Assembly: GCA_964553755.1 (NCBI GenBank)
Contig: CAZKLM010000002.1
Coordinates: 5,021 to 69,020 of the forward strand
DNA: 64,000 nt
DNA from: an uncultured Acholeplasmataceae bacterium
GTDB taxonomy: Bacteria > Bacillota_I > Bacilli_A > Acholeplasmatales > Acholeplasmataceae
Direction of reading: 5' to 3'
Shown here: one piece after another, positions 1 to 64,000 of the stretch
Layout of the letters: each line of letters begins with the position of its first letter
Numbering within the stretch: position 1 is the first letter of the stretch
The notes under the pieces: generated by a model
What the model was told of the DNA's origin: nothing
Databases searched by the model: none
The model's input: the letters and a program-made list of their open reading frames with translations, nothing else
Position numbers and translations under genes: made by a program

Positions 1-965
<965 letters not shown>

Positions 966-1310
966 TCAAAACGTGAGGTGATTGGTTGCAACCATGTCAA
1001 CACCTGTTTCCAAGATGTTTTCAACCACCACATCACCGATACGGGTTTCTTTATCTAAGATTATATCATTTAAAACACGGATTGCTGCGATGATTTTGTC
1101 TTTGGGTAACGGTAAATTGGATTTAACTGACAAACGGGGATGTCTCAAAGAGGTTGTTCTTACTGTCGTTGTCAATGTTCGTTTAGGGTTGGTCATCTCC
1201 AAAATGGCATACGTCTTTCCTCGTTGACAACGGTTCCCCGAAACATAATTTTCATCAACTTCCATTTGACAGCCCACAGGGCAAACGATGCATGTCATTC
1301 GTTTTTTCAT
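966..1310 (-). CDS. DUF1667-type small metal-binding protein (third subunit of three-gene G3P dehydrogenase module)
   Basis: CIVCPVGC...GNRCQRG...PKRTLTTTV motif; lies between the FAD oxidoreductase and glpK. Confidence 0.85.
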   Translation of the reverse strand: MKKRMTCIVCPVGCQMEVDENYVSGNRCQRGKTYAILEMTNPKRTLTTTVRTTSLRHPRLSVKSNLPLPKDKIIAAIRVLNDIILDKETRIGDVVVENILETGVDMVATNHLTF

Positions 1311-2569
1311 ACGATTTCCTCCAATTCTACGGTTATTGGAGCAGCATCAATAAATGCATCTGGATGAAGAGTTAGATGTTCCATTTCTGCTGGAGCGATA
1401 TAGCGGGCTACCGAGGTGTGGATGATTTGATTGTTCTGAAAAACGGTGAATCGTCCTTTTTCCATCTTAACAGTCGTCCTTAAAGAGATGTCAATCGGGC
1501 TATTCAAATGGGCAAAATCAATTTTTTGTGGAACGGTGTAACGCACATTTCGGCCACTGATGACCTCTTTTTCATTTTTCAAGGCAGGTTCTTTATCTTG
1601 AGATAAACAATACATCTTAGCGCAAAACCCTGCTTTTTCGCTTTCTTTGGTAACCCAGTCCACAAGATCATGGACATGAAGGGCGTTTCCACAGACGTAT
1701 AACCCTTCAATATTGGTTTGATAGTGCTGATTCACAACCGCACTTTTGGTTATTGTTGAGGTTTCGATGTTTAAGGAATCAAACAAAGTGATGTCAGGAA
1801 TCAATCCAACCGATAATAACAAGGTATCCACTTCAAACACTTTTTCTGTGCCTTTAATGGGTTGAAAGTGACTATCAACCTCTGAGATGGTAACAGACTC
1901 CAAAACGTCTTTTCCTTGAATGTTGGTGATGGTATGAGAAAGATAAAGCGGAATATCAAAGTCGTCTAAGCATTGAACAATGTTACGCGTCAAACCGTTT
2001 GAATAAGGCATAATTTCGGCGACACCGTGAACTTTTGCCCCTTCAAGTGTCATCCGACGGGCCATGATTAAACCGATGTCCCCACTTCCTAGAATGAACA
2101 CATTTTTACCCACTAAATACCCTTCCATATTCAAATAACGCTGGGCACTCCCGGCGGGCATAATCCCTTTAGGGCGATCGCCTGGTATGGTGATAGCGCC
2201 TCGTGTTCGCTCATAACATCCACTGGCTAGGATAACAGCACTCGCTTCGATTTCCATTAATCCTTGTTCTGTGCTACTGGCTAGAATCGAAAAGTGGTTT
2301 TCCTTTTTGATGTCGATTACCGTTGTTGATAGCATAAACTTAATGTTCTTTTGCATAAACAAATCGATAAAACGGTTCGCGTATTCAGGTCCTGTCAGTT
2401 CTTCTTTAAACACGTGCAAACCAAAGCCGTTATGGATGCATTGGTTTAAAATCCCTCCTAGGCTTGGTTCACGTTCAATGACCAACACGGTTAAGGATTC
2501 GTGGTAGGCATGAAGGGCTGCAGCCAGACCAGCTGCTCCACCTCCGATTATCGCAACATCAACTTTCAT
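1307..2569 (-). CDS. NAD(P)/FAD-dependent pyridine nucleotide-disulfide-type oxidoreductase (glycerol operon)
   Basis: Start MKVDVAIIGGGAAG at 2569 overlaps the upstream stop (ATGA); GGILNQCIHNGFG, ILGSGDIGLIMARR, GNALHVHDLVD. Confidence 0.88.
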   Translation of the reverse strand: MKVDVAIIGGGAAGLAAALHAYHESLTVLVIEREPSLGGILNQCIHNGFGLHVFKEELTGPEYANRFIDLFMQKNIKFMLSTTVIDIKKENHFSILASSTEQGLMEIEASAVILASGCYERTRGAITIPGDRPKGIMPAGSAQRYLNMEGYLVGKNVFILGSGDIGLIMARRMTLEGAKVHGVAEIMPYSNGLTRNIVQCLDDFDIPLYLSHTITNIQGKDVLESVTISEVDSHFQPIKGTEKVFEVDTLLLSVGLIPDITLFDSLNIETSTITKSAVVNQHYQTNIEGLYVCGNALHVHDLVDWVTKESEKAGFCAKMYCLSQDKEPALKNEKEVISGRNVRYTVPQKIDFAHLNSPIDISLRTTVKMEKGRFTVFQNNQIIHTSVARYIAPAEMEHLTLHPDAFIDAAPITVELEEIV

Positions 2570-4002
2570 GATTTCACCTTCGTTTCTAACACCAATATGG
2601 GTGTGTTTGGACCATCGTAATGGATTTTTGTCAGGGGCTTTCCAGTTTCCCGAGCAATGATTTTCAGTACCATGTTCTCGCAATACCCGCCCTGACACAA
2701 TCCCGCGCCTGCGCGCGCGCGTTTCTTTATTCCTTTAAGGGTATCGTTTCCTATAGGGCCATGGATGGCTGCCACAATTTCAGCTTCAGTAATTTTCTCG
2801 CATTTGCACACAATGTTGCCATAAAGTGGATTCTTCTTAATCCATTCTCGTTTTTTAGCATCTTCCAAATGGAAGAAGGCAGGTTCCTTTTTCCGTATGG
2901 GGTTATAGTCTGGTTTAGGTGGGAGTTGAATCCGAATCACCTGATCCACCAAATACTTGGCAATCGCTGGAGCTGCGGTTAAACCTGGAGAGTCAATGCC
3001 AGCAACATGATAAAAGCCAGGATGATAGCTGGATTCTTGAATGTAGAAGTCTTTATAGGTGGATGAAGCACGCGTTCCAGCAAAACTTCGAATCACAAGC
3101 TCATAGGGGACTTGAATGGAAAGTTTTTTTAGTTCACGTTTTATTGTCTCTAAGCCTTCTTTTGTTGTTGAGACAGATTCTTTGTCTTCTTGAAGCGTGG
3201 AAGTGGGACCTAATAATACATTTCCATGAACTTGTGGGACAATCAAAACCCCTTTTCCTTTATCCGTGGGAAGTGGATATAAGACATGATTGAATAACCC
3301 TTTCGCTTTTCGATCCAAAACAAAATATTCGCCTTTTCTGGGGAGTATTTTAAAGGCGGGTTCAACTTCAACCATTTTTGCGATATGATCCGCCCAGACA
3401 CCGGCAGCCGAAATTACATGCTGTGTAACAATTTTTTCTTGGTGGTTTATCGTCACTTCATAATGGGAATCGTAAACCACGATTGAGGTTACCTCAGCAT
3501 TTCTTCGAAACTGAGCCCCATTTGCAATCGCGTTTTCCATGCAGGCAAACGCTACTTCCCATGGATAGGTTACCATGGTTGTGGGAAGCGATAAAACCGA
3601 CAGAATGTTTGGATTCAATCGGGGTTCACTTATTCGAGCTTCATTCCCATCCATTAATTTGACAGAAGGCACTTGGTTTTTTAAAGCACGATGGTAAAGT
3701 TCAATAAGTCTAGTGTGTTCTTCCTGTGTAGAAGCAACAACAAAAGCCCCTGTTTTTAACAATGGGATGTTCAACTCTTTTTCTAAATCATGATAAAGTT
3801 GGTTTCCCCAAACACACAGTCTGGTTTTCAATTCAGTCTCTGGATCGTGCCCTGAATGAATGATGGCACTGTTCGCAATCGTTTGGTGACTGGCGACATC
3901 GCTTTCCTTATCCACCACTAAAATTTTCAAAGGATAGCGACTGAGTTCTCGCGCGATGTTGGTACCAATCACACCAGCACCAATAATAAGGTAATCGTAC
4001 AT
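2566..4002 (-). CDS. FAD-dependent glycerol-3-phosphate dehydrogenase/oxidase (LhgO/GlpA-like) with C-terminal BFD-like [2Fe-2S] domain
   Basis: IIGAGVIG, ANSAIIHSG, GIDSPGLTAAPAIA, and C-terminal CKCE...RAGAGLCQGGYC; context glpP/glpK. Confidence 0.85.
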   Translation of the reverse strand: MYDYLIIGAGVIGTNIARELSRYPLKILVVDKESDVASHQTIANSAIIHSGHDPETELKTRLCVWGNQLYHDLEKELNIPLLKTGAFVVASTQEEHTRLIELYHRALKNQVPSVKLMDGNEARISEPRLNPNILSVLSLPTTMVTYPWEVAFACMENAIANGAQFRRNAEVTSIVVYDSHYEVTINHQEKIVTQHVISAAGVWADHIAKMVEVEPAFKILPRKGEYFVLDRKAKGLFNHVLYPLPTDKGKGVLIVPQVHGNVLLGPTSTLQEDKESVSTTKEGLETIKRELKKLSIQVPYELVIRSFAGTRASSTYKDFYIQESSYHPGFYHVAGIDSPGLTAAPAIAKYLVDQVIRIQLPPKPDYNPIRKKEPAFFHLEDAKKREWIKKNPLYGNIVCKCEKITEAEIVAAIHGPIGNDTLKGIKKRARAGAGLCQGGYCENMVLKIIARETGKPLTKIHYDGPNTPILVLETKVKS

Positions 4003-4020
4003 AATGGCCTCCTAGTTTAC

Positions 4021-4066
4021 AAAAAAGAGAAAAAACATACTTGATGTTTTTTCTCTCTTGACTCTT
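4021..4066 (-). terminator. Leader terminator/attenuator upstream of the G3P dehydrogenase gene, with candidate GlpP site
   Basis: Minus strand AAGAGTCAAGAG overlapping a 13-bp stem AGAGAAAAAACAT-caagt-ATGTTTTTTCTCT, followed by a T run. Confidence 0.75.
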
Positions 4067-4089
4067 GAATGGATTAACTTGATGAATTA

Positions 4090-4632
4090 TTATTTCCAAA
4101 GGGTTGAATTGGATGTGGTGACAGCGGATGCTCCGGCTTGATAACAAGCCAAAACGTGTTCTTCGGATTGAATCAATCCCCCCATCCAAATAGGTTTGTC
4201 TAATTGTTTTTTAATATCAGGTAGAATTTGAGTGGATAAAGCAGGCAAAATCTCATAGTAATCCGCTTCGCAGCGACGCGCCATTTCAAGACTTTGTTCC
4301 AACGAGATACTGTCTTTAAGAAAGAAGCGAAAGATGCCAAGAACATTGCGTTTTTTACAGACCTCGATGACTTTAGATTTGCTTGAGATGATGCCGTCGA
4401 CCTTTAAGGTTTGAATTAAATAAATCGCACCAAATTCATCGCTTGCAAGCCCTTTAATCAGTTCCGAATGCACAAGCACTTTTTTATGATAACTTTTCAT
4501 GGTTTCAACCAAATCCGGCAATTGAGCAAGCTGGAAGTTCATCAAGATTCCAAAAGGCAAGGGTGACTGAAGAAAGAGTTTTAAGTCCTTGTGTGAACTA
4601 ATGGCTGGTATGACACGTTGATGAATCTGCAT
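4090..4632 (-). CDS. glpP: Glycerol-3-phosphate-responsive antiterminator
   Basis: VIPAI, KKVLVHSELIKGL, DGIISSK, RFFLKDSISL, EILPA, GGLI, GASAVTTSN; likely start MQIHQ at 4632. Confidence 0.92.
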   Translation of the reverse strand: MQIHQRVIPAISSHKDLKLFLQSPLPFGILMNFQLAQLPDLVETMKSYHKKVLVHSELIKGLASDEFGAIYLIQTLKVDGIISSKSKVIEVCKKRNVLGIFRFFLKDSISLEQSLEMARRCEADYYEILPALSTQILPDIKKQLDKPIWMGGLIQSEEHVLACYQAGASAVTTSNSTLWK

Positions 4633-4650
4633 GGAATCACGCCCCTTCAT

Positions 4651-4711
4651 AAAATAAATAGCAAAGCAAAAAGGCTTGGTGTCGCGCATTTTGTCTTTGC
4701 TCTGAACTCTT
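4651..4711 (-). terminator. Leader terminator/attenuator upstream of glpP, with candidate GlpP site
   Basis: Minus strand AAGAGTTCAGAG overlapping stem AGCAAAG(A)CAAAA...TTTTGCTTTGCT, followed by ATTTATTTT. Confidence 0.65.
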
Positions 4712-4733
4712 AGCATGCTTAAATTCTAATACC

Positions 4734-4762
4734 ATTATAATCTTAGAACCATCAAAAGTCAA
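4734..4762 (-). promoter_or_regulatory. sigmaA promoter of the glpP-glycerol operon
   Basis: Minus strand TTGACT-N17-TATAAT. Confidence 0.85.
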
Positions 4763-4783
4763 TTCGATTTTCTGTTTCACAGA

Positions 4784-6733
4784 CTACTTTCTAAAAGAAT
4801 TGGTTCTAAGAACACGTTTGGAAAAAAGATAAGCGTCAAACGCTTTTTCAAGCAAGGCATCGTCTGTCTCGTTGCGATCGGCAAGATGAATAAACTTTGA
4901 TCCGTTATAGACGACATAATCTTTAAAATACACATAGGATGGATAGAGTGAAAACGCATCAACCCCAGTGTAATGATTGGGGTTATATGACAGATTGAAC
5001 ATCTCAGCAAGCGTAGGAAGCACATCAAAAGAAGACGTCAGTTTCGTCACCGTGTGATGCGTCATATCCTCTGACCAAATGTAGAGATTCCCGTGATGCC
5101 TTTGATGGAGATTCAATGACCCATAGATGATCGCATAATCTTCATCAGGCATGGTGTAAGGATAATGATCTCCCATAAAAACGATGACAGTATCCTTCAA
5201 CTGATTAGCAGCGGTCAAGTCATCCATAAGCATACCAAGCATGCGGTCAACTTCAACTTGTGTAGCGATATAATAGATGAGCGTTTCACTTTGAAGTTCT
5301 GGATAAAAAGCGCGAACCGTATCGGCATGCAAAACAGCAGCAGGATTGTTTTGATTGTAAGGCGAATGACCAGAAAAGGTGATGTACATGTCAAAAAAGG
5401 GTTGTTGATTTGATCGAGCAATCGTTTGAGTTGAAGCATAAAACAGGGTATCAACTTTCTTATCATGCTGATTCAATTGAAGTTCATGTTGCCCATAAAA
5501 CGTGTGATAGCCATAGTTTGGGTAGACGATGTGACGGCCATAAAACTCTTTATAGTTTCCATGAAAAGCGCGGGTAATGTAACCTTTTTCAGCAAATAGA
5601 TTGGGCAAAGATGTTCGATAACTGTTGTTTTTAAATGCAATAATAGTGGGTCCTTGTTCGATGGATGGAATGAGCCCAACATTGATGATGAACTCGGTAT
5701 CGCTGGTGGTTCTTGGAAAGACAGGAGTGTAATGGTTAGTGAAATCGATTCCTTCGGTTTTCATTCGATAGATGTTTGGTGTTAATTCGCTTGATAAAGC
5801 CATTTCATCATAACTCTCAGCTAGAATAAAAACGATATTTTTTCCTTCAAAAACACCACTAAATTCATGCGTAATCCGGGTTCGATTCAAGGCTTGAATA
5901 TGATTTTCAATTTTGGCTTTATCGCGCTTAGTTCCAATCGGAGGAACCAGCGAATCAAATGCATCTCGATACAGAAGATGAAGGCTTCCATACGCTTCTA
6001 CAAAGGTCTGTTTATGAAACACGGTTTGATACAAGTAAAGTTCGCTAGACAAAGCCCGATAAGGGGCTTTAGGAATGTGCATGTTAAACAGCATGAGCGG
6101 GATAAGCACCAAAGGCATCAACCATCTAAACTGTGGTTTCGCCTCACGGGATGCCAGTTTTCGATAAATGAGCAAAAAGACAAACAGCATGAATAGCACC
6201 AAGAAATAGTACCCATTTAAACGAAAAGCGGTCTCTCCAGATTCCAAGCCCTCCCGTAAGGTTGGGGCTTCTTTGAAGCTAAAAAAATCGTTGAAAATTC
6301 GAAAATAGACATCTTGCCCCATCAAATAAATGGCTAAAAAGACCATGAAGGCCTGTTGGAAAATCCGTCTGGCCTTGGGCTTGAGCAATAAAGTTAAAAC
6401 CGCTGTACCCGAAAAAGCAAGCAATAAAGAAAAGGGGTATATGCGTGTTGGCATCATGCCAATTTTAATTAAAAAAAGCAACTCCATCAGTAAAAGATAC
6501 AAAGCGAAAAGCCATGCATCAGGGTGCGAGCGAAAAAGTTCTTTAATTGGATGTCTCAAGTTAAAGACCGTTAACAAAAGCCACCCGATCGAGAAAACCC
6601 AAATGACGAGCATAAAAAAGACATCCAAAAAACTCGTTCCACCGTCTTCAGCAATCAAGAGAAGTCGGATGGCTTGCAGCATGCCCAATACGATTAATGC
6701 AATCCATTGTTTTTGAAAAACAGCGCGGTTCAT
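4784..6733 (-). CDS. LTA synthase (LtaS)-family membrane protein, alkaline phosphatase/sulfatase superfamily
   Basis: Several N-terminal TM helices; NIVFILAES, TPNI, RTTSDTEF (catalytic Thr motif), FHGN, GHSPY, GDHYPY, DVLPTL. Confidence 0.85.
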   Translation of the reverse strand: MNRAVFQKQWIALIVLGMLQAIRLLLIAEDGGTSFLDVFFMLVIWVFSIGWLLLTVFNLRHPIKELFRSHPDAWLFALYLLLMELLFLIKIGMMPTRIYPFSLLLAFSGTAVLTLLLKPKARRIFQQAFMVFLAIYLMGQDVYFRIFNDFFSFKEAPTLREGLESGETAFRLNGYYFLVLFMLFVFLLIYRKLASREAKPQFRWLMPLVLIPLMLFNMHIPKAPYRALSSELYLYQTVFHKQTFVEAYGSLHLLYRDAFDSLVPPIGTKRDKAKIENHIQALNRTRITHEFSGVFEGKNIVFILAESYDEMALSSELTPNIYRMKTEGIDFTNHYTPVFPRTTSDTEFIINVGLIPSIEQGPTIIAFKNNSYRTSLPNLFAEKGYITRAFHGNYKEFYGRHIVYPNYGYHTFYGQHELQLNQHDKKVDTLFYASTQTIARSNQQPFFDMYITFSGHSPYNQNNPAAVLHADTVRAFYPELQSETLIYYIATQVEVDRMLGMLMDDLTAANQLKDTVIVFMGDHYPYTMPDEDYAIIYGSLNLHQRHHGNLYIWSEDMTHHTVTKLTSSFDVLPTLAEMFNLSYNPNHYTGVDAFSLYPSYVYFKDYVVYNGSKFIHLADRNETDDALLEKAFDAYLFSKRVLRTNSFRK

Positions 6734-6796
6734 GATATCACCCCAAGATGCGTTCACTAGTTTTATTATACACTAGATTGATTGAAGATAGCGAAC

Positions 6797-6820
6797 AAAA
6801 AAGCCACGTTTATGGCTTTC
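6797..6820 (-). terminator. Intrinsic terminator after yolD-like gene
   Basis: Minus strand AAAGCCA-taaacg-TGGCTTT then T run. Confidence 0.6.
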
Positions 6821-7172
6821 AGTCCAAGCTAAAAGGGTCTTGTTCCAAGGGAATCATGTCCATCAAATCTTCCGCTTTTATCTTTTCATAAGTGGATAAG
6901 ATGAGTTGGTGCTTGTGCCAATCTATTTTCCGAATAGAGCCAAACGTTCGAAGGATATAACCGTTTTGGTAGTATGTGATCGCCACTTCAAGATGCTGAT
7001 CCAAAGCCATCTTCAAAAGATGGTTTAAGCGCGCATGCTGATCATCACTCAAAACAGGGCGTACGATTTTCCCTTGCTCATGCTTCATTTGCTCGATGAT
7101 TTCGTGATAGCCCACCAAGGCATCAAAAGGAGCCCATTTAATGATGCCGCGGTCCACATAGGGGTTAGGCAT
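6819..7172 (-). CDS. YolD-like protein (partner of Y-family polymerase)
   Basis: DRGIIKWAPF...PVLSDDQ motif; overlaps end of the polymerase gene. Confidence 0.85.
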   Translation of the reverse strand: MPNPYVDRGIIKWAPFDALVGYHEIIEQMKHEQGKIVRPVLSDDQHARLNHLLKMALDQHLEVAITYYQNGYILRTFGSIRKIDWHKHQLILSTYEKIKAEDLMDMIPLEQDPFSLD

Positions 7173-8430
7173 GATGCCCACCTATGGTGCTGTTTCGTTC
7201 TTTCAAGGTTGACGATTCGAATTCAGTGGAGGCCCGATTGACCGCATTTTTCCCAAAGGTGTATTTGATTTGATCCAACGCGGTGTGTAGCACGTACTCT
7301 TTTTCCAACTGATCAACATCATCAAACAGTGCATAGTGACGGTAAGATTGATCAGACAAATTGGAAAGATGGATATGAATGCGGCGGATGGGCTCACCGT
7401 CGTAATGGGTTCTAAAAAGCATGAGGCACGCCTCATAAATCTTCGATGCATGCATGAGGGGATGCTCAAAACTGATTTGTCTAGAAAAACCACCCCCCAC
7501 GTGTTTGCTGTATCCAATGCCGAGTGTTACCGTTTTACAGGTCCTTTTGGCCATTCTAAGTCTTCGAGTAACCTCATCGACCATTTCGAGCATAATTTGG
7601 TAAATATCGGGAGGATAATAATCGTGAAACAGGGTTTGACCCGACCCATAACTTTTCCCGCCACATCTCAGTTTTCCTCGCTCTTGCAACACACTCATGT
7701 CGATTCCATGCGCATGGTAATAAAGTTCTTCACCCAGCACACCAAAATTACGCTTGAGTGTTGTGACATCGTATGAAGCGATATCGCCTATTGAAATCAA
7801 CCCCAAACGATTGAGACGCTTTTGCATCTGTTGACCGATGCCCCACATGTCGCTCAAAGGGGTCACGGGCCACAATTTATGAGGGATGTCGTCATAGGTC
7901 CAAGATGCGATAAAATCCGCTGCTTTTTTGGATTCAAGATCCAAAGCCAGTTTGGCTATCAGCATGTTGGGACCGATGCCACAGGTTGCGAAAAGTTTGG
8001 TTTCTTCTTGGATGGTTTTTAAAATGCGTTGCGCCAGTTCCCATGAGGTTAACTGATAATAACTCAAATACGCGGTCACATCCAAAAAAGCCTCATCGAT
8101 GGAATAGACGTAAAGATCCTCTTCAGCCACAAATTTCAAATAAATCGATATCACCTTAGAGGCATAGTCGAGATAGGTGGCCATGCGTGGCTTTCTAAAA
8201 ATCATGGGAATATCAGGGTTCAATTCGTGAATTCGACAACGGCTTGGCATGCCAAGTTGCTTAAGATAAGGAGAAATCGCTAAAACAATCGATCCCGTGC
8301 CACGGGAACGATCGGCAACCACCAAAGGGGTCTTAAAAGGATCTAAGCCCAAAAGAGCGCATTCAACAGATGCGTAAAAACTTTTTAAGTCGATGCATAA
8401 AAAATGTCGATGGATGCGATACTTTTCCAT
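7165..8430 (-). CDS. Y-family translesion DNA polymerase (UvrX/UmuC/ImpB-like)
   Basis: CIDLKSFYASVE, YSIDEAFLD, GIGPNMLIAKLA, WGIG, C-terminal IGGH. Confidence 0.93.
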   Translation of the reverse strand: MEKYRIHRHFLCIDLKSFYASVECALLGLDPFKTPLVVADRSRGTGSIVLAISPYLKQLGMPSRCRIHELNPDIPMIFRKPRMATYLDYASKVISIYLKFVAEEDLYVYSIDEAFLDVTAYLSYYQLTSWELAQRILKTIQEETKLFATCGIGPNMLIAKLALDLESKKAADFIASWTYDDIPHKLWPVTPLSDMWGIGQQMQKRLNRLGLISIGDIASYDVTTLKRNFGVLGEELYYHAHGIDMSVLQERGKLRCGGKSYGSGQTLFHDYYPPDIYQIMLEMVDEVTRRLRMAKRTCKTVTLGIGYSKHVGGGFSRQISFEHPLMHASKIYEACLMLFRTHYDGEPIRRIHIHLSNLSDQSYRHYALFDDVDQLEKEYVLHTALDQIKYTFGKNAVNRASTEFESSTLKERNSTIGGHHA

Positions 8431-8584
8431 AAAAGCCCTCCTTTGGTGTCATCATTATACCAACATTGAACAGAAAAAAAAGATGAGAATACATGAAAGT
8501 GTTCTCAGAAAAAACTTACATTTAGAATCATGACAGATAACCCAAAAGCCGATTATCCGATAATCGCTTCAGCAAAGAATTTCC

Positions 8585-8616
8585 AAAAAAAAAGACGACT
8601 TTCTAAAAGTCATCTT
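8585..8616 (-). terminator. Intrinsic terminator after cyclophilin gene
   Basis: Minus strand AAGATGACTTT-tag-AAAGTCGTCTT then T run. Confidence 0.7.
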
Positions 8617-8619
8617 ATA

Positions 8620-9156
8620 CTAAACTTGGCGATAGCATGTGGGGCTTGGATAGGTTTTTCCTTTTAAATCGACGGTCATGGATTCAATGACGATATCTTC
8701 ATTGGGGCGATCGTTTGCGTTTCTTGGTTTAATCGCAATAGCATCCACCACATCTATGCCATCTATTACCACACCAAATGCGGCATAGGCTCCATCCAAG
8801 TGAGGAGCGTTTTGATGCATAATAAAAAACTGGGTTGTTTGAGAGTTTGGATCCGCGGTTCGTGCCATCGAAATCACACCGCGCGTGTGTTTAAGGGGAT
8901 TATTGAATCCATTGGCACTAAACTCACCAGCAATTGGACATGAGGGGGATGTTCCCCATCCGCCTTGAATCATAAAACCGGGGATGATTCGATGAAACGT
9001 TAGGCCGTTGTAATAGCCTTGACGAACACGTTCAATAAAATTGAACGCTGTGTTTGGAGCAACCGAGACAAACACTTCAATTTGAACGGTTCCCAATCCT
9101 GCAACATGCATGCTCACCACTGGATTGGAGGGGTCATGATACGTTTGATGGTTCAT
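8620..9156 (-). CDS. ppiB: Cyclophilin-type peptidyl-prolyl cis-trans isomerase
   Basis: APNTAFNF, YYNGLTFHRIIPGFMIQGG, GVISMART, QFFIMH, HLDGAYAAFG; likely start MNHQ at 9156. Confidence 0.9.
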   Translation of the reverse strand: MNHQTYHDPSNPVVSMHVAGLGTVQIEVFVSVAPNTAFNFIERVRQGYYNGLTFHRIIPGFMIQGGWGTSPSCPIAGEFSANGFNNPLKHTRGVISMARTADPNSQTTQFFIMHQNAPHLDGAYAAFGVVIDGIDVVDAIAIKPRNANDRPNEDIVIESMTVDLKGKTYPSPTCYRQV

Positions 9157-10117
9157 AATGATCCTTCTTTCTTTGATTCGCGAAACCGCGTGATAAGGTA
9201 AAGCCTTTAAAACGGATGGTGCCATAAACACCGGAGACAATCATGAAACTGCCAATCAAGTGATAATACTCAAGGCGCTCCCTAAGGAGAACTGCACCCG
9301 CCATAACCGCGACAAGCGTTGAAAGGTTGGCGTAAATGGAAGTGATGTGGGCGGGCGCTTTGCTCAAGGCATAATTGACCAATAAGAAGCCACCAATAGA
9401 GGCGATGATTCCCAGATAAAGAATGGGGAAAACCATTTCAACATTCCCAAGCAAGGTTAGATACATTAAGAGGTTGTCTTGAAGAGCCAATTGGAAGAGG
9501 TAAATCGCATTGAAGGTGACCGCTCCAAAGGCCATCATGAAATACGTGATTTCAAAAGGTGTTAACGTTTGGGAAGCCTTTCTTGAAGCAATGTTGAATA
9601 AAGCAGCTGATAAAACAGCCATCAGCAACAAAGTAAACCCCAGCCATTCAAACGTAATTCCAGCATTGCTTTTCATGAATTGAATCCAAAGGACGCCAGA
9701 AACACTCAAGATGATGCATAAAAATTGATACAGGTTGGGGCGCTCTTTGAGAAAAACTCCACTGAGTAAGGTAACAAAAATGGGGATAAGCGCAATCATC
9801 ATGCCTGCCTCACCGCTTGTGGTGAGGGACAGTCCGAATGTCTCAAACAAAAAATAGAGAATCGGTTGAAACAAAGCCACCCAGAAAAGCGATTGGAAAT
9901 GGCGTTTTTCGAAACGGATTGTCACCCATTTTAAACGTCTAAACCCCTCAAAAACGACAAATGCGATTAAAAAACGATAAGCAATGAGTCCGATAGGGCT
10001 CACGTGCGTTAAAGCCACTTTGGAAAACATAAATGAAAAACCGAAGATGGTTGCAAACAAAATGCCTGCGATGTGTACTTTTTTAGTCATGGGTATGCGC
10101 TTGATTCGTTGAATCAA
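9134..10117 (-). CDS. DMT/EamA family transporter
   Basis: About 10 TM helices, IFGFSFMFSK, RFLIA, FLKER, LLRERL; start could instead be ATG at 10090. Confidence 0.88.
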   Translation of the reverse strand: MIQRIKRIPMTKKVHIAGILFATIFGFSFMFSKVALTHVSPIGLIAYRFLIAFVVFEGFRRLKWVTIRFEKRHFQSLFWVALFQPILYFLFETFGLSLTTSGEAGMMIALIPIFVTLLSGVFLKERPNLYQFLCIILSVSGVLWIQFMKSNAGITFEWLGFTLLLMAVLSAALFNIASRKASQTLTPFEITYFMMAFGAVTFNAIYLFQLALQDNLLMYLTLLGNVEMVFPILYLGIIASIGGFLLVNYALSKAPAHITSIYANLSTLVAVMAGAVLLRERLEYYHLIGSFMIVSGVYGTIRFKGFTLSRGFANQRKKDHYEPSNVS

Positions 10118-10204
10118 TGACTCCTTTTAGATTGTCCAAATTCATCATAACACTATTTTCATGTTTCTGAGCCTTTAAATGATTCAAACCCGATGATGAC
10201 GCAT

Positions 10205-10234
10205 TTGACAAGAGGAATGAAGATACACTATAAT
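10205..10234 (+). promoter_or_regulatory. sigmaA promoter
   Basis: TTGACA-N18-TATAAT ahead of the 10266 gene. Confidence 0.7.
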
Positions 10235-10265
10235 CAAAGAGAAGAGAATAAAAAGGAGCCAACCC

Positions 10266-11270
10266 ATGAACGATTATGTGGAGCGATACATACATGATGT
10301 GATCCGACGATTACCAGACGCCATGCGCAAAGATGCTTCAGAACGCTTGCGGCGCATCATTGAGGATAAACAAAAGACACACGCGTTAGAAACGGTTCTT
10401 AAGGAACTTGGAACGCCTAGAATGGTTGCTACCGAACTTAAAAATGCAAAAACCTATGTGGTTGATCCAATGTTTTATGACGATTATGTTCACGTCTTAA
10501 GGATTGTGTTTTTCATGCTGATTTCTGTGGGCCTCGTCATGGGACTTATGGAGACGTTTTTTGATGCAACCCCTAGAACAAGCGCGCTTCTTGTGATTCG
10601 CCTAATTGAACGGGTCTTTTCCCATATGTTGGTAGGCGCCATGGCCGCTTTCTCATTGACCACGCTTTTTTATTGGTTTTTGAGCCGTTATGCGACTCAA
10701 CCGCGCGTGCTTTCGGATTGGACATTAGACGATTTACCAGAGATTCCGCGTAACCTCACGCTTAAAATAGATACCCCATCGACACGCATTGAATGGATTT
10801 TATCGATGACGATGGGACTGATTGGGATAATCATCCTCATCCGATACGCGGATGTCATCGGGTTTTACGATGAACGCGGATTAATCGCTCCCATCTTCAA
10901 TCCACAGGTGATTCAAACCTTTATTCCGTTTTTCATGATAGCCTTAGGTTTTCACGGCATGGTGGGCGTCATGAAACGTTTAAACACATCATGGAACATA
11001 GGATTGGGTTTGTTTCATACAGCAACCATATTGCTTTTTGTTAGTGTCTTTGTTTTGTTTATCCATCAACCCACACTCATCCTATTTGATGCCTATTTCA
11101 CGTACGCAAGGTTGCACAATGTTCCTATCATGACACTCCAAAGACGTGTTGAAGATGGCATCATGATGGTGACCTATATCGTTGCAGGGTTAGCACTAAT
11201 GGATCTTATCTTCGTCTGGTACCGCTTATTAAAAAAAGGCGATGCTCGCCTTAATACAAAAACGGAATGA
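10266..11270 (+). CDS. Membrane protein with N-terminal HAAS-like signalling domain
   Basis: YVERYIHDVIRRLP...VLKELGTPRMVA N-terminus then about 6 TM helices; RBS AAGGAG. Confidence 0.65.
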   Translation: MNDYVERYIHDVIRRLPDAMRKDASERLRRIIEDKQKTHALETVLKELGTPRMVATELKNAKTYVVDPMFYDDYVHVLRIVFFMLISVGLVMGLMETFFDATPRTSALLVIRLIERVFSHMLVGAMAAFSLTTLFYWFLSRYATQPRVLSDWTLDDLPEIPRNLTLKIDTPSTRIEWILSMTMGLIGIIILIRYADVIGFYDERGLIAPIFNPQVIQTFIPFFMIALGFHGMVGVMKRLNTSWNIGLGLFHTATILLFVSVFVLFIHQPTLILFDAYFTYARLHNVPIMTLQRRVEDGIMMVTYIVAGLALMDLIFVWYRLLKKGDARLNTKTE

Positions 11271-11811
11271 TTTTTTTGGTTTCTTTCTGATAGGTTGTGT
11301 AGTGTTCTTGGTAATGCTTGACCAATGCCCGTTCTTCCACATGGATTCGATAAAGAAAGGCCCCTGTTGGAACAATGAAAGCAATCCATGAACTTAAGGG
11401 ATACGCATAAACCAAACTAACCCCGATGAAGATCATCATCTCCCCTAGATAGCTAGGATGTCTAATGAATTTATACAGTCCCTGTTTGAACAGGGTTTTT
11501 TCTTTTTGAATCATGATGTGGTCGGTGAAACTTTTTCCCAATTGCCAAATCGCAATCATCCGAATGATGAGCCCTAAAACCATCACCAAAAGTCCAAAAT
11601 AACGGAAAAATGTAAAGGGTTCTGAGAAGGCGATTCTGCTTTCTAAGAAAAGCTGACCCGCTCCCATACCAAAAAGGATACCCAGTATAATCACATATTT
11701 GGAGGTTTTCTCAACCGTGTAATGGCTTCCCTTTTTATTATGGAAAAGCATGATGTAACCATCCAGTAAAACCCACAGGGCTACGATGATAAAGAAGATG
11801 ATGTGTCCCAT
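11251..11811 (-). CDS. Isoprenylcysteine carboxyl methyltransferase (ICMT/Ste14) family protein
   Basis: LGKSF, GLYKFIRHPSYLG, RIHVEERAL, IIPFLY. Confidence 0.88.
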   Translation of the reverse strand: MGHIIFFIIVALWVLLDGYIMLFHNKKGSHYTVEKTSKYVIILGILFGMGAGQLFLESRIAFSEPFTFFRYFGLLVMVLGLIIRMIAIWQLGKSFTDHIMIQKEKTLFKQGLYKFIRHPSYLGEMMIFIGVSLVYAYPLSSWIAFIVPTGAFLYRIHVEERALVKHYQEHYTTYQKETKKIIPFLY

Positions 11812-11862
11812 GTTTTCACCCTTTCTATGTTTGTATCAGTATAACATAAACCATCATTCTTT

Positions 11863-13236
11863 TCACATCAATTGATTCATTTGCTCAACATAAAGGTCGA
11901 TATCAAATTTTCGCTTCAATCCCTCTTGATTCATGTAACGCAAGCTTCCAAAAATCGAGCGTTGGGTCCAAGGCCGATCGTGTTTTCCAAAACACCAAGC
12001 AACACCGGCATACCCATTCGGATCCCTTCCGTCAATAAAGTACGTGTTATTCAATGACAAAATGGTGTGGTAAGCTTCACGGTAATCGGGAGTCCATTCA
12101 ATGATTTTTTTAGCCCAATACATCCGCATGTAATTGTGCATATACCCGGTTTTCACCATTTGTTTCATCGCAGCATTAAAGTAAGGGTCATGTGTTTGGA
12201 AATGGACATAATCGTTTTTCGTATAACGATAAGGACGAGGATCATGTTGATGATGGGCCATGGTTTGATACGCCCAGGGTTCGGTCATATGGTCAAACTG
12301 GTCGTATAAAGGTTGGTAATAAACATAATTAATAGCCAACTCGCGTCGGACAAATAGTTGTTCAATAAAGGCATCCAGTACCGTGTTTGGCACAGCGTTT
12401 TGAGTCGCATAGGCAAGCGTGTGTTCGACTACTTCAAGGCTTGATAATTGGCCAAAATGAAGGTACATCGATAACGTGGATGTGGCGTTTAAACTGGGGT
12501 CGTTGCTCTGATCATAGCGCCACAAATCCTGTTTAAGAAAATGGTTTAACCGTTTAATACCTTGAGTATGTCCGGGTAGAAAATAGGGGGTAGGCAACAC
12601 CGAATGATCAATCGCCAATGCTTTAAGCAAAGCATCAACATCATCCAAAGGATGATCAGAAGGTAGTCCAATCTTGGTCTTTTGTTCAAGCAGCGATAAC
12701 CGGACAAAATCCCGATAAAAAGGCAACATTCGATGCAAGGTTGGACGAATGACGTAAGCCCCATATGCGGCCTTGGGATAAGCCGATTGAACCGGAACGA
12801 TAGCATCGGATTCGATAGAATAGATTTCCAATACATCGTTAAACTGCGATTGAACCGCTAGATGCCACGCTCGCTGATGTCTAAGATAACCGGTATCCAA
12901 AACTAAGGTATCGATGTTTTTTGCATAATCGTTAAGAACATGAAGAGGGTCACCTAACCGAAAAACAAAGGTTGCTCCGAGTTGTTCAAGGGAAGACTTG
13001 GTTTCTTTAAGTCCCTCTAACATAAAGTGAAAATGACGTTGATTCGCATCAGGATACGTTTCAATCAAGCAAAAAAGAACGACTAAGGGAAGTCGTTTTT
13101 GATTGGCTTTTTGAATAGCAAATTCAAGCGCATGATTAAAATCCACACGTTGCGATTGCTGCATCCAATAAAGAACATAGTCCCCTTTTCTCAAAGGCGT
13201 TGATGGGGTCAATTGGGTGATGCGATGGACGTTCAT
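11863..13236 (-). CDS. phr: Class II CPD photolyase
   Basis: VLYWMQQSQR, NHAL, LSMYLHFGQLS, EQLFVRRELA, GYMHNYMRMYWAKKIIEW, DGRDPNGYAG. Confidence 0.93.
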   Translation of the reverse strand: MNVHRITQLTPSTPLRKGDYVLYWMQQSQRVDFNHALEFAIQKANQKRLPLVVLFCLIETYPDANQRHFHFMLEGLKETKSSLEQLGATFVFRLGDPLHVLNDYAKNIDTLVLDTGYLRHQRAWHLAVQSQFNDVLEIYSIESDAIVPVQSAYPKAAYGAYVIRPTLHRMLPFYRDFVRLSLLEQKTKIGLPSDHPLDDVDALLKALAIDHSVLPTPYFLPGHTQGIKRLNHFLKQDLWRYDQSNDPSLNATSTLSMYLHFGQLSSLEVVEHTLAYATQNAVPNTVLDAFIEQLFVRRELAINYVYYQPLYDQFDHMTEPWAYQTMAHHQHDPRPYRYTKNDYVHFQTHDPYFNAAMKQMVKTGYMHNYMRMYWAKKIIEWTPDYREAYHTILSLNNTYFIDGRDPNGYAGVAWCFGKHDRPWTQRSIFGSLRYMNQEGLKRKFDIDLYVEQMNQLM

Positions 13237-14364
13237 TTAGCGTTTAATCCCTGTGCAATAGGTTTCCAAAGGCGTAAGTGAATCATCCAAGACCACCAAA
13301 TCTGCATCCATTCCAATTGCGATAGATCCTTTCCGATGGTCAACTCCTAAAAGTTTGGCGGGATTGGAAGAGGCCATTCGGATTAAATCGTGCATGCCGC
13401 ATCCTGTTATCTTTTTCATGTTTTTTACCGCATCGATCATACGAAGCACACTTCCTGCAAGTGTTCCATCTTGGAGACGAGCTTGATGGTTGTGGACAAA
13501 AACATCTTGACCCCCTAATGAATAGGTTCCATCTTCCAACAGTTTAGCGCGCATGGCATCGGTGATAAGAATGATCCGATGGCTAGTCTTTGCTTTATAG
13601 AGCAGTTGAATCGCTCGTTCGGATGTATGAACACCGTCTGCGATGATTTCAACATAACAGGTATCATCCAAAAGCATCATGCCCACAACACCTAAATCAC
13701 GGTGATGGAGACGACTCATGGCGTTAAATCCATGGGTGAAGGATAGAACCCCCGATTGGATTGCGGCCACCACCTCATGATCCGTGGCGTTTGAATGACC
13801 AATAGAAGGAACAATGTGTTGCTGTTTCAGATGCGCAATCAGCTCGAGAGCTCCTTTTTGTTCTGGGGCTAAAGTGACTAATTTAATTAAGTGATTGGAG
13901 GCATCATTCAAGGCATCAAAATAAGCAATAGAGGGACGTTCAATCGCATCCTCTCTTTGAGCCCCCTTGAAAACAGGGGAAATAAAAGGGCCTTCTAAGT
14001 GAACCCCTAAAAGTTCGGCTCCAATCCCCTTTTGATTCGCATGATAGGTGCGAATCTGAGTTAAAGCATGAAGAATGTTTTCCTTTGAATCGGTCATGGT
14101 TGTAGCTAAAAAAGCGGTTGTTCCTTCTTTGGGCAACATCGTTGCTATGCGCTCATAAGCAGCCAAGGAAGCATCCATGGCATCATGCCCTGAAACCCCA
14201 TGAATATGTTGATCAATAAAACCAGGCACGAGCATCGCTTGATGCATATCGATTCCATCGATGTCACCTGTTCCAATGTCACGAATGTGCTCATCAAACG
14301 TGATGTATCCATTTTCAAGAACATGATCAGGCAAATAAATCCTTAGATTTTTTAATGTTGTCAT
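13237..14364 (-). CDS. nagA: N-acetylglucosamine-6-phosphate deacetylase
   Basis: PGFIDQHIHG, GVHLEGPFIS, TLAPE, THGFNAM, IIADGVH, LITDAM, GTLAGS. Confidence 0.96.
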   Translation of the reverse strand: MTTLKNLRIYLPDHVLENGYITFDEHIRDIGTGDIDGIDMHQAMLVPGFIDQHIHGVSGHDAMDASLAAYERIATMLPKEGTTAFLATTMTDSKENILHALTQIRTYHANQKGIGAELLGVHLEGPFISPVFKGAQREDAIERPSIAYFDALNDASNHLIKLVTLAPEQKGALELIAHLKQQHIVPSIGHSNATDHEVVAAIQSGVLSFTHGFNAMSRLHHRDLGVVGMMLLDDTCYVEIIADGVHTSERAIQLLYKAKTSHRIILITDAMRAKLLEDGTYSLGGQDVFVHNHQARLQDGTLAGSVLRMIDAVKNMKKITGCGMHDLIRMASSNPAKLLGVDHRKGSIAIGMDADLVVLDDSLTPLETYCTGIKR

Positions 14365-14367
14365 GGT

Positions 14368-15114
14368 TTAACCTCGATTCAAGAGATGTGTATTTAATAG
14401 AGAAGCAGCTTTATCATCTAAGTAGATGAAGAGATTAGGATGGTTTCTTAAAATCGATGCAGGACAGGATTCTGATATCGGTCCTTCTAGCATGGCTTGA
14501 ATCGCTTTGGCCTTGTTTTGTCCGGTGGCCACTAGCACAATTTTTTGAGCTTTCATGATGGTGGAAATGCCCATGGTAATGGCTTGATGAGGGACTGAAT
14601 GTAAAGCGTCAAAAAAACGTGCATTATCCATTCGTGTTTTAGAATCCAATGTTACCACGTGGGTTTTAGAATCAAACGGGGTGCCGGGTTCATTAAACGC
14701 GATGTGTCCGTTGCTGCCAATGCCCAATAATTGAATGTGAATGGGGTGTTCCAAAATGAGGGTTTCATACCGTTCGCATTCAGATACCAAATCCGAAGCC
14801 AGCCCATTAGGGATATGACGTTGATTTGGCTGAAGGTTTAAAGCATCCCACAAATGGCGGCTCATAAAATGAGCGTAAGACTGATCAGAAGAAGCAGATA
14901 GACCCACATACTCATCCAAATTGAAGGTGGTCAAAAATCGGGTGTCAAAGGCATCTTTTTGATAATGAGCAACAAGATGTTTATAGATTTCAATGGGTGT
15001 GCTCCCAGTCGCAAGTCCCCAAACGGTTTTTGGATTATTCCGCAAGGAATCGATAAACAATTGGGCGACATCGCGATAAAGCGAAGGGTGTGTGTGATAA
15101 AGGGTAATGTGCAT
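14368..15114 (-). CDS. nagB: Glucosamine-6-phosphate deaminase
   Basis: GLATGSTP, TFNLDEYVGL, LLGIGSNGHIAFNEPG, AITMGI, CPASIL. Confidence 0.96.
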   Translation of the reverse strand: MHITLYHTHPSLYRDVAQLFIDSLRNNPKTVWGLATGSTPIEIYKHLVAHYQKDAFDTRFLTTFNLDEYVGLSASSDQSYAHFMSRHLWDALNLQPNQRHIPNGLASDLVSECERYETLILEHPIHIQLLGIGSNGHIAFNEPGTPFDSKTHVVTLDSKTRMDNARFFDALHSVPHQAITMGISTIMKAQKIVLVATGQNKAKAIQAMLEGPISESCPASILRNHPNLFIYLDDKAASLLNTHLLNRG

Positions 15115-15214
15115 GATTTAATCTCCTCGTGCTTGATACTCTTATTTTAAAAGTGATTGACAAAATTCACAAGCATATGGCCCATATTTGCAGATATTGA
15201 AACAATCTTTCGAT

Positions 15215-15235
15215 AAAAAACCCCTTTTAGGGGTC
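15215..15235 (-). terminator. Intrinsic terminator after cysteine synthase gene
   Basis: Minus strand ACCCCT-aaa-AGGGGT then T run. Confidence 0.65.
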
Positions 15236-16300
15236 TTATTTGCGGGTGCAATAGTATTCACTGGAAAAACCGATATCTTTGGAGGTCACGACAGTTTCAA
15301 CAAAGAGTTTGGAGATTTGAGGACTAATGAAATCCGGTTTTACGGGTTCATCCAACATGAGTGCTGTGCTCAAATACTTTTTGTTGTCATCTGAAAAAAC
15401 TGTGCAAACCACGGCATCATCGCCTAATCGTTCGAATGCCTTTACGGCGGCAATGAAATTCGCACCAGATGAGATTCCAACTCCCATGCCGAGTTTGCAT
15501 GCCAATTTTTGTGCCATTAAAATGGCATCGCCATCATCCACAGCAATGACCTCATCTAAAAAATCAAGTTTGACCAGTTCAGGTATAAATTCATCAGAGA
15601 TGCCTTCGATGCGATGCTTCCCGGTTTTGTAACCGGTGCTCAGCGTAGGCGAATTGGAGGGTTCAACTGGAAATAATTTGCAGTTAGGAACTTTTGATCG
15701 TAGAAATTTACCGGTTCCCATGATGGTTCCACCGGTTCCAACTCCAGCAACGAAAGCATCAATGGATAACCCCAAATGTTTCAGTTGATGAAAGATTTCG
15801 GGACCTGTGCTTCGAAAATGAGCATCCACGTTATTTACGTTTTTAAACTGGGAAGGTAAAAAAACATTCGGATGTGTTTCCGCATATTCACGCGCCTTAC
15901 GAATGCTTCCTAAAAAGCCGCCCTCCTCCTTGCTAACCAAGGTGATCGAGGCACCAAAACTTCGAATAAGGCTCACCCGTTCTTTGCTCAACCAATCGGG
16001 CATGAAAATCTTGACAGGATGACCCAAAGCAGAGCCAAGTGCGGAAAACGAAATACCGGTGTTTCCACTGGTTGCTTCAACAATCTCCGTATCCGAATGA
16101 ATGAGCCCTTGTTGGTAGGCTTCATGTAAAATATGAAGGGCCATTCGGTCCTTCACACTTCCGGTCAAATTGTAGTGTTCATGCTTCACGTACAATGTAC
16201 GCTGTTTTCCTAAATAATCAAAACTGAGTTTACTAAGTGGGGTATTGCCAATGAAATTGCACAGATGCTGAAACTTCTGGCAATGGCGGTATTTGATCAT
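15236..16300 (-). CDS. cysK: PLP-dependent cysteine synthase family protein
   Basis: [15 protein letters not shown] (PLP lysine), [29 protein letters not shown]. Confidence 0.85.
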
Positions 16301-16317
16301 GAAAACTCCTTGGATGA

Positions 16318-16992
16318 CTAATTGACGTAGGGACGCTCTTCCTCTTTATCCTTGACAGGATCACCTATGGGTTGGTCGTCTTTGCCTGGGGTTTGAACTC
16401 CAGATTCTTTTGCCTTAACTGCATTTAATTCTTTTTGAAAAACACGGTATTTTTGATACCCACCGTATCCATCAACGCCCAAATAAGAAGCACCCACTAA
16501 TGAGATGAGAAGGAGGATGAATCCAATGGTTCGTTCACTAAAATCGGGATAAGATGCCACCAAAACACCCAATGTTAAGGAAACTATATGAATCCAAAAT
16601 TTGGGAACCTCTGTTTTTTCACCAAAGAAGACAACGGAACTGAAATACACTAAGCCGCGTGCATAGAAGAAAAACGCCAGTGAAAAACGGTAAACTAAAC
16701 TGATAGCAGCATTGTTTCCAATTTGATTGGCATGTGCAATACCAATATAGATTAAGACTCCTCCAATGATCGTGTCAAAAATGATTTCAATCAAATTAAT
16801 GGTGCGCAGCACCTCTTTATTTAATGATTTAAGCAACGGAATGACGCGGAACAAGGAAAAAATGACAATCGCAATCCCTGTGATAACGAAAACCACTGTA
16901 TCAGCAAAGACCATATAAATCCCTACACCAATCAAAATGGCAGCAAGAATAAACTTTAATACCCATCCGTAACCATATTTCGCTTTAGCCAT
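16318..16992 (-). CDS. Hypothetical integral membrane protein (6 TM)
   Basis: Hydrophobic segments, charged C-terminal tail, RBS AGGAGG. Confidence 0.75.
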
Positions 16993-17101
16993 GTGTGAAA
17001 ACCTCCTTGACTCTTATACCTCAAATTATACTTGAAATCCTTCAGTTTTGCAAACGGATAAAGACGAAATAAACAGGAACATCACAAGGATTATCATTCT
17101 A

Positions 17102-17110
17102 TGATATAAT
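17102..17110 (+). promoter_or_regulatory. Extended -10 promoter of glmS
   Basis: TG-A-TATAAT 21 nt before ATG. Confidence 0.6.
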
Positions 17111-17131
17111 AAAAAAAACAGGAGGCATCCT

Positions 17132-18916
17132 ATGTGTGGTATTGTTGGTTTTATTGGTAATCAAAACGCGAAAGACATCATTTTGAAGGGGTTAACCCGA
17201 TTAGAATACCGTGGCTATGATTCAGCAGGCATGAGTCTTTTTAACCATCGATATCAAATTTATGACGTGTATAAAGATGTGGGTCGTGTTGCCAAACTCA
17301 TTCAGTTATCGGAACAAGCACCGCTATCGAATATCGGCATTGGTCATACCCGCTGGGCGACCCATGGAAAGGTGAACAAAGAAAACTCACACCCCCATTT
17401 CTCGCAAACCAAACGGTTCATGATTGTGCACAATGGGGTGATTGATAACGATTTAGAACTTAAAGATCAATATTTAAGACACGCTAAATTTGAAAGCGAA
17501 ACCGATACTGAAGTGATTGCACAATTGATTGAGACATTTGCTCAAACACTTCATGTTGAAAACGCCATTACAACCACCTTAAAACTGCTTCATGGTTCGT
17601 ATGCTTTATTGATTTTGGATGCGAGCGACCCAGAAAAAATTTATGCGGCAAAAAGCAAGAGCCCATTGTTAATTGGAAAAGGGGAAACCGGTTGGACCAT
17701 TGCATCCGATTTGATGGCATTAGTGGGAACTGCAACCGATTATTATCCCATGCGTGATCAAACCCTTGTTGTTGCAACCAAATCACGGTTAAACATGTTT
17801 GACCTGCACCACCAACCCATAACCGTGGATTTTCGTCCCATCGAAATGGATGACCAAGATACGACTAAAGGAGATTTTCCGCACTTCATGTTGAAGGAAA
17901 TTCATGAACAACCTTCAGTCATTAGACGTATTTTAACCCACTATTCAAAAGAGGGAGATTTAAACATTCCACAAGCAATCAAAGATGAGATTTGGAAATC
18001 CGATCGAATCTATATGCTTGCAGCGGGGACCTCCATGCATGCAGCACTAATTGGCAAGGTTCTCTTTGAGACAATCCTTCATAAACCGGTCGACGTTCAT
18101 ATCGCATCCGAGTTCGCGTATCAAAAACCAATCCTATCATTCAAGCCGTTTTTCATTCTCATTACACAATCTGGAGAAACTGCGGATTTAAGGGCTTGCC
18201 TAACCCTATTGAATCAAGCTTTATATCGGTCATTAACGATTACCAATGTCATCACATCCACTTTAGCAAGAGAGGCGACCTACGCACTAGAACTTTTTGC
18301 AGGACCTGAGATTGCTGTTGCATCCACGAAAGCGTATGTGGCTCAAATTTCGCTACTTGCACTGATTGCTGATCAGTGTGCCAACGAAAAACCTTTTGAC
18401 TTAAAAAAGGAACTCACTAAGGTCGCTTTATCGATGGAGTCGTTTTTAAACCGTGAAACCATCAAAGCCACCATTGAACCCTTTTTAACCAAACGAAACT
18501 GTTTTTACATTGGGCGAGGAATGGATTATTTTGTTGCACTTGAAGCGGCTTTAAAACTAAAAGAAATTTCCTATATTCAAACCGAAGGATTTGCTGCAGG
18601 AGAGCTGAAGCACGGAACGATTGCATTGATTGAAGAGGGAACTCCAGTGATCGCAATCATTTCTGATCCTCGTATTCAACTGAACACACGTTCGAACTTG
18701 AAAGAAGTGATGTCAAGAGGTGCTAACACCTTAGTCATTTCCTTAAAATCGTCAAGTCAGCCTCAAGACCCCATTATTTTAGAGGATGTTCATTGGCTGC
18801 TTTCCAGTTTAATTACCGTTATTCCAACCCAATTGATTGCATACTATGCGGCACTCTTAAGAGGCCACGATATCGATAAACCTAGAAACCTTGCGAAAAG
18901 CGTAACGGTAGAATAG
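17132..18916 (+). CDS. glmS: Glutamine--fructose-6-phosphate transaminase (isomerizing)
   Basis: MCGIVG, LEYRGYDSAG, GHTRWATHG, QSGETAD, VASTKAY, GELKHG, PRNLAKSVTVE. Confidence 0.98.
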   Translation: MCGIVGFIGNQNAKDIILKGLTRLEYRGYDSAGMSLFNHRYQIYDVYKDVGRVAKLIQLSEQAPLSNIGIGHTRWATHGKVNKENSHPHFSQTKRFMIVHNGVIDNDLELKDQYLRHAKFESETDTEVIAQLIETFAQTLHVENAITTTLKLLHGSYALLILDASDPEKIYAAKSKSPLLIGKGETGWTIASDLMALVGTATDYYPMRDQTLVVATKSRLNMFDLHHQPITVDFRPIEMDDQDTTKGDFPHFMLKEIHEQPSVIRRILTHYSKEGDLNIPQAIKDEIWKSDRIYMLAAGTSMHAALIGKVLFETILHKPVDVHIASEFAYQKPILSFKPFFILITQSGETADLRACLTLLNQALYRSLTITNVITSTLAREATYALELFAGPEIAVASTKAYVAQISLLALIADQCANEKPFDLKKELTKVALSMESFLNRETIKATIEPFLTKRNCFYIGRGMDYFVALEAALKLKEISYIQTEGFAAGELKHGTIALIEEGTPVIAIISDPRIQLNTRSNLKEVMSRGANTLVISLKSSSQPQDPIILEDVHWLLSSLITVIPTQLIAYYAALLRGHDIDKPRNLAKSVTVE

Positions 18917-18928
18917 AGAGGTAATTCC

Positions 18929-19435
18929 ATGCGAAGAAGAATTCTTGAAGTCACGCCACTGATTAGTTTGTTATTGTTTTTATTTGCAACGTTTTATTTA
19001 CAAAACCCATCCTTAGGATGGACCTTCTTTTTACTGATTCCACTATCATGGATTTTATTAACAGGAAACATCAAACGGAAAATCCAAGAGTCCATGCCAT
19101 TCATCGCTCTTATGGTTTTCTTATGGCTAGGGTTTGGCTTAAAGGCTTGGAACCCGGGTTGGTTGGTTTTCCTCTCTGTTCCCCTTGTGAACACCATCAT
19201 CGAAAAGAAAGTGACGGCACGAAAACTCGTCATGTATACCATCACCGCGCTTTACATCGTTTTGAGTCTTTTTGTGGTTAAGGAATGGCACCCAACTTGG
19301 ATTATTTTCTTGATGATTCCGATCATTAACACCCTCTTTTTCCCTCAAAAAAACGCCTATATATCTTTTTCCAAGCAGTCCTTCCGCAAAACGTTTGATC
19401 GAGTGATCATTAATGAGGAAAGCGACGATTTTTGA
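18929..19435 (+). CDS. Hypothetical membrane protein with three helical-hairpin repeats
   Basis: Repeated W-x-x-F-L-x-[IV]P units (GWTFFLLIP, WNPGWLVFLSVP, WHPTWIIFLMIP); RBS GAGG. Confidence 0.7.
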   Translation: MRRRILEVTPLISLLLFLFATFYLQNPSLGWTFFLLIPLSWILLTGNIKRKIQESMPFIALMVFLWLGFGLKAWNPGWLVFLSVPLVNTIIEKKVTARKLVMYTITALYIVLSLFVVKEWHPTWIIFLMIPIINTLFFPQKNAYISFSKQSFRKTFDRVIINEESDDF

Positions 19436-19597
19436 TTAAATGAAGGAAAGAAACAACAGATAAAGAATTGAAAATTTTTTAGTCCAAGCCACAGTTTATA
19501 AATACTAAACAAAAAAATTAGTAATATTAAAAATTTACTTGCAATATCTTTGTTTTTTTGATACCATAAGTATCGTGTTAAGAAAGGAATGACTGTC

Positions 19598-20773
19598 ATG
19601 GAAAACAAAAAACTATTTACTTCAGAATCCGTAACAGAAGGGCATCCCGATAAAATTTGTGATCAGATTTCTGATGCAATTTTAGATGCTATCTTAAACG
19701 ATGATCCAAATGCCCGTGTGGCATGCGAGACCGCTGTAACAACCGGATTAGTTTTGGTGATGGGAGAAATCACAACCGAAACATACGTTGACATTCAAAA
19801 GATTGTAAGGCGTGTCGTTAAAGACATAGGGTATGACCGCGGAAAATATGGGTTTGACGCAGAAACCATGGGTGTTTTAGTTGCTATTGACCCACAATCC
19901 CCGGATATTGCTATGGGCGTTGATGAAGGCAAAGGCGGAAAAATAGAACAAGGGGCGGGCGATCAAGGGCTGATGTTTGGCTATGCAACCAACGAAACAC
20001 CCGAGTACATGCCAATCACCATTGTTTTGGCACACCGATTAGCCAAACGTTTGGCAGAGGTCCGTAAATCTGGTTTATTGGGGTATTTAAGACCCGATGG
20101 GAAAACCCAAGTGACCATGGAATTTGATGATCACGAACGGGCGATTCGGCTTGATGCCGTTGTGGTCTCATCGCAACATGCACCCAATATTAAACAAGAA
20201 CAAATCCATCATGATATTTTTAAGCATGTAATTAAACCCGTTATACCTGCGCACTTTATGGATCAAAAGACGAAGGTCTTCATCAATCCTACTGGAAAAT
20301 TTGTGATTGGAGGTCCGCATGGCGATAGCGGCTTAACCGGTCGAAAAATCATCGTGGATACCTATGGGGGTTATGCCCGTCATGGCGGCGGTGCTTTTAG
20401 TGGAAAAGATCCCTCAAAAGTGGACCGAAGTGCAGCTTATGCGGCTCGTTATGTGGCTAAACATGTGGTTGCAGCAGGACTAGCCGATCGGTGCGAGATT
20501 CAGCTTTCCTACGCCATTGGTGTTGCTGAACCCACAAGCATTCGCATCGATACCTTTGGGTCTAGCAAATACCCAGAGTCGACTATCATTTCAGCCATTC
20601 GAAAGGTGTTCAATTTAAAACCTAAAGGCATTATTGATATGTTGGATTTAAAACGGCCTATTTATCAACAAACAGCCGCTTACGGTCACTTCGGTCGAAA
20701 TGACTTAGACTTGCCATGGGAACGGCTTGATCGTCTTGAGGCGTTAATCTTAGCCATTGGTAACGAGAAATGA
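19598..20773 (+). CDS. metK: S-adenosylmethionine synthetase
   Basis: [44 protein letters not shown]. Confidence 0.98.
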
Positions 20774-21597
20774 TGGAGAAATTGGCCCTTTACGGATTTA
20801 ATAATCTGACGAAATCCTTATCGTTTAACATCTATGATATTTGCATTACAGAAACGAAAAAGGAAAGGGAAGCCTACATTAAATACATCGACGAGATGTA
20901 CAACTCCAAACGATTAACTGAAATTCTAGAAGAAGTGACGCAACGGATTGGCGCGCACATTTTAAGCATATCAAAACAAGATTATGAACCTCAAGGAGCC
21001 AGTGTCACCATCTTGATTAGCGAGCAAGAAGTGCCCATCATGGCGGTAGATGATTCCTGCAACCGAGGTATTTTGACTCCCATTAACAAGACCGTTGTCG
21101 CGCATTTAGACAAGTCCCATATTACCGTTCATTCGTATCCGGAATCGCATCCTGAAGCAGGCGTTTCTACGTTTCGAGTGGATATCGATGTAGCAACATG
21201 TGGTGAGATTTCTCCACTGAATGCGCTCAATTACTTGATTTCAAGTTTTGACTCAGACATCATTACCGTGGATTATCGAGTCAGAGGATTCACACGGCTT
21301 GCGAGTGGAAAAAAAGTGTTCATTGATCACGATATCGACACCATCCAAGATTACATTAAGCAAGAAACGATTGATCTTTACCAAATGATTGATGTTAACG
21401 TGTATCAAGAAAACATTTTCCATACCAAAATGATGCTTAAAGATTTGGATTTAGACAACTATCTATTCGGGAAAACCAAAGAAGAACTCACCCCCTCAAG
21501 ACAAAAGAAACTGCTTGATTGCTTGAAACATGAAATGAAAGAAATCTATTACGGCATGAACTTGTTCGAGCATAAAGGGCTTACTAAGGAGGATTGA
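20770..21597 (+). CDS. speD: S-adenosylmethionine decarboxylase proenzyme (E. coli-type long form)
   Basis: [34 protein letters not shown] self-cleavage site, [17 protein letters not shown]. Confidence 0.95.
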
Positions 21598-21598
21598 C

Positions 21599-22444
21599 AT
21601 GAAGACATTTACAGAGCGTTGGGCCAAAGGCACCCACTTTTCTATTGATTATGAGCGTCATCTTCATCACGAAGTTACCCCTTTTCAAACCGTGGATTTT
21701 TACCAAAGCGAAACTTTCGGAACCTTTTTTACCTTGGATGGATTGATGATGGTCAATGAGAAAGATGAGTTTATCTATCACGACATGATTACTCATGTGC
21801 CGATGGCTGTCAACCCCGATATTAAAAAGGTTTTAATTATCGGTGGAGGTGATGGAGGAACGGCTCGTGAGATATCGCGATACCCATCCATTGAAACGAT
21901 TGATATGGTAGAAATTGATCAACGGGTGGTTGAACTTTGCCAAACCTATTTGCCACTAACGGCATCACGATTAAATCAAGACCCTAGAATTCGTCTATTT
22001 TTCGAAGATGGTCTTAAGTTTGTCGAACGCGCTCAAGCAGGCACCTACGATCTAATCTTGGTTGATTCAACCGATCCAATCGGTCCAGGAGAAGGACTTT
22101 TCACGCTTGCGTTTTATCAACATTGCTATCGTGCTCTTGGTCAAAACGGCATCTTGATTAATCAACACGAATCCCCGTATTTTGAGGATTATCGCAAAGA
22201 AATGTTAAGAGCGCACGATAAGATAAAACGTCTTTTTCCTATCGCATCGGTTTATCAATTCCATCAACCCACCTACCCATCGGGGCATTGGTTATTCGGG
22301 TTTGCCTCTAAGAAATACCATCCTCTTCGTGATCATCAAAAAGAGCGTTGGGAGGCGATGGGGTTGAAAACTAAGTATTACAACTCCCTCATTCATCAAG
22401 GTGCTTTTTATCTACCCACTTATGTGAATGATTTGTTTCAATAA
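21599..22444 (+). CDS. speE: Spermidine synthase (polyamine aminopropyltransferase)
   Basis: LDG, DEFIYHDMITH, LIIGGGDGG, VDSTDPIGPG, PTYPSG. Confidence 0.95.
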   Translation: MKTFTERWAKGTHFSIDYERHLHHEVTPFQTVDFYQSETFGTFFTLDGLMMVNEKDEFIYHDMITHVPMAVNPDIKKVLIIGGGDGGTAREISRYPSIETIDMVEIDQRVVELCQTYLPLTASRLNQDPRIRLFFEDGLKFVERAQAGTYDLILVDSTDPIGPGEGLFTLAFYQHCYRALGQNGILINQHESPYFEDYRKEMLRAHDKIKRLFPIASVYQFHQPTYPSGHWLFGFASKKYHPLRDHQKERWEAMGLKTKYYNSLIHQGAFYLPTYVNDLFQ

Positions 22445-22447
22445 AGC

Positions 22448-22484
22448 AAAATCCCAAATCTCATCAAAGCGATGGGATTTTTTT
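22448..22484 (+). terminator. Intrinsic terminator after speE
   Basis: AAAATCCCA-N16-TGGGATTTT then T run. Confidence 0.6.
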
Positions 22485-22557
22485 AACTTCCGTCAAGAAA
22501 TAATTGTTAAATAACCAACCAATCGTTATAATAGAACTAAAGCGAGGAGTGATTGTT

Positions 22558-24375
22558 ATGCGAAAAATCAAAGCAAGACTTTCCAAATTGAAAGCATCCA
22601 TCAGCATACAGACCTACAAACGTCCGATGGTGTTTTTAATTTCTATTATGATTTTAATCAATTTGGCCATCTTAATTGTCTCAGCTTTGATCGCCTACCG
22701 AGTCGATGATACTTTTACAAGCGTCATCGATGCTTTAGTCAACGGGTCGCTTAAATGGATGTTAACTCCAAATGCCATTTTGACGGTTGAAAACCCACAA
22801 ACCATGGTCTTAGCCGTCTTGGTTTTAATCACCGGTTTGGTCTTGTTTTCAGGAACCATTATTGCATTAACGACAAACGCGCTCAAAGACTATTTTCAAA
22901 AGAAACAAAGCGGTGGTGGGAAAATCTTACTTGAAAACCATATCGTTGTTTTGCACTGGAACAATAAAGTTCCAGAGTTGGTCGCTGATTTGATTCATAT
23001 GGACACCCATAAGGTCACCATCATGGTGTTAGCAGACATTGAAAAAACACATGCTGAACGGATGATTGCACTTTCTGTGATGCAAAATCAACCCACTAAA
23101 AAGAAAATCACCAACCTCAATGTCTTAGTGAAATCAGGCAACCCTCTAAGTTTAGACGATCTCGATGATATTTCGATTCAAAACGCCGATAGCATTCTCA
23201 TCATGAGCAAAGATGGAGACATCAGTACGGTCGATGAGTTTTATAAAAGTGACCTTTTAGCCATTAAGCAAGTTTTGGCTTTGGGACAGATTGCTCTTCC
23301 CAAATCACCGGCCATCATTGTCGAAGTTAAAGATATAGAAACCAAACATAAAATCATCAATCTTTCCAAAATCGTAAAACCCCTTCAATCCAAACACATC
23401 ATTCCCATTTGTTTTGACCGAAGACTCGGTCAAATTATTGCCCAAACCATCAGCGATAGCCGAATGGAAGACATTTATTTGGAATTATTTTCTTTTAGAG
23501 GATCTGAAATATATCCGATTGAGGCCATGCCTTTTGAAACATGTTTAGAAACACGTTCCCACGCGATTCCTTTGTCATCTAATCAACAGCACACGTTTGT
23601 ATTATCGGAATCGCTACAGGATGCTAGGAAGCAAAGTAAAGACGTGATTGAACCGCGTCCTTTAAAAGTGAAACGGTTGGTCGAAAAAGGACAGCATACC
23701 ATTTTAATCATCGGTCAAAACCACAAACTCCCCTTTATAATGGAATCTTTTTCGCTCTATGAGAAGATTCATCAAAGCACGTTCACATCCATGCATTTTG
23801 ATGATACCCAAACGGAGTTAGCTATCCAAAAAATCAATGAGCTAAAACAACCCGCAACACTCATTCTTTTAAGTGATGAAAATAAGCCGAAAGATGCCTT
23901 AGATGCGAATGTTTTAGATCACTTGATCTACATTCAATCCAACTTAAAGAACCCTAATGTCAAAATCATTGTTGAACTTTTGGATCCTAAAAACGATCAA
24001 CTATTTAAAGATTTTGCAATCGAAAACACCATTATATCGAACAAGATCATTTCGCTTTTGTTGAGTAAACTCGCTTTATTCAAAGACACAGCCGATTTTT
24101 ATGAAGACCTTTTAACCATTTCTCCCAATCAAAACCAGTTAGACAGTCAAGCCATTTCTATTCATTCGGCTAAAGTTTGCTTCAATGAACCGTTCCCACT
24201 CGTATTTGCATCAAAAAAACACCTAATCAACTCGGTTTATCAAGCATTTGATAAAAAACTGATGATGATTGGGTATTTCCGTGATGAACGATTGACATTG
24301 TTTGACGGCGATTTAAATAAACGCGAGGCAACCGAGATTAAAGAGACAGATGATTGTGTGTTTTTTAAGTTGTAA
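22558..24375 (+). CDS. CASTOR/POLLUX-like putative ion channel with tandem RCK-like domains
   Basis: Two TM helices flanking a re-entrant segment, then NHIVVLHWN, SGNP..LDDL..ISIQNADSILI, IIVE, IYLELFSFRGSEIY, DANVL, IIVELLDPKN; RBS GAGGAG. Confidence 0.6.
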   Translation: MRKIKARLSKLKASISIQTYKRPMVFLISIMILINLAILIVSALIAYRVDDTFTSVIDALVNGSLKWMLTPNAILTVENPQTMVLAVLVLITGLVLFSGTIIALTTNALKDYFQKKQSGGGKILLENHIVVLHWNNKVPELVADLIHMDTHKVTIMVLADIEKTHAERMIALSVMQNQPTKKKITNLNVLVKSGNPLSLDDLDDISIQNADSILIMSKDGDISTVDEFYKSDLLAIKQVLALGQIALPKSPAIIVEVKDIETKHKIINLSKIVKPLQSKHIIPICFDRRLGQIIAQTISDSRMEDIYLELFSFRGSEIYPIEAMPFETCLETRSHAIPLSSNQQHTFVLSESLQDARKQSKDVIEPRPLKVKRLVEKGQHTILIIGQNHKLPFIMESFSLYEKIHQSTFTSMHFDDTQTELAIQKINELKQPATLILLSDENKPKDALDANVLDHLIYIQSNLKNPNVKIIVELLDPKNDQLFKDFAIENTIISNKIISLLLSKLALFKDTADFYEDLLTISPNQNQLDSQAISIHSAKVCFNEPFPLVFASKKHLINSVYQAFDKKLMMIGYFRDERLTLFDGDLNKREATEIKETDDCVFFKL

Positions 24376-25809
24376 TTAATAACCAAACCAAAGTCCGATA
24401 AATAAAAGCACAACCGTAAGCAGTAAGACCACCATTTGAAGTTTGATAGTAAACTTAAACCATTTGGCATAACTCACCGACGCAATGGATAGACCAATCA
24501 ACAAAACCGCATTGGTAGGAAAAATGACGTTTGTATAGCCGTCCCCGAATATGAAGGCCAAAATGGCGAGTTCAGAACTGATGCCAATCAAGGAAACCAA
24601 GGGCAACAAGATGGGCATGATAAGAAAGGCTTTTGCGGATGCCGAGCCAATAAAGAACTGGAGCACTAAAACCAAACCGTAGATGAACAAAACACTCACA
24701 TAAAGCGACTGATTGGCAAGAAGTGACGATAGATGATAGAGCAAGGTGTCCATAATCATGCCTTCACTGATGATGTGTTTGACGCTAACAGCAAGAATAA
24801 TCAAAATGAAGGCTGGCGCAACCCCCAACATGCCGTTTCCAAACGTTTTAAAAGTGAAACGGACATCTTTTGATACGATGAATCCAGCCATCCATCCACC
24901 GAAAAGAAAGATGACAGCCATCAACACAATCGCCGGTATTTCAATATGAAAAATTAACTCAGCCAAACTCGATATTAAAATGCCCACCAGCAAAACAACA
25001 AACAATAGGGTATAGGTTTTGAAAACCACAGGCTCATTTCCAAAAGGCAGTGGAGCATCCAAATTCAGATCCTTTGAACGATTCATATCTTCCGCATAGG
25101 TCAATGACGCTTGCGGATTTTTTTCTATTTTCTTCGCATAACGGACTAAGAAAAACTGTAAAAGGGCGTACATAATGAGAAAGATAACCAAACGGTAGCC
25201 AATTCCATTGATAATGGATATTCCTGCAAGTTGCGAGGCAACCCCAACAGAAAACGGGTTAGTTACAGCAGAAGCGAAACCGAAGCCTGCAGCAAGCAAA
25301 CACATGCCCAATCCCGTTAAAGAGTCCCAACCCAATGATAAAGCTAACAACAACATAATCGGAAGAAGCGCAATCGACTCTTCAAAAATGCCAAAAAAAG
25401 CCCCAAACATCATAAACACTAAAATCACCAATCGCAATAGTATGTATTTTCGAGCTTGATAGCGTTTGATTAACCGATTGATGATGGATTGAATCCCGCC
25501 CGTCTTATCCATAATCGAAAACGTTCCACCCAAAATGATTAAAAACACACCAATCACAATCACGCTTAGCCCATCGGATGTCGCTAAAACCTCAAAAGGG
25601 GCTAAAAGCCATCGATAAACCGGGTAATGCGTCTGATCCAGATAAACGAAACTATCTTGAATCAAGGTTCCATCGGGGTTTCTTAAATACGCTCCCTTAG
25701 GAATAATCAATGTGAGAAGGCCCGCAAATAGGATTAAACCAAGCAAGATATAACAAACACTTAGAAAAGATTTTTTACCAATATGGAGCAAGGAAGGATT
25801 TTGATTCAC
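24376..25809 (-). CDS. YfcC/ArcD-like (DcuC superfamily) transporter
   Basis: IIPKGAY.R, FLIILGG.F, NPFSVGVA, GSASAKAFLIMPI, FGDGYTN..FPTN; GTG start at 25809 after GAGGTG. Confidence 0.82.
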   Translation of the reverse strand: MNQNPSLLHIGKKSFLSVCYILLGLILFAGLLTLIIPKGAYLRNPDGTLIQDSFVYLDQTHYPVYRWLLAPFEVLATSDGLSVIVIGVFLIILGGTFSIMDKTGGIQSIINRLIKRYQARKYILLRLVILVFMMFGAFFGIFEESIALLPIMLLLALSLGWDSLTGLGMCLLAAGFGFASAVTNPFSVGVASQLAGISIINGIGYRLVIFLIMYALLQFFLVRYAKKIEKNPQASLTYAEDMNRSKDLNLDAPLPFGNEPVVFKTYTLLFVVLLVGILISSLAELIFHIEIPAIVLMAVIFLFGGWMAGFIVSKDVRFTFKTFGNGMLGVAPAFILIILAVSVKHIISEGMIMDTLLYHLSSLLANQSLYVSVLFIYGLVLVLQFFIGSASAKAFLIMPILLPLVSLIGISSELAILAFIFGDGYTNVIFPTNAVLLIGLSIASVSYAKWFKFTIKLQMVVLLLTVVLLFIGLWFGY

Positions 25810-25877
25810 TGGATTCACCTCATTTAGCACCAGTATAGCATACTCAGCACGAATATTAAACAATTCATCAAAAGGTA

Positions 25878-25906
25878 TTGTGTATTGAATGATACTGTGT
25901 TATGAT
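25878..25906 (+). promoter_or_regulatory. sigmaA promoter of padR-DUF1700 operon
   Basis: TTGTGT-N17-TATGAT with TG extension. Confidence 0.55.
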
Positions 25907-25926
25907 TAATTTGAAGGAGGGATATC

Positions 25927-26286
25927 TTGAACGCACAATTTAAAAAAGGAATCATTGAGCTCTGTGTGTTATCCATTTTGGTTGAAGAAGACCTATATGG
26001 GTACGCCATTATCAATGCGTTATCCATGCATATTGATGTCAGTGAGAACTCGATTTATCCCATATTGAGACGACTGACACAGGAAGACTATTTCATTACG
26101 TATTTAAAAGAGTCTTCAGAAGGCGCACCGCGCAAATATTACCAGATGACTCAAAAAGGATTCATGTATTACTTAAATCTGAGACAAGAATGGGACGCTT
26201 TCATCGGAGGCGTATACCAAATCATTACCAAAGGAGGAAAGAAAAATGATGACATATATCGACGATTTAAAGAAAGAATTAAGTAA
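25927..26286 (+). CDS. PadR family transcriptional regulator (short subfamily)
   Basis: QFKKGIIELCVL, YGY, IYPILRRL, PRKYY; TTG start after GGAGG. Confidence 0.92.
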   Translation: MNAQFKKGIIELCVLSILVEEDLYGYAIINALSMHIDVSENSIYPILRRLTQEDYFITYLKESSEGAPRKYYQMTQKGFMYYLNLRQEWDAFIGGVYQIITKGGKKNDDIYRRFKERIK

Positions 26287-27217
26287 ATATAGTCTCAATC
26301 AACAGGAGCAAGACGAGATTCTTGCTGATTTTAAGGAAATGTTAAACACCGCAATTCAAGAAGGTCTTGACCCCAAAGACATTGCCAAAAAATTCGGTAC
26401 AGCAAAAAAAGTTGCCGAAGAAATCGCTCAAGATCAAGGCGCTTTTGAAAAAAAGAGCACAGATAGTGAGGATGATGGCTCCTTTCGTCTATGGAAATCC
26501 TTTCAACTAACCGAAGAGAAGATGAACATGACCATCAAACTGATTAACGAAGATGTTATGATAAAGCCCAGTTTAGATCAGGCCATTCATGTTCATGTCA
26601 AAGGCGCTTTTAATCCAGAAAGATATGAACTGATTATCAATGCTAATGAACTCTCTTTATCAACACCCACGCTTAAAGGGTTTCGTTTCAAGCATCTTTT
26701 TTCATCGCATTCACGGGTGAAGTTTTTGATTGAAGTCCCTGAAGAACTCATGTTCAAACAGGCAACAGTTTCTGTCATAAATGCGTATCTTCACATGAAT
26801 GGTGTTCGCTCAGAGCAGTTCACCATATCCACCACCAACGGAGATGTGTTGCTTGAGCAAGCGTCCTTGGGAACATTCAAAATCAATTCGGTCAACGGTG
26901 ATATTGAAGCCAATAACGTGTATGTCGATTTGATGCAAGCAAGCTCAGTAAGTGGAGACATGCTGTTTCAATCGTGCGTCTTTAATAAAGAGATTAAGTT
27001 GAATTCGGTAAGCGGCGACTTTGAAATCAACGGATCAACATGCATTGAACTCGACATGTCCACCGTAAGTGGGGATTTAATCGGTAACGAATTTTACCCA
27101 AAACGCATCCATTTTAAGTCTTTATCCGGTGATATCACACTAAAGAATTCAGACAAGCAACCCATTGAAATCCATAAAAAAGGACCGTTATCAGGGTCTG
27201 TTGACATCGAGTTTTAA
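26246..27217 (+). CDS. DUF1700/HAAS N-terminal domain plus DUF4097 beta-solenoid protein
   Basis: YIDDLKKEL..EILADFKE..FGTAKKVA N-terminus; repeated S(T/V/L)(N/S)GD units. Confidence 0.8.
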   Translation: MMTYIDDLKKELSKYSLNQQEQDEILADFKEMLNTAIQEGLDPKDIAKKFGTAKKVAEEIAQDQGAFEKKSTDSEDDGSFRLWKSFQLTEEKMNMTIKLINEDVMIKPSLDQAIHVHVKGAFNPERYELIINANELSLSTPTLKGFRFKHLFSSHSRVKFLIEVPEELMFKQATVSVINAYLHMNGVRSEQFTISTTNGDVLLEQASLGTFKINSVNGDIEANNVYVDLMQASSVSGDMLFQSCVFNKEIKLNSVSGDFEINGSTCIELDMSTVSGDLIGNEFYPKRIHFKSLSGDITLKNSDKQPIEIHKKGPLSGSVDIEF

Positions 27218-27264
27218 CGATACATGAACATAACTTTCATAAAATGATAAACTCCTTAATCCTC

Positions 27265-27293
27265 TTGAGAAAGCGTTCTAAGTTGGTTATAAT
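27265..27293 (+). promoter_or_regulatory. sigmaA promoter of ROK gene with overlapping cre-like site
   Basis: TTGAGA-N17-TATAAT; AGAAAGCGTTCTAA at 27268-27281 matches 12/14 of TGWNANCGNTNWCA. Confidence 0.6.
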
Positions 27294-27318
27294 GTGATTG
27301 TGTGCTAAAGGAGTCATT

Positions 27319-28722
27319 ATGAAACCGTTTGAATTCAATCGTCATACCCTATCACGTTTTAAATTGGACCCAACATTTAGTCCGATGGTTCTTAATCATC
27401 AAGCTTTTTTGAACCAAGTTAGAAAAACCAACGACATTCGACCCGTCAAAATCGCGATTACGCGTTCAATGGGTCAAGTTTCGGTTTATGAAACCGTGGT
27501 TTTTGGTGATTCATCGCATCAAGAGACAGCCAATTTCACGTATTTAGAGCGCTTGGTTAAAACGCTTTTGTGGATTAAAGGGGGATGCAAAATTCATGTT
27601 TTGGGCTATCCAGCGTTTTCACGCTATTTGAAAACCTTGTACCACCCAGAGGGGTTACGTGCGTTTGACCAACGGTTTATGTCGGAGATTTATGAATCCT
27701 CTTTCGACATTGTTGAGAGTTCAGAACGTGATTTTCCTAACATGTGCGAAGAGTCTAAAGCGATTGGACGGCATTTAGAAGGGTGTCGCATTGGTTTTGA
27801 TGCAGGCGGTAGCGACCGAAAGGTTTCTGCTTTAATCGACGGGGTTGCTGTTTTTAGTGAAGAAGTGGTATGGCACCCCAAAATTCAATCGCATCCAAGT
27901 TATCATCAAGAAGGCATCATGGATTCGATTCATCGCGCAGCGTCTCATCTGCCGCGGGTGGATGCGATTGGCGTCAGCACCGCAGGTGTGGTGATTGATA
28001 ACCGTATGATGGCATCCAGTTTATTTATTCAAGTAACTGATCCGAGTTTAAAAGATCAAACAAAATCGATTTACACGGACATTAAAAACGCGTTTGATGT
28101 TCCACTAGAAGTAGCAAACGACGGAGATGTCACTGCCTTAGCAGGGTCCATGAGTTTAAAGAAAAACCGCGTCTTAGGGATTGCAATGGGAACCAGCGAA
28201 GCTGCAGGCTATGTTGATGCCAACGGCAATCTTTTGGGTTGGTTAAACGAATTAGCGTTCGTACCCATCGATGACGCCAAGGAGGCCATGATAGATGAAT
28301 GGTCCCTTGATCGCGGATGTGGCGTCAAATACTTGTCACAGGATGCTGTTATTAAACTGGCGAAAATGGCGCATCTCCCATTGGATAATCAATTAACCCC
28401 AGCTGAAAACTTAAAGGTCGTACAACATTTAGCCGAACAAGGTCATTCAAAAGCGTGTGATATTTTTGAGATGATTGGCTGTTACTTGGCGTATGCTATT
28501 GCGTACTATTGCATGTTTTATGACATCGGTGTCGTACTCATTCTTGGTAGAGTCACATCAGGACGAGGCGGAAAACTCATTTTAGAAGCAGCCAATGAGG
28601 TCTTATCTTCTGAGTTTCCAGATCTGTTTCAAACCTTGACCATTCAACTTCCAGATGAGATGAGCCGGCGCGTTGGTCAGTCGATTGCAGCAGCCAGTTT
28701 GCCTTCTCTAAGAAAAATTTAA
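27319..28722 (+). CDS. Long ROK family protein (probable sugar kinase)
   Basis: IGFDAGGSDRK, AIGVSTAG, VANDGDVTALAG, GIAMGTS, NELAF; about 150-aa N-terminal extension. Confidence 0.82.
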   Translation: MKPFEFNRHTLSRFKLDPTFSPMVLNHQAFLNQVRKTNDIRPVKIAITRSMGQVSVYETVVFGDSSHQETANFTYLERLVKTLLWIKGGCKIHVLGYPAFSRYLKTLYHPEGLRAFDQRFMSEIYESSFDIVESSERDFPNMCEESKAIGRHLEGCRIGFDAGGSDRKVSALIDGVAVFSEEVVWHPKIQSHPSYHQEGIMDSIHRAASHLPRVDAIGVSTAGVVIDNRMMASSLFIQVTDPSLKDQTKSIYTDIKNAFDVPLEVANDGDVTALAGSMSLKKNRVLGIAMGTSEAAGYVDANGNLLGWLNELAFVPIDDAKEAMIDEWSLDRGCGVKYLSQDAVIKLAKMAHLPLDNQLTPAENLKVVQHLAEQGHSKACDIFEMIGCYLAYAIAYYCMFYDIGVVLILGRVTSGRGGKLILEAANEVLSSEFPDLFQTLTIQLPDEMSRRVGQSIAAASLPSLRKI

Positions 28723-28730
28723 AAAAGGGA

Positions 28731-28788
28731 TTGACTCTCTCTTTTTTTCTGGTAAAATATACTTGTAAGATATATCCAACCGATATAT
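28731..28788 (+). promoter_or_regulatory. Promoter with downstream PadR-type palindromic operator
   Basis: TTGACT-N16-TAAAAT with TG extension; ATATATC-caacc-GATATAT at 28770-28788. Confidence 0.7.
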
Positions 28789-28801
28789 TAAGGAGGGTGT
28801 C

Positions 28802-29320
28802 ATGTCTCAAAAACACGCCATCTTGGGTTTGCTAAACATTGCTCCCATGACCGGATATTTAATCAAAAAAAACATGGAGATTTCTATCAAGAAATTTTGG
28901 CCAGTGAGTTATGGTGGCATCTATCCAGCGTTGCATAAGTTGAAAGAAGAAGGATTCATTGATTCGAAAGAGAATAAAATCGATGGAAGACAAACCATCA
29001 AGTATTACATCACAGAAGAGGGAAAAAACGAACTTCATCAATGGTTGATGACACCCTCTGAACAAGTCTCGTGCAAAGATTCGTTCATCCTTAAGATCTT
29101 TCTTTCGCAAGACGTCAATCAAGACGAACGGAAAAGCCTCTTGGAAGATTATTTAAGATATAAAGAAACACAGTTAAGGGAGTATCAAGCGTTAGTCAAC
29201 ATGCGGTCTAGTCAAAAAGTTTACACCGATGCGCAAACACAGTTTGTCATGGACTACACATACCAAACGCTTGAGAAAGAGATTGAGTTGATCAAGGCTT
29301 TTATTGATAAAAGCGCGTGA
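28802..29320 (+). CDS. PadR/AphA-like transcriptional regulator (long subfamily)
   Basis: AILGLL..PMTGY, FWPVSYGGIYPAL, YYITEEGK.EL..W; C-terminal helical domain. Confidence 0.92.
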   Translation: MSQKHAILGLLNIAPMTGYLIKKNMEISIKKFWPVSYGGIYPALHKLKEEGFIDSKENKIDGRQTIKYYITEEGKNELHQWLMTPSEQVSCKDSFILKIFLSQDVNQDERKSLLEDYLRYKETQLREYQALVNMRSSQKVYTDAQTQFVMDYTYQTLEKEIELIKAFIDKSA

Positions 29321-29341
29321 TGTTCGAAGGAGGATTGTCGA

Positions 29342-29530
29342 ATGTTTAAGTTTGAAAAAACACTCAAAGGAAAACCGGATGAGATTGAGTTTTACTTCAT
29401 TTCATTATCTGTTGAAGATTTGTCGATGATTCCATCTTTTCACCATGAGGATGTTGAAAACAATCGAAAAGAAGTCAAGTTGGAAATCAAAACTAAAAAA
29501 TTCTATTTTTACATCGACTTTGAAATTTAA
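29342..29530 (+). CDS. Small hypothetical protein (62 aa)
   Basis: RBS AGGAGG 7 nt upstream; sits between padR and a terminator. Confidence 0.65.
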   Translation: MFKFEKTLKGKPDEIEFYFISLSVEDLSMIPSFHHEDVENNRKEVKLEIKTKKFYFYIDFEI

Positions 29531-29546
29531 CATCAAAATGAGATGG

Positions 29547-29572
29547 AAAGCCTTGCTAAGCAAGGTTTTTTT
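29547..29572 (+). terminator. Intrinsic terminator
   Basis: AAAGCCTTGC-taa-GCAAGGTTTT then T run. Confidence 0.8.
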
Positions 29573-29635
29573 ATTTTTTGACAACTTTTTTCATCGAATG
29601 AACGATAAAATAAGATTAGAACCTGAGGTGATGCC

Positions 29636-30259
29636 ATGAAAAAAAACATGATTGTCTTGATGCTTGTTTTGTTGGCTTTATTATATGGATGCACGAGAGA
29701 TGAACGTCCATCCACACCCATCGAAACCCCGAATCCCTATGCGGTCTTTTTTGATACGTTAAACGAGATGGACCAGTACAGTTTGGATATTGAAGTCACT
29801 GTCAATCAAGAAACGTATCATTTTCTTTTCAAAAGATACCAGCACATCTCATCCAGTCAAGTTGGGGAAACCATCGATTACTTTGTTAAAGAGGAGCAAT
29901 TCTGTTATCTCTATCGACACTATGAGGATGGGTACCGAAAACACCCTCATGATTGCTCCCCTGATGAGGTCGCTTCGTTTTTGTTTTTTAGATTACTCGA
30001 CTGGACGATGTTTACAGAACTAAACGGTCGCTATTTTATGAATTTGCAATCGCTTCATGTCGTGGAATCCTTTTTCGTTAAAGAATTCCCCCATGCGAAA
30101 GTTAGCAATTTCGAGATCCTGTTTGGCCATCATCACATTGAATCCATCGTGTTTGATTTGACGCTTGGAAAAACGGTGTACCACCATGTCATGATGTTTT
30201 ATGGCATCCATGAGACCATCATCTTATTACCCGATATCCTTGAGGAGGTTTCATCATGA
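29636..30259 (+). CDS. Hypothetical lipoprotein
   Basis: MKK + hydrophobic stretch + LLYGC lipobox; RBS GAGGTG. Confidence 0.75.
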   Translation: MKKNMIVLMLVLLALLYGCTRDERPSTPIETPNPYAVFFDTLNEMDQYSLDIEVTVNQETYHFLFKRYQHISSSQVGETIDYFVKEEQFCYLYRHYEDGYRKHPHDCSPDEVASFLFFRLLDWTMFTELNGRYFMNLQSLHVVESFFVKEFPHAKVSNFEILFGHHHIESIVFDLTLGKTVYHHVMMFYGIHETIILLPDILEEVSS

Positions 30260-31821
30260 AAAAAATCCTTCTCATCCTTCTAATAGTCGGGTTATCTTTA
30301 TTAGGAAATTATCGCCAATTGGAAGCATCGCTATTAGTGGATGCAACAAGTGAAGTCACTGAATACATCGAAGGCGTAAGACACACAAAAATTGTTGGCG
30401 AAATTCGTTATTATAATCAGGATACTGAAGAAACCATCCGTACTAAACAAGTCATTAATTATTTAGGTGCACATGTTCAGTTGGCAGAAGAACTTCATGT
30501 TATTGTAGCGGATGCCTATTCCCCTTACGAATGGGGGATGGGAAACATGTATGCTCTTAAAGAAAACATTCACCAACGCTACGATCATTACCAAGTGATT
30601 GCCGGTGTCAATGGCGATTTTTATAATATGAACACGGGGCATCCGGTTGCGGGGTATATACGCAATTACGAAGTTCTTACCACGGGAGGCAATCGCCCTC
30701 TTGCAGGTTTTAAAGATAACGGTGAGGTTGTCTTCGGCATTCCCGAATGGGGAGGTTATGAACTTTTGGTGTTTGATGGGGATCAAGATTTGAAGCTCAG
30801 AATGGACATTGGTGCAATCAACAAAGAAGCACCAGCGGGACAGTGGTCTGTCTACTTTGATGATTACCCCCATGTGATTAGTCAAGCTACACCGAAAGTC
30901 GTTTTAGAGGCCATTGATCTCAAACGCGATGACTGGCAATCCCGGTATTTTGGAAAAGGGGTTCCTGTGCGTATCACACAGGATACGTTATCCGTAGAAA
31001 AAGGACAAATTATCTTGGTCAGTGATTGGGTATCCACTCCTCTTTTATTTGAAAATACAGATCATGTGGTCATCCAAAGAAAACCTCTCGGGGCTTTTGA
31101 AGATGTTAGGTTTGCGATTGGTGTTTGGGAAAAACTGGTTGAAAATGGTCGCCCATTAACCACATGGACAGAAGGGGCTATTCCCACGTCGCGTGCACCA
31201 CGGACAGCCATAGGTGTTACCGCAGGAGGATCCGTATTCTTTGTAACGGTTGATGGCCGACAGGCTCATCTTGGTATGGAAGGTGTGAATCATCGTGAAA
31301 TGGCAGCGATTATGTCACATTTTGGAGCAAGAACGGCGTATAACTTAGATGGTGGTGGTTCCACCACCGCATTGGTTAAAGATTTGGAGACCGATGCATA
31401 TCATGTGGTCAATCATCCTTCGGATGGGCAACTAAGAAACATCTCCAATGGCTTATTCATTGTAAAAGGCCACCATCAACGAAACCCAGATCAATTGCCG
31501 TTTCCAGATTTAAGACCAACTTTAGAGACGCCTAAACGCATTCATATCGACGATCAAGGGATGATCCGATTCTTGGAAGTTTCCAACAGCCAAGGGTATC
31601 AAATGGCTATTAACGGCGTGGTGACAACCCATCATGCTCCTGCATTCCCACTGCAACTGCCTCCAGGGGAATACGAAATAAGAATTAGAGCCATAGGCGA
31701 TAAATTGCTGTTTCGCTCATCGCATTATTCGGAACCTATTTGGGTTACGGTTCATCCAGATGAGATTGGACAGCTCTTTCGATTGTACAGAAATAGCCTC
31801 CGCAAGGAGACAGGAAATTAA
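30256..31821 (+). CDS. Secreted phosphodiester glycosidase (NAGPA/DUF2233 family) with C-terminal FN3-like domain
   Basis: Signal peptide; AGVNGDFY, RAPRTAIG, VTVDGR, AYNLDGGGST, VNHPSDG..RNISNG. Confidence 0.88.
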   Translation: MKKILLILLIVGLSLLGNYRQLEASLLVDATSEVTEYIEGVRHTKIVGEIRYYNQDTEETIRTKQVINYLGAHVQLAEELHVIVADAYSPYEWGMGNMYALKENIHQRYDHYQVIAGVNGDFYNMNTGHPVAGYIRNYEVLTTGGNRPLAGFKDNGEVVFGIPEWGGYELLVFDGDQDLKLRMDIGAINKEAPAGQWSVYFDDYPHVISQATPKVVLEAIDLKRDDWQSRYFGKGVPVRITQDTLSVEKGQIILVSDWVSTPLLFENTDHVVIQRKPLGAFEDVRFAIGVWEKLVENGRPLTTWTEGAIPTSRAPRTAIGVTAGGSVFFVTVDGRQAHLGMEGVNHREMAAIMSHFGARTAYNLDGGGSTTALVKDLETDAYHVVNHPSDGQLRNISNGLFIVKGHHQRNPDQLPFPDLRPTLETPKRIHIDDQGMIRFLEVSNSQGYQMAINGVVTTHHAPAFPLQLPPGEYEIRIRAIGDKLLFRSSHYSEPIWVTVHPDEIGQLFRLYRNSLRKETGN

Positions 31822-31840
31822 AAAAAAAAGGTAGGACACC

Positions 31841-32632
31841 ATGAACATTATTGTATGCATCAAGCAAGTCCCGGCATCTTCGGATGTCAATGTCGATCCG
31901 AAAACCGGCGTTTTAATCCGCGATGGGGATAACGTGAAAATGAATCCCTATGATCTTTATGCGTTAGAACGAGCATTCGATATAAAGAAAAACCAATCCA
32001 ATGCTGTCATTCATGCCGTCACCATGGGACCTCCAAGTGCCATCAGCGTTCTAAAAGAAGCGCTTTATATGGGAGCAGATAAAGCAACCTTGATTTCAGA
32101 TAAACGCTTGGCGGGTGCCGATGTGTATTCTACAGCTTACACACTTAGTCAGTTGATTCGTTATCTAGGAGACTATTCCATAATCCTTTGTGGCAAGCAA
32201 ACCACAGACGGGGATACAGCGCAAGTGGGTCCTGAAATCGCGGAGATGCTTGATATACCCCATGTGTGTTATGTCAAAGAAATCATCAAAATCGATGAAA
32301 AATCGATTATAGCAGTGGCTTCCTATGACCATTATGATGAAAAGGTATGGATTTCTCTTCCCTGTCTTTTAACCATTGACCATGGAAATCTTGTTCCTCG
32401 ATTGCCGTCTTTCCGAAGAAAACGCCTTAAAAAAGATGAGCCCATTGAACACGTATCACTTAAGAACTTAGAAGATCAAGATCCCATGCACTATGGATTA
32501 AATGGTTCTCCAACACAAGTCATTGAAATCTTTCCTCCCTCCAAAAACCGCGAGTCAACCCTCTTAGAGGGATCGGGTAAACAGCTAAGCGAAGCGCTGT
32601 TTGATGTTCTAAAACAGCACAAATTTTGGTGA
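31841..32632 (+). CDS. etfB: Electron transfer flavoprotein subunit beta
   Basis: IIVCIKQVP, MNPYD, TMGPP, GKQTTDGDTAQVGP, GLNGSPTQV. Confidence 0.95.
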   Translation: MNIIVCIKQVPASSDVNVDPKTGVLIRDGDNVKMNPYDLYALERAFDIKKNQSNAVIHAVTMGPPSAISVLKEALYMGADKATLISDKRLAGADVYSTAYTLSQLIRYLGDYSIILCGKQTTDGDTAQVGPEIAEMLDIPHVCYVKEIIKIDEKSIIAVASYDHYDEKVWISLPCLLTIDHGNLVPRLPSFRRKRLKKDEPIEHVSLKNLEDQDPMHYGLNGSPTQVIEIFPPSKNRESTLLEGSGKQLSEALFDVLKQHKFW

Positions 32633-32636
32633 TCCT

Positions 32637-33836
32637 ATGAGTTACATTAAAATCAATCAAGACAAAGTAAATCCCAAAATTGCGAAAGATTTGCTGCAAT
32701 TATGCCCCTTTAACGCGTTTGATTATCAAGATGCGTATCTTTCCATAAACGCCTCATGCAAACTGTGTAAACTGTGCATTAATCAAGGACCTGAAGGCGT
32801 TTGTGAATGGATAGAGTCCAAGCAAAAAACCATTGATAAATCGCTTTATAAAGGCATATGCGTTTATATAGAGCATCACAACAATGTGATCCATCCTGTT
32901 AGCTTTGAACTGATAGGAAAGGCCTTAGAACTCAAGCAAGTGACCCAAGAACCGGTCATGGCTATTGTCATTGGATGCGTTGAATCTAAATTGATTGACA
33001 CCTTGAGAACCTATGGATTAGATGCTATTTATATCTATCAGCACGAAGCCCTAAGGACCTTTGATGTGGAGCAGCATACCCGTGTCATGGAGATGTTTCA
33101 TCAAACATTTTTAAACAACATTTTCTTAATGGGAGGAACTGCCCTTGGACGAAGCTTTGCACCACGGGTTGCTGCGAGGTTACATACAGGGTTGACAGCG
33201 GACTGCACCAAACTTGAACTAACAAAAGAAGGCGATCTCATTCAGATTCGTCCAGCTTTTGGTGGCAATATCATGGCTAAAATTGCAACTCCTCATCATC
33301 GTCCACAAATGGCGACTATTCGGTATAAAATGTTCCAAACCGCGACTAAAACAAAAGCGTTGAGTCCAGTCATCTATCCTCACCTTTCTGACATTGAAAA
33401 GGAAAGTCGTGTTCAAATCCTTGACATCATTGAGCAACCTCCAGTCCATGATATCAGTGACGCCGAAATCATAATTGCCGTAGGCAGAGCCTTTAAAAAG
33501 CAAAAGGATTTGGAATTGATTGAACCCCTAAAGAACAAACTCAATGCAGAATTAGCCTGCACAAGACCATTGATTGAAAACGGTTGGTTTGATCCAAAAA
33601 GACAAATCGGTTTATCCGGAAGAACCGTAAAACCTAAATTGATTATTAATATTGGCATTAGTGGCGCAGTGCAATACATCGAAGGGATGAAGGATGCTGA
33701 ACTCATCATTTCCATCAATAAAGATCCCCATTGCCGATTATTCGATATCAGTCACTATGCGATTGTGGGAGATTTTTATGACATCATGCCAGATTTAAAT
33801 AAGCTTATTGATCAAATCAAGGAGGACATGCGATGA
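32637..33836 (+). CDS. etfA: Electron transfer flavoprotein subunit alpha with N-terminal Fe-S (ferredoxin-like) domain
   Basis: CPFNA...CKLCKLC N-terminus; TGLTADCT, RPAFGGNIMA, QIGLSGRTVKPK, GISGAVQ. Confidence 0.93.
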   Translation: MSYIKINQDKVNPKIAKDLLQLCPFNAFDYQDAYLSINASCKLCKLCINQGPEGVCEWIESKQKTIDKSLYKGICVYIEHHNNVIHPVSFELIGKALELKQVTQEPVMAIVIGCVESKLIDTLRTYGLDAIYIYQHEALRTFDVEQHTRVMEMFHQTFLNNIFLMGGTALGRSFAPRVAARLHTGLTADCTKLELTKEGDLIQIRPAFGGNIMAKIATPHHRPQMATIRYKMFQTATKTKALSPVIYPHLSDIEKESRVQILDIIEQPPVHDISDAEIIIAVGRAFKKQKDLELIEPLKNKLNAELACTRPLIENGWFDPKRQIGLSGRTVKPKLIINIGISGAVQYIEGMKDAELIISINKDPHCRLFDISHYAIVGDFYDIMPDLNKLIDQIKEDMR

Positions 33837-35233
33837 AATCGTATCAGTTTGACCCCAATCATTACCAAAAATTGCTCCAAATCGTGGGTCCAGATCACAT
33901 CGTTATCCATGATGATATCCCGATGGATTTGACACATGACGAGTTAAAAACCGTTTCTGCCAAACCGGATTATCATGTATCTGTCACGACAAAAGAACAG
34001 GTAGAAGCCATCATGGTGTTTGCCAATCAAAACCGTATTCCAGTCACCACAAGAGGCAGTGGCACAGGATTGGTTGGAGGTTGCGTTCCTATCCAAGGGG
34101 GCATCTTATTGGATTTATCCCAAATGAACCGGATACTTGAGTTGGATCCAATCAATTTGACGCTTCGTGTTGAACCAGGCGTCTTGCTGCTAGATATCTA
34201 TGAATACGTTGAAAAACAAGGTCTTTTTTATGCACCTGATCCAGGCGAAAAAACAGCGACCATAGCGGGCAACATTTCCACCAATGCCGGAGGCATGCGT
34301 GCGGTTAAATATGGGGTCACGCGTGATTGGGTCCGTGGGCTTGAAGTGGTGATTCCAACTGGGGAACGTCTTGTTTTAGGCGGGAAGGTGGTCAAAAATT
34401 CGACCGGTTTTGCACTAAAAGATTTAATAATTGGAAGCGAAGGCACACTTGGAGTCATCGTTGAAGCGACATTAAAACTGATGGCCAAACCTCAAAAAAC
34501 CATGAGTCTATTGGTGCCATTTGAAACCCACAAAAAAGCCATTGATGCTGCACCTTACCTTTTAACGCATCACGTAGTGCCATCTGCGATTGAGTTTTTC
34601 AATCAAGAGTCACTCACGTATGGGGAAGCATTTTTAGGAAAGAAAATCCCCAATCATCATCATGAAGCGTATCTCTTGCTCAGCTATGATGGAAACAGCG
34701 ACACCCATCTTATGGAAGATATTGAAAAAGCAAGCGCATTATGTTTAGATGAACTTGGTGCTTTAGATGTTTATTTGGTTGACACCGAAGAGCGGAAAAA
34801 ATCGGTTTGGACCGTGCGAGGTGCTTTTCTAGAAGCCATTAAATCGTCGACAACCGAGATGGACGAATGCGACGTGGTCTTGCCCAGATCAATGATTGCT
34901 TCCTATTTGGATTTTGTTCAAGCACTCAGTCAAGAAATCGGCATCCGAATCCCTTATTTTGGGCATATCGGTGATGGGAATTTACACCTTTATCTATGCA
35001 AAGATGCCCTTGATGATGAAACTTGGCAAGATAAAAAAACCATTGCTTTTGACCATATGTATCAAAAAGCAAATGCGTGTGGAGGTCTTGTTTCTGGAGA
35101 GCACGGCATTGGTTACGCGAAAAAAAGATACATGAAGGCGCAGCTTGGCGATAAGCAAATAGACATCATGCGTGCAATCAAGAAAGCGTTTGATCCAAAC
35201 GGGATTTTAAACCCTGAAAAGATTATCGATTAA
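33833..35233 (+). CDS. FAD-linked oxidase (GlcD/LctD-like), probable Etf-coupled (D-)lactate dehydrogenase
   Basis: RGSGTGLVGG, PDPGEKTATIAGN, GSEGTLG, FGHIGDGNLH, SGEHGIG; follows etfB-etfA as in Acetobacterium lctBCD. Confidence 0.8.
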   Translation: MKSYQFDPNHYQKLLQIVGPDHIVIHDDIPMDLTHDELKTVSAKPDYHVSVTTKEQVEAIMVFANQNRIPVTTRGSGTGLVGGCVPIQGGILLDLSQMNRILELDPINLTLRVEPGVLLLDIYEYVEKQGLFYAPDPGEKTATIAGNISTNAGGMRAVKYGVTRDWVRGLEVVIPTGERLVLGGKVVKNSTGFALKDLIIGSEGTLGVIVEATLKLMAKPQKTMSLLVPFETHKKAIDAAPYLLTHHVVPSAIEFFNQESLTYGEAFLGKKIPNHHHEAYLLLSYDGNSDTHLMEDIEKASALCLDELGALDVYLVDTEERKKSVWTVRGAFLEAIKSSTTEMDECDVVLPRSMIASYLDFVQALSQEIGIRIPYFGHIGDGNLHLYLCKDALDDETWQDKKTIAFDHMYQKANACGGLVSGEHGIGYAKKRYMKAQLGDKQIDIMRAIKKAFDPNGILNPEKIID

Positions 35234-35337
35234 TCGTTTTTTCATTCTTTCGATTGCTTTGCATGCAAAACCACATTTATTTGAAAAAAATGATATAATA
35301 TGAGTAACCCATATTCGACCATAAAGAGGTGACTCAT

Positions 35338-36183
35338 ATGAGTGTCATGTTGAACATGCTGAAGTACAAAGAAGAATTAAGTATGGCTGAGCGTGTTGTT
35401 TTGGATTATCTGATTGAAAACAAAGAATCCCTCAAAGATTTCAGTGTAGAAAAGATTGCTGAAGCGGCATACACATCCCCCGCTTCTGTGGTTCGAATGT
35501 GTAAAAAACTGGGTTATCGGGGGTTTAAAGATTTTAAGATTGACTTTATTTTAGCTAATGCGAAAGTAGAAATTCCTGAAAACAAAGAGTATGTCGATGT
35601 CATCTTAGCCAAAGATAAAAACTGCGGCCGTTCCGCAATTGAAAACAACATTAGAGTGCTTGAAGACACTTTAAAACTTTACAACCAAGAAACCCTTGAA
35701 AAAGCAGCAGAAGTCATCATGACGGCTCGAAAGATTCTCATTTTTGGAAAAGGATCATCCTATTTGGTCTGCAAAGATTTAGAAATGAAACTGAGACGGA
35801 TCAATAAGTTTTGTATCGCTCAAGGAGAATCCCATGAACAGCTCGTGGATGCTTCATTTTTGAATCAAAAAGACGTGATTATTTTCATCTCCAATTCTGG
35901 AAAAACCAAGGAAATCATCAGTGCTGCGTTAGTCGCTAAAGAAAATAAAGCCACGATTATCAGCATCACCAAACTTGGCAGTTCTATTTTGTCAGAACTT
36001 TCAGACATCGTACTCTACACGTCATCGATGGAAGGCGAATTTCGAAGTGCAGCCATGACCTCGCGAATTTCACAATTGGCGATTGTGGATGCATTGTTTG
36101 CATCCTGTGCCTATTTTGATATCGATCGCTCGGTTAGAACCTTAGAGATGACGTATCAAACCTTTAAAAAATACAAGCGATAA
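35338..36183 (+). CDS. RpiR/MurR family transcriptional regulator (HTH + SIS)
   Basis: SPASVVRMCKKLGYRGFKDFK, FGKGSS, ISNSGKT, SRISQL; extended -10 TGATATAAT at 35291-35299. Confidence 0.93.
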   Translation: MSVMLNMLKYKEELSMAERVVLDYLIENKESLKDFSVEKIAEAAYTSPASVVRMCKKLGYRGFKDFKIDFILANAKVEIPENKEYVDVILAKDKNCGRSAIENNIRVLEDTLKLYNQETLEKAAEVIMTARKILIFGKGSSYLVCKDLEMKLRRINKFCIAQGESHEQLVDASFLNQKDVIIFISNSGKTKEIISAALVAKENKATIISITKLGSSILSELSDIVLYTSSMEGEFRSAAMTSRISQLAIVDALFASCAYFDIDRSVRTLEMTYQTFKKYKR

Positions 36184-36209
36184 GGGATATGAGAATATCC
36201 TTTTTTTTT
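36182..36209 (+). terminator. Intrinsic terminator after rpiR
   Basis: AAGGGATAT-gaga-ATATCCTTT then T run. Confidence 0.75.
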
Positions 36210-36229
36210 GAAAAAATTGACCAAAAACT

Positions 36230-36266
36230 GACAAACGTTTGCATCTCATCATAGATGAATTATAAT
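36230..36266 (+). promoter_or_regulatory. anmK operon promoter with LacI/cre-like palindrome over the -35
   Basis: TTGCAT-N16-TATAAT; palindrome CAAACGTTTG at 36232-36241. Confidence 0.6.
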
Positions 36267-36284
36267 AAAAGTGTAGGTGACGAC

Positions 36285-37433
36285 ATGAAACGATTAGGCA
36301 TTGGAATCATGAGTGGAACCTCTTTGGATGGCATAGATGTTGCACTGGCCAGCATTGAAGGTTACCATGAAGGAACCCGCGTGACGCTCCATCACTTTAA
36401 CACATATCCTCTATCCGATTCACTCATTAATCGCATCAGACAGGCAATGGAACCAAAAACCAGTTCGGTGGATCTCCTTTGCAGTCTGAATTTTGAGTTG
36501 GGCTATGCCTTTGCTGAAGCTGTTCAAAAGCTCTGTCAAGAGGCTCGTTTGCCGCTTTCACACCTTGATTTTGTGGCCTCACACGGCCAAACGATGTATC
36601 ACATGCCCAATGAACCCCTTCCATGCCATCGCTCCACCCTTCAATTAGGGGAAGGTTCTGTCATCAAAGAAATGCTTCAAACAACCGTTATCAGCAATTT
36701 TAGAACAGCTGACATGGCCGTTGGTGGACAAGGAGCACCCCTGGTTCCATTTGCAGATTATGTTTTGTTTAAATCGGATACCAAGACCCGTGTGGTGCAC
36801 AACATTGGGGGCATATCCAACCTAACCTGGTTAAAAAAAGGTGGCCTACCTGAAGACGTGATGGCGTTTGATACCGGTCCAGGCAACATGATGATCAACG
36901 ATGCCATTTTTAGATTGTTGGGCTTGCCCTATGACGATCAAGGCATACACGCATCATTAGGGACACCGATTAAACCCATGCTTGAAGCGCTTCTTTCCCA
37001 TCCTTTTTTGTCTCAGACACCACCGAAATCAACGGGAAGAGAAACGTTTGGCAGTCCGTGGACGCATAAACTGCTGAAACAATATTCCGATTACGCAATC
37101 AATGATCTTTTAGCAACCTTCACGGCTTACACCGCAATTTCAATAGCGGATGCCTATGAACGCTACATTTTCCCCTTAGGACCTCTTGATGAAATCATCT
37201 TTTCAGGCGGAGGCATTCATAATACGTTTTTGATGAATTCCATTAAAGCACGATTGCATCCTATTCCCATCCGAACCATGGAAGATTATGGGATGAACAG
37301 CGACGCTAAAGAAGCCTTAGCCTTTCTCATTTTAGGCCATCACACCTTAGGACATGTTACCAATCATCTTCCTAGCACAACGGGAGCGTCTAGGCCCGTT
37401 ATCCTTGGACAAATCCACCCTGTGTTGAAATGA
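36285..37433 (+). CDS. anmK: Anhydro-N-acetylmuramic acid kinase
   Basis: GIMSGTSLDGID, SHGQT, GGQGAPLVP, NIGGISN, FDTGPGN, PPKSTGRE, GGG, KEALAF. Confidence 0.95.
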   Translation: MKRLGIGIMSGTSLDGIDVALASIEGYHEGTRVTLHHFNTYPLSDSLINRIRQAMEPKTSSVDLLCSLNFELGYAFAEAVQKLCQEARLPLSHLDFVASHGQTMYHMPNEPLPCHRSTLQLGEGSVIKEMLQTTVISNFRTADMAVGGQGAPLVPFADYVLFKSDTKTRVVHNIGGISNLTWLKKGGLPEDVMAFDTGPGNMMINDAIFRLLGLPYDDQGIHASLGTPIKPMLEALLSHPFLSQTPPKSTGRETFGSPWTHKLLKQYSDYAINDLLATFTAYTAISIADAYERYIFPLGPLDEIIFSGGGIHNTFLMNSIKARLHPIPIRTMEDYGMNSDAKEALAFLILGHHTLGHVTNHLPSTTGASRPVILGQIHPVLK

Positions 37434-37443
37434 GGATTAACCC

Positions 37444-38424
37444 ATGAAAACAGTTTTAGCATACGATTGTGGCGGTACAAAAACACATGTTGCTCTCTTT
37501 GATTTGGAAGGACGATGGCTTTTTGATGTTGTCCTTGAAGGATCTAATCATCAATCGTCGAACATGGATCACTACCAAAGTGTCATTCAGCGTGGATTAG
37601 AAGCAGTTTTAACGGAAACCCAGTATCCCCTTGAATCCATCGAAAGGGTATTTTTAGGGGTTTCAGGAGCGGATTTGCCAAGCGATTTTATGCTTCTTAA
37701 TGACGCAACCGCTTTGGTGTTTCAATCGATTCCATTCGAGATTGTTAACGATGCATGGATCATCTTTAGAAGCGGTGTTCAATACCCCTATGGGGCTGTT
37801 GCTATCTGCGGAACTGGCATGAACGCGGCTGCAATGGATCAACATCAAAATCAAGCCATTTTAAGATCATTAGGGTTCACGTTAGGAACTTATGGAGGAG
37901 GGCTTGACATCGCTAGGGAAGCCATGCATTACGCCTTTCGGGCGGATGAGTTGTCGTATCATGACACAATGCTCAGGCATGAAATTCCTCGACACTTCAA
38001 CGTAGCCTCGATGAATGAGGTTGTGGATCTCTTTTATCCGACCATGAAGGTGAACCGTCATCAGATGGGAGCAATCACTGGATTAGTTAATCATTTGGCC
38101 AATCAAAACGATAAGGTTTGTAAGGAAATTTTAAACCGTGTTGGCGCTGCCATAGGGATGCAAACGTTAGGCGTTATTCGACAACTTTCCATGCAAAACG
38201 AACGTTTTCCTTGTGTCTATGGTGGCCGTGTCTTTGATGGAGAATCCCCTCTTTTATTAAAAGCTTTTAAGCGTATTATACGAAAAGAATGCCCCCATGT
38301 CTTTTTTGTCAAACCTAAAATCCCACCCGTAGCGGGTGCGTATTTGTTTGCATTAGACCGAATGGGGATTAAACAAACCGATCACATGTTCCAACATCTT
38401 GTCCATGGGAGAAATGGCATATGA
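37444..38424 (+). CDS. BadF/BadG/BcrA/BcrD-family amino sugar kinase (GlcNAc/MurNAc kinase, MurK-like)
   Basis: YDCGGTKT, GVSGAD, IVNDA, ICGTG.N, LG..GGG, GG.VF, PVAGA. Confidence 0.82.
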   Translation: MKTVLAYDCGGTKTHVALFDLEGRWLFDVVLEGSNHQSSNMDHYQSVIQRGLEAVLTETQYPLESIERVFLGVSGADLPSDFMLLNDATALVFQSIPFEIVNDAWIIFRSGVQYPYGAVAICGTGMNAAAMDQHQNQAILRSLGFTLGTYGGGLDIAREAMHYAFRADELSYHDTMLRHEIPRHFNVASMNEVVDLFYPTMKVNRHQMGAITGLVNHLANQNDKVCKEILNRVGAAIGMQTLGVIRQLSMQNERFPCVYGGRVFDGESPLLLKAFKRIIRKECPHVFFVKPKIPPVAGAYLFALDRMGIKQTDHMFQHLVHGRNGI

Positions 38425-39755
38425 AAAAAAAGTTAAAGATTGTCACAATAGGGGGTGGATCTTCGTATACCCCTGAGTTGATTGAAGGGTTCATCAAACG
38501 ACACCATGAACTGCCCGTATCTGAAATCTGGTTGGTGGATATTGACCAAGGCTATGAAAAACTGATGATTGTTGGAAAATTGGCCCAACGCATGGTGAAA
38601 GAAGCCGGTTTAGACATCCAGATCCATTTGACATTAAACCGAAAAGAAGCGCTTTTTAACGCTGATTTTGTCACCACACAATTTCGGGTTGGTTTACTTG
38701 ATGCCCGAATTTTGGATGAAAAGATACCGTATGCGTTTGGCATGATTGGACAAGAAACCAATGGGGCTGGCGGTGTTTTTAAAGCGCTTAGAACAGTTCC
38801 CATCATATATGAGCTTATTGATGAAATGAAAGAGTTATGTCCCCATGCATGGTTACTCAACTTCACAAACCCAGCAGGGATTGTGAGCGAGGCGGTCTTT
38901 CGGTATGCCGATTTTGATCGGTATATTGGTGTTTGCAATGTGCCGATTAACATGACCCATCATTTCGCCAAATTGCTGAATCTCCAACCCAAAGACATCG
39001 TGCCTTACTTTGCAGGACTCAATCATCTTTCTTATGTTTTGCATGTTTTTTACCAAAAGAAAGATCTCATTAAAGAGATTTTCCAAAAGATGCGCCATGA
39101 GCAGTCCTCCATGAACAACATAGATCCTTTGGTATGGGATATGACCTTTGTTGAAGAACTCGGTGTGATTCCATCCCCTTATCACAAGTACTTTTACCGC
39201 TATGAGGAAATGTATCACAAGTATAAACAGCAGATTGAGTCAGGTGAAACCCGTGCAGAAACCGTCAAGAAGTTGGAAAGCAAACTATTTGAACAGTATA
39301 AAGACCCCCAACTAAAGGTGAAACCTAAAGAACTTGAATCGCGTGGAGGAGCGCTTTATAGCGATGTGGCATGCAGCATCATCAGTTCGATAGTCAACGA
39401 TAAAAGAGATTATCAAGTGGTCATTACACAAAACAATGGGCATATCACAGATTTACCCGATGGGTGTGCCATCGAAATCACCACGCGGATGACCAAACAC
39501 GGTCCTGTTGCGGTCCATATCGGTCAATTACCGGTTCAAATTCGAGGGTTAATCCAACAGATGAAAGCCTTTGAGGAACTCTTAGCGGATGCCATTTTCG
39601 AGAAAAGTCTGGCGAAAGCCAAGCTCGCCCTACAAATCCATCCTCTCACGCATTCGGTTCAACAAGCCGGGGAGTTGTTTGATCGATTGGTCGAAGCCCA
39701 TCGCCCCTATTTAAACTATTATTATGAGGAAAAAGATGAAACGTTACCGGTATAA
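38421..39755 (+). CDS. GH4 6-phospho-beta-glucosidase (ChbF/LicH/CelF-like)
   Basis: KIVTIGGGSSYTPELIEG, QFRVG, GQETNGAGG, NFTNPAG, GVCNVP, AGLNH, RGGA.YS. Confidence 0.92.
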   Translation: MKKKLKIVTIGGGSSYTPELIEGFIKRHHELPVSEIWLVDIDQGYEKLMIVGKLAQRMVKEAGLDIQIHLTLNRKEALFNADFVTTQFRVGLLDARILDEKIPYAFGMIGQETNGAGGVFKALRTVPIIYELIDEMKELCPHAWLLNFTNPAGIVSEAVFRYADFDRYIGVCNVPINMTHHFAKLLNLQPKDIVPYFAGLNHLSYVLHVFYQKKDLIKEIFQKMRHEQSSMNNIDPLVWDMTFVEELGVIPSPYHKYFYRYEEMYHKYKQQIESGETRAETVKKLESKLFEQYKDPQLKVKPKELESRGGALYSDVACSIISSIVNDKRDYQVVITQNNGHITDLPDGCAIEITTRMTKHGPVAVHIGQLPVQIRGLIQQMKAFEELLADAIFEKSLAKAKLALQIHPLTHSVQQAGELFDRLVEAHRPYLNYYYEEKDETLPV

Positions 39756-40953
39756 AGACCCCAGCCAACCCATTTATCATTACCACACCACACGCATCGT
39801 GGAAATCCCAGAACACACGGTTCCTAAACCGTTTTTGGCCATGTGGGTTTCCAACGTGCTGAATATCGATTTGCCCAGTTTGAAGGATTTAGATGCTTAT
39901 CAAAAGCGAGTCCAGGACATGATTCAAACCGCCTTAGATTTTCAATTAACCGCTCTATTCTTTCAAGTCAGAACCACCAATGACGCCTTTTACGCTTCGA
40001 AACTTAACCCTTATAGCCGTTACTTGGTTGAAAAAGAAGGGAATATCCCTCCTTTTGATGTGCTCAGATGGGTGATTCAACGGGTCCATGAAGCCGGTCT
40101 TGAGTTTCATGCATGGTGCAATCCTTACCGAGTATCCATGGCCAGTGGTCCTAAAGGTTACGCGTATTTAGAGACATGCGATGACTTGAATTTCGCCAAA
40201 AAATATCCCGAACATACCCTCATGGATCTCAATGGTCAGTTAATCTTGAATCCGTCTCATGAGGCTTCTAAGAAGCATATCATCGATTCCATGCTCGAAA
40301 TTGTGCGAGATTACCCGGTCGATGGCATTCATTTTGATGACTATTTTTATCCTTATGCAGGGCTGGATCCAACACACGATGATGCGAAAGACTATGAAAA
40401 CCGATTCGACCGTTCCCAAAGTTTAGGCGATTTTAGAAGGCATCATGTCAATGATCTCATTAAGCGACTAAGCGAGGCATTTCAACAGGAAAGACCCATC
40501 CGATTCGGGATTAGTCCCTTTGGCATTTATAAAAACAAAGTAGGCGATTCCATCGGTTCTAACACGGATATCAAATGCAGCCAAAGCTACGATAACCAGT
40601 ACGCTGATGCGCTCGTGTGGGTCGAACAAGGGTGGATCGATTACATTGTTCCACAAATCTATTGGGATTTGGGGCATCCGATTGCTCCTTTCGCGGATGT
40701 CTGTGATTTTTGGGCTGACCTTTGTAGCCGCTCTCATGTCGATTTATACATTGGTCACGCAGCCTATCGCTTGGGCCAAGAAGGCGAATACGAGAATCCC
40801 GAAGAAATCAATGATCAAATTCGATACGCAGCCCAGTATCCTTCGGTAAAAGGGCATGTGTTTTTCACCTTTAAAAGTTTGTTTGATGATCCTGTTTGTC
40901 AAACTGGAGTGAAACGACTAAACGCATTTATCAAAGGAGAGACGAGGACATGA
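39736..40953 (+). CDS. GHL10 (YddW/DigH-like) glycoside hydrolase, no signal peptide
   Basis: AMWVSNV.NIDLP, FFQVR, EFHAWCNPYR, DGIHFDDYFYPY, FGISPFG, DYIVPQIYW. Confidence 0.88.
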   Translation: MKRYRYKDPSQPIYHYHTTRIVEIPEHTVPKPFLAMWVSNVLNIDLPSLKDLDAYQKRVQDMIQTALDFQLTALFFQVRTTNDAFYASKLNPYSRYLVEKEGNIPPFDVLRWVIQRVHEAGLEFHAWCNPYRVSMASGPKGYAYLETCDDLNFAKKYPEHTLMDLNGQLILNPSHEASKKHIIDSMLEIVRDYPVDGIHFDDYFYPYAGLDPTHDDAKDYENRFDRSQSLGDFRRHHVNDLIKRLSEAFQQERPIRFGISPFGIYKNKVGDSIGSNTDIKCSQSYDNQYADALVWVEQGWIDYIVPQIYWDLGHPIAPFADVCDFWADLCSRSHVDLYIGHAAYRLGQEGEYENPEEINDQIRYAAQYPSVKGHVFFTFKSLFDDPVCQTGVKRLNAFIKGETRT

Positions 40954-43900
40954 AATTAATCAAAATCACCCTGTTTACCTTTTGGATGGGACTCCTTTTA
41001 TGGTTAAGCATTCAACTTCTTTTTGCTCAAACGTCGATGGTCGCATTGACTCGAAATGGTCAGCCTGTTTACCACTTTAACACCAGCCAGCCCGTTATGA
41101 TTCCCGAACATATCCAAGAGAAGAATCAAGAGTTTAGGGCCGTTTGGGTAGCTACCGTGTTCAATTTGAACATGCCTCAACACACCAGCGAGTCTCAATA
41201 TAAAGCGGCGTTTGCTTCGTTGATAGCCGATGTGAAAGAAAAAAATATGAACGCCATCTTTTTTCAAGTTAGACCGATGAACGATGCATTTTATGCATCG
41301 GACCTAGCCCCTTTTTCCCGTTATCTGACTGGTGTTGAAGGTCAAGATCCCGGTTGGGATGTCATGGCTTATATGGTGGATTATGCCAAAAGTCAAGGCG
41401 TTGAGTTTCACGCTTGGCTTAATCCGTATCGAGTAGGGACATCCGCTTTAGAAAAATCGGCCTTTATCAACACGTTATCAACGGCTAATTTTGGGCGGAA
41501 AAACCCAGAACTTGTGGTGCAAGGAACCATCAGTAATGGCCAATACCCCTACATATTAAACCCTGGCGAGCCTGAAGTGAAAACCTACATTCGTTCGGTT
41601 GTTGTTGAATTGATGGAACGCTACAATGTCGATGGCATCCATTTTGATGACTACTTTTATCCTTATTCAGGAATTTCATCCGATCAATTGACGTATCAAA
41701 CCTATGCCCCAGTGGGCATGAACATTTCCGACTGGCGTAGAGAAAACATAAATGACGTGATTCGGGGCGTCAAAGAAGACGTGGATGCCCACAATCTTAC
41801 ACAGGCTAAAGATGTCCGATTTGGGGTTAGTCCATTTGGCATTTGGCGTTCAGGAGGAACAGAGGGGTCGAACACCTCCACCTCTGCCCTTCAAAGTTTC
41901 ACCACGCAGTTTGCTGATTCAAGAAAATGGGTTCAAGAAGGCTGGGTGCATTACATCTGCCCTCAAGTCTATTGGAACTTCGGTCATGCATTAGCCCCTT
42001 ACGCGGATGTTGTTGATTGGTGGGCAAGTGTCACCAGAGGTACTGGTGTCGATCTGATCATTGGCCATTCTCCTTATCACGCATCCATCAATAATTGGTT
42101 AAACGATGAACTGGTGATGCAACTTAAATACAACCAAAAGCATCCCGAGATCAAAGGATCTTCCATGTATTCGTTTGCCTACATAGAGCACGTTCATTTA
42201 AACGAGGTTCGTTCCCAATCATGGACACAGGTGCCCATGAGCACATGGGAGAGTAGCCAAATTGCGATGCCCACTATCAACTTAACAGGAACTTTTGATT
42301 CGGGGAAATATCGAAGCAATGTTACCGTTACGCTTTCGTCATCGTATGATGTTTTTTATAAAATCAACGAAGGAAACTGGATCCCTTATCTCGAACCATT
42401 TGTGATTGACACACAAGGCATAACAGCTATCTATGCCAAAGCAGTAACCCAAACAGAGGAAAGCCTTATTGCGAGCACAACGCTTCATATTGAAAAAGTG
42501 AACATGGTCGTCCCTCAAATCGTCTTAAACGGTGATCAAATTGGCGGGGATTATGTAGCAGGCACAGAATTGGTGCTTCTCGCGTCTGAACCCATTTTTT
42601 ATGCCATCAACCATGGATCTATTGGAAGTTGGCAACCCTATATTGGCCCCATTCCTTTGACTGGGCTTGGCAACCACTTCATTCAAGCTAAAACCATTAA
42701 CAGCGAAGGAATCGAATCATCGATGATCACACGATTGGTTAAAATAGTGCCTGCATGTTATCCCGAGCCGACATTGACACTCGAAGGAGAAGGAAACCCA
42801 CCTTATTATCAAAACGCCACCCTTCATTTAACGGGATCCACGGCGATGTCATATCGGATAAATGGCGGTTCATGGATTCCTTATGAATCGCCTATCGAAT
42901 TTGACCAAGACGGCCATTATCTTTTTGAGTACCGAAACGAAGATGCTTGTCAAACCGTTTACCAAGAAAGCTTCGAGATTATTCAAGCGATTGGTGATCC
43001 AATTATTGAAATTGAAGGAACGTCTGATGGATGGTATTTTACCGAAGTGACTACGGTCACGTTGATACCTGCTGATCCTTTAGATACCCTGTATTACCGA
43101 ATTCATAACGGATCCAGTTGGACGCCGTGGCTGATTTACCAAGAACCGCTTGTTTTTGAGGTGAATGCGACGTACACGCTTGAGTTTTATGCGAAAGATC
43201 GGGCCTTAAACCAAACAGAAACGTTCGAACAACGGATTCGCTTGAACATTCCACCTTCTGACGATAATCAGTGGATTTACCGAGACGGACAAATTGTTCG
43301 CTACTATCAATCCAATGTACCTGTTGAGTTGCCAATTCACTACCATGAAAAAGATCAGGAAATTCGCGCGATTTGGGTGGCTACTGTCTTTAACATCGAT
43401 TTAGCACCCTACGTGAATGAAGCGGATTATAAGAGCCGGATTATTCTGATGCTTGATCGCATCAAAGCGCTACATTTTAACACCATTTTCTTTCAAGTTC
43501 GATCCATGAACGATGCTTTTTACCCATCCTCTTATGCCCCTATTTCTCGGTTTTTGACCGGTATTGAAGGAGGAGACCCCGGTTGGGATGTGCTTGAGTT
43601 CATCATTCAAGAAGCGCATGCAAGAGGTTTGGAACTGCATGCTTGGCTTAACCCGTATCGCGTGACCGCCTCAAGCACACTATCTAAAGAGGAGCAACTC
43701 AGTTTATTGCACGAAACGAACTTTGCTAGGCAAAATCCGTCCTTAGTCATGGTGGATAACAATGGGGCTTTGATTTTGAACCCAGGCGAACCTCAAGTTA
43801 GAGCCTATTTGAAAAACGTGATTGAAGAATTAATGATGAATTACGCGATTGATGGTATTCATTTTGACGATTATTTTTACAGTTACAGCGGGATGAGCAC

Positions 43901-44795
43901 CACACAAGATGCACACACCTACAATCGAACCAAGCAAGCCCTTCAATCGTTGGCGGATTGGAGACGAGACAATGTGAACACATTGGTTCGAGACGTGTTC
44001 CATTTGGTGGAACATTACAATCAATCCCAACAACGCTTCATGAAGTTTGGCATCAGCCCCTTTGGCATTTGGAAATCAGGAGGACCAGATGGATCAAATA
44101 CATCTACCTCGACGTTATCCTCTTATTCTGCTCAGTTTGCCGATTCCAAGAAGTGGGTTGAAGAAGGATGGTTACATTATATTATTCCGCAACTTTATTG
44201 GGAATTTTCTCATCGTTTAGCGCCTTTTGCTGATTTGGTTGATTGGTGGGTGGATGTCACGAAAGACACATCGGTTAAATTGATTATTGGCCAAGGGTTT
44301 TATCGGTATGCGGATGGTTCTTGGAAAGATGCCGATGAAATCATTGAGCAGTTAAGATACATATCTCAATATCCGTCCATTTATGGAAGTTCGTTTTTCT
44401 CTTATCGGACATTAAACAGTTCCCATGCACTCGTGGTACAAGCGTTAGCGCGCATCCAAGAGAGCTATTGGACCCAAACGGTCGACTTTGCTTGGGAAAC
44501 CTCTGTCGTCCCTCCTGTTCCTCATGAGTGTTTACCAGGTGAAACGTTTCAAGATGGCGTGTGTGTTCCCATTCCACCACAATGCCATGATGATGAACTG
44601 TTGGTAGATGGCGTGTGTGTTCCCAAAGAACCGGTTTGTGGAACCAACGAAACGTTTCAAGATGGCGTTTGTGTACCAGAAAAAGAAGAACCGTTGGATG
44701 AACGAGGTTTACTTTATGTTATTTTAGGCGTTGGTGCAACCCTGGTTTTAGGCATGGCGTTTATTGTCATTAGAAAGTTGAGATTCCGCGTGTGA
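40950..44795 (+). CDS. Membrane-anchored surface enzyme with two GHL10 (DigH-like) domains separated by Ig-like repeats
   Basis: Signal peptide; two copies of RA.WVATVFN / FFQVR.MNDAFY / HAWLNPYR / DGIHFDDYFY / FG.SPFGIW / PQ.YW; Y.IN.G.W..Y linker repeats; Cys repeats; C-terminal TM plus basic tail. Confidence 0.9.
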   Translation: MKLIKITLFTFWMGLLLWLSIQLLFAQTSMVALTRNGQPVYHFNTSQPVMIPEHIQEKNQEFRAVWVATVFNLNMPQHTSESQYKAAFASLIADVKEKNMNAIFFQVRPMNDAFYASDLAPFSRYLTGVEGQDPGWDVMAYMVDYAKSQGVEFHAWLNPYRVGTSALEKSAFINTLSTANFGRKNPELVVQGTISNGQYPYILNPGEPEVKTYIRSVVVELMERYNVDGIHFDDYFYPYSGISSDQLTYQTYAPVGMNISDWRRENINDVIRGVKEDVDAHNLTQAKDVRFGVSPFGIWRSGGTEGSNTSTSALQSFTTQFADSRKWVQEGWVHYICPQVYWNFGHALAPYADVVDWWASVTRGTGVDLIIGHSPYHASINNWLNDELVMQLKYNQKHPEIKGSSMYSFAYIEHVHLNEVRSQSWTQVPMSTWESSQIAMPTINLTGTFDSGKYRSNVTVTLSSSYDVFYKINEGNWIPYLEPFVIDTQGITAIYAKAVTQTEESLIASTTLHIEKVNMVVPQIVLNGDQIGGDYVAGTELVLLASEPIFYAINHGSIGSWQPYIGPIPLTGLGNHFIQAKTINSEGIESSMITRLVKIVPACYPEPTLTLEGEGNPPYYQNATLHLTGSTAMSYRINGGSWIPYESPIEFDQDGHYLFEYRNEDACQTVYQESFEIIQAIGDPIIEIEGTSDGWYFTEVTTVTLIPADPLDTLYYRIHNGSSWTPWLIYQEPLVFEVNATYTLEFYAKDRALNQTETFEQRIRLNIPPSDDNQWIYRDGQIVRYYQSNVPVELPIHYHEKDQEIRAIWVATVFNIDLAPYVNEADYKSRIILMLDRIKALHFNTIFFQVRSMNDAFYPSSYAPISRFLTGIEGGDPGWDVLEFIIQEAHARGLELHAWLNPYRVTASSTLSKEEQLSLLHETNFARQNPSLVMVDNNGALILNPGEPQVRAYLKNVIEELMMNYAIDGIHFDDYFYSYSGMSTTQDAHTYNRTKQALQSLADWRRDNVNTLVRDVFHLVEHYNQSQQRFMKFGISPFGIWKSGGPDGSNTSTSTLSSYSAQFADSKKWVEEGWLHYIIPQLYWEFSHRLAPFADLVDWWVDVTKDTSVKLIIGQGFYRYADGSWKDADEIIEQLRYISQYPSIYGSSFFSYRTLNSSHALVVQALARIQESYWTQTVDFAWETSVVPPVPHECLPGETFQDGVCVPIPPQCHDDELLVDGVCVPKEPVCGTNETFQDGVCVPEKEEPLDERGLLYVILGVGATLVLGMAFIVIRKLRFRV
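44529..44678 (+). repeat. Three in-frame 54-bp tandem repeats encoding C-x3-E-x3-DGVCVP
   Basis: Units start at 44529, 44583, 44637; shared core GATGGCGT(G/T)TGTGT(T/A)CC. Confidence 0.9.
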
Positions 44796-45844
44796 AATCA
44801 GCGATTTTGGATCAGTTGATGTCTTTAGTTAACCAGGGCATCATCCCTGGAGGGTCGTACGCAATTATTGATCGCAATCAGGGGATTGACATCGAAACCT
44901 TTGGATTTTTCCAATTAAAGCCAACGCCAGTCGCTAACCGAACAGATGTCATTTATGACGTGGCCTCATTGACTAAGACGGTTTCTACCACCACCTTGAT
45001 CATGATGTTAGTGGAAAAGAAGATGATTCAATTGGATACCCCCATCTATTCTTTTTTGCCTTTTAAGATGGACCCCTCAATATCCTTCTTTGATTGTCTA
45101 ACCCACAGTTCCGGTTTAGCGGCAGACCTACCCAAAGCCTTTACCCTTCAAAACAAAGAAGACGTCATCAAAAGGATCATTGAGCAAAAGCCTATCTATT
45201 CGAAAGGAACTCACATTGTCTATTCAGATATTGGATTTATTTTACTTGGCCTCGCGATTGAAACGCTCTTAAACATGCCGTTAGATGAGGCAGCGGATCA
45301 GTGGATTTTTAAACCACTCGGGATGAACGATACAGGCTATCATCCTGAAACGTCGCGGACCGCACCAACGGAGTTTAGAAATGACCCCGTGTTTCAAGGG
45401 GTGTTACAAGGCCGTGTTCACGATGAAAAGGCGTTTGCTATGGGTGGGGTTGCCGGACATGCAGGGGTGTTTTCGACCGCCCATGATTTAGCGGTGTTTG
45501 CTAAACACCTTTTAGATGGGACGTTTCCGCTTCATTCTGAAAGCCTTGATATGCTTTTTTCGACCGCCCTCGAAAGACCGGATTTAAAAGGGACGATGTT
45601 AAAGCGAGGAATCGGCTGGGATAAACCCACTGGGCGCTCTTCAGCCGGGCAGTTTGCGGACCCTGAAGCGACCATTTTACACACAGGTTTCACAGGATGT
45701 AACATGTTTATTGACCGTAAACATGGACTTGGATTTGTTCTTTTAACCAACGATGTCCATCCATCACGCGATCAAAAAGGGGTGATGGAGATTAGACACG
45801 AACTGGCCAATATCGTGTATCGCGAAAGGAGAAACATCAGATGA
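44792..45844 (+). CDS. Beta-lactamase-fold serine hydrolase, AmiE-like (probable muropeptide amidase/esterase), cytoplasmic
   Basis: ASLTK (SxxK), LTHSSG, YSDIGF, GRVHDEKA, GVAGHAG, HTGFTG; no signal peptide; GTG start overlapping upstream stop. Confidence 0.8.
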   Translation: MKSAILDQLMSLVNQGIIPGGSYAIIDRNQGIDIETFGFFQLKPTPVANRTDVIYDVASLTKTVSTTTLIMMLVEKKMIQLDTPIYSFLPFKMDPSISFFDCLTHSSGLAADLPKAFTLQNKEDVIKRIIEQKPIYSKGTHIVYSDIGFILLGLAIETLLNMPLDEAADQWIFKPLGMNDTGYHPETSRTAPTEFRNDPVFQGVLQGRVHDEKAFAMGGVAGHAGVFSTAHDLAVFAKHLLDGTFPLHSESLDMLFSTALERPDLKGTMLKRGIGWDKPTGRSSAGQFADPEATILHTGFTGCNMFIDRKHGLGFVLLTNDVHPSRDQKGVMEIRHELANIVYRERRNIR

Positions 45845-48800
45845 AATGGATCAAATTACTTGGGGTTATCGGCATCTTGATGCTGATCATGGGGTGTTCC
45901 AAACCGAGCATCCAGTTAAATGACGACCCGCTTATTATCAAGGTGGGCGATAAACATGCGATTGAGTTTTTAGAAGGGACATCCCCTGATGTGGTAATCA
46001 CATCCTCCAATCCTTTGTTAGCAGCCATCACAGAAGATGGACGCATTGAAGCGTTGATGGAAGGAGAGGTGATCATTCGAGTGGCTTTAAAAAGCCATCC
46101 AGATGTGTATCGTGAAATACCCGTCACCATCCGAAAGAAGATCACCCTAACGCTTGAAGAGACGCAGGTTCAACTCATTGAAAATACCGTTAAAACCGTC
46201 ACCGCATCAAGCAACGATAGCGTGACATTTACGAGTTCAGATCCGATGATTTTTGTGGTTGATTCTCTCGGTAAGATTGAAGGTAAATCACCTGGGATAG
46301 CCACATTAACCGTTCGTTCGGTCTATGATCCAGATGTGTTTATAACCATCACCGTTGAGGTATTAAAATACGTCTACATTCATCTTCAAGAGACCGATTT
46401 GATGCTTTTAATGGACGAGCGTCATCGATTAAACCCCGATAGCAGCGATGATCTTTTATTTGAATCATCGAATCCGTTGATTGCTTCCGTGGATGCAGAA
46501 GGATGGATTAGGGGTGTATCCATTGGAGAAGCAATCATTACCATGACGTCAAAAAGTGATGCGAGTATTTTTAAATCCATAAGAGTTTCTGTCTTTACTC
46601 AACCCAGCACGATTCAAATACTAGGGTTTACCCGTATGAATAGACAAACGGACCAGCAACTATCTCTTGATGTTAATCCTTATTTAGGGTTTCCATTGGT
46701 TTTTTGGCAATCAAGCGACGCATCTCTGTTATCGATTGATGAAACAGGAAAAGTAACCGCTTATCAAACCGGCGTGGTGACGATTACCGCGACATCAAAG
46801 GTTAACTCGAGCGTTACCGCATCATGGACCATCGAAATTGTCGATCAAATGATGGTATCCGATCATTTTATCAATCAAAACCAGTGGGTAGATGAAGCAG
46901 GCATCCTCTATCTAAAAGATGTGCATGGATTCACAAATTTGACCGATGCATTATCCAAAGCTCGCCCATACACCCATCTTTTCCTTCTTGGAGGAGAACA
47001 CCAAGACGATGTCGTCTTGGATAAAAAGGGATTGATTCTAACGGGCTCCTTGGCTACCATCAGCGGGATTTGGACGCTTGCAGCGGATGATGTTCGTATC
47101 AGCGATTTAAGTTTCACAAACGGGGCTCAAATCAAGAATGATCAGGCGATTCAAGGGTTTGTTTTTAACTCCAATCAGGTTTTTGAGATCCGTCATGAAG
47201 ACCCCTTTATCCATTTGATAAATGTCAAATCTGTTGTCATTAGCCATAACACATTTCATGATTTAGAAGGCGATGGGATTCAGATTAAAGACTATAGAGG
47301 CGGTGACATTGTTATCCATCGAAATACAATGAGTGAGCTTAAAACCGCTATTTCGATTGTAAGCCTTGGAAAGTACGATGCGACAACAACCCTTAAAGTG
47401 ACACGAAATGTCATCGATATGGTTGATACCGCTCTTGAGATAACCAACGACCACTCTGAAGTTACGGAATCCATACTGGCGTACGCACGGTTTAATGCGA
47501 TAAAGAATTATCAGATTGCAGCCCAATCGAATGCAAACAGCAACGTTGATTTCACCTTGAATTATTGGGGAACACCAATCCCTGATAGCGACCGTTTCAT
47601 CGAAATAAACCAAGCGAGCTATAGAGGGTACTATCAAAGCGAAGCTGCCATTATCAGTGAAGCTCTGTACAATCCTGATTTACCACTCTTCATTGAAATC
47701 CAAAACACAGTCTCTGAAATCAACATTGGTGATACACACACCTTTTCTGTTTCCTTTCTTCCGATGGAAGTTCAAACCGACCGGTTACGCTGGATTACAT
47801 CGAACCCATCGGTTCTGATGGTAAGCCAAAATGGAACCATCGAACCACTAAAAAGTGGAGTGGCGGTCATCACGGTTCGTCTGACCCAAAATTCCAGCAT
47901 CCAAACCACCATCACCGTGAAGGTTTTAACCGATCCCGGTATTGAGTTATCCTTTAGTAAACAGGAAAACCACATTGAAGTTGGCGATGCACTAACGCTA
48001 ATCGCAACCCCATTTCCTTACAGCATAGCCAATCAAGCCGTTTTCTTTGAATCAAGCCATCCTTCGATTGCATCGATTACACAAGATGGCCTAATTGTCA
48101 CCCATCAAGCGGGGTTAGTCACATTCAAGGTTTCACTGATTGAAGACCCAGCTGTTTTCAACACCTTTACTATTGAAGTTTTTGACCAACTAGACCCTAA
48201 TAATCTCTTGGATCTTTTGACCATGTATTCGCTTACTTACGCCAAATACATGGAGTGGCAGCAATATGGAGTGAGTTTTGATTATATCGAAAAACGATAC
48301 GAGAGTGTCTCGCGTTATCACTTCGGAGATCTAAACATCAACACCTCAAAATTGTTACCGGTTTTCTTTGCTATTCGACCCGGCGAACCGATGGATCCTC
48401 ATCCAGCAGGCATTACCGCTTTTAACCCATACAACGTTTATTGGGTCGTTATGCATGAAACAGCAGGAACCAATCCTGGTGCAGGTGCATTATCACACGC
48501 GAATTATTTATGGAATGCCACCATCAATCAAAACCAATTGTTTGTTTCATGGCACTTCACCGTGGATCATAAAGAAATTTATCAACATTTACCCGAAACC
48601 GAACGTGGGTTCCATGCGGGAGATGGATCCACAAGACCAGGGACAAGCAACACCTATTTAGGTGGGGGTAACCGAAATGGAATCGGCATTGAAATGTCCG
48701 TTGCTCATGATGAAGACATGATGACCACTTTGCATCGATCCTCTAAACTAGCAGCCGATTTGCTTGTCCGCTATCAGTTGCCTTTATCCCATATGAAGTA

Positions 48801-49083
48801 CCATCAAGATTTTTCAGGCAAGACATGTCCCCAAGGGCTCATTCGTGCGAACATGTTACCTTACCTTGAAAAATTAGCTGAGATTGAATATTTAATTCGC
48901 AAAAATCATTCGGATGCTGCAATCTCATTTGAGTCTCACAATGCCTCATTTTTGGACCAAAATGGACGAATCATCGACTTTCCATCGCGAGCATTGACAG
49001 TCAGTTACACGATTACTGTGACAGAAGACGGTGTGACACAGTCAAGAACCCTTTATACCTATCTTCCCGGAACGGATGTTTAA
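45841..49083 (+). CDS. Large lipoprotein: Big_2 Ig-like repeats + beta-helix + C-terminal Amidase_2 N-acetylmuramoyl-L-alanine amidase
   Basis: LIMGC lipobox; repeated SS(N/D)P.(I/L)A.(V/I)...G.I....G units; amidase motifs VVMHETAG, SWHFTVD, HAGDG, GIGIEM, HQDFSGKTCP. Confidence 0.87.
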   Translation: MKWIKLLGVIGILMLIMGCSKPSIQLNDDPLIIKVGDKHAIEFLEGTSPDVVITSSNPLLAAITEDGRIEALMEGEVIIRVALKSHPDVYREIPVTIRKKITLTLEETQVQLIENTVKTVTASSNDSVTFTSSDPMIFVVDSLGKIEGKSPGIATLTVRSVYDPDVFITITVEVLKYVYIHLQETDLMLLMDERHRLNPDSSDDLLFESSNPLIASVDAEGWIRGVSIGEAIITMTSKSDASIFKSIRVSVFTQPSTIQILGFTRMNRQTDQQLSLDVNPYLGFPLVFWQSSDASLLSIDETGKVTAYQTGVVTITATSKVNSSVTASWTIEIVDQMMVSDHFINQNQWVDEAGILYLKDVHGFTNLTDALSKARPYTHLFLLGGEHQDDVVLDKKGLILTGSLATISGIWTLAADDVRISDLSFTNGAQIKNDQAIQGFVFNSNQVFEIRHEDPFIHLINVKSVVISHNTFHDLEGDGIQIKDYRGGDIVIHRNTMSELKTAISIVSLGKYDATTTLKVTRNVIDMVDTALEITNDHSEVTESILAYARFNAIKNYQIAAQSNANSNVDFTLNYWGTPIPDSDRFIEINQASYRGYYQSEAAIISEALYNPDLPLFIEIQNTVSEINIGDTHTFSVSFLPMEVQTDRLRWITSNPSVLMVSQNGTIEPLKSGVAVITVRLTQNSSIQTTITVKVLTDPGIELSFSKQENHIEVGDALTLIATPFPYSIANQAVFFESSHPSIASITQDGLIVTHQAGLVTFKVSLIEDPAVFNTFTIEVFDQLDPNNLLDLLTMYSLTYAKYMEWQQYGVSFDYIEKRYESVSRYHFGDLNINTSKLLPVFFAIRPGEPMDPHPAGITAFNPYNVYWVVMHETAGTNPGAGALSHANYLWNATINQNQLFVSWHFTVDHKEIYQHLPETERGFHAGDGSTRPGTSNTYLGGGNRNGIGIEMSVAHDEDMMTTLHRSSKLAADLLVRYQLPLSHMKYHQDFSGKTCPQGLIRANMLPYLEKLAEIEYLIRKNHSDAAISFESHNASFLDQNGRIIDFPSRALTVSYTITVTEDGVTQSRTLYTYLPGTDV

Positions 49084-49145
49084 TTGAAAAAAATATCCAA
49101 AAGTTGGAAAAAAAACCGGTTTAAAAGACAATTGACAAGGTCAAG

Positions 49146-49174
49146 TTGACAGCGCTTTCAATTTAAATTAGAAT
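49146..49174 (+). promoter_or_regulatory. Strong sigmaA promoter with cre/LacI-type operator over the -35
   Basis: TTGACA-N17-TAGAAT; TGACAGCGCTTTCA at 49147-49160 fits TGWNANCGNTNWCA at every position. Confidence 0.8.
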
Positions 49175-49209
49175 ACAGGTAAAGATTAACAAAAAATATA
49201 GGAGGAAAT

Positions 49210-51621
49210 ATGAAAAAACTTATTGTCTTGTTATTGCTAGGTGCTTTTGCCTTTTTGGGCTTGGCAAACACAGTTTATGCAGATGATGAAAATGAACTGA
49301 TTGACTTATATCCCTACAACAACATCGGATGTATGACAACCAACTTACCTTGTGCCAATACACGAGTCGGTACATCGAATTGGAAAATCGAGTATAACGG
49401 CTATCGTTACCATATGGTTCGAGGAAGTGCGCGTTATGCCAAGGATTTTGTTGATTCAAACGCAGATGGGTTTATCAGTGCAACCGAAATGGGTTCACTG
49501 ACGTTCAATGCGTTTGCATCGATGATCATCAACGACACGGATGAAGAAGTTGTTTTATCAACGGCTAACGGTCGTGCAGATTTGACATCCGTTGTCCAAC
49601 GGATTTACACGTACTGGGATGCTAATGGCAAACTGCAAATGATTGAAGACCAAATCTTCAGCTATCACATTTTGAATGAAGGCACTGCAGAAGCTCCAAA
49701 TTGGCGTTTAGCGACCCAAGCTGAAGAAGATGCTTATGTAGCCGCTCCTGCCGATGAGAAACCAGCCAACATGATGGTTGCAAGCATTAGAATGAAATTA
49801 GATGCCAGCAATCCAAAAGGCTATGTGCTCGAACCTATCGTATGGATTCAATGGGTTAAAGTCGGTGTGAACAAAGCCGTTGACCCTGTTGAAACATGGT
49901 CTGATATTATTGCTGGAGATCCTGATTATGTGACCATCCCAGCAGGATGGACTGTCGTGAGTTTTGGAACATTGGATCGTGATAACACCAATCCCAAAAC
50001 CGTAACAATGATTAAAGATTTTAGATGGGCGATGTTGGATGCTACTGTTGATCCAGTTAACATTTATTATGTTCACCAACCCGCTGTTTTTGCAGGAATC
50101 ACTGCACTAGATAGTGACCTTGTTACGCCAGGTATCAACATCATTGTTGAGTACGAGGGCTCCTTTGATCTTCCAGAGACCATTACCGCTACATGGATTA
50201 ACATGTTTGATGCGCAAGGAAAAATTCTTAATCGCGAAGACAAGTTGAACTTCCGTGTGGAAATCTCGCAAGAAGATGAAATTCTAGAAACCATTCATTA
50301 TACTTACAACGCAGAAACCAACACGTACACTGCAAGTGGTCCAGTTACCGTTGTGGATTCCAGTCAGTTTGGTGTGGGTTATTTAGCCACATGGATTGCT
50401 GAAACACCTAAAGGCGACATCACCCGTGTTGAAGCTGACATCGCTGTTGGGGTTCTTCCTCCTCGCTTCGTTGGTGTGAAAGACCGTTATGTTGATGAAG
50501 GGGTTGTGGTAGACTTCCTAGAAGGAATTACCGCTAACGATGGTTATGGCAATGATAAGACGCAAACAATTATCGTCACTGAACCAGCAGGATTCAACCG
50601 TTTCAATCCAAAACCTGGTCAATACACCATCATGTTAGAGTTCACGCATAACGTATTCATCGCTGGTGTTCCATCGATTGTTACGGTTAAAGCAGAACAA
50701 GTTTCTTATAACCTCGATCTACATTACAACAAGCCTGTTGCTGTCAATGCCGATGCTGGTGTCTTCAAAGTTTGGTCCGATGCTTCAATTTTTAGAACAG
50801 TCGGAAGCGCATGGGGATCAGTCATGATCGTTGTCGCTGCAGATGGTACACTTAAAGAACGTTATGACCGTTACAATTGGGAACACACCACTTCAACTGG
50901 CACCGTAGTAGGCGATGCAACACAGTTTGCTGCATGGCAAGCTAATCTGGTTCTTCTCCCAGGCGAATACGTTGTTGGCGCACACGGAAGTGTTCATGCA
51001 ACACGTTTAAGAGCTGCAAACTTGGCATTTGGAGATCCTGTTGTTGTTCAAATTGGAAAAGCTGATTTCAGTTATGACATCGTCACCCAAAGAAGTTATG
51101 TGTTAACCATTGACGATATTACCCCACCAACCTTGCTTGTTGTCAAACCTAAAGTTGTCATCACTGCAGGTGAGTTCACCAATGTAAATGAAGTGGTATT
51201 AGGCAATGTTGTTGCCCTTGATAACTACGACACAGCAAGCCAATTGGCTCTCTATGTTTCTTCTAGTGGTGGTCTCAATCTAAACAATCCAGGAACGTAT
51301 ACCGTGAGTGTTACAGCAGAAGACCGTGCGGGTAACGCATCGGTCGTGACGTTCCAAGTGGAAGTCAAAGCACCTGTTATCACCAACTCAAGCATCATGG
51401 ATATGATTGAAAACAACACCATCAGTGAAGCAGAAGTTCAAGCGTTAATTGATGCTGGCAAGATTACGCCACAACAAATTCAAGCATTGATTGATGCTTC
51501 CATCAACCAATTGCCAGAAGACCAAGTGGGAACATCCTTAGTGACCACGATTCTAATCGCTCTTGCATCGGGTTTATTATCCTTTGGAGCAGCCTTTGTT
51601 CTCTTGAAGAAAAAACTCTAA
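49210..51621 (+). CDS. Surface protein with Ig-like (DUF5011/Big_3-like) domains and C-terminal TM anchor; function unknown
   Basis: Signal peptide ending VYA; GITANDGYG, PGQYTI, DITPPTL, PGTYTVSVTAEDRAGN; C-terminal TM + KKK; RBS AGGAGG. Confidence 0.75.
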   Translation: MKKLIVLLLLGAFAFLGLANTVYADDENELIDLYPYNNIGCMTTNLPCANTRVGTSNWKIEYNGYRYHMVRGSARYAKDFVDSNADGFISATEMGSLTFNAFASMIINDTDEEVVLSTANGRADLTSVVQRIYTYWDANGKLQMIEDQIFSYHILNEGTAEAPNWRLATQAEEDAYVAAPADEKPANMMVASIRMKLDASNPKGYVLEPIVWIQWVKVGVNKAVDPVETWSDIIAGDPDYVTIPAGWTVVSFGTLDRDNTNPKTVTMIKDFRWAMLDATVDPVNIYYVHQPAVFAGITALDSDLVTPGINIIVEYEGSFDLPETITATWINMFDAQGKILNREDKLNFRVEISQEDEILETIHYTYNAETNTYTASGPVTVVDSSQFGVGYLATWIAETPKGDITRVEADIAVGVLPPRFVGVKDRYVDEGVVVDFLEGITANDGYGNDKTQTIIVTEPAGFNRFNPKPGQYTIMLEFTHNVFIAGVPSIVTVKAEQVSYNLDLHYNKPVAVNADAGVFKVWSDASIFRTVGSAWGSVMIVVAADGTLKERYDRYNWEHTTSTGTVVGDATQFAAWQANLVLLPGEYVVGAHGSVHATRLRAANLAFGDPVVVQIGKADFSYDIVTQRSYVLTIDDITPPTLLVVKPKVVITAGEFTNVNEVVLGNVVALDNYDTASQLALYVSSSGGLNLNNPGTYTVSVTAEDRAGNASVVTFQVEVKAPVITNSSIMDMIENNTISEAEVQALIDAGKITPQQIQALIDASINQLPEDQVGTSLVTTILIALASGLLSFGAAFVLLKKKL

Positions 51622-51644
51622 TTTAATTACGAATTAAGTCATTT

Positions 51645-51672
51645 AAGTACCCGATTCATCGGGTACTTTTTT
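51645..51672 (+). terminator. Intrinsic terminator
   Basis: AAGTACCCGA-ttca-TCGGGTACTT then T run. Confidence 0.85.
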
Positions 51673-51833
51673 GTCAAAAACACGAGGTTTATGTAAAAAT
51701 AATTTTCCGTTTTTGAAAAAGCGTCTAGAGCCATATGCATTCCCCTTTTACATAAGGTATAATGAAACTAACATAATGCTTAAGCATTAGGCTCTAAAAC
51801 AGATGAAATTAGTTTAAAGAAAGAGGTAATCCT

Positions 51834-53444
51834 ATGAAAAGAAGTATAACCGTCATAGCGTTGATTTTGATGATTGTAGCCTTGGTTGCTTGCGGACCTA
51901 AAACAGAAGATCCGAAAGGAAACTCAGCGACGATTAAAGGAGCAAACGACGTTTCGCTTAACATTGGTGAATCGTTTGATCCTATGGCCGGTGTCACTGC
52001 AACAGACACCAAAGATGGGGATATCACCAGTAAGATTTTGGTGACCGGTACGGTGAACCTAAATACAGCAGGAAATTATACATTGACGTATACCGTAACG
52101 GGCAGTGATGGAAAAACCGTCACCGTCACACGCAAGGTTTCAGTATTGACCGAATCCGGTTGTCCTGTTAACCAACATCGTGTCAACGGCGTTTGTGTGG
52201 ATATTCCAAAACAGGAAATTGTGATTATGCACGGTGCTACGCACGAAGTGGATCCTTTCCACTCGGCTTTCAGTGGAACCGAACAACTTCTTCGTCAACA
52301 AAAGCAACGTGAGGTCGAAGAACTGTATAACGTTAAAGTGGTTTACCGAGCGTATCCAGCAGAAGCTGCGTGGGGACCATCACGCGTGAATGCCATCATT
52401 CAAGCCTCCGTTTCAGGCAATCATTTGGCTGATATCTACTGGACTACCAGTGACTGGACTCAACAGCTTGCTTCAGCTGAAGCGATTGTTTCAGTGGACA
52501 AATACTTAAACGACATTGGAAAGAACATTGACCCAATTGTCCGAGAAATTGGAACCTATCGCGATCAAGTGTTCGCGTTTGCACCTGAAAAGATGACCGT
52601 CACGAATGGACTTTATTATAACGCAGACCTAGTGGCTAGTTTAGGTGTTCCTAATCCAACATCGCTTTTCTTAAGCGGCAACTGGAACTGGACGACTTTT
52701 GAAAATTGGGCCAAACAGGTTCAAGCAGCCATGAATGCCCAAGGTGAAGGCATGTATGCACTCGGTGGAATGGTTTCCAACTATGCAGAAAACATGATTC
52801 CTCTTAACGGTGGCAGCCTTATTAATGCTCGAACTAAGCGGGTGGCTTTTGCACAAAATCCAGCTTTAGAAACCTATACCTTCCTTACCGGTTTATACAA
52901 TCAAAACTTATGGGAGTTAAATCCACAATACGATGCAGGTAGCCCCGAGTGGCAAAGCGGAAAGGTCGCCATGTATCCAGGAAATTTGTGGTTTGTGACC
53001 GCGGATAACCGTTGGGGAACATTGGCATTTGAACTTGGATTTGTCCCTTATCCAGTTTCACCTACCTTTCAAGGTGAGTACGTTTCGCCTGTCAGTGGAG
53101 TAGCTGTTTACAATGTGGCTAGCGGCATGACGGCTGAAAAAGAGCGATTAGTTTTTGAGGTTTGGAACGCCCTGCAAATTTGGCGCACCGAAGCGGAATA
53201 CAGTGCATCGTTCGAATTGTCGTTGATTACCCGTTTTGATAAGCAAATCTATATTGATGCTTACATGCAAATCTACGATAAGGTTTATTTGGAACTGATT
53301 AATGCGATTGGGATAAACCCTTATACCGAAAACGCATGGAGACGTAACATCAACATCGCGATACGCGAAGGAAATGCTCGAACCATTGTTGATCAAATCA
53401 AACCGATTTATGATGCTGCTTTGGAAGCGTATTTAAACCAATAA
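51834..53444 (+). CDS. Carbohydrate ABC transporter solute-binding lipoprotein with N-terminal DUF5011 Ig-like domain
   Basis: LVACG lipobox; FDPMAGVTATD..DGDIT...GNYTLTYTV; LYYNADL, GNWNWTTF, GFVPYP. Confidence 0.85.
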   Translation: MKRSITVIALILMIVALVACGPKTEDPKGNSATIKGANDVSLNIGESFDPMAGVTATDTKDGDITSKILVTGTVNLNTAGNYTLTYTVTGSDGKTVTVTRKVSVLTESGCPVNQHRVNGVCVDIPKQEIVIMHGATHEVDPFHSAFSGTEQLLRQQKQREVEELYNVKVVYRAYPAEAAWGPSRVNAIIQASVSGNHLADIYWTTSDWTQQLASAEAIVSVDKYLNDIGKNIDPIVREIGTYRDQVFAFAPEKMTVTNGLYYNADLVASLGVPNPTSLFLSGNWNWTTFENWAKQVQAAMNAQGEGMYALGGMVSNYAENMIPLNGGSLINARTKRVAFAQNPALETYTFLTGLYNQNLWELNPQYDAGSPEWQSGKVAMYPGNLWFVTADNRWGTLAFELGFVPYPVSPTFQGEYVSPVSGVAVYNVASGMTAEKERLVFEVWNALQIWRTEAEYSASFELSLITRFDKQIYIDAYMQIYDKVYLELINAIGINPYTENAWRRNINIAIREGNARTIVDQIKPIYDAALEAYLNQ

Positions 53445-53456
53445 TTAAGCCGATAA

Positions 53457-53476
53457 CCCCCTCATTTTTGAGGGGG
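53457..53476 (+). other. Stem-loop without U-tract after SBP gene (probable mRNA-stabilising element)
   Basis: CCCCCTCA-tttt-TGAGGGGG followed by ACCG, not a T run. Confidence 0.6.
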
Positions 53477-53499
53477 ACCGTTGTTCAAAAGGAGTCAAT

Positions 53500-56415
53500 A
53501 TGAAGAAATCACTATGGATTACACTCGCCATCGTCCTGTCGCTCTTTTTATACTTTGGCATCAAGGATGAAGTGAATAGACACAGCCAAAATCACTTACG
53601 GTGGAATGTGAATGATCGAGAATGGGATGGATTGGATCAGGCTTTTTTGCATGCTTCCGATTATTTTCTTTATAAGAAATCCTATCCCCAGTCCTTTCCT
53701 CAAGTCCCATCTTTATCCATTCAAGGGGCTTCTTTTGACGATGCCGTTGGCAATCATCATCTTGTGGATCAATACCAAGGACGATCTCATCTGTTGTTGA
53801 TGGATGAGCAAGGATCGGTCACTTGGGTGTTTGACATTGTAGAGGAAGGCTTTTATCATCTTCGTTTGGATTATTTTCCTTATGAAGGCAAAAGCGCAAT
53901 GATCGAACGTTCCATCAAAATTAATCATGAAATTCCTTTTGAAGGAGCAAAGAATGTGTCGTTTCATCGTATTTGGGGAAGTGCATCGGGTGTTACCCAA
54001 GACATTTTTGGAAACGACATAAGACCGAAACAAATCGAAAAGCCGCAATGGACATCGGCTTATTTCCAAGATTCCATTGGGCATATCAATGAGATTTACG
54101 CGTTTTACTTTTATCAAGGTTCGAACACCATCACCTTAGAATCCATTCGCGAACCGTTGATGATTGATAAAATAACCCTTGAAAGCGTTCAAGAGATTCC
54201 CGATTATCAAGATATAAAAGCAAGTTATCAAGCCAAAGGATACGTTTTAGCAAACCAAGATTTGATGAAACTTCAAGCGGAAGACTTTACCTATTCCACA
54301 TCACCCACCATCTATCCCCTTAACGATCGGACCAGTGTTAAAACCGTCCCTAGCGATCCACGTTTGATTCGTTTGAACACCATTGGTGGAAACAATTGGC
54401 GTGTTGCTGGAGACCGGATTACATGGACCTTGACCGTTGAGCAAGATGGTCTATACACCATAAGCCTTCGTGTTAAGCAAAAACTGGCGACTGGAATGAG
54501 TGTGGCTAGAAAGATTACAGTGGATGGGGAAGTGCCGTTTAAGGAACTGGAAAACTATGCATTCATCCACCATAATGATTGGCGAGTTCAAACATTAGGA
54601 ACGAAAGATGAGCCCTTTTTGTTTTACTTTGAAGCCAATCGCCCGTATCGATTAAGCATGGAAGTTTCCTTGGGGCATTATGGACCACTCATTGCTCAAA
54701 CACAAAATTCCATTAATGAACTCAATCAAATCTACCGTGAAATTTTGGTTTACACCGGACCTCAACCCGACCCTTTTAGGGATTATCAGTTGACAGAACG
54801 CATCCCCAATCTACTCAGTCGTTTGATCGAACAAAGAGATAATTTAGATCGTGTTCGATCCTCCATTATCCAGATTTCTGGATCGAAAAGTGAAAAAACT
54901 GGCATTTTGGATACCGTCTTGTTGCAATTGAATGATTTTATTGAAAAACCACGGGAAATCCATAAAAACCTCAGCATTTATAACGGAAACATATCCTCTT
55001 TAGGGACATTAATCATTTTGCTTAATGCCCAACCGCTTGAAATTGATTACTTTATTTTGCATCACCCCGATCATCGTCTTCCCGTTGCAAGAGGCGGGTT
55101 CTTTGAAAACCTTTGGTATGATTTCCGAGCGTTTTTTAGCACATTTTTTACCGATTATTCGCAAGTTGGAAAAACAGCCATAGAAGGTTCTAATCGAACC
55201 ATTGAAGTGTGGCTGTCCATTGGGAAAGACCAAGCCAATGTGCTTAGACGTTTAATCGATGAATCCTTCACGCCAGCTACGGGCATTCAAGTGGATTTAA
55301 AACTGGTGAATGCAGGAGTGCTCCTTCCAGCCACACTGGCCAAAGTAGGCCCTGATGTGGCCATGAACTTAGGCAATACCATCCCAATAAATTATGCCAT
55401 GCGAAATGCGGTTTATGATTTAACAGCTTTTGATGATTTTGATGAAGTGGCCGCCTTGTTCAAAGAAAGCGCCTTGATTCCTTACCAATATGAGGGGGGA
55501 ACATTTGCGTTACCCGAACAACAGATTTTCTTAATGATGTTTTATCGCAGAGATATTTTCGAAGACTTAGGATTAACCCCACCTAATACGTGGGATGAGG
55601 TTATTACCTTGATTCCCGATCTTCAGAAACATAACCTTGAGTTTTTCTTACCCGTCCCAGTCACCGTGGGAACCATTGCGGATTTGCCGCCAAACCCCGT
55701 TTTTTCATCCATGTTTTATCAAGCAGATGGCGAGTTCTACATTAACAACAACCGTGAAAGTGGGTTTAATGAAGGACTAGGACCGATGATTTTCGAAAAA
55801 TGGACCCAGTTTTATACCGATTATTCTTTTCCAGTGGAAGCCAACTTCGTGAATCGTTTTAGAAGCGGGCAAATGCCCATTGGAATCTCCTATTACAACA
55901 CTTATAACATTTTGTCGGTTTTTGCCCCAGAAATCCGGGGTCGTTGGGACTTTCTTCCGATTCCTGGCACATGGGACTTAGACAATCAAGGACAGCCGTA
56001 TCTAAGAAGAGAAACGGTATCAACGGGGACCGGCATTATGATTATGGAACAAGCCAGAAACAAGAAAGATGCTTGGGAGTTTTTAAAATGGTGGGTTTCC
56101 ACCGAGACACAAGTCCAATTTGGACGCGAAATGGAAGGCATCTTAGGAGCAGCAGCGCGCTATCCAACAGCCAACGTCGAAGCCATGAGCCGGTTACCAT
56201 GGACGGTTTCTGAGTATCAACGCCTTGAGGCGCAATGGAACTGGGTGCGTGGCATTCCTGAAGTTCCAGGCGGATACATGACTGGAAGACACTTAGATAA
56301 TGCGTTTAGACTGGTTTTAGAAGAAAGTTCAAATCCTAGAGAAACCATTTATGATTTTGTTCAAATCATTAATGAAGAAATTTTAAAGAAACGCCGCGAG
56401 TTCGGCTTAGAATAG
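53500..56415 (+). CDS. Very large extracellular solute-binding protein with N-terminal CBM-like beta-sandwich domains
   Basis: N-terminal TM; LQAED, W...G.Y.I.L repeats; C-terminal SBP motifs IDESFTP.TGI.V, GPDVA, MFYRRDIF, PNTWDE, FRSGQMPI, AWEFLKWW, VPGGY. Confidence 0.85.
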   Translation: MKKSLWITLAIVLSLFLYFGIKDEVNRHSQNHLRWNVNDREWDGLDQAFLHASDYFLYKKSYPQSFPQVPSLSIQGASFDDAVGNHHLVDQYQGRSHLLLMDEQGSVTWVFDIVEEGFYHLRLDYFPYEGKSAMIERSIKINHEIPFEGAKNVSFHRIWGSASGVTQDIFGNDIRPKQIEKPQWTSAYFQDSIGHINEIYAFYFYQGSNTITLESIREPLMIDKITLESVQEIPDYQDIKASYQAKGYVLANQDLMKLQAEDFTYSTSPTIYPLNDRTSVKTVPSDPRLIRLNTIGGNNWRVAGDRITWTLTVEQDGLYTISLRVKQKLATGMSVARKITVDGEVPFKELENYAFIHHNDWRVQTLGTKDEPFLFYFEANRPYRLSMEVSLGHYGPLIAQTQNSINELNQIYREILVYTGPQPDPFRDYQLTERIPNLLSRLIEQRDNLDRVRSSIIQISGSKSEKTGILDTVLLQLNDFIEKPREIHKNLSIYNGNISSLGTLIILLNAQPLEIDYFILHHPDHRLPVARGGFFENLWYDFRAFFSTFFTDYSQVGKTAIEGSNRTIEVWLSIGKDQANVLRRLIDESFTPATGIQVDLKLVNAGVLLPATLAKVGPDVAMNLGNTIPINYAMRNAVYDLTAFDDFDEVAALFKESALIPYQYEGGTFALPEQQIFLMMFYRRDIFEDLGLTPPNTWDEVITLIPDLQKHNLEFFLPVPVTVGTIADLPPNPVFSSMFYQADGEFYINNNRESGFNEGLGPMIFEKWTQFYTDYSFPVEANFVNRFRSGQMPIGISYYNTYNILSVFAPEIRGRWDFLPIPGTWDLDNQGQPYLRRETVSTGTGIMIMEQARNKKDAWEFLKWWVSTETQVQFGREMEGILGAAARYPTANVEAMSRLPWTVSEYQRLEAQWNWVRGIPEVPGGYMTGRHLDNAFRLVLEESSNPRETIYDFVQIINEEILKKRREFGLE

Positions 56416-56425
56416 GAGACGATGC

Positions 56426-57361
56426 ATGGACGTTCAAATTAAACCAACGACACAAAAGCACGTCAAATTTCATCTGCTTGTTAAAGAACTCAAGCGGTTT
56501 AAGCATCACTACGTGTTGATGGCTCCGTATGTGCTTTTGTTCATGACGTTCACGATTATTCCCGTGTTCATGTCGCTTGGCATCAGTTTCACGTATTTCA
56601 ATTTACTCGAACCCCCTCGATTCATCGGATTGGACAATTACATCAAACTATTGCTTGATGATGATATTTTTATCATTTCATTAAAAAATACATTAATCTT
56701 AGCGGTCGTTACAGGTCCGGTTAGCTATCTATTGGCCTTTGTGTTCGCTTGGTTAATCAATGAGTTAAAACCCAAACTTAGGGCGTTTATGACGTTAATT
56801 TTTTACGCTCCATCCATTTCGGGAAATGCCTTTTTAATTTGGTTATTGATTTTCTCAGGCGATGTGCATGGGTACGCGAACTCCATCTTGATTCGTTTTG
56901 GCTTTTTGGATAATCCGATTTTATGGTTAAAAGATCCGAATTACATCATGATGGTTATCATCATTGTCCAACTCTGGCTCTCGTTAGGTGTCAGTTTTCT
57001 AGCGTTCATCGCTGGTCTTCAAAGCATTGATAAAACGCTTTTTGAAGCGGGAGCCATTGATGGGATTAAAAACAGATGGCAAGAGTTGTGGTTTATTACC
57101 CTCCCTTCCATGAAACCTCAGTTAATGTTTGGTGCCGTCATGCAAATTACCACCAGCTTGGCGATTGCAGAAGTCTCAATGCAGTTAGTAGGCTTTCCAT
57201 CCGTTCAGTATGCTGGGCATACCATCGTGACACATTTGATTGACTTTGGTTCGGTGCGCTTTGATTTGGGGTATGCCTCCGCTATTGCGACCCTTTTGTT
57301 CATCATCATGATGTCGACCAATCTCTTGGTCCGCAACATCTTGCGAAAGGTGGGGGACTAA
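56426..57361 (+). CDS. Carbohydrate ABC transporter permease (MalF/UgpA-type)
   Basis: FIGLDNY, FIAGLQSIDKTLFEAGAIDG, ITLPSMKP, GYASAIA. Confidence 0.93.
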   Translation: MDVQIKPTTQKHVKFHLLVKELKRFKHHYVLMAPYVLLFMTFTIIPVFMSLGISFTYFNLLEPPRFIGLDNYIKLLLDDDIFIISLKNTLILAVVTGPVSYLLAFVFAWLINELKPKLRAFMTLIFYAPSISGNAFLIWLLIFSGDVHGYANSILIRFGFLDNPILWLKDPNYIMMVIIIVQLWLSLGVSFLAFIAGLQSIDKTLFEAGAIDGIKNRWQELWFITLPSMKPQLMFGAVMQITTSLAIAEVSMQLVGFPSVQYAGHTIVTHLIDFGSVRFDLGYASAIATLLFIIMMSTNLLVRNILRKVGD

Positions 57362-57362
57362 C

Positions 57363-58235
57363 ATGAAAAAACGTAAATGGTTCCAAATTAAAAAAATTCG
57401 CAAACTCAACCGGTCCATAAGCGGCGATATCGCTTTATTTGCGCTTTTGTTACTGTTTGGTTTCTTTAGTGCTTTTCCACTTATTATGACCACATCGAAT
57501 GCGTTTAAGTCGCTGGATGAACTGTTTTTATTCCCTCCACGGCTTTTCCCAAGAAACATTACATTTGATAATTTTAGAGATCTATCTGAACTCATGAGCA
57601 ACTCATGGATTCCTTTTTCAAGGTATTTCTTCAATACCATCTTAATCACCACATTAGGGACTGCGGGACACGTGTTGATTGCTTCCATGTGTGCTTATCC
57701 ACTGGCGAAATATAAATTTCCCGGACGCGGGCTCATTTTTACATTGGTGGTTTATTCGCTGATGTTTGCGCCACAAGTAACAGCAACACCCAACTACATC
57801 ATTATTTCCCAAATTGGCATCATTGATACGCCTTTTGCGATTATTTTACCAGCGATTGCATCCAGTTTGGGTCTTTATCTAATGAAACAGTTCATGCAGC
57901 AAATACCGGATGAACTTATTGAGTCCGCTAAAATTGATGGAGCCAGTGAGTACCGTATCTTTTTCCAAATCGTGATGCCGCTGGTTAAACCTGCTTGGCT
58001 GACATTGATTATTTTGTTATTTCAACGCTTATGGACCACCGATGGTGGATCCTTCATTTTCAGTGAGGAACTGAAACCAGTTTCCTATGCGTTAAGACAA
58101 ATCGCCCAAGGGACCATTGAGAGAGCAGGCACAATTGCGGCTGTCTCCTTTGTCATGATGCTTGTTCCAGTGACATTCTTCATTATTTCACAATCAAAGA
58201 TTGTGGAAACATTCAGTCACTCGGGCATGAAGTAG
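57363..58235 (+). CDS. Carbohydrate ABC transporter permease (MalG/UgpE-type)
   Basis: AYPLAK..FPG, IPDELIESAKIDGA, IVMPLVKP. Confidence 0.93.
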   Translation: MKKRKWFQIKKIRKLNRSISGDIALFALLLLFGFFSAFPLIMTTSNAFKSLDELFLFPPRLFPRNITFDNFRDLSELMSNSWIPFSRYFFNTILITTLGTAGHVLIASMCAYPLAKYKFPGRGLIFTLVVYSLMFAPQVTATPNYIIISQIGIIDTPFAIILPAIASSLGLYLMKQFMQQIPDELIESAKIDGASEYRIFFQIVMPLVKPAWLTLIILLFQRLWTTDGGSFIFSEELKPVSYALRQIAQGTIERAGTIAAVSFVMMLVPVTFFIISQSKIVETFSHSGMK

Positions 58236-58244
58236 GAGGCAAGT

Positions 58245-59702
58245 ATGATCAAAACAGTTTTGATGACCTTCTTGCTCATCACCTTACCCATTTCGGTTTC
58301 ATCGACACGCTACAATTACTCTTATCATGGACGCGTCATTCATTCCGCTCCAGGCATGACTTATGCCACGTCATTTAACGCACAAACATTAGGGATTGCC
58401 TTGTCATCTCCTGAGGATTTCGAAATCTATGACCAGCATATCTATTTGGTGGACTCGGTAGAAAATCATTTGGTTGTGATAAACAAAGATTTCCAAGTGG
58501 TAACAAAAATGACCACGTTTATGACCTCAGACGCCTTTTATGATGAAAGTGGCCTTTTAGAAATCACCTTAAGATCACCCTTTGGAATCGATGTTAAATC
58601 CAGCGGAATTTATATTGCAGATACCGGTAATAACCGCATTGTTAAACTGAACCATGATTTTCATGTGGTTGCCTTATTTAGTGAAATGGCGGATAAAACA
58701 TTCGATGAACTCTCCTTTGAACCCATCAAGATTACGGTTGATCCGACAGAACGGATGTATGTGGTTGCTAGAAACGTTTATGAAGGAATCGTCGAAGTGA
58801 ATCACGATGGCGCTTTTAATCGGTTTACCGGTGTCAATCCCATTCGCATGACGCCCATCGAGATTTTTAGAAGAAGCCTCATGACAGAAGCTCAGTTGGC
58901 TCAACTTAAACTCTATTTGCCAACCGAATACACTAATGTGTCGATCAATGACCGCAATTTTATTTATGCCACATCAAAACCTTCGACCAATAACGCTGAA
59001 AACATGATCCAGCTCATCAACCCTAAAGGCGTTGATGTCATCAAAAGAAACGGCTATCATCCGCCCATGGGGGATGTGCATTTCACCGATGGATCGAACA
59101 ATTATGTCGTAACTGGACCCAGTTTGTTGGTTGATATCGCGAGTACAGATTATGGTATTTATACCGTTTTGGATCAGAAACGTTCTCGACTGTTCACTTA
59201 CGATAGCGAAGGAAACTTGCTTTACATCAACGGAGATGAAGGGGCACAAAGCGACCGATTTGCCGATGGTGTTGCGATTGGCTATTTGGATGACGATCTC
59301 TTGCTTTTGGATCGACGTTCTCGCACCATGATTGTGTATCGTTTGACCGAATTCGGAGAATCGGTTAATTTGGCGATTCAGTATCATGCCATGGGGGAGT
59401 TTGATCAAGCAGCGGACATATGGAAAGAAGTCATTCGATTAAACACCAACTATGAGATGGCGTATAACGGGATTGGAAAATACCTTTTGCGCGAGGGTCT
59501 CTTTAGAGAAGCCATGCATTATTTCCGATTAGGCCATGATCGTTATTATTATTCCAAAGCGTTTCGAGGGTATCGAAATGAAATTATCAAGGCTAATTTT
59601 GGATTCATTGTCGGTTTCATTGCTCTGGGTTCTCTTGGAATTTTTGGACTTAAGATTTATCGAACCTATCGAAAAGGAGGAACCATACTTTATGAAGACT
59701 AA
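58245..59702 (+). CDS. NHL-repeat beta-propeller protein with TPR-like region and C-terminal TM
   Basis: SPEDF...YLVDS, SPFGI...YIADTGNNRIV, P.KITVD...MYVV; W..V...N.NY..AY.GIGK. Confidence 0.8.
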   Translation: MIKTVLMTFLLITLPISVSSTRYNYSYHGRVIHSAPGMTYATSFNAQTLGIALSSPEDFEIYDQHIYLVDSVENHLVVINKDFQVVTKMTTFMTSDAFYDESGLLEITLRSPFGIDVKSSGIYIADTGNNRIVKLNHDFHVVALFSEMADKTFDELSFEPIKITVDPTERMYVVARNVYEGIVEVNHDGAFNRFTGVNPIRMTPIEIFRRSLMTEAQLAQLKLYLPTEYTNVSINDRNFIYATSKPSTNNAENMIQLINPKGVDVIKRNGYHPPMGDVHFTDGSNNYVVTGPSLLVDIASTDYGIYTVLDQKRSRLFTYDSEGNLLYINGDEGAQSDRFADGVAIGYLDDDLLLLDRRSRTMIVYRLTEFGESVNLAIQYHAMGEFDQAADIWKEVIRLNTNYEMAYNGIGKYLLREGLFREAMHYFRLGHDRYYYSKAFRGYRNEIIKANFGFIVGFIALGSLGIFGLKIYRTYRKGGTILYED

Positions 59703-60333
59703 GTTAAAAAGTGCATGGTTTCATCTGGTTTCGTTTCCGAGATACATCTTGTTTCATCCGTTTAATGGCTACGAGGAACTGAAGCGATACAAAAAAGGAA
59801 AAATCAGTGTTGCGCTTGTGTTTATTGTTCTTTATGCATTTTTTAGAATATTCAAGTTTCAAAATGAAAACATGCTCATCAACCCAAACAATCCACTTGA
59901 CTTAAACAGTTTAACAGAGTTTTTCTCAGTGGTCTTGCTCGTGTTTTTGTTTACTGTGGGCAATTGGTCGGTTACGACCCTTATGGAGGGCAAAGGCAGT
60001 TTTAAGGAAATCGTGATGGTCACGGGATACGCGTTGTTTCCCTTGGTTATCCTAGGGTTTCCTGCCGTTATTCTCTCCAATTTTTTGACACTCGAAGAAA
60101 TGGCTCTTTATCAGCTATTGATTGGCTTAGCCTATTTTCTAGCGGGTTGGATGCTCTTTATGGGCATTTTAAACATCCATCAGTACGGTCTTTTTAAAAC
60201 CATCTTGGCGTTTATCGCCACCTTGGTTTCCATGAGCGTCATGATGTTTGTTGGCTTATTGTTTTTTGATCTCATTCAACAGTTCATCGCGTTTATCGCT
60301 TCGATATACGAAGAATTGTCTTTGAGATATTAG
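59692..60333 (+). CDS. Yip1-family membrane protein
   Basis: HPFNGY.ELK, NWSVTTLMEGKG.FKEI, YALFP, IHQY; ATG at 59692 after AAAGGAGG. Confidence 0.78.
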   Translation: MKTKLKSAWFHLVSFPRYILFHPFNGYEELKRYKKGKISVALVFIVLYAFFRIFKFQNENMLINPNNPLDLNSLTEFFSVVLLVFLFTVGNWSVTTLMEGKGSFKEIVMVTGYALFPLVILGFPAVILSNFLTLEEMALYQLLIGLAYFLAGWMLFMGILNIHQYGLFKTILAFIATLVSMSVMMFVGLLFFDLIQQFIAFIASIYEELSLRY

Positions 60334-60345
60334 GAGGGACAAGCC

Positions 60346-62907
60346 ATGTTAAAGAAAATGATCCTCATCACCTTAATCGCAATGGCTTTGATTGCCTATC
60401 TCTTTTTGTTTCAGTTAAAACAAAGCATGCGTTTAGAGTCACACATTCATGCGTTTTCGAGAGAGAACTTCGTCGATTCCATGACCCTTTCTGATCGAAA
60501 TCGATTGGTGGCTCAAAATCAAAAATTTGAGCTTTATCTTGATGAAGTGACATCGTATATTAAGGTCGTTGACCGTAGAAACGGTCAAGTCTGGCTTTCC
60601 AATCCGGTAACGCCAGACCCATGGACATTAGACTCTACCAAGTTATTGACCCCAACGGCCGAAGAAAAACAAAAGGCAACGTTGGAGCTTTCTTATTTTA
60701 ATCAAACAGGGACGTTGGTCACCATCAATAATTATAAGATGAGCATCCATCATCCTGAAAGCATCTTGAATGCCGCAGGCATGCGCACGTTTTCCGTTAA
60801 ATACATCGATTCGGGTGTTCAAGTTTTGTATCAAATCAAAGATTTGGAAGTGGATCATCTTTATTTTCCAAAATTCCTTCCAAAAGATGTTTTTGAAGAA
60901 ATGCCCGAGTTTCAATTGTTATCAACGATAGCCTACACCGGTTACGATGCTGAACGCGAACTTTATGAAATCGTTCGTTATGAAAGCATGTCTCGTTTGG
61001 TTAAATCTCGGCTGTATCAAGTGTTCTATGAACGTTTGAATTATACGCGGGATCAAGCCATCGAAGAAAACATGCTTTATGGTTACATGGAGACGTTTGA
61101 AAAGGCCGAATTTGAGATTGCGATCCAAGTGATGCTTCATGACGAAGGCATTGAAGCACGCATTCTTCATGATTCCATTAAGGAACCGGATGACATAAAA
61201 ATTGGGAATATTTCGCTTTACCCTTTGTTTGGTACAGCGGTATCCACCCTTAATGGAAACCCTACTTCCGGGTATTTAGTCATCCCGGATGGAAGCGGCG
61301 CAGTCATGACCTTTAACAATGGCAAACAGGTGCATAATCCGTATCGTAAGCGGGTCTATGGAACGGATATGGCATTATTGCCTTATAAAATGAGAGAGAC
61401 CCAAGAAAACATTCAAGTTCCGCTCTTTGGTATGGTTAAAGAGCAAAGCGGGTTTGCAGCGATCATCACTGAAGGAGATGCCATGGCATTTATCCATGCA
61501 GATGTATCGGAGCGCATTGATTCTTACAATAAAATCCACGCCTCCTTTAATCTTAGAGAAACGGAATCCGTGACCCTTGGAAGTGGGTTTAATCGATATG
61601 GAATCAACCTTTGGACCAAACAACCGGTTCGAACCGATTTCGCTGTTCTCTACATCTTTTTAAATGCACCGGATAACAGTTATGTTGGCATCGCGAATGC
61701 GTATCGAAATCATCTCATCAAGCAAACGGGATTCTCCCAAAAAGATCACACAGAACGGGTCATCGTGACGGCTGAGTTGATTGGGGCATACGATCAAAAA
61801 GCCTTTTTCTTAGGTATTCCATATTACAATCAGCGTGCTTTAACCACGTTTGATCAGGCACAAGAAATGGTCACACAACTCGCTGATTTAGGCGTTTATG
61901 ACCTCCAATTGGTGTATCTCGGATTATTCAATGGTGGGCTAACCTCAGGGCTTCAAAACCGTTTAACCGTCGAGCGTGTTTTAGGAGGTAAACGGGATTT
62001 TGATCGCTTCCAAGAAGCGATGCTCGCGTCAAACATCGCTCTTTATAGCCAAGTCAATGTCACCACCACAACAGGTTATCCACGAGCATTGGATCGTTAC
62101 CGATACACGTCCACTCGGTTAAATGGCGCATTGTCACGTGACTTTTCGTACCATTATCCCTCGCGTTTGCCGTATGCTGAAACCCCTTTTGAACAGCGAG
62201 CAGATGACTATGTCATTAATCCAATGTATTATCAAGCCATCTTTGAGGGACTTTCCAAGTCTTATCGCTATGACGCTATCGCGTTTACGCATCTTGGATC
62301 ACGCCTTGCAGGACATTACACCAAAAACGAATCCATTTATCGTCAAGATGCGCTTCGCATTCAAGAAAATCTCTTAAAACAGTCGACTTATCAAACCCTG
62401 TTAGCCCAACCTTTCGCATACGCTTGGCCTTATCTGTCATCGATCACCGATCTTCCTGCGGAAACCACCCTCTATTCGATTGTGGATTATTCTATTCCTC
62501 TTTTGCAACTGATTTTATCCGGTTGGGTGGATTACTCGATGGCTTCTATGAACATGGCCAGTGAAAGAAGCATGACCTATAATTTTTTAAAAGTTTTAGA
62601 AACGGGATCCAATCTCAAATACACCCTGTCTTATCAAGACTCTAAAGCGTTAATCGAGACGGATTACAATTATTACATGTCCACACATTTTGTCAATTGG
62701 ACGGAGATTATTCAGCATCAAGTGACTATACTCAATCAGTTAGGCCTCCATAAAGGCCGACTTGTTGACCATAAGCGGTTGGCTAACAACGTTTACCAAG
62801 TGACTTATTCACATGGTCTTCAATTGATCATCAACTATAACCTCACCCAAACAGTGGTTCAAAATCGGACCATTCCAGCGATGGGTTATGTGGTTTTGGA
62901 GGGTTAA
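60346..62907 (+). CDS. DUF5696-like extracellular protein (possible glycoside hydrolase fold)
   Basis: N-terminal TM; W.SNP, PLFG, GYLVIPDGSGA, VYG.D, PLFG, IITEGDA, YVGIA..YR, IPLLQLIL.G; usual member of the NHL-Yip1 ABC cassette. Confidence 0.72.
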   Translation: MLKKMILITLIAMALIAYLFLFQLKQSMRLESHIHAFSRENFVDSMTLSDRNRLVAQNQKFELYLDEVTSYIKVVDRRNGQVWLSNPVTPDPWTLDSTKLLTPTAEEKQKATLELSYFNQTGTLVTINNYKMSIHHPESILNAAGMRTFSVKYIDSGVQVLYQIKDLEVDHLYFPKFLPKDVFEEMPEFQLLSTIAYTGYDAERELYEIVRYESMSRLVKSRLYQVFYERLNYTRDQAIEENMLYGYMETFEKAEFEIAIQVMLHDEGIEARILHDSIKEPDDIKIGNISLYPLFGTAVSTLNGNPTSGYLVIPDGSGAVMTFNNGKQVHNPYRKRVYGTDMALLPYKMRETQENIQVPLFGMVKEQSGFAAIITEGDAMAFIHADVSERIDSYNKIHASFNLRETESVTLGSGFNRYGINLWTKQPVRTDFAVLYIFLNAPDNSYVGIANAYRNHLIKQTGFSQKDHTERVIVTAELIGAYDQKAFFLGIPYYNQRALTTFDQAQEMVTQLADLGVYDLQLVYLGLFNGGLTSGLQNRLTVERVLGGKRDFDRFQEAMLASNIALYSQVNVTTTTGYPRALDRYRYTSTRLNGALSRDFSYHYPSRLPYAETPFEQRADDYVINPMYYQAIFEGLSKSYRYDAIAFTHLGSRLAGHYTKNESIYRQDALRIQENLLKQSTYQTLLAQPFAYAWPYLSSITDLPAETTLYSIVDYSIPLLQLILSGWVDYSMASMNMASERSMTYNFLKVLETGSNLKYTLSYQDSKALIETDYNYYMSTHFVNWTEIIQHQVTILNQLGLHKGRLVDHKRLANNVYQVTYSHGLQLIINYNLTQTVVQNRTIPAMGYVVLEG

Positions 62908-62910
62908 ACG

Positions 62911-63834
62911 ATGACAACCATGATAAGCAAGTTTAAAAAAATAGAATGGACTTACAAACAGCAAAAATTGATTTGGGCAATTATCTTTTTGATGCCTTGG
63001 GTCATGGGATTTGTTTTGCTCTTTGCGGTTCCACTCATTGAATCGCTTCGATACAGTTTTTATCAGTTAACCCCACGAGTCGGTGAGATCACCAAAGAAT
63101 TCGTCGGGTTTGAAAATTACCGGTATGCATGGGATACCCATGTCACGTCAAATTCGAGTTTCAAAGTCGAACTGATCAATACCACGCTGGATGTTGTCTA
63201 CAATTTACCGGTTTTATTGATTTTTAGTTTATTGATTGCTGTGTTGTTGAACATGCAATTTAAAGGACGAGCCATCGTACGGGCCATCTTCTTTATCCCT
63301 GTTATCTTAAACTCTTCCGCTGTCGCGATTGCCTTAGGGGGAAGTGGCGAACTGATTGCTGCCATTTTGGCGGAACAAGGCATTGGCAAAATCTTTGATT
63401 TGGAGTTTTACTTAATGCAGACCGGGTTATCGGTTGTTTTGATTCAGTTCATTGTGGGTCTCATTGGTCGTATTTATGCCATCTTGGCTTTGGCTGGAGT
63501 ACCTATTCTCCTCTTTTTAGCCAGCATCCAATCGGTGCCTAAACACCTTTATGAAGCCGCTAAAATTGAAGGGGCTACGGGTTATGAAATGTTTTGGCTG
63601 ATTACCCTTCCGAATGTCTCACCGCATATCATTACGGTGACCATTTACGCGTTGGTGGATACCTTTTTAACGTCTCCCGTTAGCGCAATCATTTCAACTG
63701 AGCTTAATAAACAACAGTGGGGGCTTAGTTCAGCCATGGCTTGGATTTATGTGGGAACCATCCTCATTTTATTGATTGCTTTAGGCGGGGTTGCTAAAAT
63801 CTTTAAGATAGGAGAACATCATTATGAAAACTAA
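62911..63834 (+). CDS. Carbohydrate ABC transporter permease
   Basis: PWVMGF, FVGFENY, RAIFFIPVI, LYEAAKIEGATGYE.FW.IT.P. Confidence 0.92.
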   Translation: MTTMISKFKKIEWTYKQQKLIWAIIFLMPWVMGFVLLFAVPLIESLRYSFYQLTPRVGEITKEFVGFENYRYAWDTHVTSNSSFKVELINTTLDVVYNLPVLLIFSLLIAVLLNMQFKGRAIVRAIFFIPVILNSSAVAIALGGSGELIAAILAEQGIGKIFDLEFYLMQTGLSVVLIQFIVGLIGRIYAILALAGVPILLFLASIQSVPKHLYEAAKIEGATGYEMFWLITLPNVSPHIITVTIYALVDTFLTSPVSAIISTELNKQQWGLSSAMAWIYVGTILILLIALGGVAKIFKIGEHHYEN

Positions 63835-64000
63835 AGGATGGGCAACTCTTAAACGAATAAAAGATGACATCAGCCGGTTCCTTCATGACAGAAGAAGAAT
63901 TAACCGGTTAAACCGCCGTTTTCGCGATGTGTCATCTTCGATTCTTCGGTACATTTTCTTGCTTGGTCTCTGTTTTGTGATTTTATTTCCGACCATTCAG
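63824..64000 (+). CDS. Probable fourth ABC permease (5' part only)
   Basis: ATG at 63824 after GGAG; MKTKGW...ILRYIFLLGLCFVILFPTIQ, open to the window end. Confidence 0.6.
   Translation, partial: MKTKGWATLKRIKDDISRFLHDRRRINRLNRRFRDVSSSILRYIFLLGLCFVILFPTIQ

Follow-up and report, generated by a model that had tools for sequence, protein, structure and literature searches.

Polysaccharide utilisation loci of Gram-positive bacteria bring together a regulator, surface glycosidases, binding proteins, an ABC importer and cytoplasmic exo-enzymes. The locus analysed here resembles them in its clustered glycosidases, transporter and regulator, but its predicted substrate is murein, and it adds amidases and lactate oxidation. 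In Bacillus subtilis, NagZ, AmiE and NamZ together break peptidoglycan down to monomers by sequential exo-digestion, the same chemistry as predicted here, and the murQ-murR-murP-amiE-nagZ-namZ operon shares with our locus MurQ, NagZ, NamZ, an AmiE-like hydrolase and an RpiR regulator (PMC8054146, excerpt). B. subtilis, however, is walled, secretes AmiE, NagZ and NamZ, and takes up MurNAc via the PTS MurP (same excerpt). In our host genome (G000), by contrast, the tested wall-synthesis genes are absent, the exo-enzymes have no signal segment and ABC import is predicted; the locus also adds surface endo-enzymes, AnmK, kinases and LctBCD. Excerpts on Tannerella forsythia describe use of other bacteria's peptidoglycan, as is predicted for G000, and likewise NamZ and a MurNAc kinase (10.1101/2021.12.02.470905; PMC7670621, PMC5790795), but this organism is a walled MurNAc auxotroph that depends on the sugar for making its own wall, with uptake by AmpG/MurT instead of an ABC cassette.

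The GHL10 enzymes described, in excerpts, are Clostridioides difficile Cwp19, which yields anhydro and reducing ends (PMC6016235), Escherichia coli DigH, which cleaves peptide-free glycan (PMC12288456), and a starch-active member (PMC9967864). The HFDDYFYP motif is common to Cwp19 (PDB 5oq2) and the locus GHL10. Cwp19 and DigH are single-domain proteins that act on their own wall, whereas G000 has three GHL10 domains, two in tandem on an anchor and one predicted to be cytoplasmic. A search of the open literature found no description of this locus, nor of a cell without a wall that combines surface-tethered endo-enzymes, import by ABC and exo-enzymes in the cytoplasm; the terms "muram" and "peptidoglycan" were not found in the A. 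oculi genome paper. What is already known is the MurQ/AmiE/NagZ/NamZ chemistry of B. subtilis, and what has no precedent found is the surface-tethered arrangement in a wall-less cell.

Organization of the locus

The window is the whole 64-kb stretch of DNA that was analysed. The features of the locus are as follows (positions in the window, or in G000 contig C2 beyond it).

13237..15114, - strand: nagA and nagB, detached from the locus in G000 (TIGR cut-offs exceeded)
29545..29571, + strand: terminator-like hairpin directly before the locus (consensus scan only)
29636..30259, + strand: small putative lipoprotein of no family (no Pfam/NCBIfam match)
30256..31821, + strand: secreted NAGPA-family phosphodiester glycosidase (PF09992, E 5e-36)
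31841..35233, + strand: EtfB, EtfA and LctD, LctBCD-type D-lactate dehydrogenase (Pfam; LctD against 7qh2_C, E 1.4e-163)
35329..36183, + strand: RpiR/MurR-family regulator, SIS+HTH_6 (Pfam; under NCBIfam MurR cut-offs)
36209..36266, + strand: TGAAAA box and sigma70-like promoter of anmK (matrix rank 3 in G000)
36255..37433, + strand: AnmK, anhydro-MurNAc kinase (Pfam; over three NCBIfam AnmK cut-offs)
37444..38424, + strand: BadF-family kinase, MurK-like (Pfam; best structure 8zo3, a MurNAc/GlcNAc kinase, E 1e-24)
38421..39755, + strand: GH4 6-phospho-beta-glycosidase (Pfam; 5c3m/1s6y, E about 1e-148)
39724..40953, + strand: single GHL10, no signal segment, predicted cytoplasmic (Cwp19 5oq2, E 4.5e-73)
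40896..44795, + strand: double GHL10 carrying a signal segment, an Ig-like linker and a membrane anchor at the C-terminus (Pfam, NCBIfam, hydropathy)
44792..45844, + strand: serine beta-lactamase-fold hydrolase, AmiE/YfeW-like by context (Pfam)
45841..49083, + strand: lipoprotein with Big_2 repeats, beta-helix and C-terminal XlyA-like Amidase_2 (Pfam; 3hmb, E 7.7e-22)
49085..49174, + strand: TGAAAA box (49085; rank 1 in G000) and cre site TGACAGCGCTTTCA (49147)
49210..51621, + strand: 803-aa membrane-anchored surface protein, Ig stalks and N-domain (predicted model)
51645..51668, + strand: terminator-like hairpin
51834..56415, + strand: two family-1 solute-binding proteins, a 536-aa lipoprotein and one of 971 aa (Pfam)
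56426..63834, + strand: permease, permease, NHL/TPR protein, Yip1, DUF5696, permease (Pfam)
63824..64000, + strand: start of a fourth permease (full gene G000:C2 68844-69842)
G000:C2 69858-70499: DUF624, beyond the window
G000:C2 70483-71634: NamZ (PF07075, E 2e-82, and PF20732)
G000:C2 71564-73192: NagZ (PRK05337 over cut-off)
G000:C2 73155-74117: second BadF kinase
G000:C2 74101-75039: MurQ (TIGR00274, 391 bits, cut-off 302)

A sequence-only reading of the window had described more than 34 kb of co-oriented genes, and the 22 ORFs of 200 aa or more in 29636-63834 do all lie on the + strand. The part of the locus that it saw stands, but it missed the end. The conserved gene string is about 40 kb long and extends 6 kb beyond the window to G000:C2:75039, after the fourth permease, DUF624, NamZ, NagZ, the second BadF kinase and MurQ. 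The pathway given in that reading left out the first five genes (the unknown lipoprotein, the NAGPA-family protein, EtfB, EtfA and LctD), of which LctD-Etf likely belongs to the pathway. The arrangement suggests several transcription units rather than a single operon; promoter and terminator counts are not clearly higher than in shuffled sequence.

Judged from sequence, the locus would likely enable a bacterium without the tested wall-synthesis genes to digest foreign peptidoglycan on its outer face, take up the pieces and live by fermenting them. The gene content and order, the conserved motifs of each family and the lack of the synthesis genes are observed; the steps described below are inferred.

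Surface and secreted proteins

Outside the cell, the Amidase_2 lipoprotein would remove stem peptides and the anchored double GHL10 would cleave the glycan, a pairing that fits the action of DigH on peptide-free strands. The surface location proposed earlier for both proteins agrees with hydropathy: the double GHL10 has hydrophobic segments at its N- and C-termini, and the amidase a lipobox-like N-terminus, for which the N-termini of 15 relatives were also considered. The DDYFY motif is present in all three GHL10 domains (14/14 genomes). Likewise, the Amidase_2 His-His-Cys and Glu, aligned to 3hmb, are kept in 14/14 aligned copies; we take these to be the zinc ligands and the catalytic residue, respectively.

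The 803-aa protein is predicted to be a non-catalytic binding protein that may hold the substrate. Its N-domain (pLDDT 96) gave no Foldseek match at E 0.001, and the best structure match, 5h3k (VIA Z 5.5, rmsd 2.8, 97 aligned), neither places the domain nor shows a new fold. The whole model was dropped as a fold guide, having returned Ig-repeat matches only, and the ESM Atlas gave Ig leads only, all <0.9. The NAGPA protein, with structure matches to 3ohg, 6ozd and 5h3k, may cut GlcNAc-1-phosphate linkages between wall polymers and MurNAc, and may release phosphodiester-linked polymers. Its gene lies inside the retrieved stretch in 12/13 relatives, the 13th being retrieved only from GHL10 onward, and weak homologues of the small lipoprotein are found next to it in several relatives.

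Cwp19-like and XlyA-like autolysin domains facing outward on Ig stalks, in a wall-less cell immune to such autolysins, would also suit an attack on the living. It is very unlikely that free-living wall-less Acholeplasmatales and Izemoplasmatales are specialist wall eaters that turned an ancestral recycling module outward once their own wall was lost and lyse living walled neighbours on contact with tethered autolysins harmless to themselves, and likewise very unlikely that the surface enzymes prey on or lyse living cells that they touch, rather than acting on dead walls alone. As had been read from the window, none of its 22 locus proteins has a LysM, SH3 or SLH match in Pfam, which argues against contact attack, since a LysM/SH3 wall-binding domain is not found. 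Lysozyme, glucosaminidase, NlpC/P60 and SLT motifs were also not found, in motif scans of low sensitivity, and the cre site suggests ordinary carbon-source control.

Uptake, intracellular enzymes and control

In the foreign-peptidoglycan reading, oligomers would be imported via the ABC cassette, which has no ATPase of its own and would be driven by the MalK/MsmX ATPase encoded at G000:C10:27299. The cassette had been called dedicated, a description that we withdraw: its type is generic, because DUF5696 is commoner than NamZ (52/299 against 27/300 genomes) and a second G000 copy sits among GH16/CBM4 genes. The NHL/TPR matches are mostly under the Pfam cut-off, and the DUF5696 protein has atlas matches to GH129/GH101 at 0.89-0.90, which rest on language-model features and serve as a lead only. 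No PTS domain turned up in a scan of 22+8 proteins from the locus and its flanks.

Inside, GHL10, NagZ, NamZ and the AmiE-like enzyme would release GlcNAc, MurNAc and anhydro-MurNAc; AnmK and the two BadF kinases would phosphorylate these sugars, and GH4 would cleave the phosphorylated disaccharide. MurQ would then form GlcNAc-6-P and D-lactate, and NagA/NagB would supply glycolysis. We infer the specificities of the transporter, the AmiE-like protein and GH4. A Cwp19-like GHL10 giving both anhydro and reducing ends fits the presence of AnmK plus a MurK-like kinase. The RpiR, AnmK, BadF kinase, GH4 and GHL10 domains are all over Pfam cut-offs, and the family motifs of the MurNAc enzymes are retained across 13-14 aligned genomes. 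GH4 motifs are intact only in genomes with the BadF kinase, which travels with intact GH4. For NagZ, NamZ and the AmiE-like protein, 14 copies each were scanned, and all lack a hydrophobic N-terminus (hydropathy scan, not SignalP). The last carries SxxK, YxD and HTG in 14/14 copies; its best curated model, PRK03642 (PBP4B), is below cut-off, and it has no PDB match at 1e-20 and generic serine hydrolases at 1e-6. A stem-peptide enolase-superfamily epimerase was not found in G000. The nagA/nagB pair is where it had been reported, upstream of the locus, and nagB lies at most three genes after murQ in 10/13 relatives.

The finding of namZ, nagZ, a kinase and murQ past the window makes a stronger case for a MurNAc-containing substrate. 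Chito-oligomers would also suit NagZ, NagA/B, a GH4 belonging to the 6-phospho-beta-glucosidase group and a cassette of generic type, and GHL10 is not limited to walls, as its starch-active member illustrates; nevertheless, that chitin or another GlcNAc glycan is the main substrate, with the MurNAc genes ancillary, is highly improbable, since only MurNAc accounts for the presence of AnmK, NamZ, MurQ, Amidase_2 and a linked D-lactate dehydrogenase, and GH18 is over cut-off on no locus protein.

The likely role of EtfBA-LctD is to oxidise the D-lactate set free by MurQ. The LctD match 7qh2 is Acetobacterium woodii LctBCD; an adjacent EtfB-EtfA-LctD trio is common to both, but that of G000 has no neighbouring lactate permease or racemase and is linked to murQ-type loci. 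LctD is directly upstream of rpiR in 8/12 relatives with upstream DNA retrieved, and is located after murQ in G539.

The RpiR regulator (62-89% identity across relatives) and a CcpA-like protein would likely activate the locus when the cell has wall sugars but no glucose. The cre site at 49147 overlaps the -35 hexamer, and the cre pattern is found in the promoters of 15/15 genomes. A TGAAAA matrix trained on relatives, with G000 held out, places the two locus boxes at ranks 1 and 3; 7/8 other top-10 sites in G000 fall within ORFs, so no wider regulon is seen. A promoter palindrome count was discarded as uninformative, as it returned mainly poly-T/A dyads. This catabolic setting bears on whether soluble wall fragments are salvaged as amino sugars for the cell's own surface glycans, not energy. 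GlmS (window 17132) and a GlmM motif in the genome would allow it, and T. forsythia salvages MurNAc for building (in the excerpts cited above), but the linkage of nagB to murQ in most relatives, the LctD-Etf linkage and the conserved catabolite-repression site leave it very little credence.

Host genome and distribution of the locus

G000 comprises 1.57 Mb at 99.44% completeness and uses genetic code 11; a code 4 reading was dropped in view of clean gene packing under code 11. Its nearest named relatives, placed via nearest named homologues, are Acholeplasmataceae and Izemoplasmatales; the assembly yielded no 16S gene for taxonomy. Whole-genome profile searches found no PBP/transpeptidase, transglycosylase, FtsW/RodA, MraY, MurA or Mur ligase, the one MurA match being AroA and both Mur-ligase matches FolC. 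The six synthesis families tested are all missing, and a full peptidoglycan synthesis pathway, which that reading had set against itself, is lacking. Together with the small genome and code 11, this fits the wall-less Acholeplasmatales profile. The foreign target proposed from the window is supported by these absences and by NamZ, NagZ and MurQ just past its edge.

Gene order is retained in 13/13 pre-selected relatives of the same order and in three genomes from other families of the class, related genomes that do not count as independent. Local gene order is also found in the best 20 loci, of which 17 bear titles such as Acholeplasmataceae, Izemoplasmatales or Tenericutes. G023 has no amidase, and G064 and G078 no GH4. 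Within the order, NamZ occurs in 41/201 genomes and class A PBP in 48/201; both occur in a single genome, without MurA and FtsW, so that 40/41 NamZ genomes have no class A PBP. Judged by NamZ, the locus is represented in roughly one in three of the genomes sampled from two families (f1 29/100, f4 11/19); in a second order, it is represented in 15/93.

Four walled genomes of the same class (G494, G539, G501 and G462, with class A PBP, a MurA-like gene and FtsW/RodA) carry NamZ, AnmK and MurQ in a rearranged core; G494 additionally holds the same ABC cassette and a GHL10. They rule out a restriction to wall-less cells and suggest that the module is likely older than wall loss, the locus core being likely an ancestral module retained thereafter. 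Self-wall recycling of the ordinary kind, which is favoured by the role of the core enzymes in B. subtilis recycling and the rearranged core of walled relatives, can be practically dismissed, and is largely refuted for G000, by the six absent synthesis families and the lack of class A PBP in nearly all NamZ genomes of the order.

In a labelling study, 13C from dead E. coli was found in Acholeplasma within 2 h, before any other group was labelled, with no mechanism shown; Hanajima et al. speculated on nucleic-acid precursors, and "peptidoglycan" is absent from the main text (PMC4628116, excerpt). It also counts against the proposal that other phyla dominated when purified peptidoglycan was used for enrichment, the main text, as excerpted, naming no Tenericutes or Mollicutes (PMC7511781). 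The locus is a candidate mechanism for the 13C uptake by Acholeplasma. Because the 803-aa signature surface protein occurs in the cultured A. laidlawii, A. oculi, A. hippikon and Mariniplasma anaerobium, a bench test is possible now. If the proposal is true, one DUF5696-type ABC cassette would have a substrate and an uncharacterised surface domain a function, and free-living Acholeplasma relatives would have a part, open to testing, in the recycling of dead bacteria.

Gene content and extent of the locus

Every one of the 22 ORFs of 200 aa or more between 29636 and 63834 (code 11) lies on the + strand of the window, which corresponds to G000:C2:5021-69020 (G000, source genome; C2, its contig), so the co-oriented gene run described in the sequence-only reading is borne out. 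Pfam and NCBIfam searches also recovered its enzyme and transport list, with RpiR, AnmK, BadF kinase, GH4, single GHL10, double GHL10, a beta-lactamase-fold hydrolase and a Big_2/beta-helix/Amidase_2 protein, and a transport part consisting of two solute-binding proteins, permeases, and NHL, Yip1 and DUF5696 genes. Past the window end, the locus runs 6 kb more (permease, DUF624, NamZ, NagZ, second BadF kinase and MurQ), and measures 34.7 kb from rpiR to murQ, or 40.4 kb counted from 29636. The nagA and nagB genes lie upstream, as had been claimed. Other features of the window are listed with them.

4784-6757, LtaS-like sulfatase-fold membrane protein, below cut-off
13237-15114, nagA and nagB
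22504-24375, 623-aa protein with no Pfam/NCBIfam match
27298-28722, 474-aa ROK-family protein; in 8/13 relatives it neighbours the locus, either upstream or following nagB
53450-53490, G+C-rich hairpin between both solute-binding protein genes, seen by eye in 15 genomes, which may tune the ratio of transcripts

Conservation, distribution and walled carriers

The best 20 of 80 loci matching the single GHL10 (51–59% identity) share the gene neighbourhood of G000 up to the limits of their contigs. Seventeen are titled Acholeplasmataceae, Acholeplasma, Mariniplasma, Izemoplasmatales, Izemoplasma, Xianfuyuplasma, Tenericutes or Mollicutes, and the remaining three Bacillota, Firmicutes and Falkowbacteria. 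The other 60 (33–39% identity, nearly all titled as Bacteroidota groups) do not share this neighbourhood, the one exception having anmK nearby. The synteny comparison proposed in the sequence-only reading was run on 13 relatives, with 40–60 kb each, picked for strong GHL10 matches. The order GHL10, double GHL10, AmiE-like, ABC cassette, DUF624, NamZ, NagZ, kinase and MurQ is kept in all 13, and also in G305, G448 and G454 from other families of the class (the G454 stretch lacks murQ); rpiR-anmK precedes GHL10 in the 12 of 12 relatives with upstream DNA. The Amidase_2 gene is absent in G023 and present in two copies in G011, and G064 and G078 lack GH4 and have the 803-aa surface protein gene relocated downstream. 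Motifs of GHL10, Amidase_2, AmiE-like, AnmK, NamZ, NagZ and MurQ are kept in 13–14 aligned copies. The catalytic motifs of GH4 are intact in 5/5 genomes where the neighbouring BadF kinase is retained (window 37444-39755) and lost in 9/9 genomes without it, where the gene is still full length (405–443 aa); the motif-less protein is possibly a pseudo-enzyme with a new role.

Within the order of G000 (201 genomes; families f1–f5), GHL10 is over cut-off in 44 genomes and NamZ in 41 (f1 29/100, f4 11/19, f2 0/78, f3 0/2, f5 0/1, plus G000), and a class A PBP transglycosylase in 48 (f1 1/100, f4 0/19, f2 44/78, f3 2/2, f5 1/1). The two overlap only in G035, which lacks MurA and FtsW; its lone class A PBP (G035:C64:1065-1583) is either an orphan gene or bin contamination. 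In the order to which G201 belongs (its record is titled Izemoplasmatales), NamZ is over cut-off in 15/93 genomes. All of these counts come from related genomes and are not independent.

Restriction of the core module to wall-less cells is contradicted by 4 of 23 further NamZ-bearing genomes, a hand-picked sample, that have a class A PBP, a full-length MurA-like gene (over cut-off in one of the four) and FtsW/RodA, and whose core, in rearranged form, comprises NamZ, AnmK and MurQ. Double GHL10 and rpiR were not found in the stretches fetched from these four; G494 additionally carries NagZ, the ABC cassette, a GHL10, three NAGPA genes, GH20 and MupG. In the rearranged type of G494, G539, G501 and G548, namZ is followed by a MupG-like gene (confirmed by Pfam in G494) and murQ by an alpha/beta hydrolase; G494 also has a GNAT protein, GH20 and the three NAGPA genes. 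An unrooted FastTree tree of NamZ, NagZ, MurQ and AnmK (24 genomes, 6 gene copies missing) splits the rearranged type (families f22 and f28) from the conserved-order type with a support of 1.0, and families are intermixed within the latter. An ancestral core module, retained after wall loss and later transferred, would fit these gene data.

Transport, surface protein and regulation

The ABC cassette claimed as dedicated is present, but its type is generic. DUF5696 occurs in 52/299 genomes of a phylum sample (two not scored) versus 27/300 for NamZ (one not scored), and a second cassette of G000 sits amid GH16 and CBM4 genes, which together indicate a generic chassis; specificity of the locus cassette for muro-oligomers is argued from its position. 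The locus cassette has no ATPase, and a MalK-type ATPase is encoded at G000:C10:27299. The stretch with the second DUF5696-type cassette (G000:C1:50912-82013; L140, L141) also contains two GH16 genes, CBM4/Ig surface lipoproteins, LacI regulators and a 1013-aa protein that matched no Pfam family, and is likely a beta-glucan locus.

Every organism-named homologue of the 803-aa protein among the 120 matches listed of 135 belongs to Acholeplasmataceae, Acholeplasmatales, Izemoplasmatales or Tenericutes, including A. laidlawii, A. oculi, A. hippikon and M. anaerobium. Its N-domain has a confident predicted fold with no clear structural match; the best VIA match (5h3k, Z 5.5, rmsd 2.8, 97 aligned) is to a stretch of a NAGPA-family protein that lies just before the part matching the catalytic motif; the gene at 30256 belongs to this family too. 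As a guess, the 803-aa protein might bind substrate.

Scanning with the cre consensus places a site across the -35 hexamer upstream of the 803-aa gene in 15/15 genomes, at 49147 in G000; for each of nine other genes, at most one of the upstream regions has the pattern. G000 has 26 cre matches overall, a CcpA-like gene below cut-off and an HPrK motif. A TGAAAA matrix built without G000, from 50 upstream regions in relatives, ranks 49085 (before the 803-aa gene) first and 36209 (before anmK) third among 65 matches above 11 bits in G000. Given an AT-rich motif, orthologous training regions and three training sites that coincide with translation starts, these ranks represent a footprint rather than proof of RpiR binding, and both are candidate RpiR sites. 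The accessible part of the E. coli MurR paper (PMC9177960) yielded no sequence for comparison.

Host genome and predicted pathway

G000 comprises 1,566,782 bases (99.44% complete, 0.04% contamination), with no 16S assembled. The wall-less host considered in the sequence-only reading agrees with a genome-wide search that found no transpeptidase, transglycosylase, FtsW/RodA or MraY, with controls positive in 10–12 of 14 reference genomes. Two Mur_ligase_M matches proved to be FolC, and a weak MurA match AroA. An alanine racemase motif occurs at G000:C1:170568-171665, and the enzyme, assigned by motif, could serve D-Ala from stem peptides.

The single GHL10 matches C. difficile Cwp19 (5oq2, E 4.5e-73), the amidase domain XlyA, the first BadF kinase a MurNAc/GlcNAc kinase, and GH4 6-phospho-beta-glucosidases. 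NamZ, NagZ, AmiE-like and the single GHL10 lack a hydrophobic N-terminus, hydrophobic segments sit at both ends of double GHL10 and of the 803-aa protein, and the Amidase_2 protein has a lipoprotein-like N-terminus. MurQ enzymes yield D-lactate. LctD, which matches the ferredoxin-linked lactate dehydrogenase 7qh2, lies directly before rpiR in 8/12 relatives and after murQ in the rearranged G539, a second link to the locus. According to the available parts of the sources, Cwp19 is a lytic transglycosylase whose products carry reducing as well as anhydro ends (PMC6016235), and E. coli DigH cleaves glycan that has no peptides attached (PMC12288456). In B. subtilis, monomers and peptides are freed by the joint action of NagZ, AmiE and NamZ, and MurQ splits the lactyl ether (PMC8054146). 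We infer from these data the activities of all locus enzymes and the direction of flux.

No published description of the locus was found in the literature searched, whose scope left out most subscription papers and all supplements. As far as the consulted portions of these sources go, Field et al. treat wall loss in Acholeplasmatales/Izemoplasmatales-type orders, with no 'recycling', 'murQ', 'amidase' or 'anmK' in the main text (PMC10868615); Hanajima et al. report Acholeplasma labelled from dead E. coli and speculate on nucleic-acid precursors (PMC4628116); other phyla dominate enrichments on peptidoglycan (PMC7511781); and a Black Sea preprint portrays Mycoplasmatota as DNA degraders.

The enzymes are known, and their arrangement and host were not found described in that literature; the locus is real, conserved and coherent. 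Since G000 has no wall of its own to recycle, the substrate must be external. The proposal that the target is foreign peptidoglycan rather than the cell's own wall is strengthened by the lack of the wall-synthesis genes searched for and by the NamZ, NagZ and MurQ genes past the window, and the locus likely catabolises foreign peptidoglycan.

Follow-up and report, generated by a model that had tools for sequence, protein, structure and literature searches.

Which sugar is handled by a kinase and a glycoside hydrolase family 4 (GH4) enzyme whose genes overlap in an uncultured Acholeplasmataceae bacterium, and what supplies the phosphorylated GH4 substrate? The two genes lie in the 64,000-nucleotide stretch of DNA that was analysed (the window). 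A preliminary description of this DNA had proposed a PTS- and NagZ-independent route for splitting the cell wall disaccharide.

The gene pair and its operon

The kinA gene (37444..38424, + strand) encodes a BadF-type kinase of 326 aa, KinA (BcrAD_BadFG, Pfam E 1e-17). It is followed on the same strand by a gene for a 444-aa GH4 6-phospho-β-glycosidase of the ChbF/LicH type (38421..39755; Glyco_hydro_4 E 6e-65, 4C E 8e-54), whose best PDB matches are the 6-phospho-β-glucosidases 5c3m and 1s6y (E ~1e-148). Domain matches and coordinates confirm that these genes form a pair with an ATGA overlap (38421-38424), as first described. Since 4-base overlaps occur at four further junctions of the same gene run, the kinA/GH4 overlap by itself is a weak sign.

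The run is encoded on the + strand and has at its head a MurR/RpiR-family regulator assigned by domain match (35329..36183), followed by the anhydro-MurNAc kinase AnmK (36255..37433, over the NCBIfam cut-off), which lies 10 bases upstream of kinA. Downstream of the pair are a GHL10 glycoside hydrolase with an N-terminus that is not signal-like (39724..40953) and a double-GHL10 surface protein with hydrophobic N- and C-termini (40896..44795), which is likely an extracellular glycan hydrolase and matches the GHL10 protein of a Priestia wall-sugar cluster at 37-38%. A β-lactamase-fold serine hydrolase, probably an AmiE-like amidase (44792..45844), a lipoprotein that carries Big_2 repeats plus a MurNAc-L-Ala amidase domain of the Amidase_2 type (45841..49083) and an Ig-like surface protein (49210..51621) precede a sugar ABC uptake block (51834..63834), which comprises two solute-binding proteins, three permeases and NHL, Yip1 and DUF5696 proteins. 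At the window edge, only the start of a fourth permease is visible (63824..64000).

The domain matches of the window's open reading frames bear out the earlier statement that the window contains no PTS, GH3 or MupG gene and that uptake is of the ABC type. The claim of a NagZ-independent route fails: as the operon runs on past the window end, the missing NagZ is an artefact of the window edge. In the source genome (labelled G000; contig C2) the run continues with the permease, DUF624, namZ, nagZ, the second BadF kinase KinB and murQ (G000:C2:68844-75039), so that namZ (G000:C2:70483), nagZ (G000:C2:71564, with a KHFPGHG motif), MurK-like KinB (G000:C2:73155) and murQ (G000:C2:74101) are found 1.5-6 kb beyond the window end. 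The full operon combines nagZ, namZ, murQ and murR with a MurNAc-kinase candidate, KinB, which from context, motif and tree is predicted to be of the MurK type. By crude hydropathy, neither NamZ nor NagZ has a signal-like N-terminus. Independence of a PTS holds, as no EIIC, Lac-type IIA or Man-type IID was found in this 99.4% complete genome; the genome search also returned no MupG (GH170) and no GH1.

Upstream of the regulator, genes for ETF β, ETF α and a GlcD-type FAD oxidoreductase (31841..35233, +) may serve the oxidation of D-lactate released by MurQ; in other clades such genes adjoin murQ. On the − strand, nagB (14368-15114) and nagA (13237-14364), both over cut-off, would account for downstream use of GlcN-6P and GlcNAc-6P, respectively. 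Promoter and terminator scans remained at chance (35 versus 37.6 and 21 versus 16.6). Four sludge metatranscriptome runs from one study contain short near-identical contigs scattered across the operon at depth 2-7; being contigs only, with no silent-stretch control, these matches were dropped as evidence of transcription or co-transcription.

Active sites and coupling of KinA and the GH4 enzyme

In the GH4 protein the NAD motif GGGS is intact, as is every one of the nine residues listed for the −1 subsite (R96, E112, T113, N150, C172, N173, H202, Y254 and R278); the metal, catalytic and phosphate-site list of ChbF reads R96, E112, T113, N150, C172, N173, H203, Y258 and R282 (PMC13197890). Domains, motif and residues place the protein in the ChbF/LicH/BglT subgroup of GH4, and NAD+/Mn2+-dependent cleavage of a 6-phospho-β-glycoside is predicted. 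The −1 subsite is identical across cellobiose-, chitobiose- and wall-linked GH4 enzymes. A GH4 tree was dropped for substrate prediction because the wall-linked enzymes are scattered over more than one clade. With a common −1 subsite and a tree of this shape, the sequence cannot name the aglycone.

We consider it quite unlikely that the pair is an ATP-dependent β-glucoside kinase and a 6-phospho-β-glucosidase for cellobiose or other β-glucosides, with no tie to the wall pathway. Such a function would agree with the default annotation of the GH4 subgroup, with the cel/bgl-linked enzymes among its tree neighbours and with the persistence of the pair without murQ in two genomes (G051 and G420). 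However, the source genome lacks GH5, it encodes a separate 772-aa GH3 protein with BglX-type domains elsewhere, and the repeated location in murQ/anmK clusters would be left unexplained.

KinA displays the motifs D8-x-G-G-T, D77 and the catalytic D103, of which D8, G10, G11 and D103, along with T14, are invariant in 25 aligned homologues; its predicted structure (pLDDT 93.6) has a hexokinase fold (TM 0.85 to 8zo3). In T. forsythia MurK, D141 binds C1-OH. With the register set by residue spacing and numbers, KinA has T149 in place of this anomeric-OH-binding Asp, whereas KinB retains it, and the Asp of the MurK/NagK motif GGxG..G-D-x-G-S is kept in 0 of 120 close KinA homologues. Loss of the residue for a free anomeric OH was counted for a glycoside acceptor, and KinA is predicted to be a glycoside 6′-kinase; it counts against this argument that a second GH4-linked kinase clade and a Nonomuraea kinase retain the Asp. 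It also counts against it that the only close relative with a solved structure is a monosaccharide kinase, MurK of C. acetobutylicum (E 1e-24 for KinA, 2e-20 for KinB); this structure was dropped as a discriminator since both kinases are about equally far from it. Published rules by which an Asn preceding the catalytic Asp, or an Asp in the place of I69, would speak against MurNAc binding were likewise abandoned, because C. acetobutylicum MurK fits them too.

In quick trees evaluated by SH-aLRT only, the second computed without two long-branch rows, KinB falls with kinases of Priestia and Clostridium murQ clusters and KinA with GH4-adjacent kinases, grouping with that of Haliovirga (SH-aLRT 97-98). 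The Haliovirga locus, GH4-YdjC(ChbG)-kinase-ABC-nagB-GH8, is of the chito-oligosaccharide type, and this grouping was counted for an amino-sugar glycon.

The kinA orthologue abuts GH4 in 49 of 52 metagenome loci, the remaining three of which stop at the kinase, and in all eight strong-match relatives (200 sampled); other wall-sugar operon genes are present in 43 of the 52 loci. In one relative (G024) the kinase is deleted, and its GH4 protein is devoid of GGGS, R96, E112/T113, R278 and the RGG loop; in another (G155) the cluster has lost both genes. Linkage, joint loss and the decayed phosphate site make functional coupling of the predicted kinase and GH4 enzyme well supported. Together with the lack of a PTS in a nearly complete genome, linkage and joint loss also indicate that an ATP kinase most likely replaces the PTS as the source of the phosphorylated GH4 substrate.

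Uncoupled enzymes, with KinA acting as a monosaccharide kinase, for example on free glucosamine, and GH4 having another substrate or none, are highly improbable. The closest solved structures are indeed all monosaccharide kinases, and NamZ acting on MurNAc-GlcN would presumably free glucosamine in need of a kinase; yet no PTS EII could then feed the GH4 enzyme, whose active site is intact, and neither the losses seen in relatives nor the missing anomeric-OH Asp of KinA agree with this proposal.

For a wall origin of the substrate, murQ occurs among hand-picked kin in 19 of 21 pair-bearing genomes versus 3 of 11 others, a distant kinase-GH4 pair is part of a nagZ-anmK-murQ-mupG cluster (G010), and PTS-coupled GH4 enzymes of Priestia and Clostridium have a wall-sugar setting (see below). 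Against it, the pair also occurs outside wall clusters in several lineages, and only two of the nine plasmid GH4 loci examined for context are in wall-sugar clusters. A scan of genome contigs with a single protein yielded one locus, and a sample of the Spirochaete class 2 of 151.

Candidate substrates

On balance we lean towards a PTS-free branch for deacetylated wall disaccharides, in which KinA phosphorylates imported GlcN-MurNAc or GlcN-anhydroMurNAc from N-deacetylated peptidoglycan and GH4 then releases GlcN-6P. Surface GHL10 and amidase proteins would free disaccharides from the walls of other bacteria for uptake by the ABC system. N-acetylated disaccharides would go to cytoplasmic NagZ and NamZ, and those with glucosamine de-N-acetylated by the source bacterium to KinA and GH4. 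KinA would place a phosphate on C6 of the glucosamine at the non-reducing end, and GH4 would cut the product into GlcN-6P, which could enter the NagB reaction, and (anhydro)MurNAc; MurNAc would reach MurQ via KinB, and anhydroMurNAc via AnmK.

Wall glucosamine is deacetylated in many Gram-positive bacteria. Walls of B. subtilis yield a disaccharide that its authors read as likely GlcN-MurNAc and that neither BsNagZ nor BsNamZ cuts in vitro; in the literature searched, no enzyme that cleaves GlcN-MurNAc was found. The deacetylases YdjC (ChbG), PIG-L and CE4 are all absent from the source genome, so the substrate of the pair must come in already unacetylated.

The substrates proposed originally, GlcNAc-MurNAc, cut directly by GH4 or after deacetylation by NagA, or alternatively MurNAc-GlcNAc, are very unlikely, even though the wall-operon context and the presence of nagA would suit them. 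NagZ and NamZ of the operon would already cut both disaccharides. E. coli ChbF requires GlcN6P and is inactive on GlcNAc6P-GlcNAc, which disfavours GlcNAc-MurNAc. GH4 chemistry oxidizes the C3-OH of the glycon, a position blocked in MurNAc by the lactyl ether, and MurNAc-GlcNAc is thus chemically excluded. From the initial idea that the kinase feeds GH4 with a wall disaccharide, the ATP kinase as phosphate source and the likely wall origin are retained, but not the substrates.

The same kinase-then-GH4 chemistry on chitosan- or chitin-derived (GlcN)2 or GlcN-GlcNAc, with the pair as a passenger in an amino-sugar operon, is compatible with a role on GlcN-MurNAc, and on its own we regard it as unlikely. 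It gains from the chito-oligosaccharide locus of the nearest annotated KinA relative (Haliovirga), from the CsnK/CsnH proposal discussed below, from GH18 in 20 of 29 related genomes and from a PIG-L deacetylase upstream of the pair in many relatives. Against it, the source genome is free of GH18, GH46 and GH8 in addition to the deacetylases above, and the pair is wedged between the anmK and GHL10 genes. As GH5 is missing too, none of these hydrolases is there to supply the bacterium with chito- or cello-oligosaccharides.

More broadly, there is about an even chance that KinA founds a family of ATP-dependent glucosaminide 6′-kinases and provides, with GH4, the missing GlcN-MurNAc salvage, used by wall-less Acholeplasmatales on foreign lysozyme-resistant walls and run by Bacillus and Clostridium via a cellobiose-type PTS. 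The locus offers a two-enzyme candidate for GlcN-MurNAc cleavage; if correct, a group of GH4/PTS genes that lie in murQ clusters and pass for 'cellobiose' genes would be reassigned, and the long-postulated CsnK-type kinase would gain a relative open to test. Cell-wall-building genes are not detectable in the source genome, and the locus suggests that free-living wall-less Acholeplasmatales feed on bacterial necromass, modified walls included.

Comparison with known systems

ATP kinases that feed a phospho-β-glucosidase have precedents in the Thermotoga TM1280/BglT pair and Klebsiella BglK, which serve here as leads. According to the literature consulted on the chitosan oligosaccharide operon csnREFGHK of Streptomyces coelicolor and S. 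lividans, an ABC importer, a GH4 enzyme (CsnH) and a putative sugar kinase (CsnK, SCO2662) are combined there as they are here, and the activities of CsnK and CsnH on glucosamine oligomers are postulated only. On this description, the ABC-kinase-GH4 scheme had already been proposed, and the architecture is not the novelty it was first taken for. Unlike csnREFGHK, which has the ROK repressor CsnR at its head and a chitosanase to supply its substrate, the present operon has a MurR-type regulator and a peptidoglycan context, and no GH46 or GH8 chitosanase is encoded in the genome. A Nonomuraea ROK-GH4-BadF locus matches at 26%; the likeness to csn otherwise follows from description.

The GH4 protein is 45% identical to ChbF of the E. 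coli chbBCARFG operon, which cleaves GlcN-6P glycosides, and shares its −1 subsite; there, however, a Lac-type PTS phosphorylates and ChbG deacetylates, whereas PTS IIA/IIB/IIC and ChbG are absent here. The MurP/MupG route of S. aureus also phosphorylates a wall disaccharide at C6 before a 6-phospho-glycosidase cuts it, but it depends on the MurP PTS and the NAD-independent GH170 enzyme MupG, neither of which the source genome has, and its glycon is MurNAc-6P.

With namZ, nagZ, an AmiE-like hydrolase, murQ, murR and a BadF kinase, the operon resembles the namZ-nagZ-amiE/murQRP cluster of B. subtilis and the MurK-type clusters of C. acetobutylicum. B. subtilis secretes its hydrolases and imports monosaccharides via PTS; here, NamZ and NagZ do not appear to be exported, uptake is by ABC transport and the kinase-GH4 pair is added. 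C. acetobutylicum treats GlcN-ended fragments by the GlmA re-acetylation route. Priestia megaterium (NZ_CP041065.1) and Clostridium butyricum (NZ_CP073278.1) each have a cluster with murQ, anmK and mupG that includes a PTS-coupled GH4 enzyme, to which the present GH4 protein is 53% and 49% identical, respectively; these clusters use a Cel-type PTS instead of kinase and ABC importer, and their BadF kinase groups with KinB rather than with KinA.

Gene run and genomic setting

The BadF-type kinase KinA (37444-38424; Pfam ATPase domain, E 1e-17) and the GH4 6-phospho-beta-glycosidase (38421-39755; nearest solved structures the 6-phospho-beta-glucosidases 5c3m and 1s6y, E ~1e-148) lie where the preliminary description placed them, joined by the ATGA overlap it reported. 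As 4-base overlaps recur at four other junctions of the same gene run, this one reflects tight operon packing and nothing beyond. The model of KinA (pLDDT 93.6) resembles C. acetobutylicum MurK (TM 0.85; 25% identity), and the GH4 protein displays the GGGS motif and each of the nine residues given for the -1 subsite of ChbF.

The genes are ordered murR-anmK-kinA-GH4-GHL10-GHL10x2-serine hydrolase-amidase-surface protein-ABC block, and genes for a permease, a DUF624 protein, NamZ, NagZ, KinB (another kinase of the BadF type) and MurQ extend the run beyond the window end. NagZ scores above the NCBIfam beta-N-acetylhexosaminidase cut-off and contains the KHFPGHG motif. The whole peptidoglycan-catabolic cluster of ~40 kb (window 27298-64000 plus 68844-75039 of contig C2) comprises an ETF/GlcD-type dehydrogenase, murR, anmK, GHL10s, an amidase, a multi-subunit ABC block with NHL/Yip1/DUF5696, namZ, nagZ, a kinase and murQ. 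Its order is kept across Acholeplasmatales-like genomes without PBPs, which suggests that wall-less bacteria use it to feed on necromass. In most relatives the cluster is accompanied by a surface protein of the NAGPA (phosphodiester glycosidase) type (30256-31821), which might, speculatively, act on teichoic-acid linkage units. The 470-aa ROK-family protein encoded upstream (27298-28722) is paired in many relatives with a PIG-L de-N-acetylase (as at L042:5328-6182), a partner absent here. Elsewhere in the window, an ORF resembling by eye a class II CPD photolyase (11863-13236) directly follows nagB-nagA.

The window covers C2:5021-69020 of a 1.57-Mb genome that is 99.4% complete and whose close protein homologues carry the names Acholeplasmataceae or Izemoplasma. 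This genome contains no PBP transpeptidase domain and no match to a MurG-like query, and on both counts looks wall-less, which would make the pathway one of scavenging, not recycling. A passage in PMC10868615 describes the wall-less state for these orders.

Coupling of the pair and its independence from a PTS

That kinase and GH4 form a coupled pair is borne out by their linkage in relatives and by decay or loss of GH4 where the kinase is gone. A sample of 200 relatives within the order includes eight that encode a strong kinase orthologue, each adjoined by GH4. A metagenome set of 69 loci included 52 with kinases of at least 38% identity (35 clusters at 90%); GH4 is adjacent in 49 of these, the remaining three stop at the kinase, and other genes of this operon are present in 43. 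The 17 weaker loci (22-28%), in which no GH4 was seen, were excluded from the adjacency count. In G024, a genome of the same genus, the operon is intact and the kinase deleted. Its GH4 (L155:11668-12834) still has an open frame of 388 aa, from which in-frame deletions have removed the NAD motif and the elements that bind phosphate (GGGS, R96, E112/T113, R278 and the RGG loop are missing); the metal/catalytic residues (N150/C172/H202) are kept, and the changes reflect either decay or a new role. In a further relative, G155, both genes are absent. Although single cases, these losses form the pattern expected if the kinase were the sole source of the GH4 substrate, and they also identify the pair as an accessory branch.

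The proposed PTS independence holds: the genome lacks PTS_EIIC, Lac-type IIA and Man-type IID. EI and three HPr-family genes (C15:15395-17357; C6:65284-65917; C10:30637-30933) persist without any enzyme IIC, possibly as regulatory remnants; a 119-aa ORF looking by eye like EIIB lies beside one HPr gene. Genome searches detected a single GH4 and no MupG, PIG-L, YdjC, CE4, GH18, GH5 or GH46, and when 21 proteins of annotated loci were used as tblastn queries, hits came for just two, a solute-binding protein and a GHL10, and none for PTS EII, MupG, GH1, GH8 or YdjC. Among 21 pair-bearing genomes, PTS_EIIC above cut-off is absent from 13 and present, whatever its type, in 8. NagZ independence, by contrast, was a window-edge artefact, as nagZ lies in the same run just past the window end. 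The pair is a real, conserved and coupled module inside a peptidoglycan-scavenging operon, PTS-independent and predicted to work beside NagZ and NamZ.

Kinase class and candidate disaccharides

The residue of T. forsythia MurK that binds the C1 hydroxyl is D141 (PMC10465942, in part). The corresponding position, mapped by residue spacing, is T149 in KinA; Asp occurs there in 0 of 120 close KinA homologues and is kept in KinB. Quick trees, built without bootstrap, place KinB with murQ-linked and KinA with GH4-adjacent kinases, including one on the Haliovirga abyssi plasmid pHIC (L152:9805-21066; order GH4, YdjC/ChbG, BadF kinase, ABC, nagB, GH8). The Haliovirga locus appears to encode a chb-like pathway with an ABC system and kinase replacing the chitobiose PTS. 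KinA hence looks like a glycoside kinase, against which speak a second GH4-linked clade and a Nonomuraea kinase that retain the Asp, and the lack of a GH4 neighbour beside one Streptomyces kinase within the wider clade.

The substrates first proposed, GlcNAc-MurNAc and MurNAc-GlcNAc, are cleaved in B. subtilis by NagZ and NamZ, respectively (PMC8054146, in part), and both genes are in the run. MurNAc-GlcNAc is also rejected on mechanism: GH4 enzymes oxidize the glycon C3-OH (PMC7676230, in part), which the lactyl ether of MurNAc would block. E. coli ChbF requires GlcN6P-GlcNAc and is inactive on GlcNAc6P-GlcNAc (Walter 2021, as cited in PMC13197890, PMC12791066 and PMC9402603). Since the genome lacks a deacetylase, the glycon is expected to be GlcN or Glc already on entry. 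A disaccharide of partly deacetylated B. subtilis wall was cut by neither BsNagZ nor BsNamZ and was read by the authors as likely GlcN-MurNAc (bioRxiv 10.1101/2021.12.02.470905, in part). The pair would fill this gap in the operon by handling GlcN-MurNAc, and we consider an N-deacetylated wall disaccharide its most likely substrate, with slightly better than even confidence. The anhydro form is an equally good candidate because the order anmK-kinA-GH4 is fixed.

The -1 subsite and the GH4 tree alike fail to name the aglycone. In favour of a link to wall sugars, MurQ scores above cut-off in 19 of the 21 pair-bearing genomes versus 3 of 11 others (kin, hand-picked; no statistic claimed); against it, the pair is kept without murQ in two relatives (G051, G420) and isolated in several lineages. 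The presence of GH18 in 20 of 29 related genomes makes chito-oligosaccharides a serious alternative at the level of the family, but GH18 is absent here. Re-acetylation in the manner of C. acetobutylicum GlmA could provide a parallel route: GNAT proteins of about 300 aa, candidate GlmA-like glucosaminide re-acetylases, are encoded inside related wall-sugar clusters (L147:5554-6453; L163:17810-18760; L166:17758-18744) and elsewhere in this genome (C8:37628-38479).

Relation to known systems

This type of GH4 is tied to wall sugars in three arrangements beyond this locus. Genome G010 carries a distant pair (24%/39% identity) inside nagZ-kinase-anmK-murQ-etf-dehydrogenase-GH4-kinase-mupG. Seven of nine plasmid GH4 loci read for context are cel/bgl-linked or solitary; the other two, from Priestia megaterium (L171, NZ_CP041065.1) and Clostridium butyricum (L179, NZ_CP073278.1), are Cel-type PTS + GH4 clusters with murQ, anmK, mupG, murR and a BadF kinase, probably a PTS version of the same route. 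In the full-text literature covered, seen in part and with most subscription journals outside its scope, no GH4, with kinase or PTS, was found acting on GlcN-MurNAc.

The architecture, which the preliminary description suggested would differ from the known recycling routes, has a precedent: ABC system, GH4 and putative saccharide kinase are already published for Streptomyces csnREFGHK, where phosphorylation of glucosamine oligomers by the kinase is, in the portions available, no more than a postulate (PMC5635096, PMC6097792, PMC6520443, bioRxiv 10.1101/2023.09.20.558697); the last source terms CsnK a ROK-family kinase. In its way of working the locus would resemble both csn and the E. coli chb system, yet it belongs to neither.
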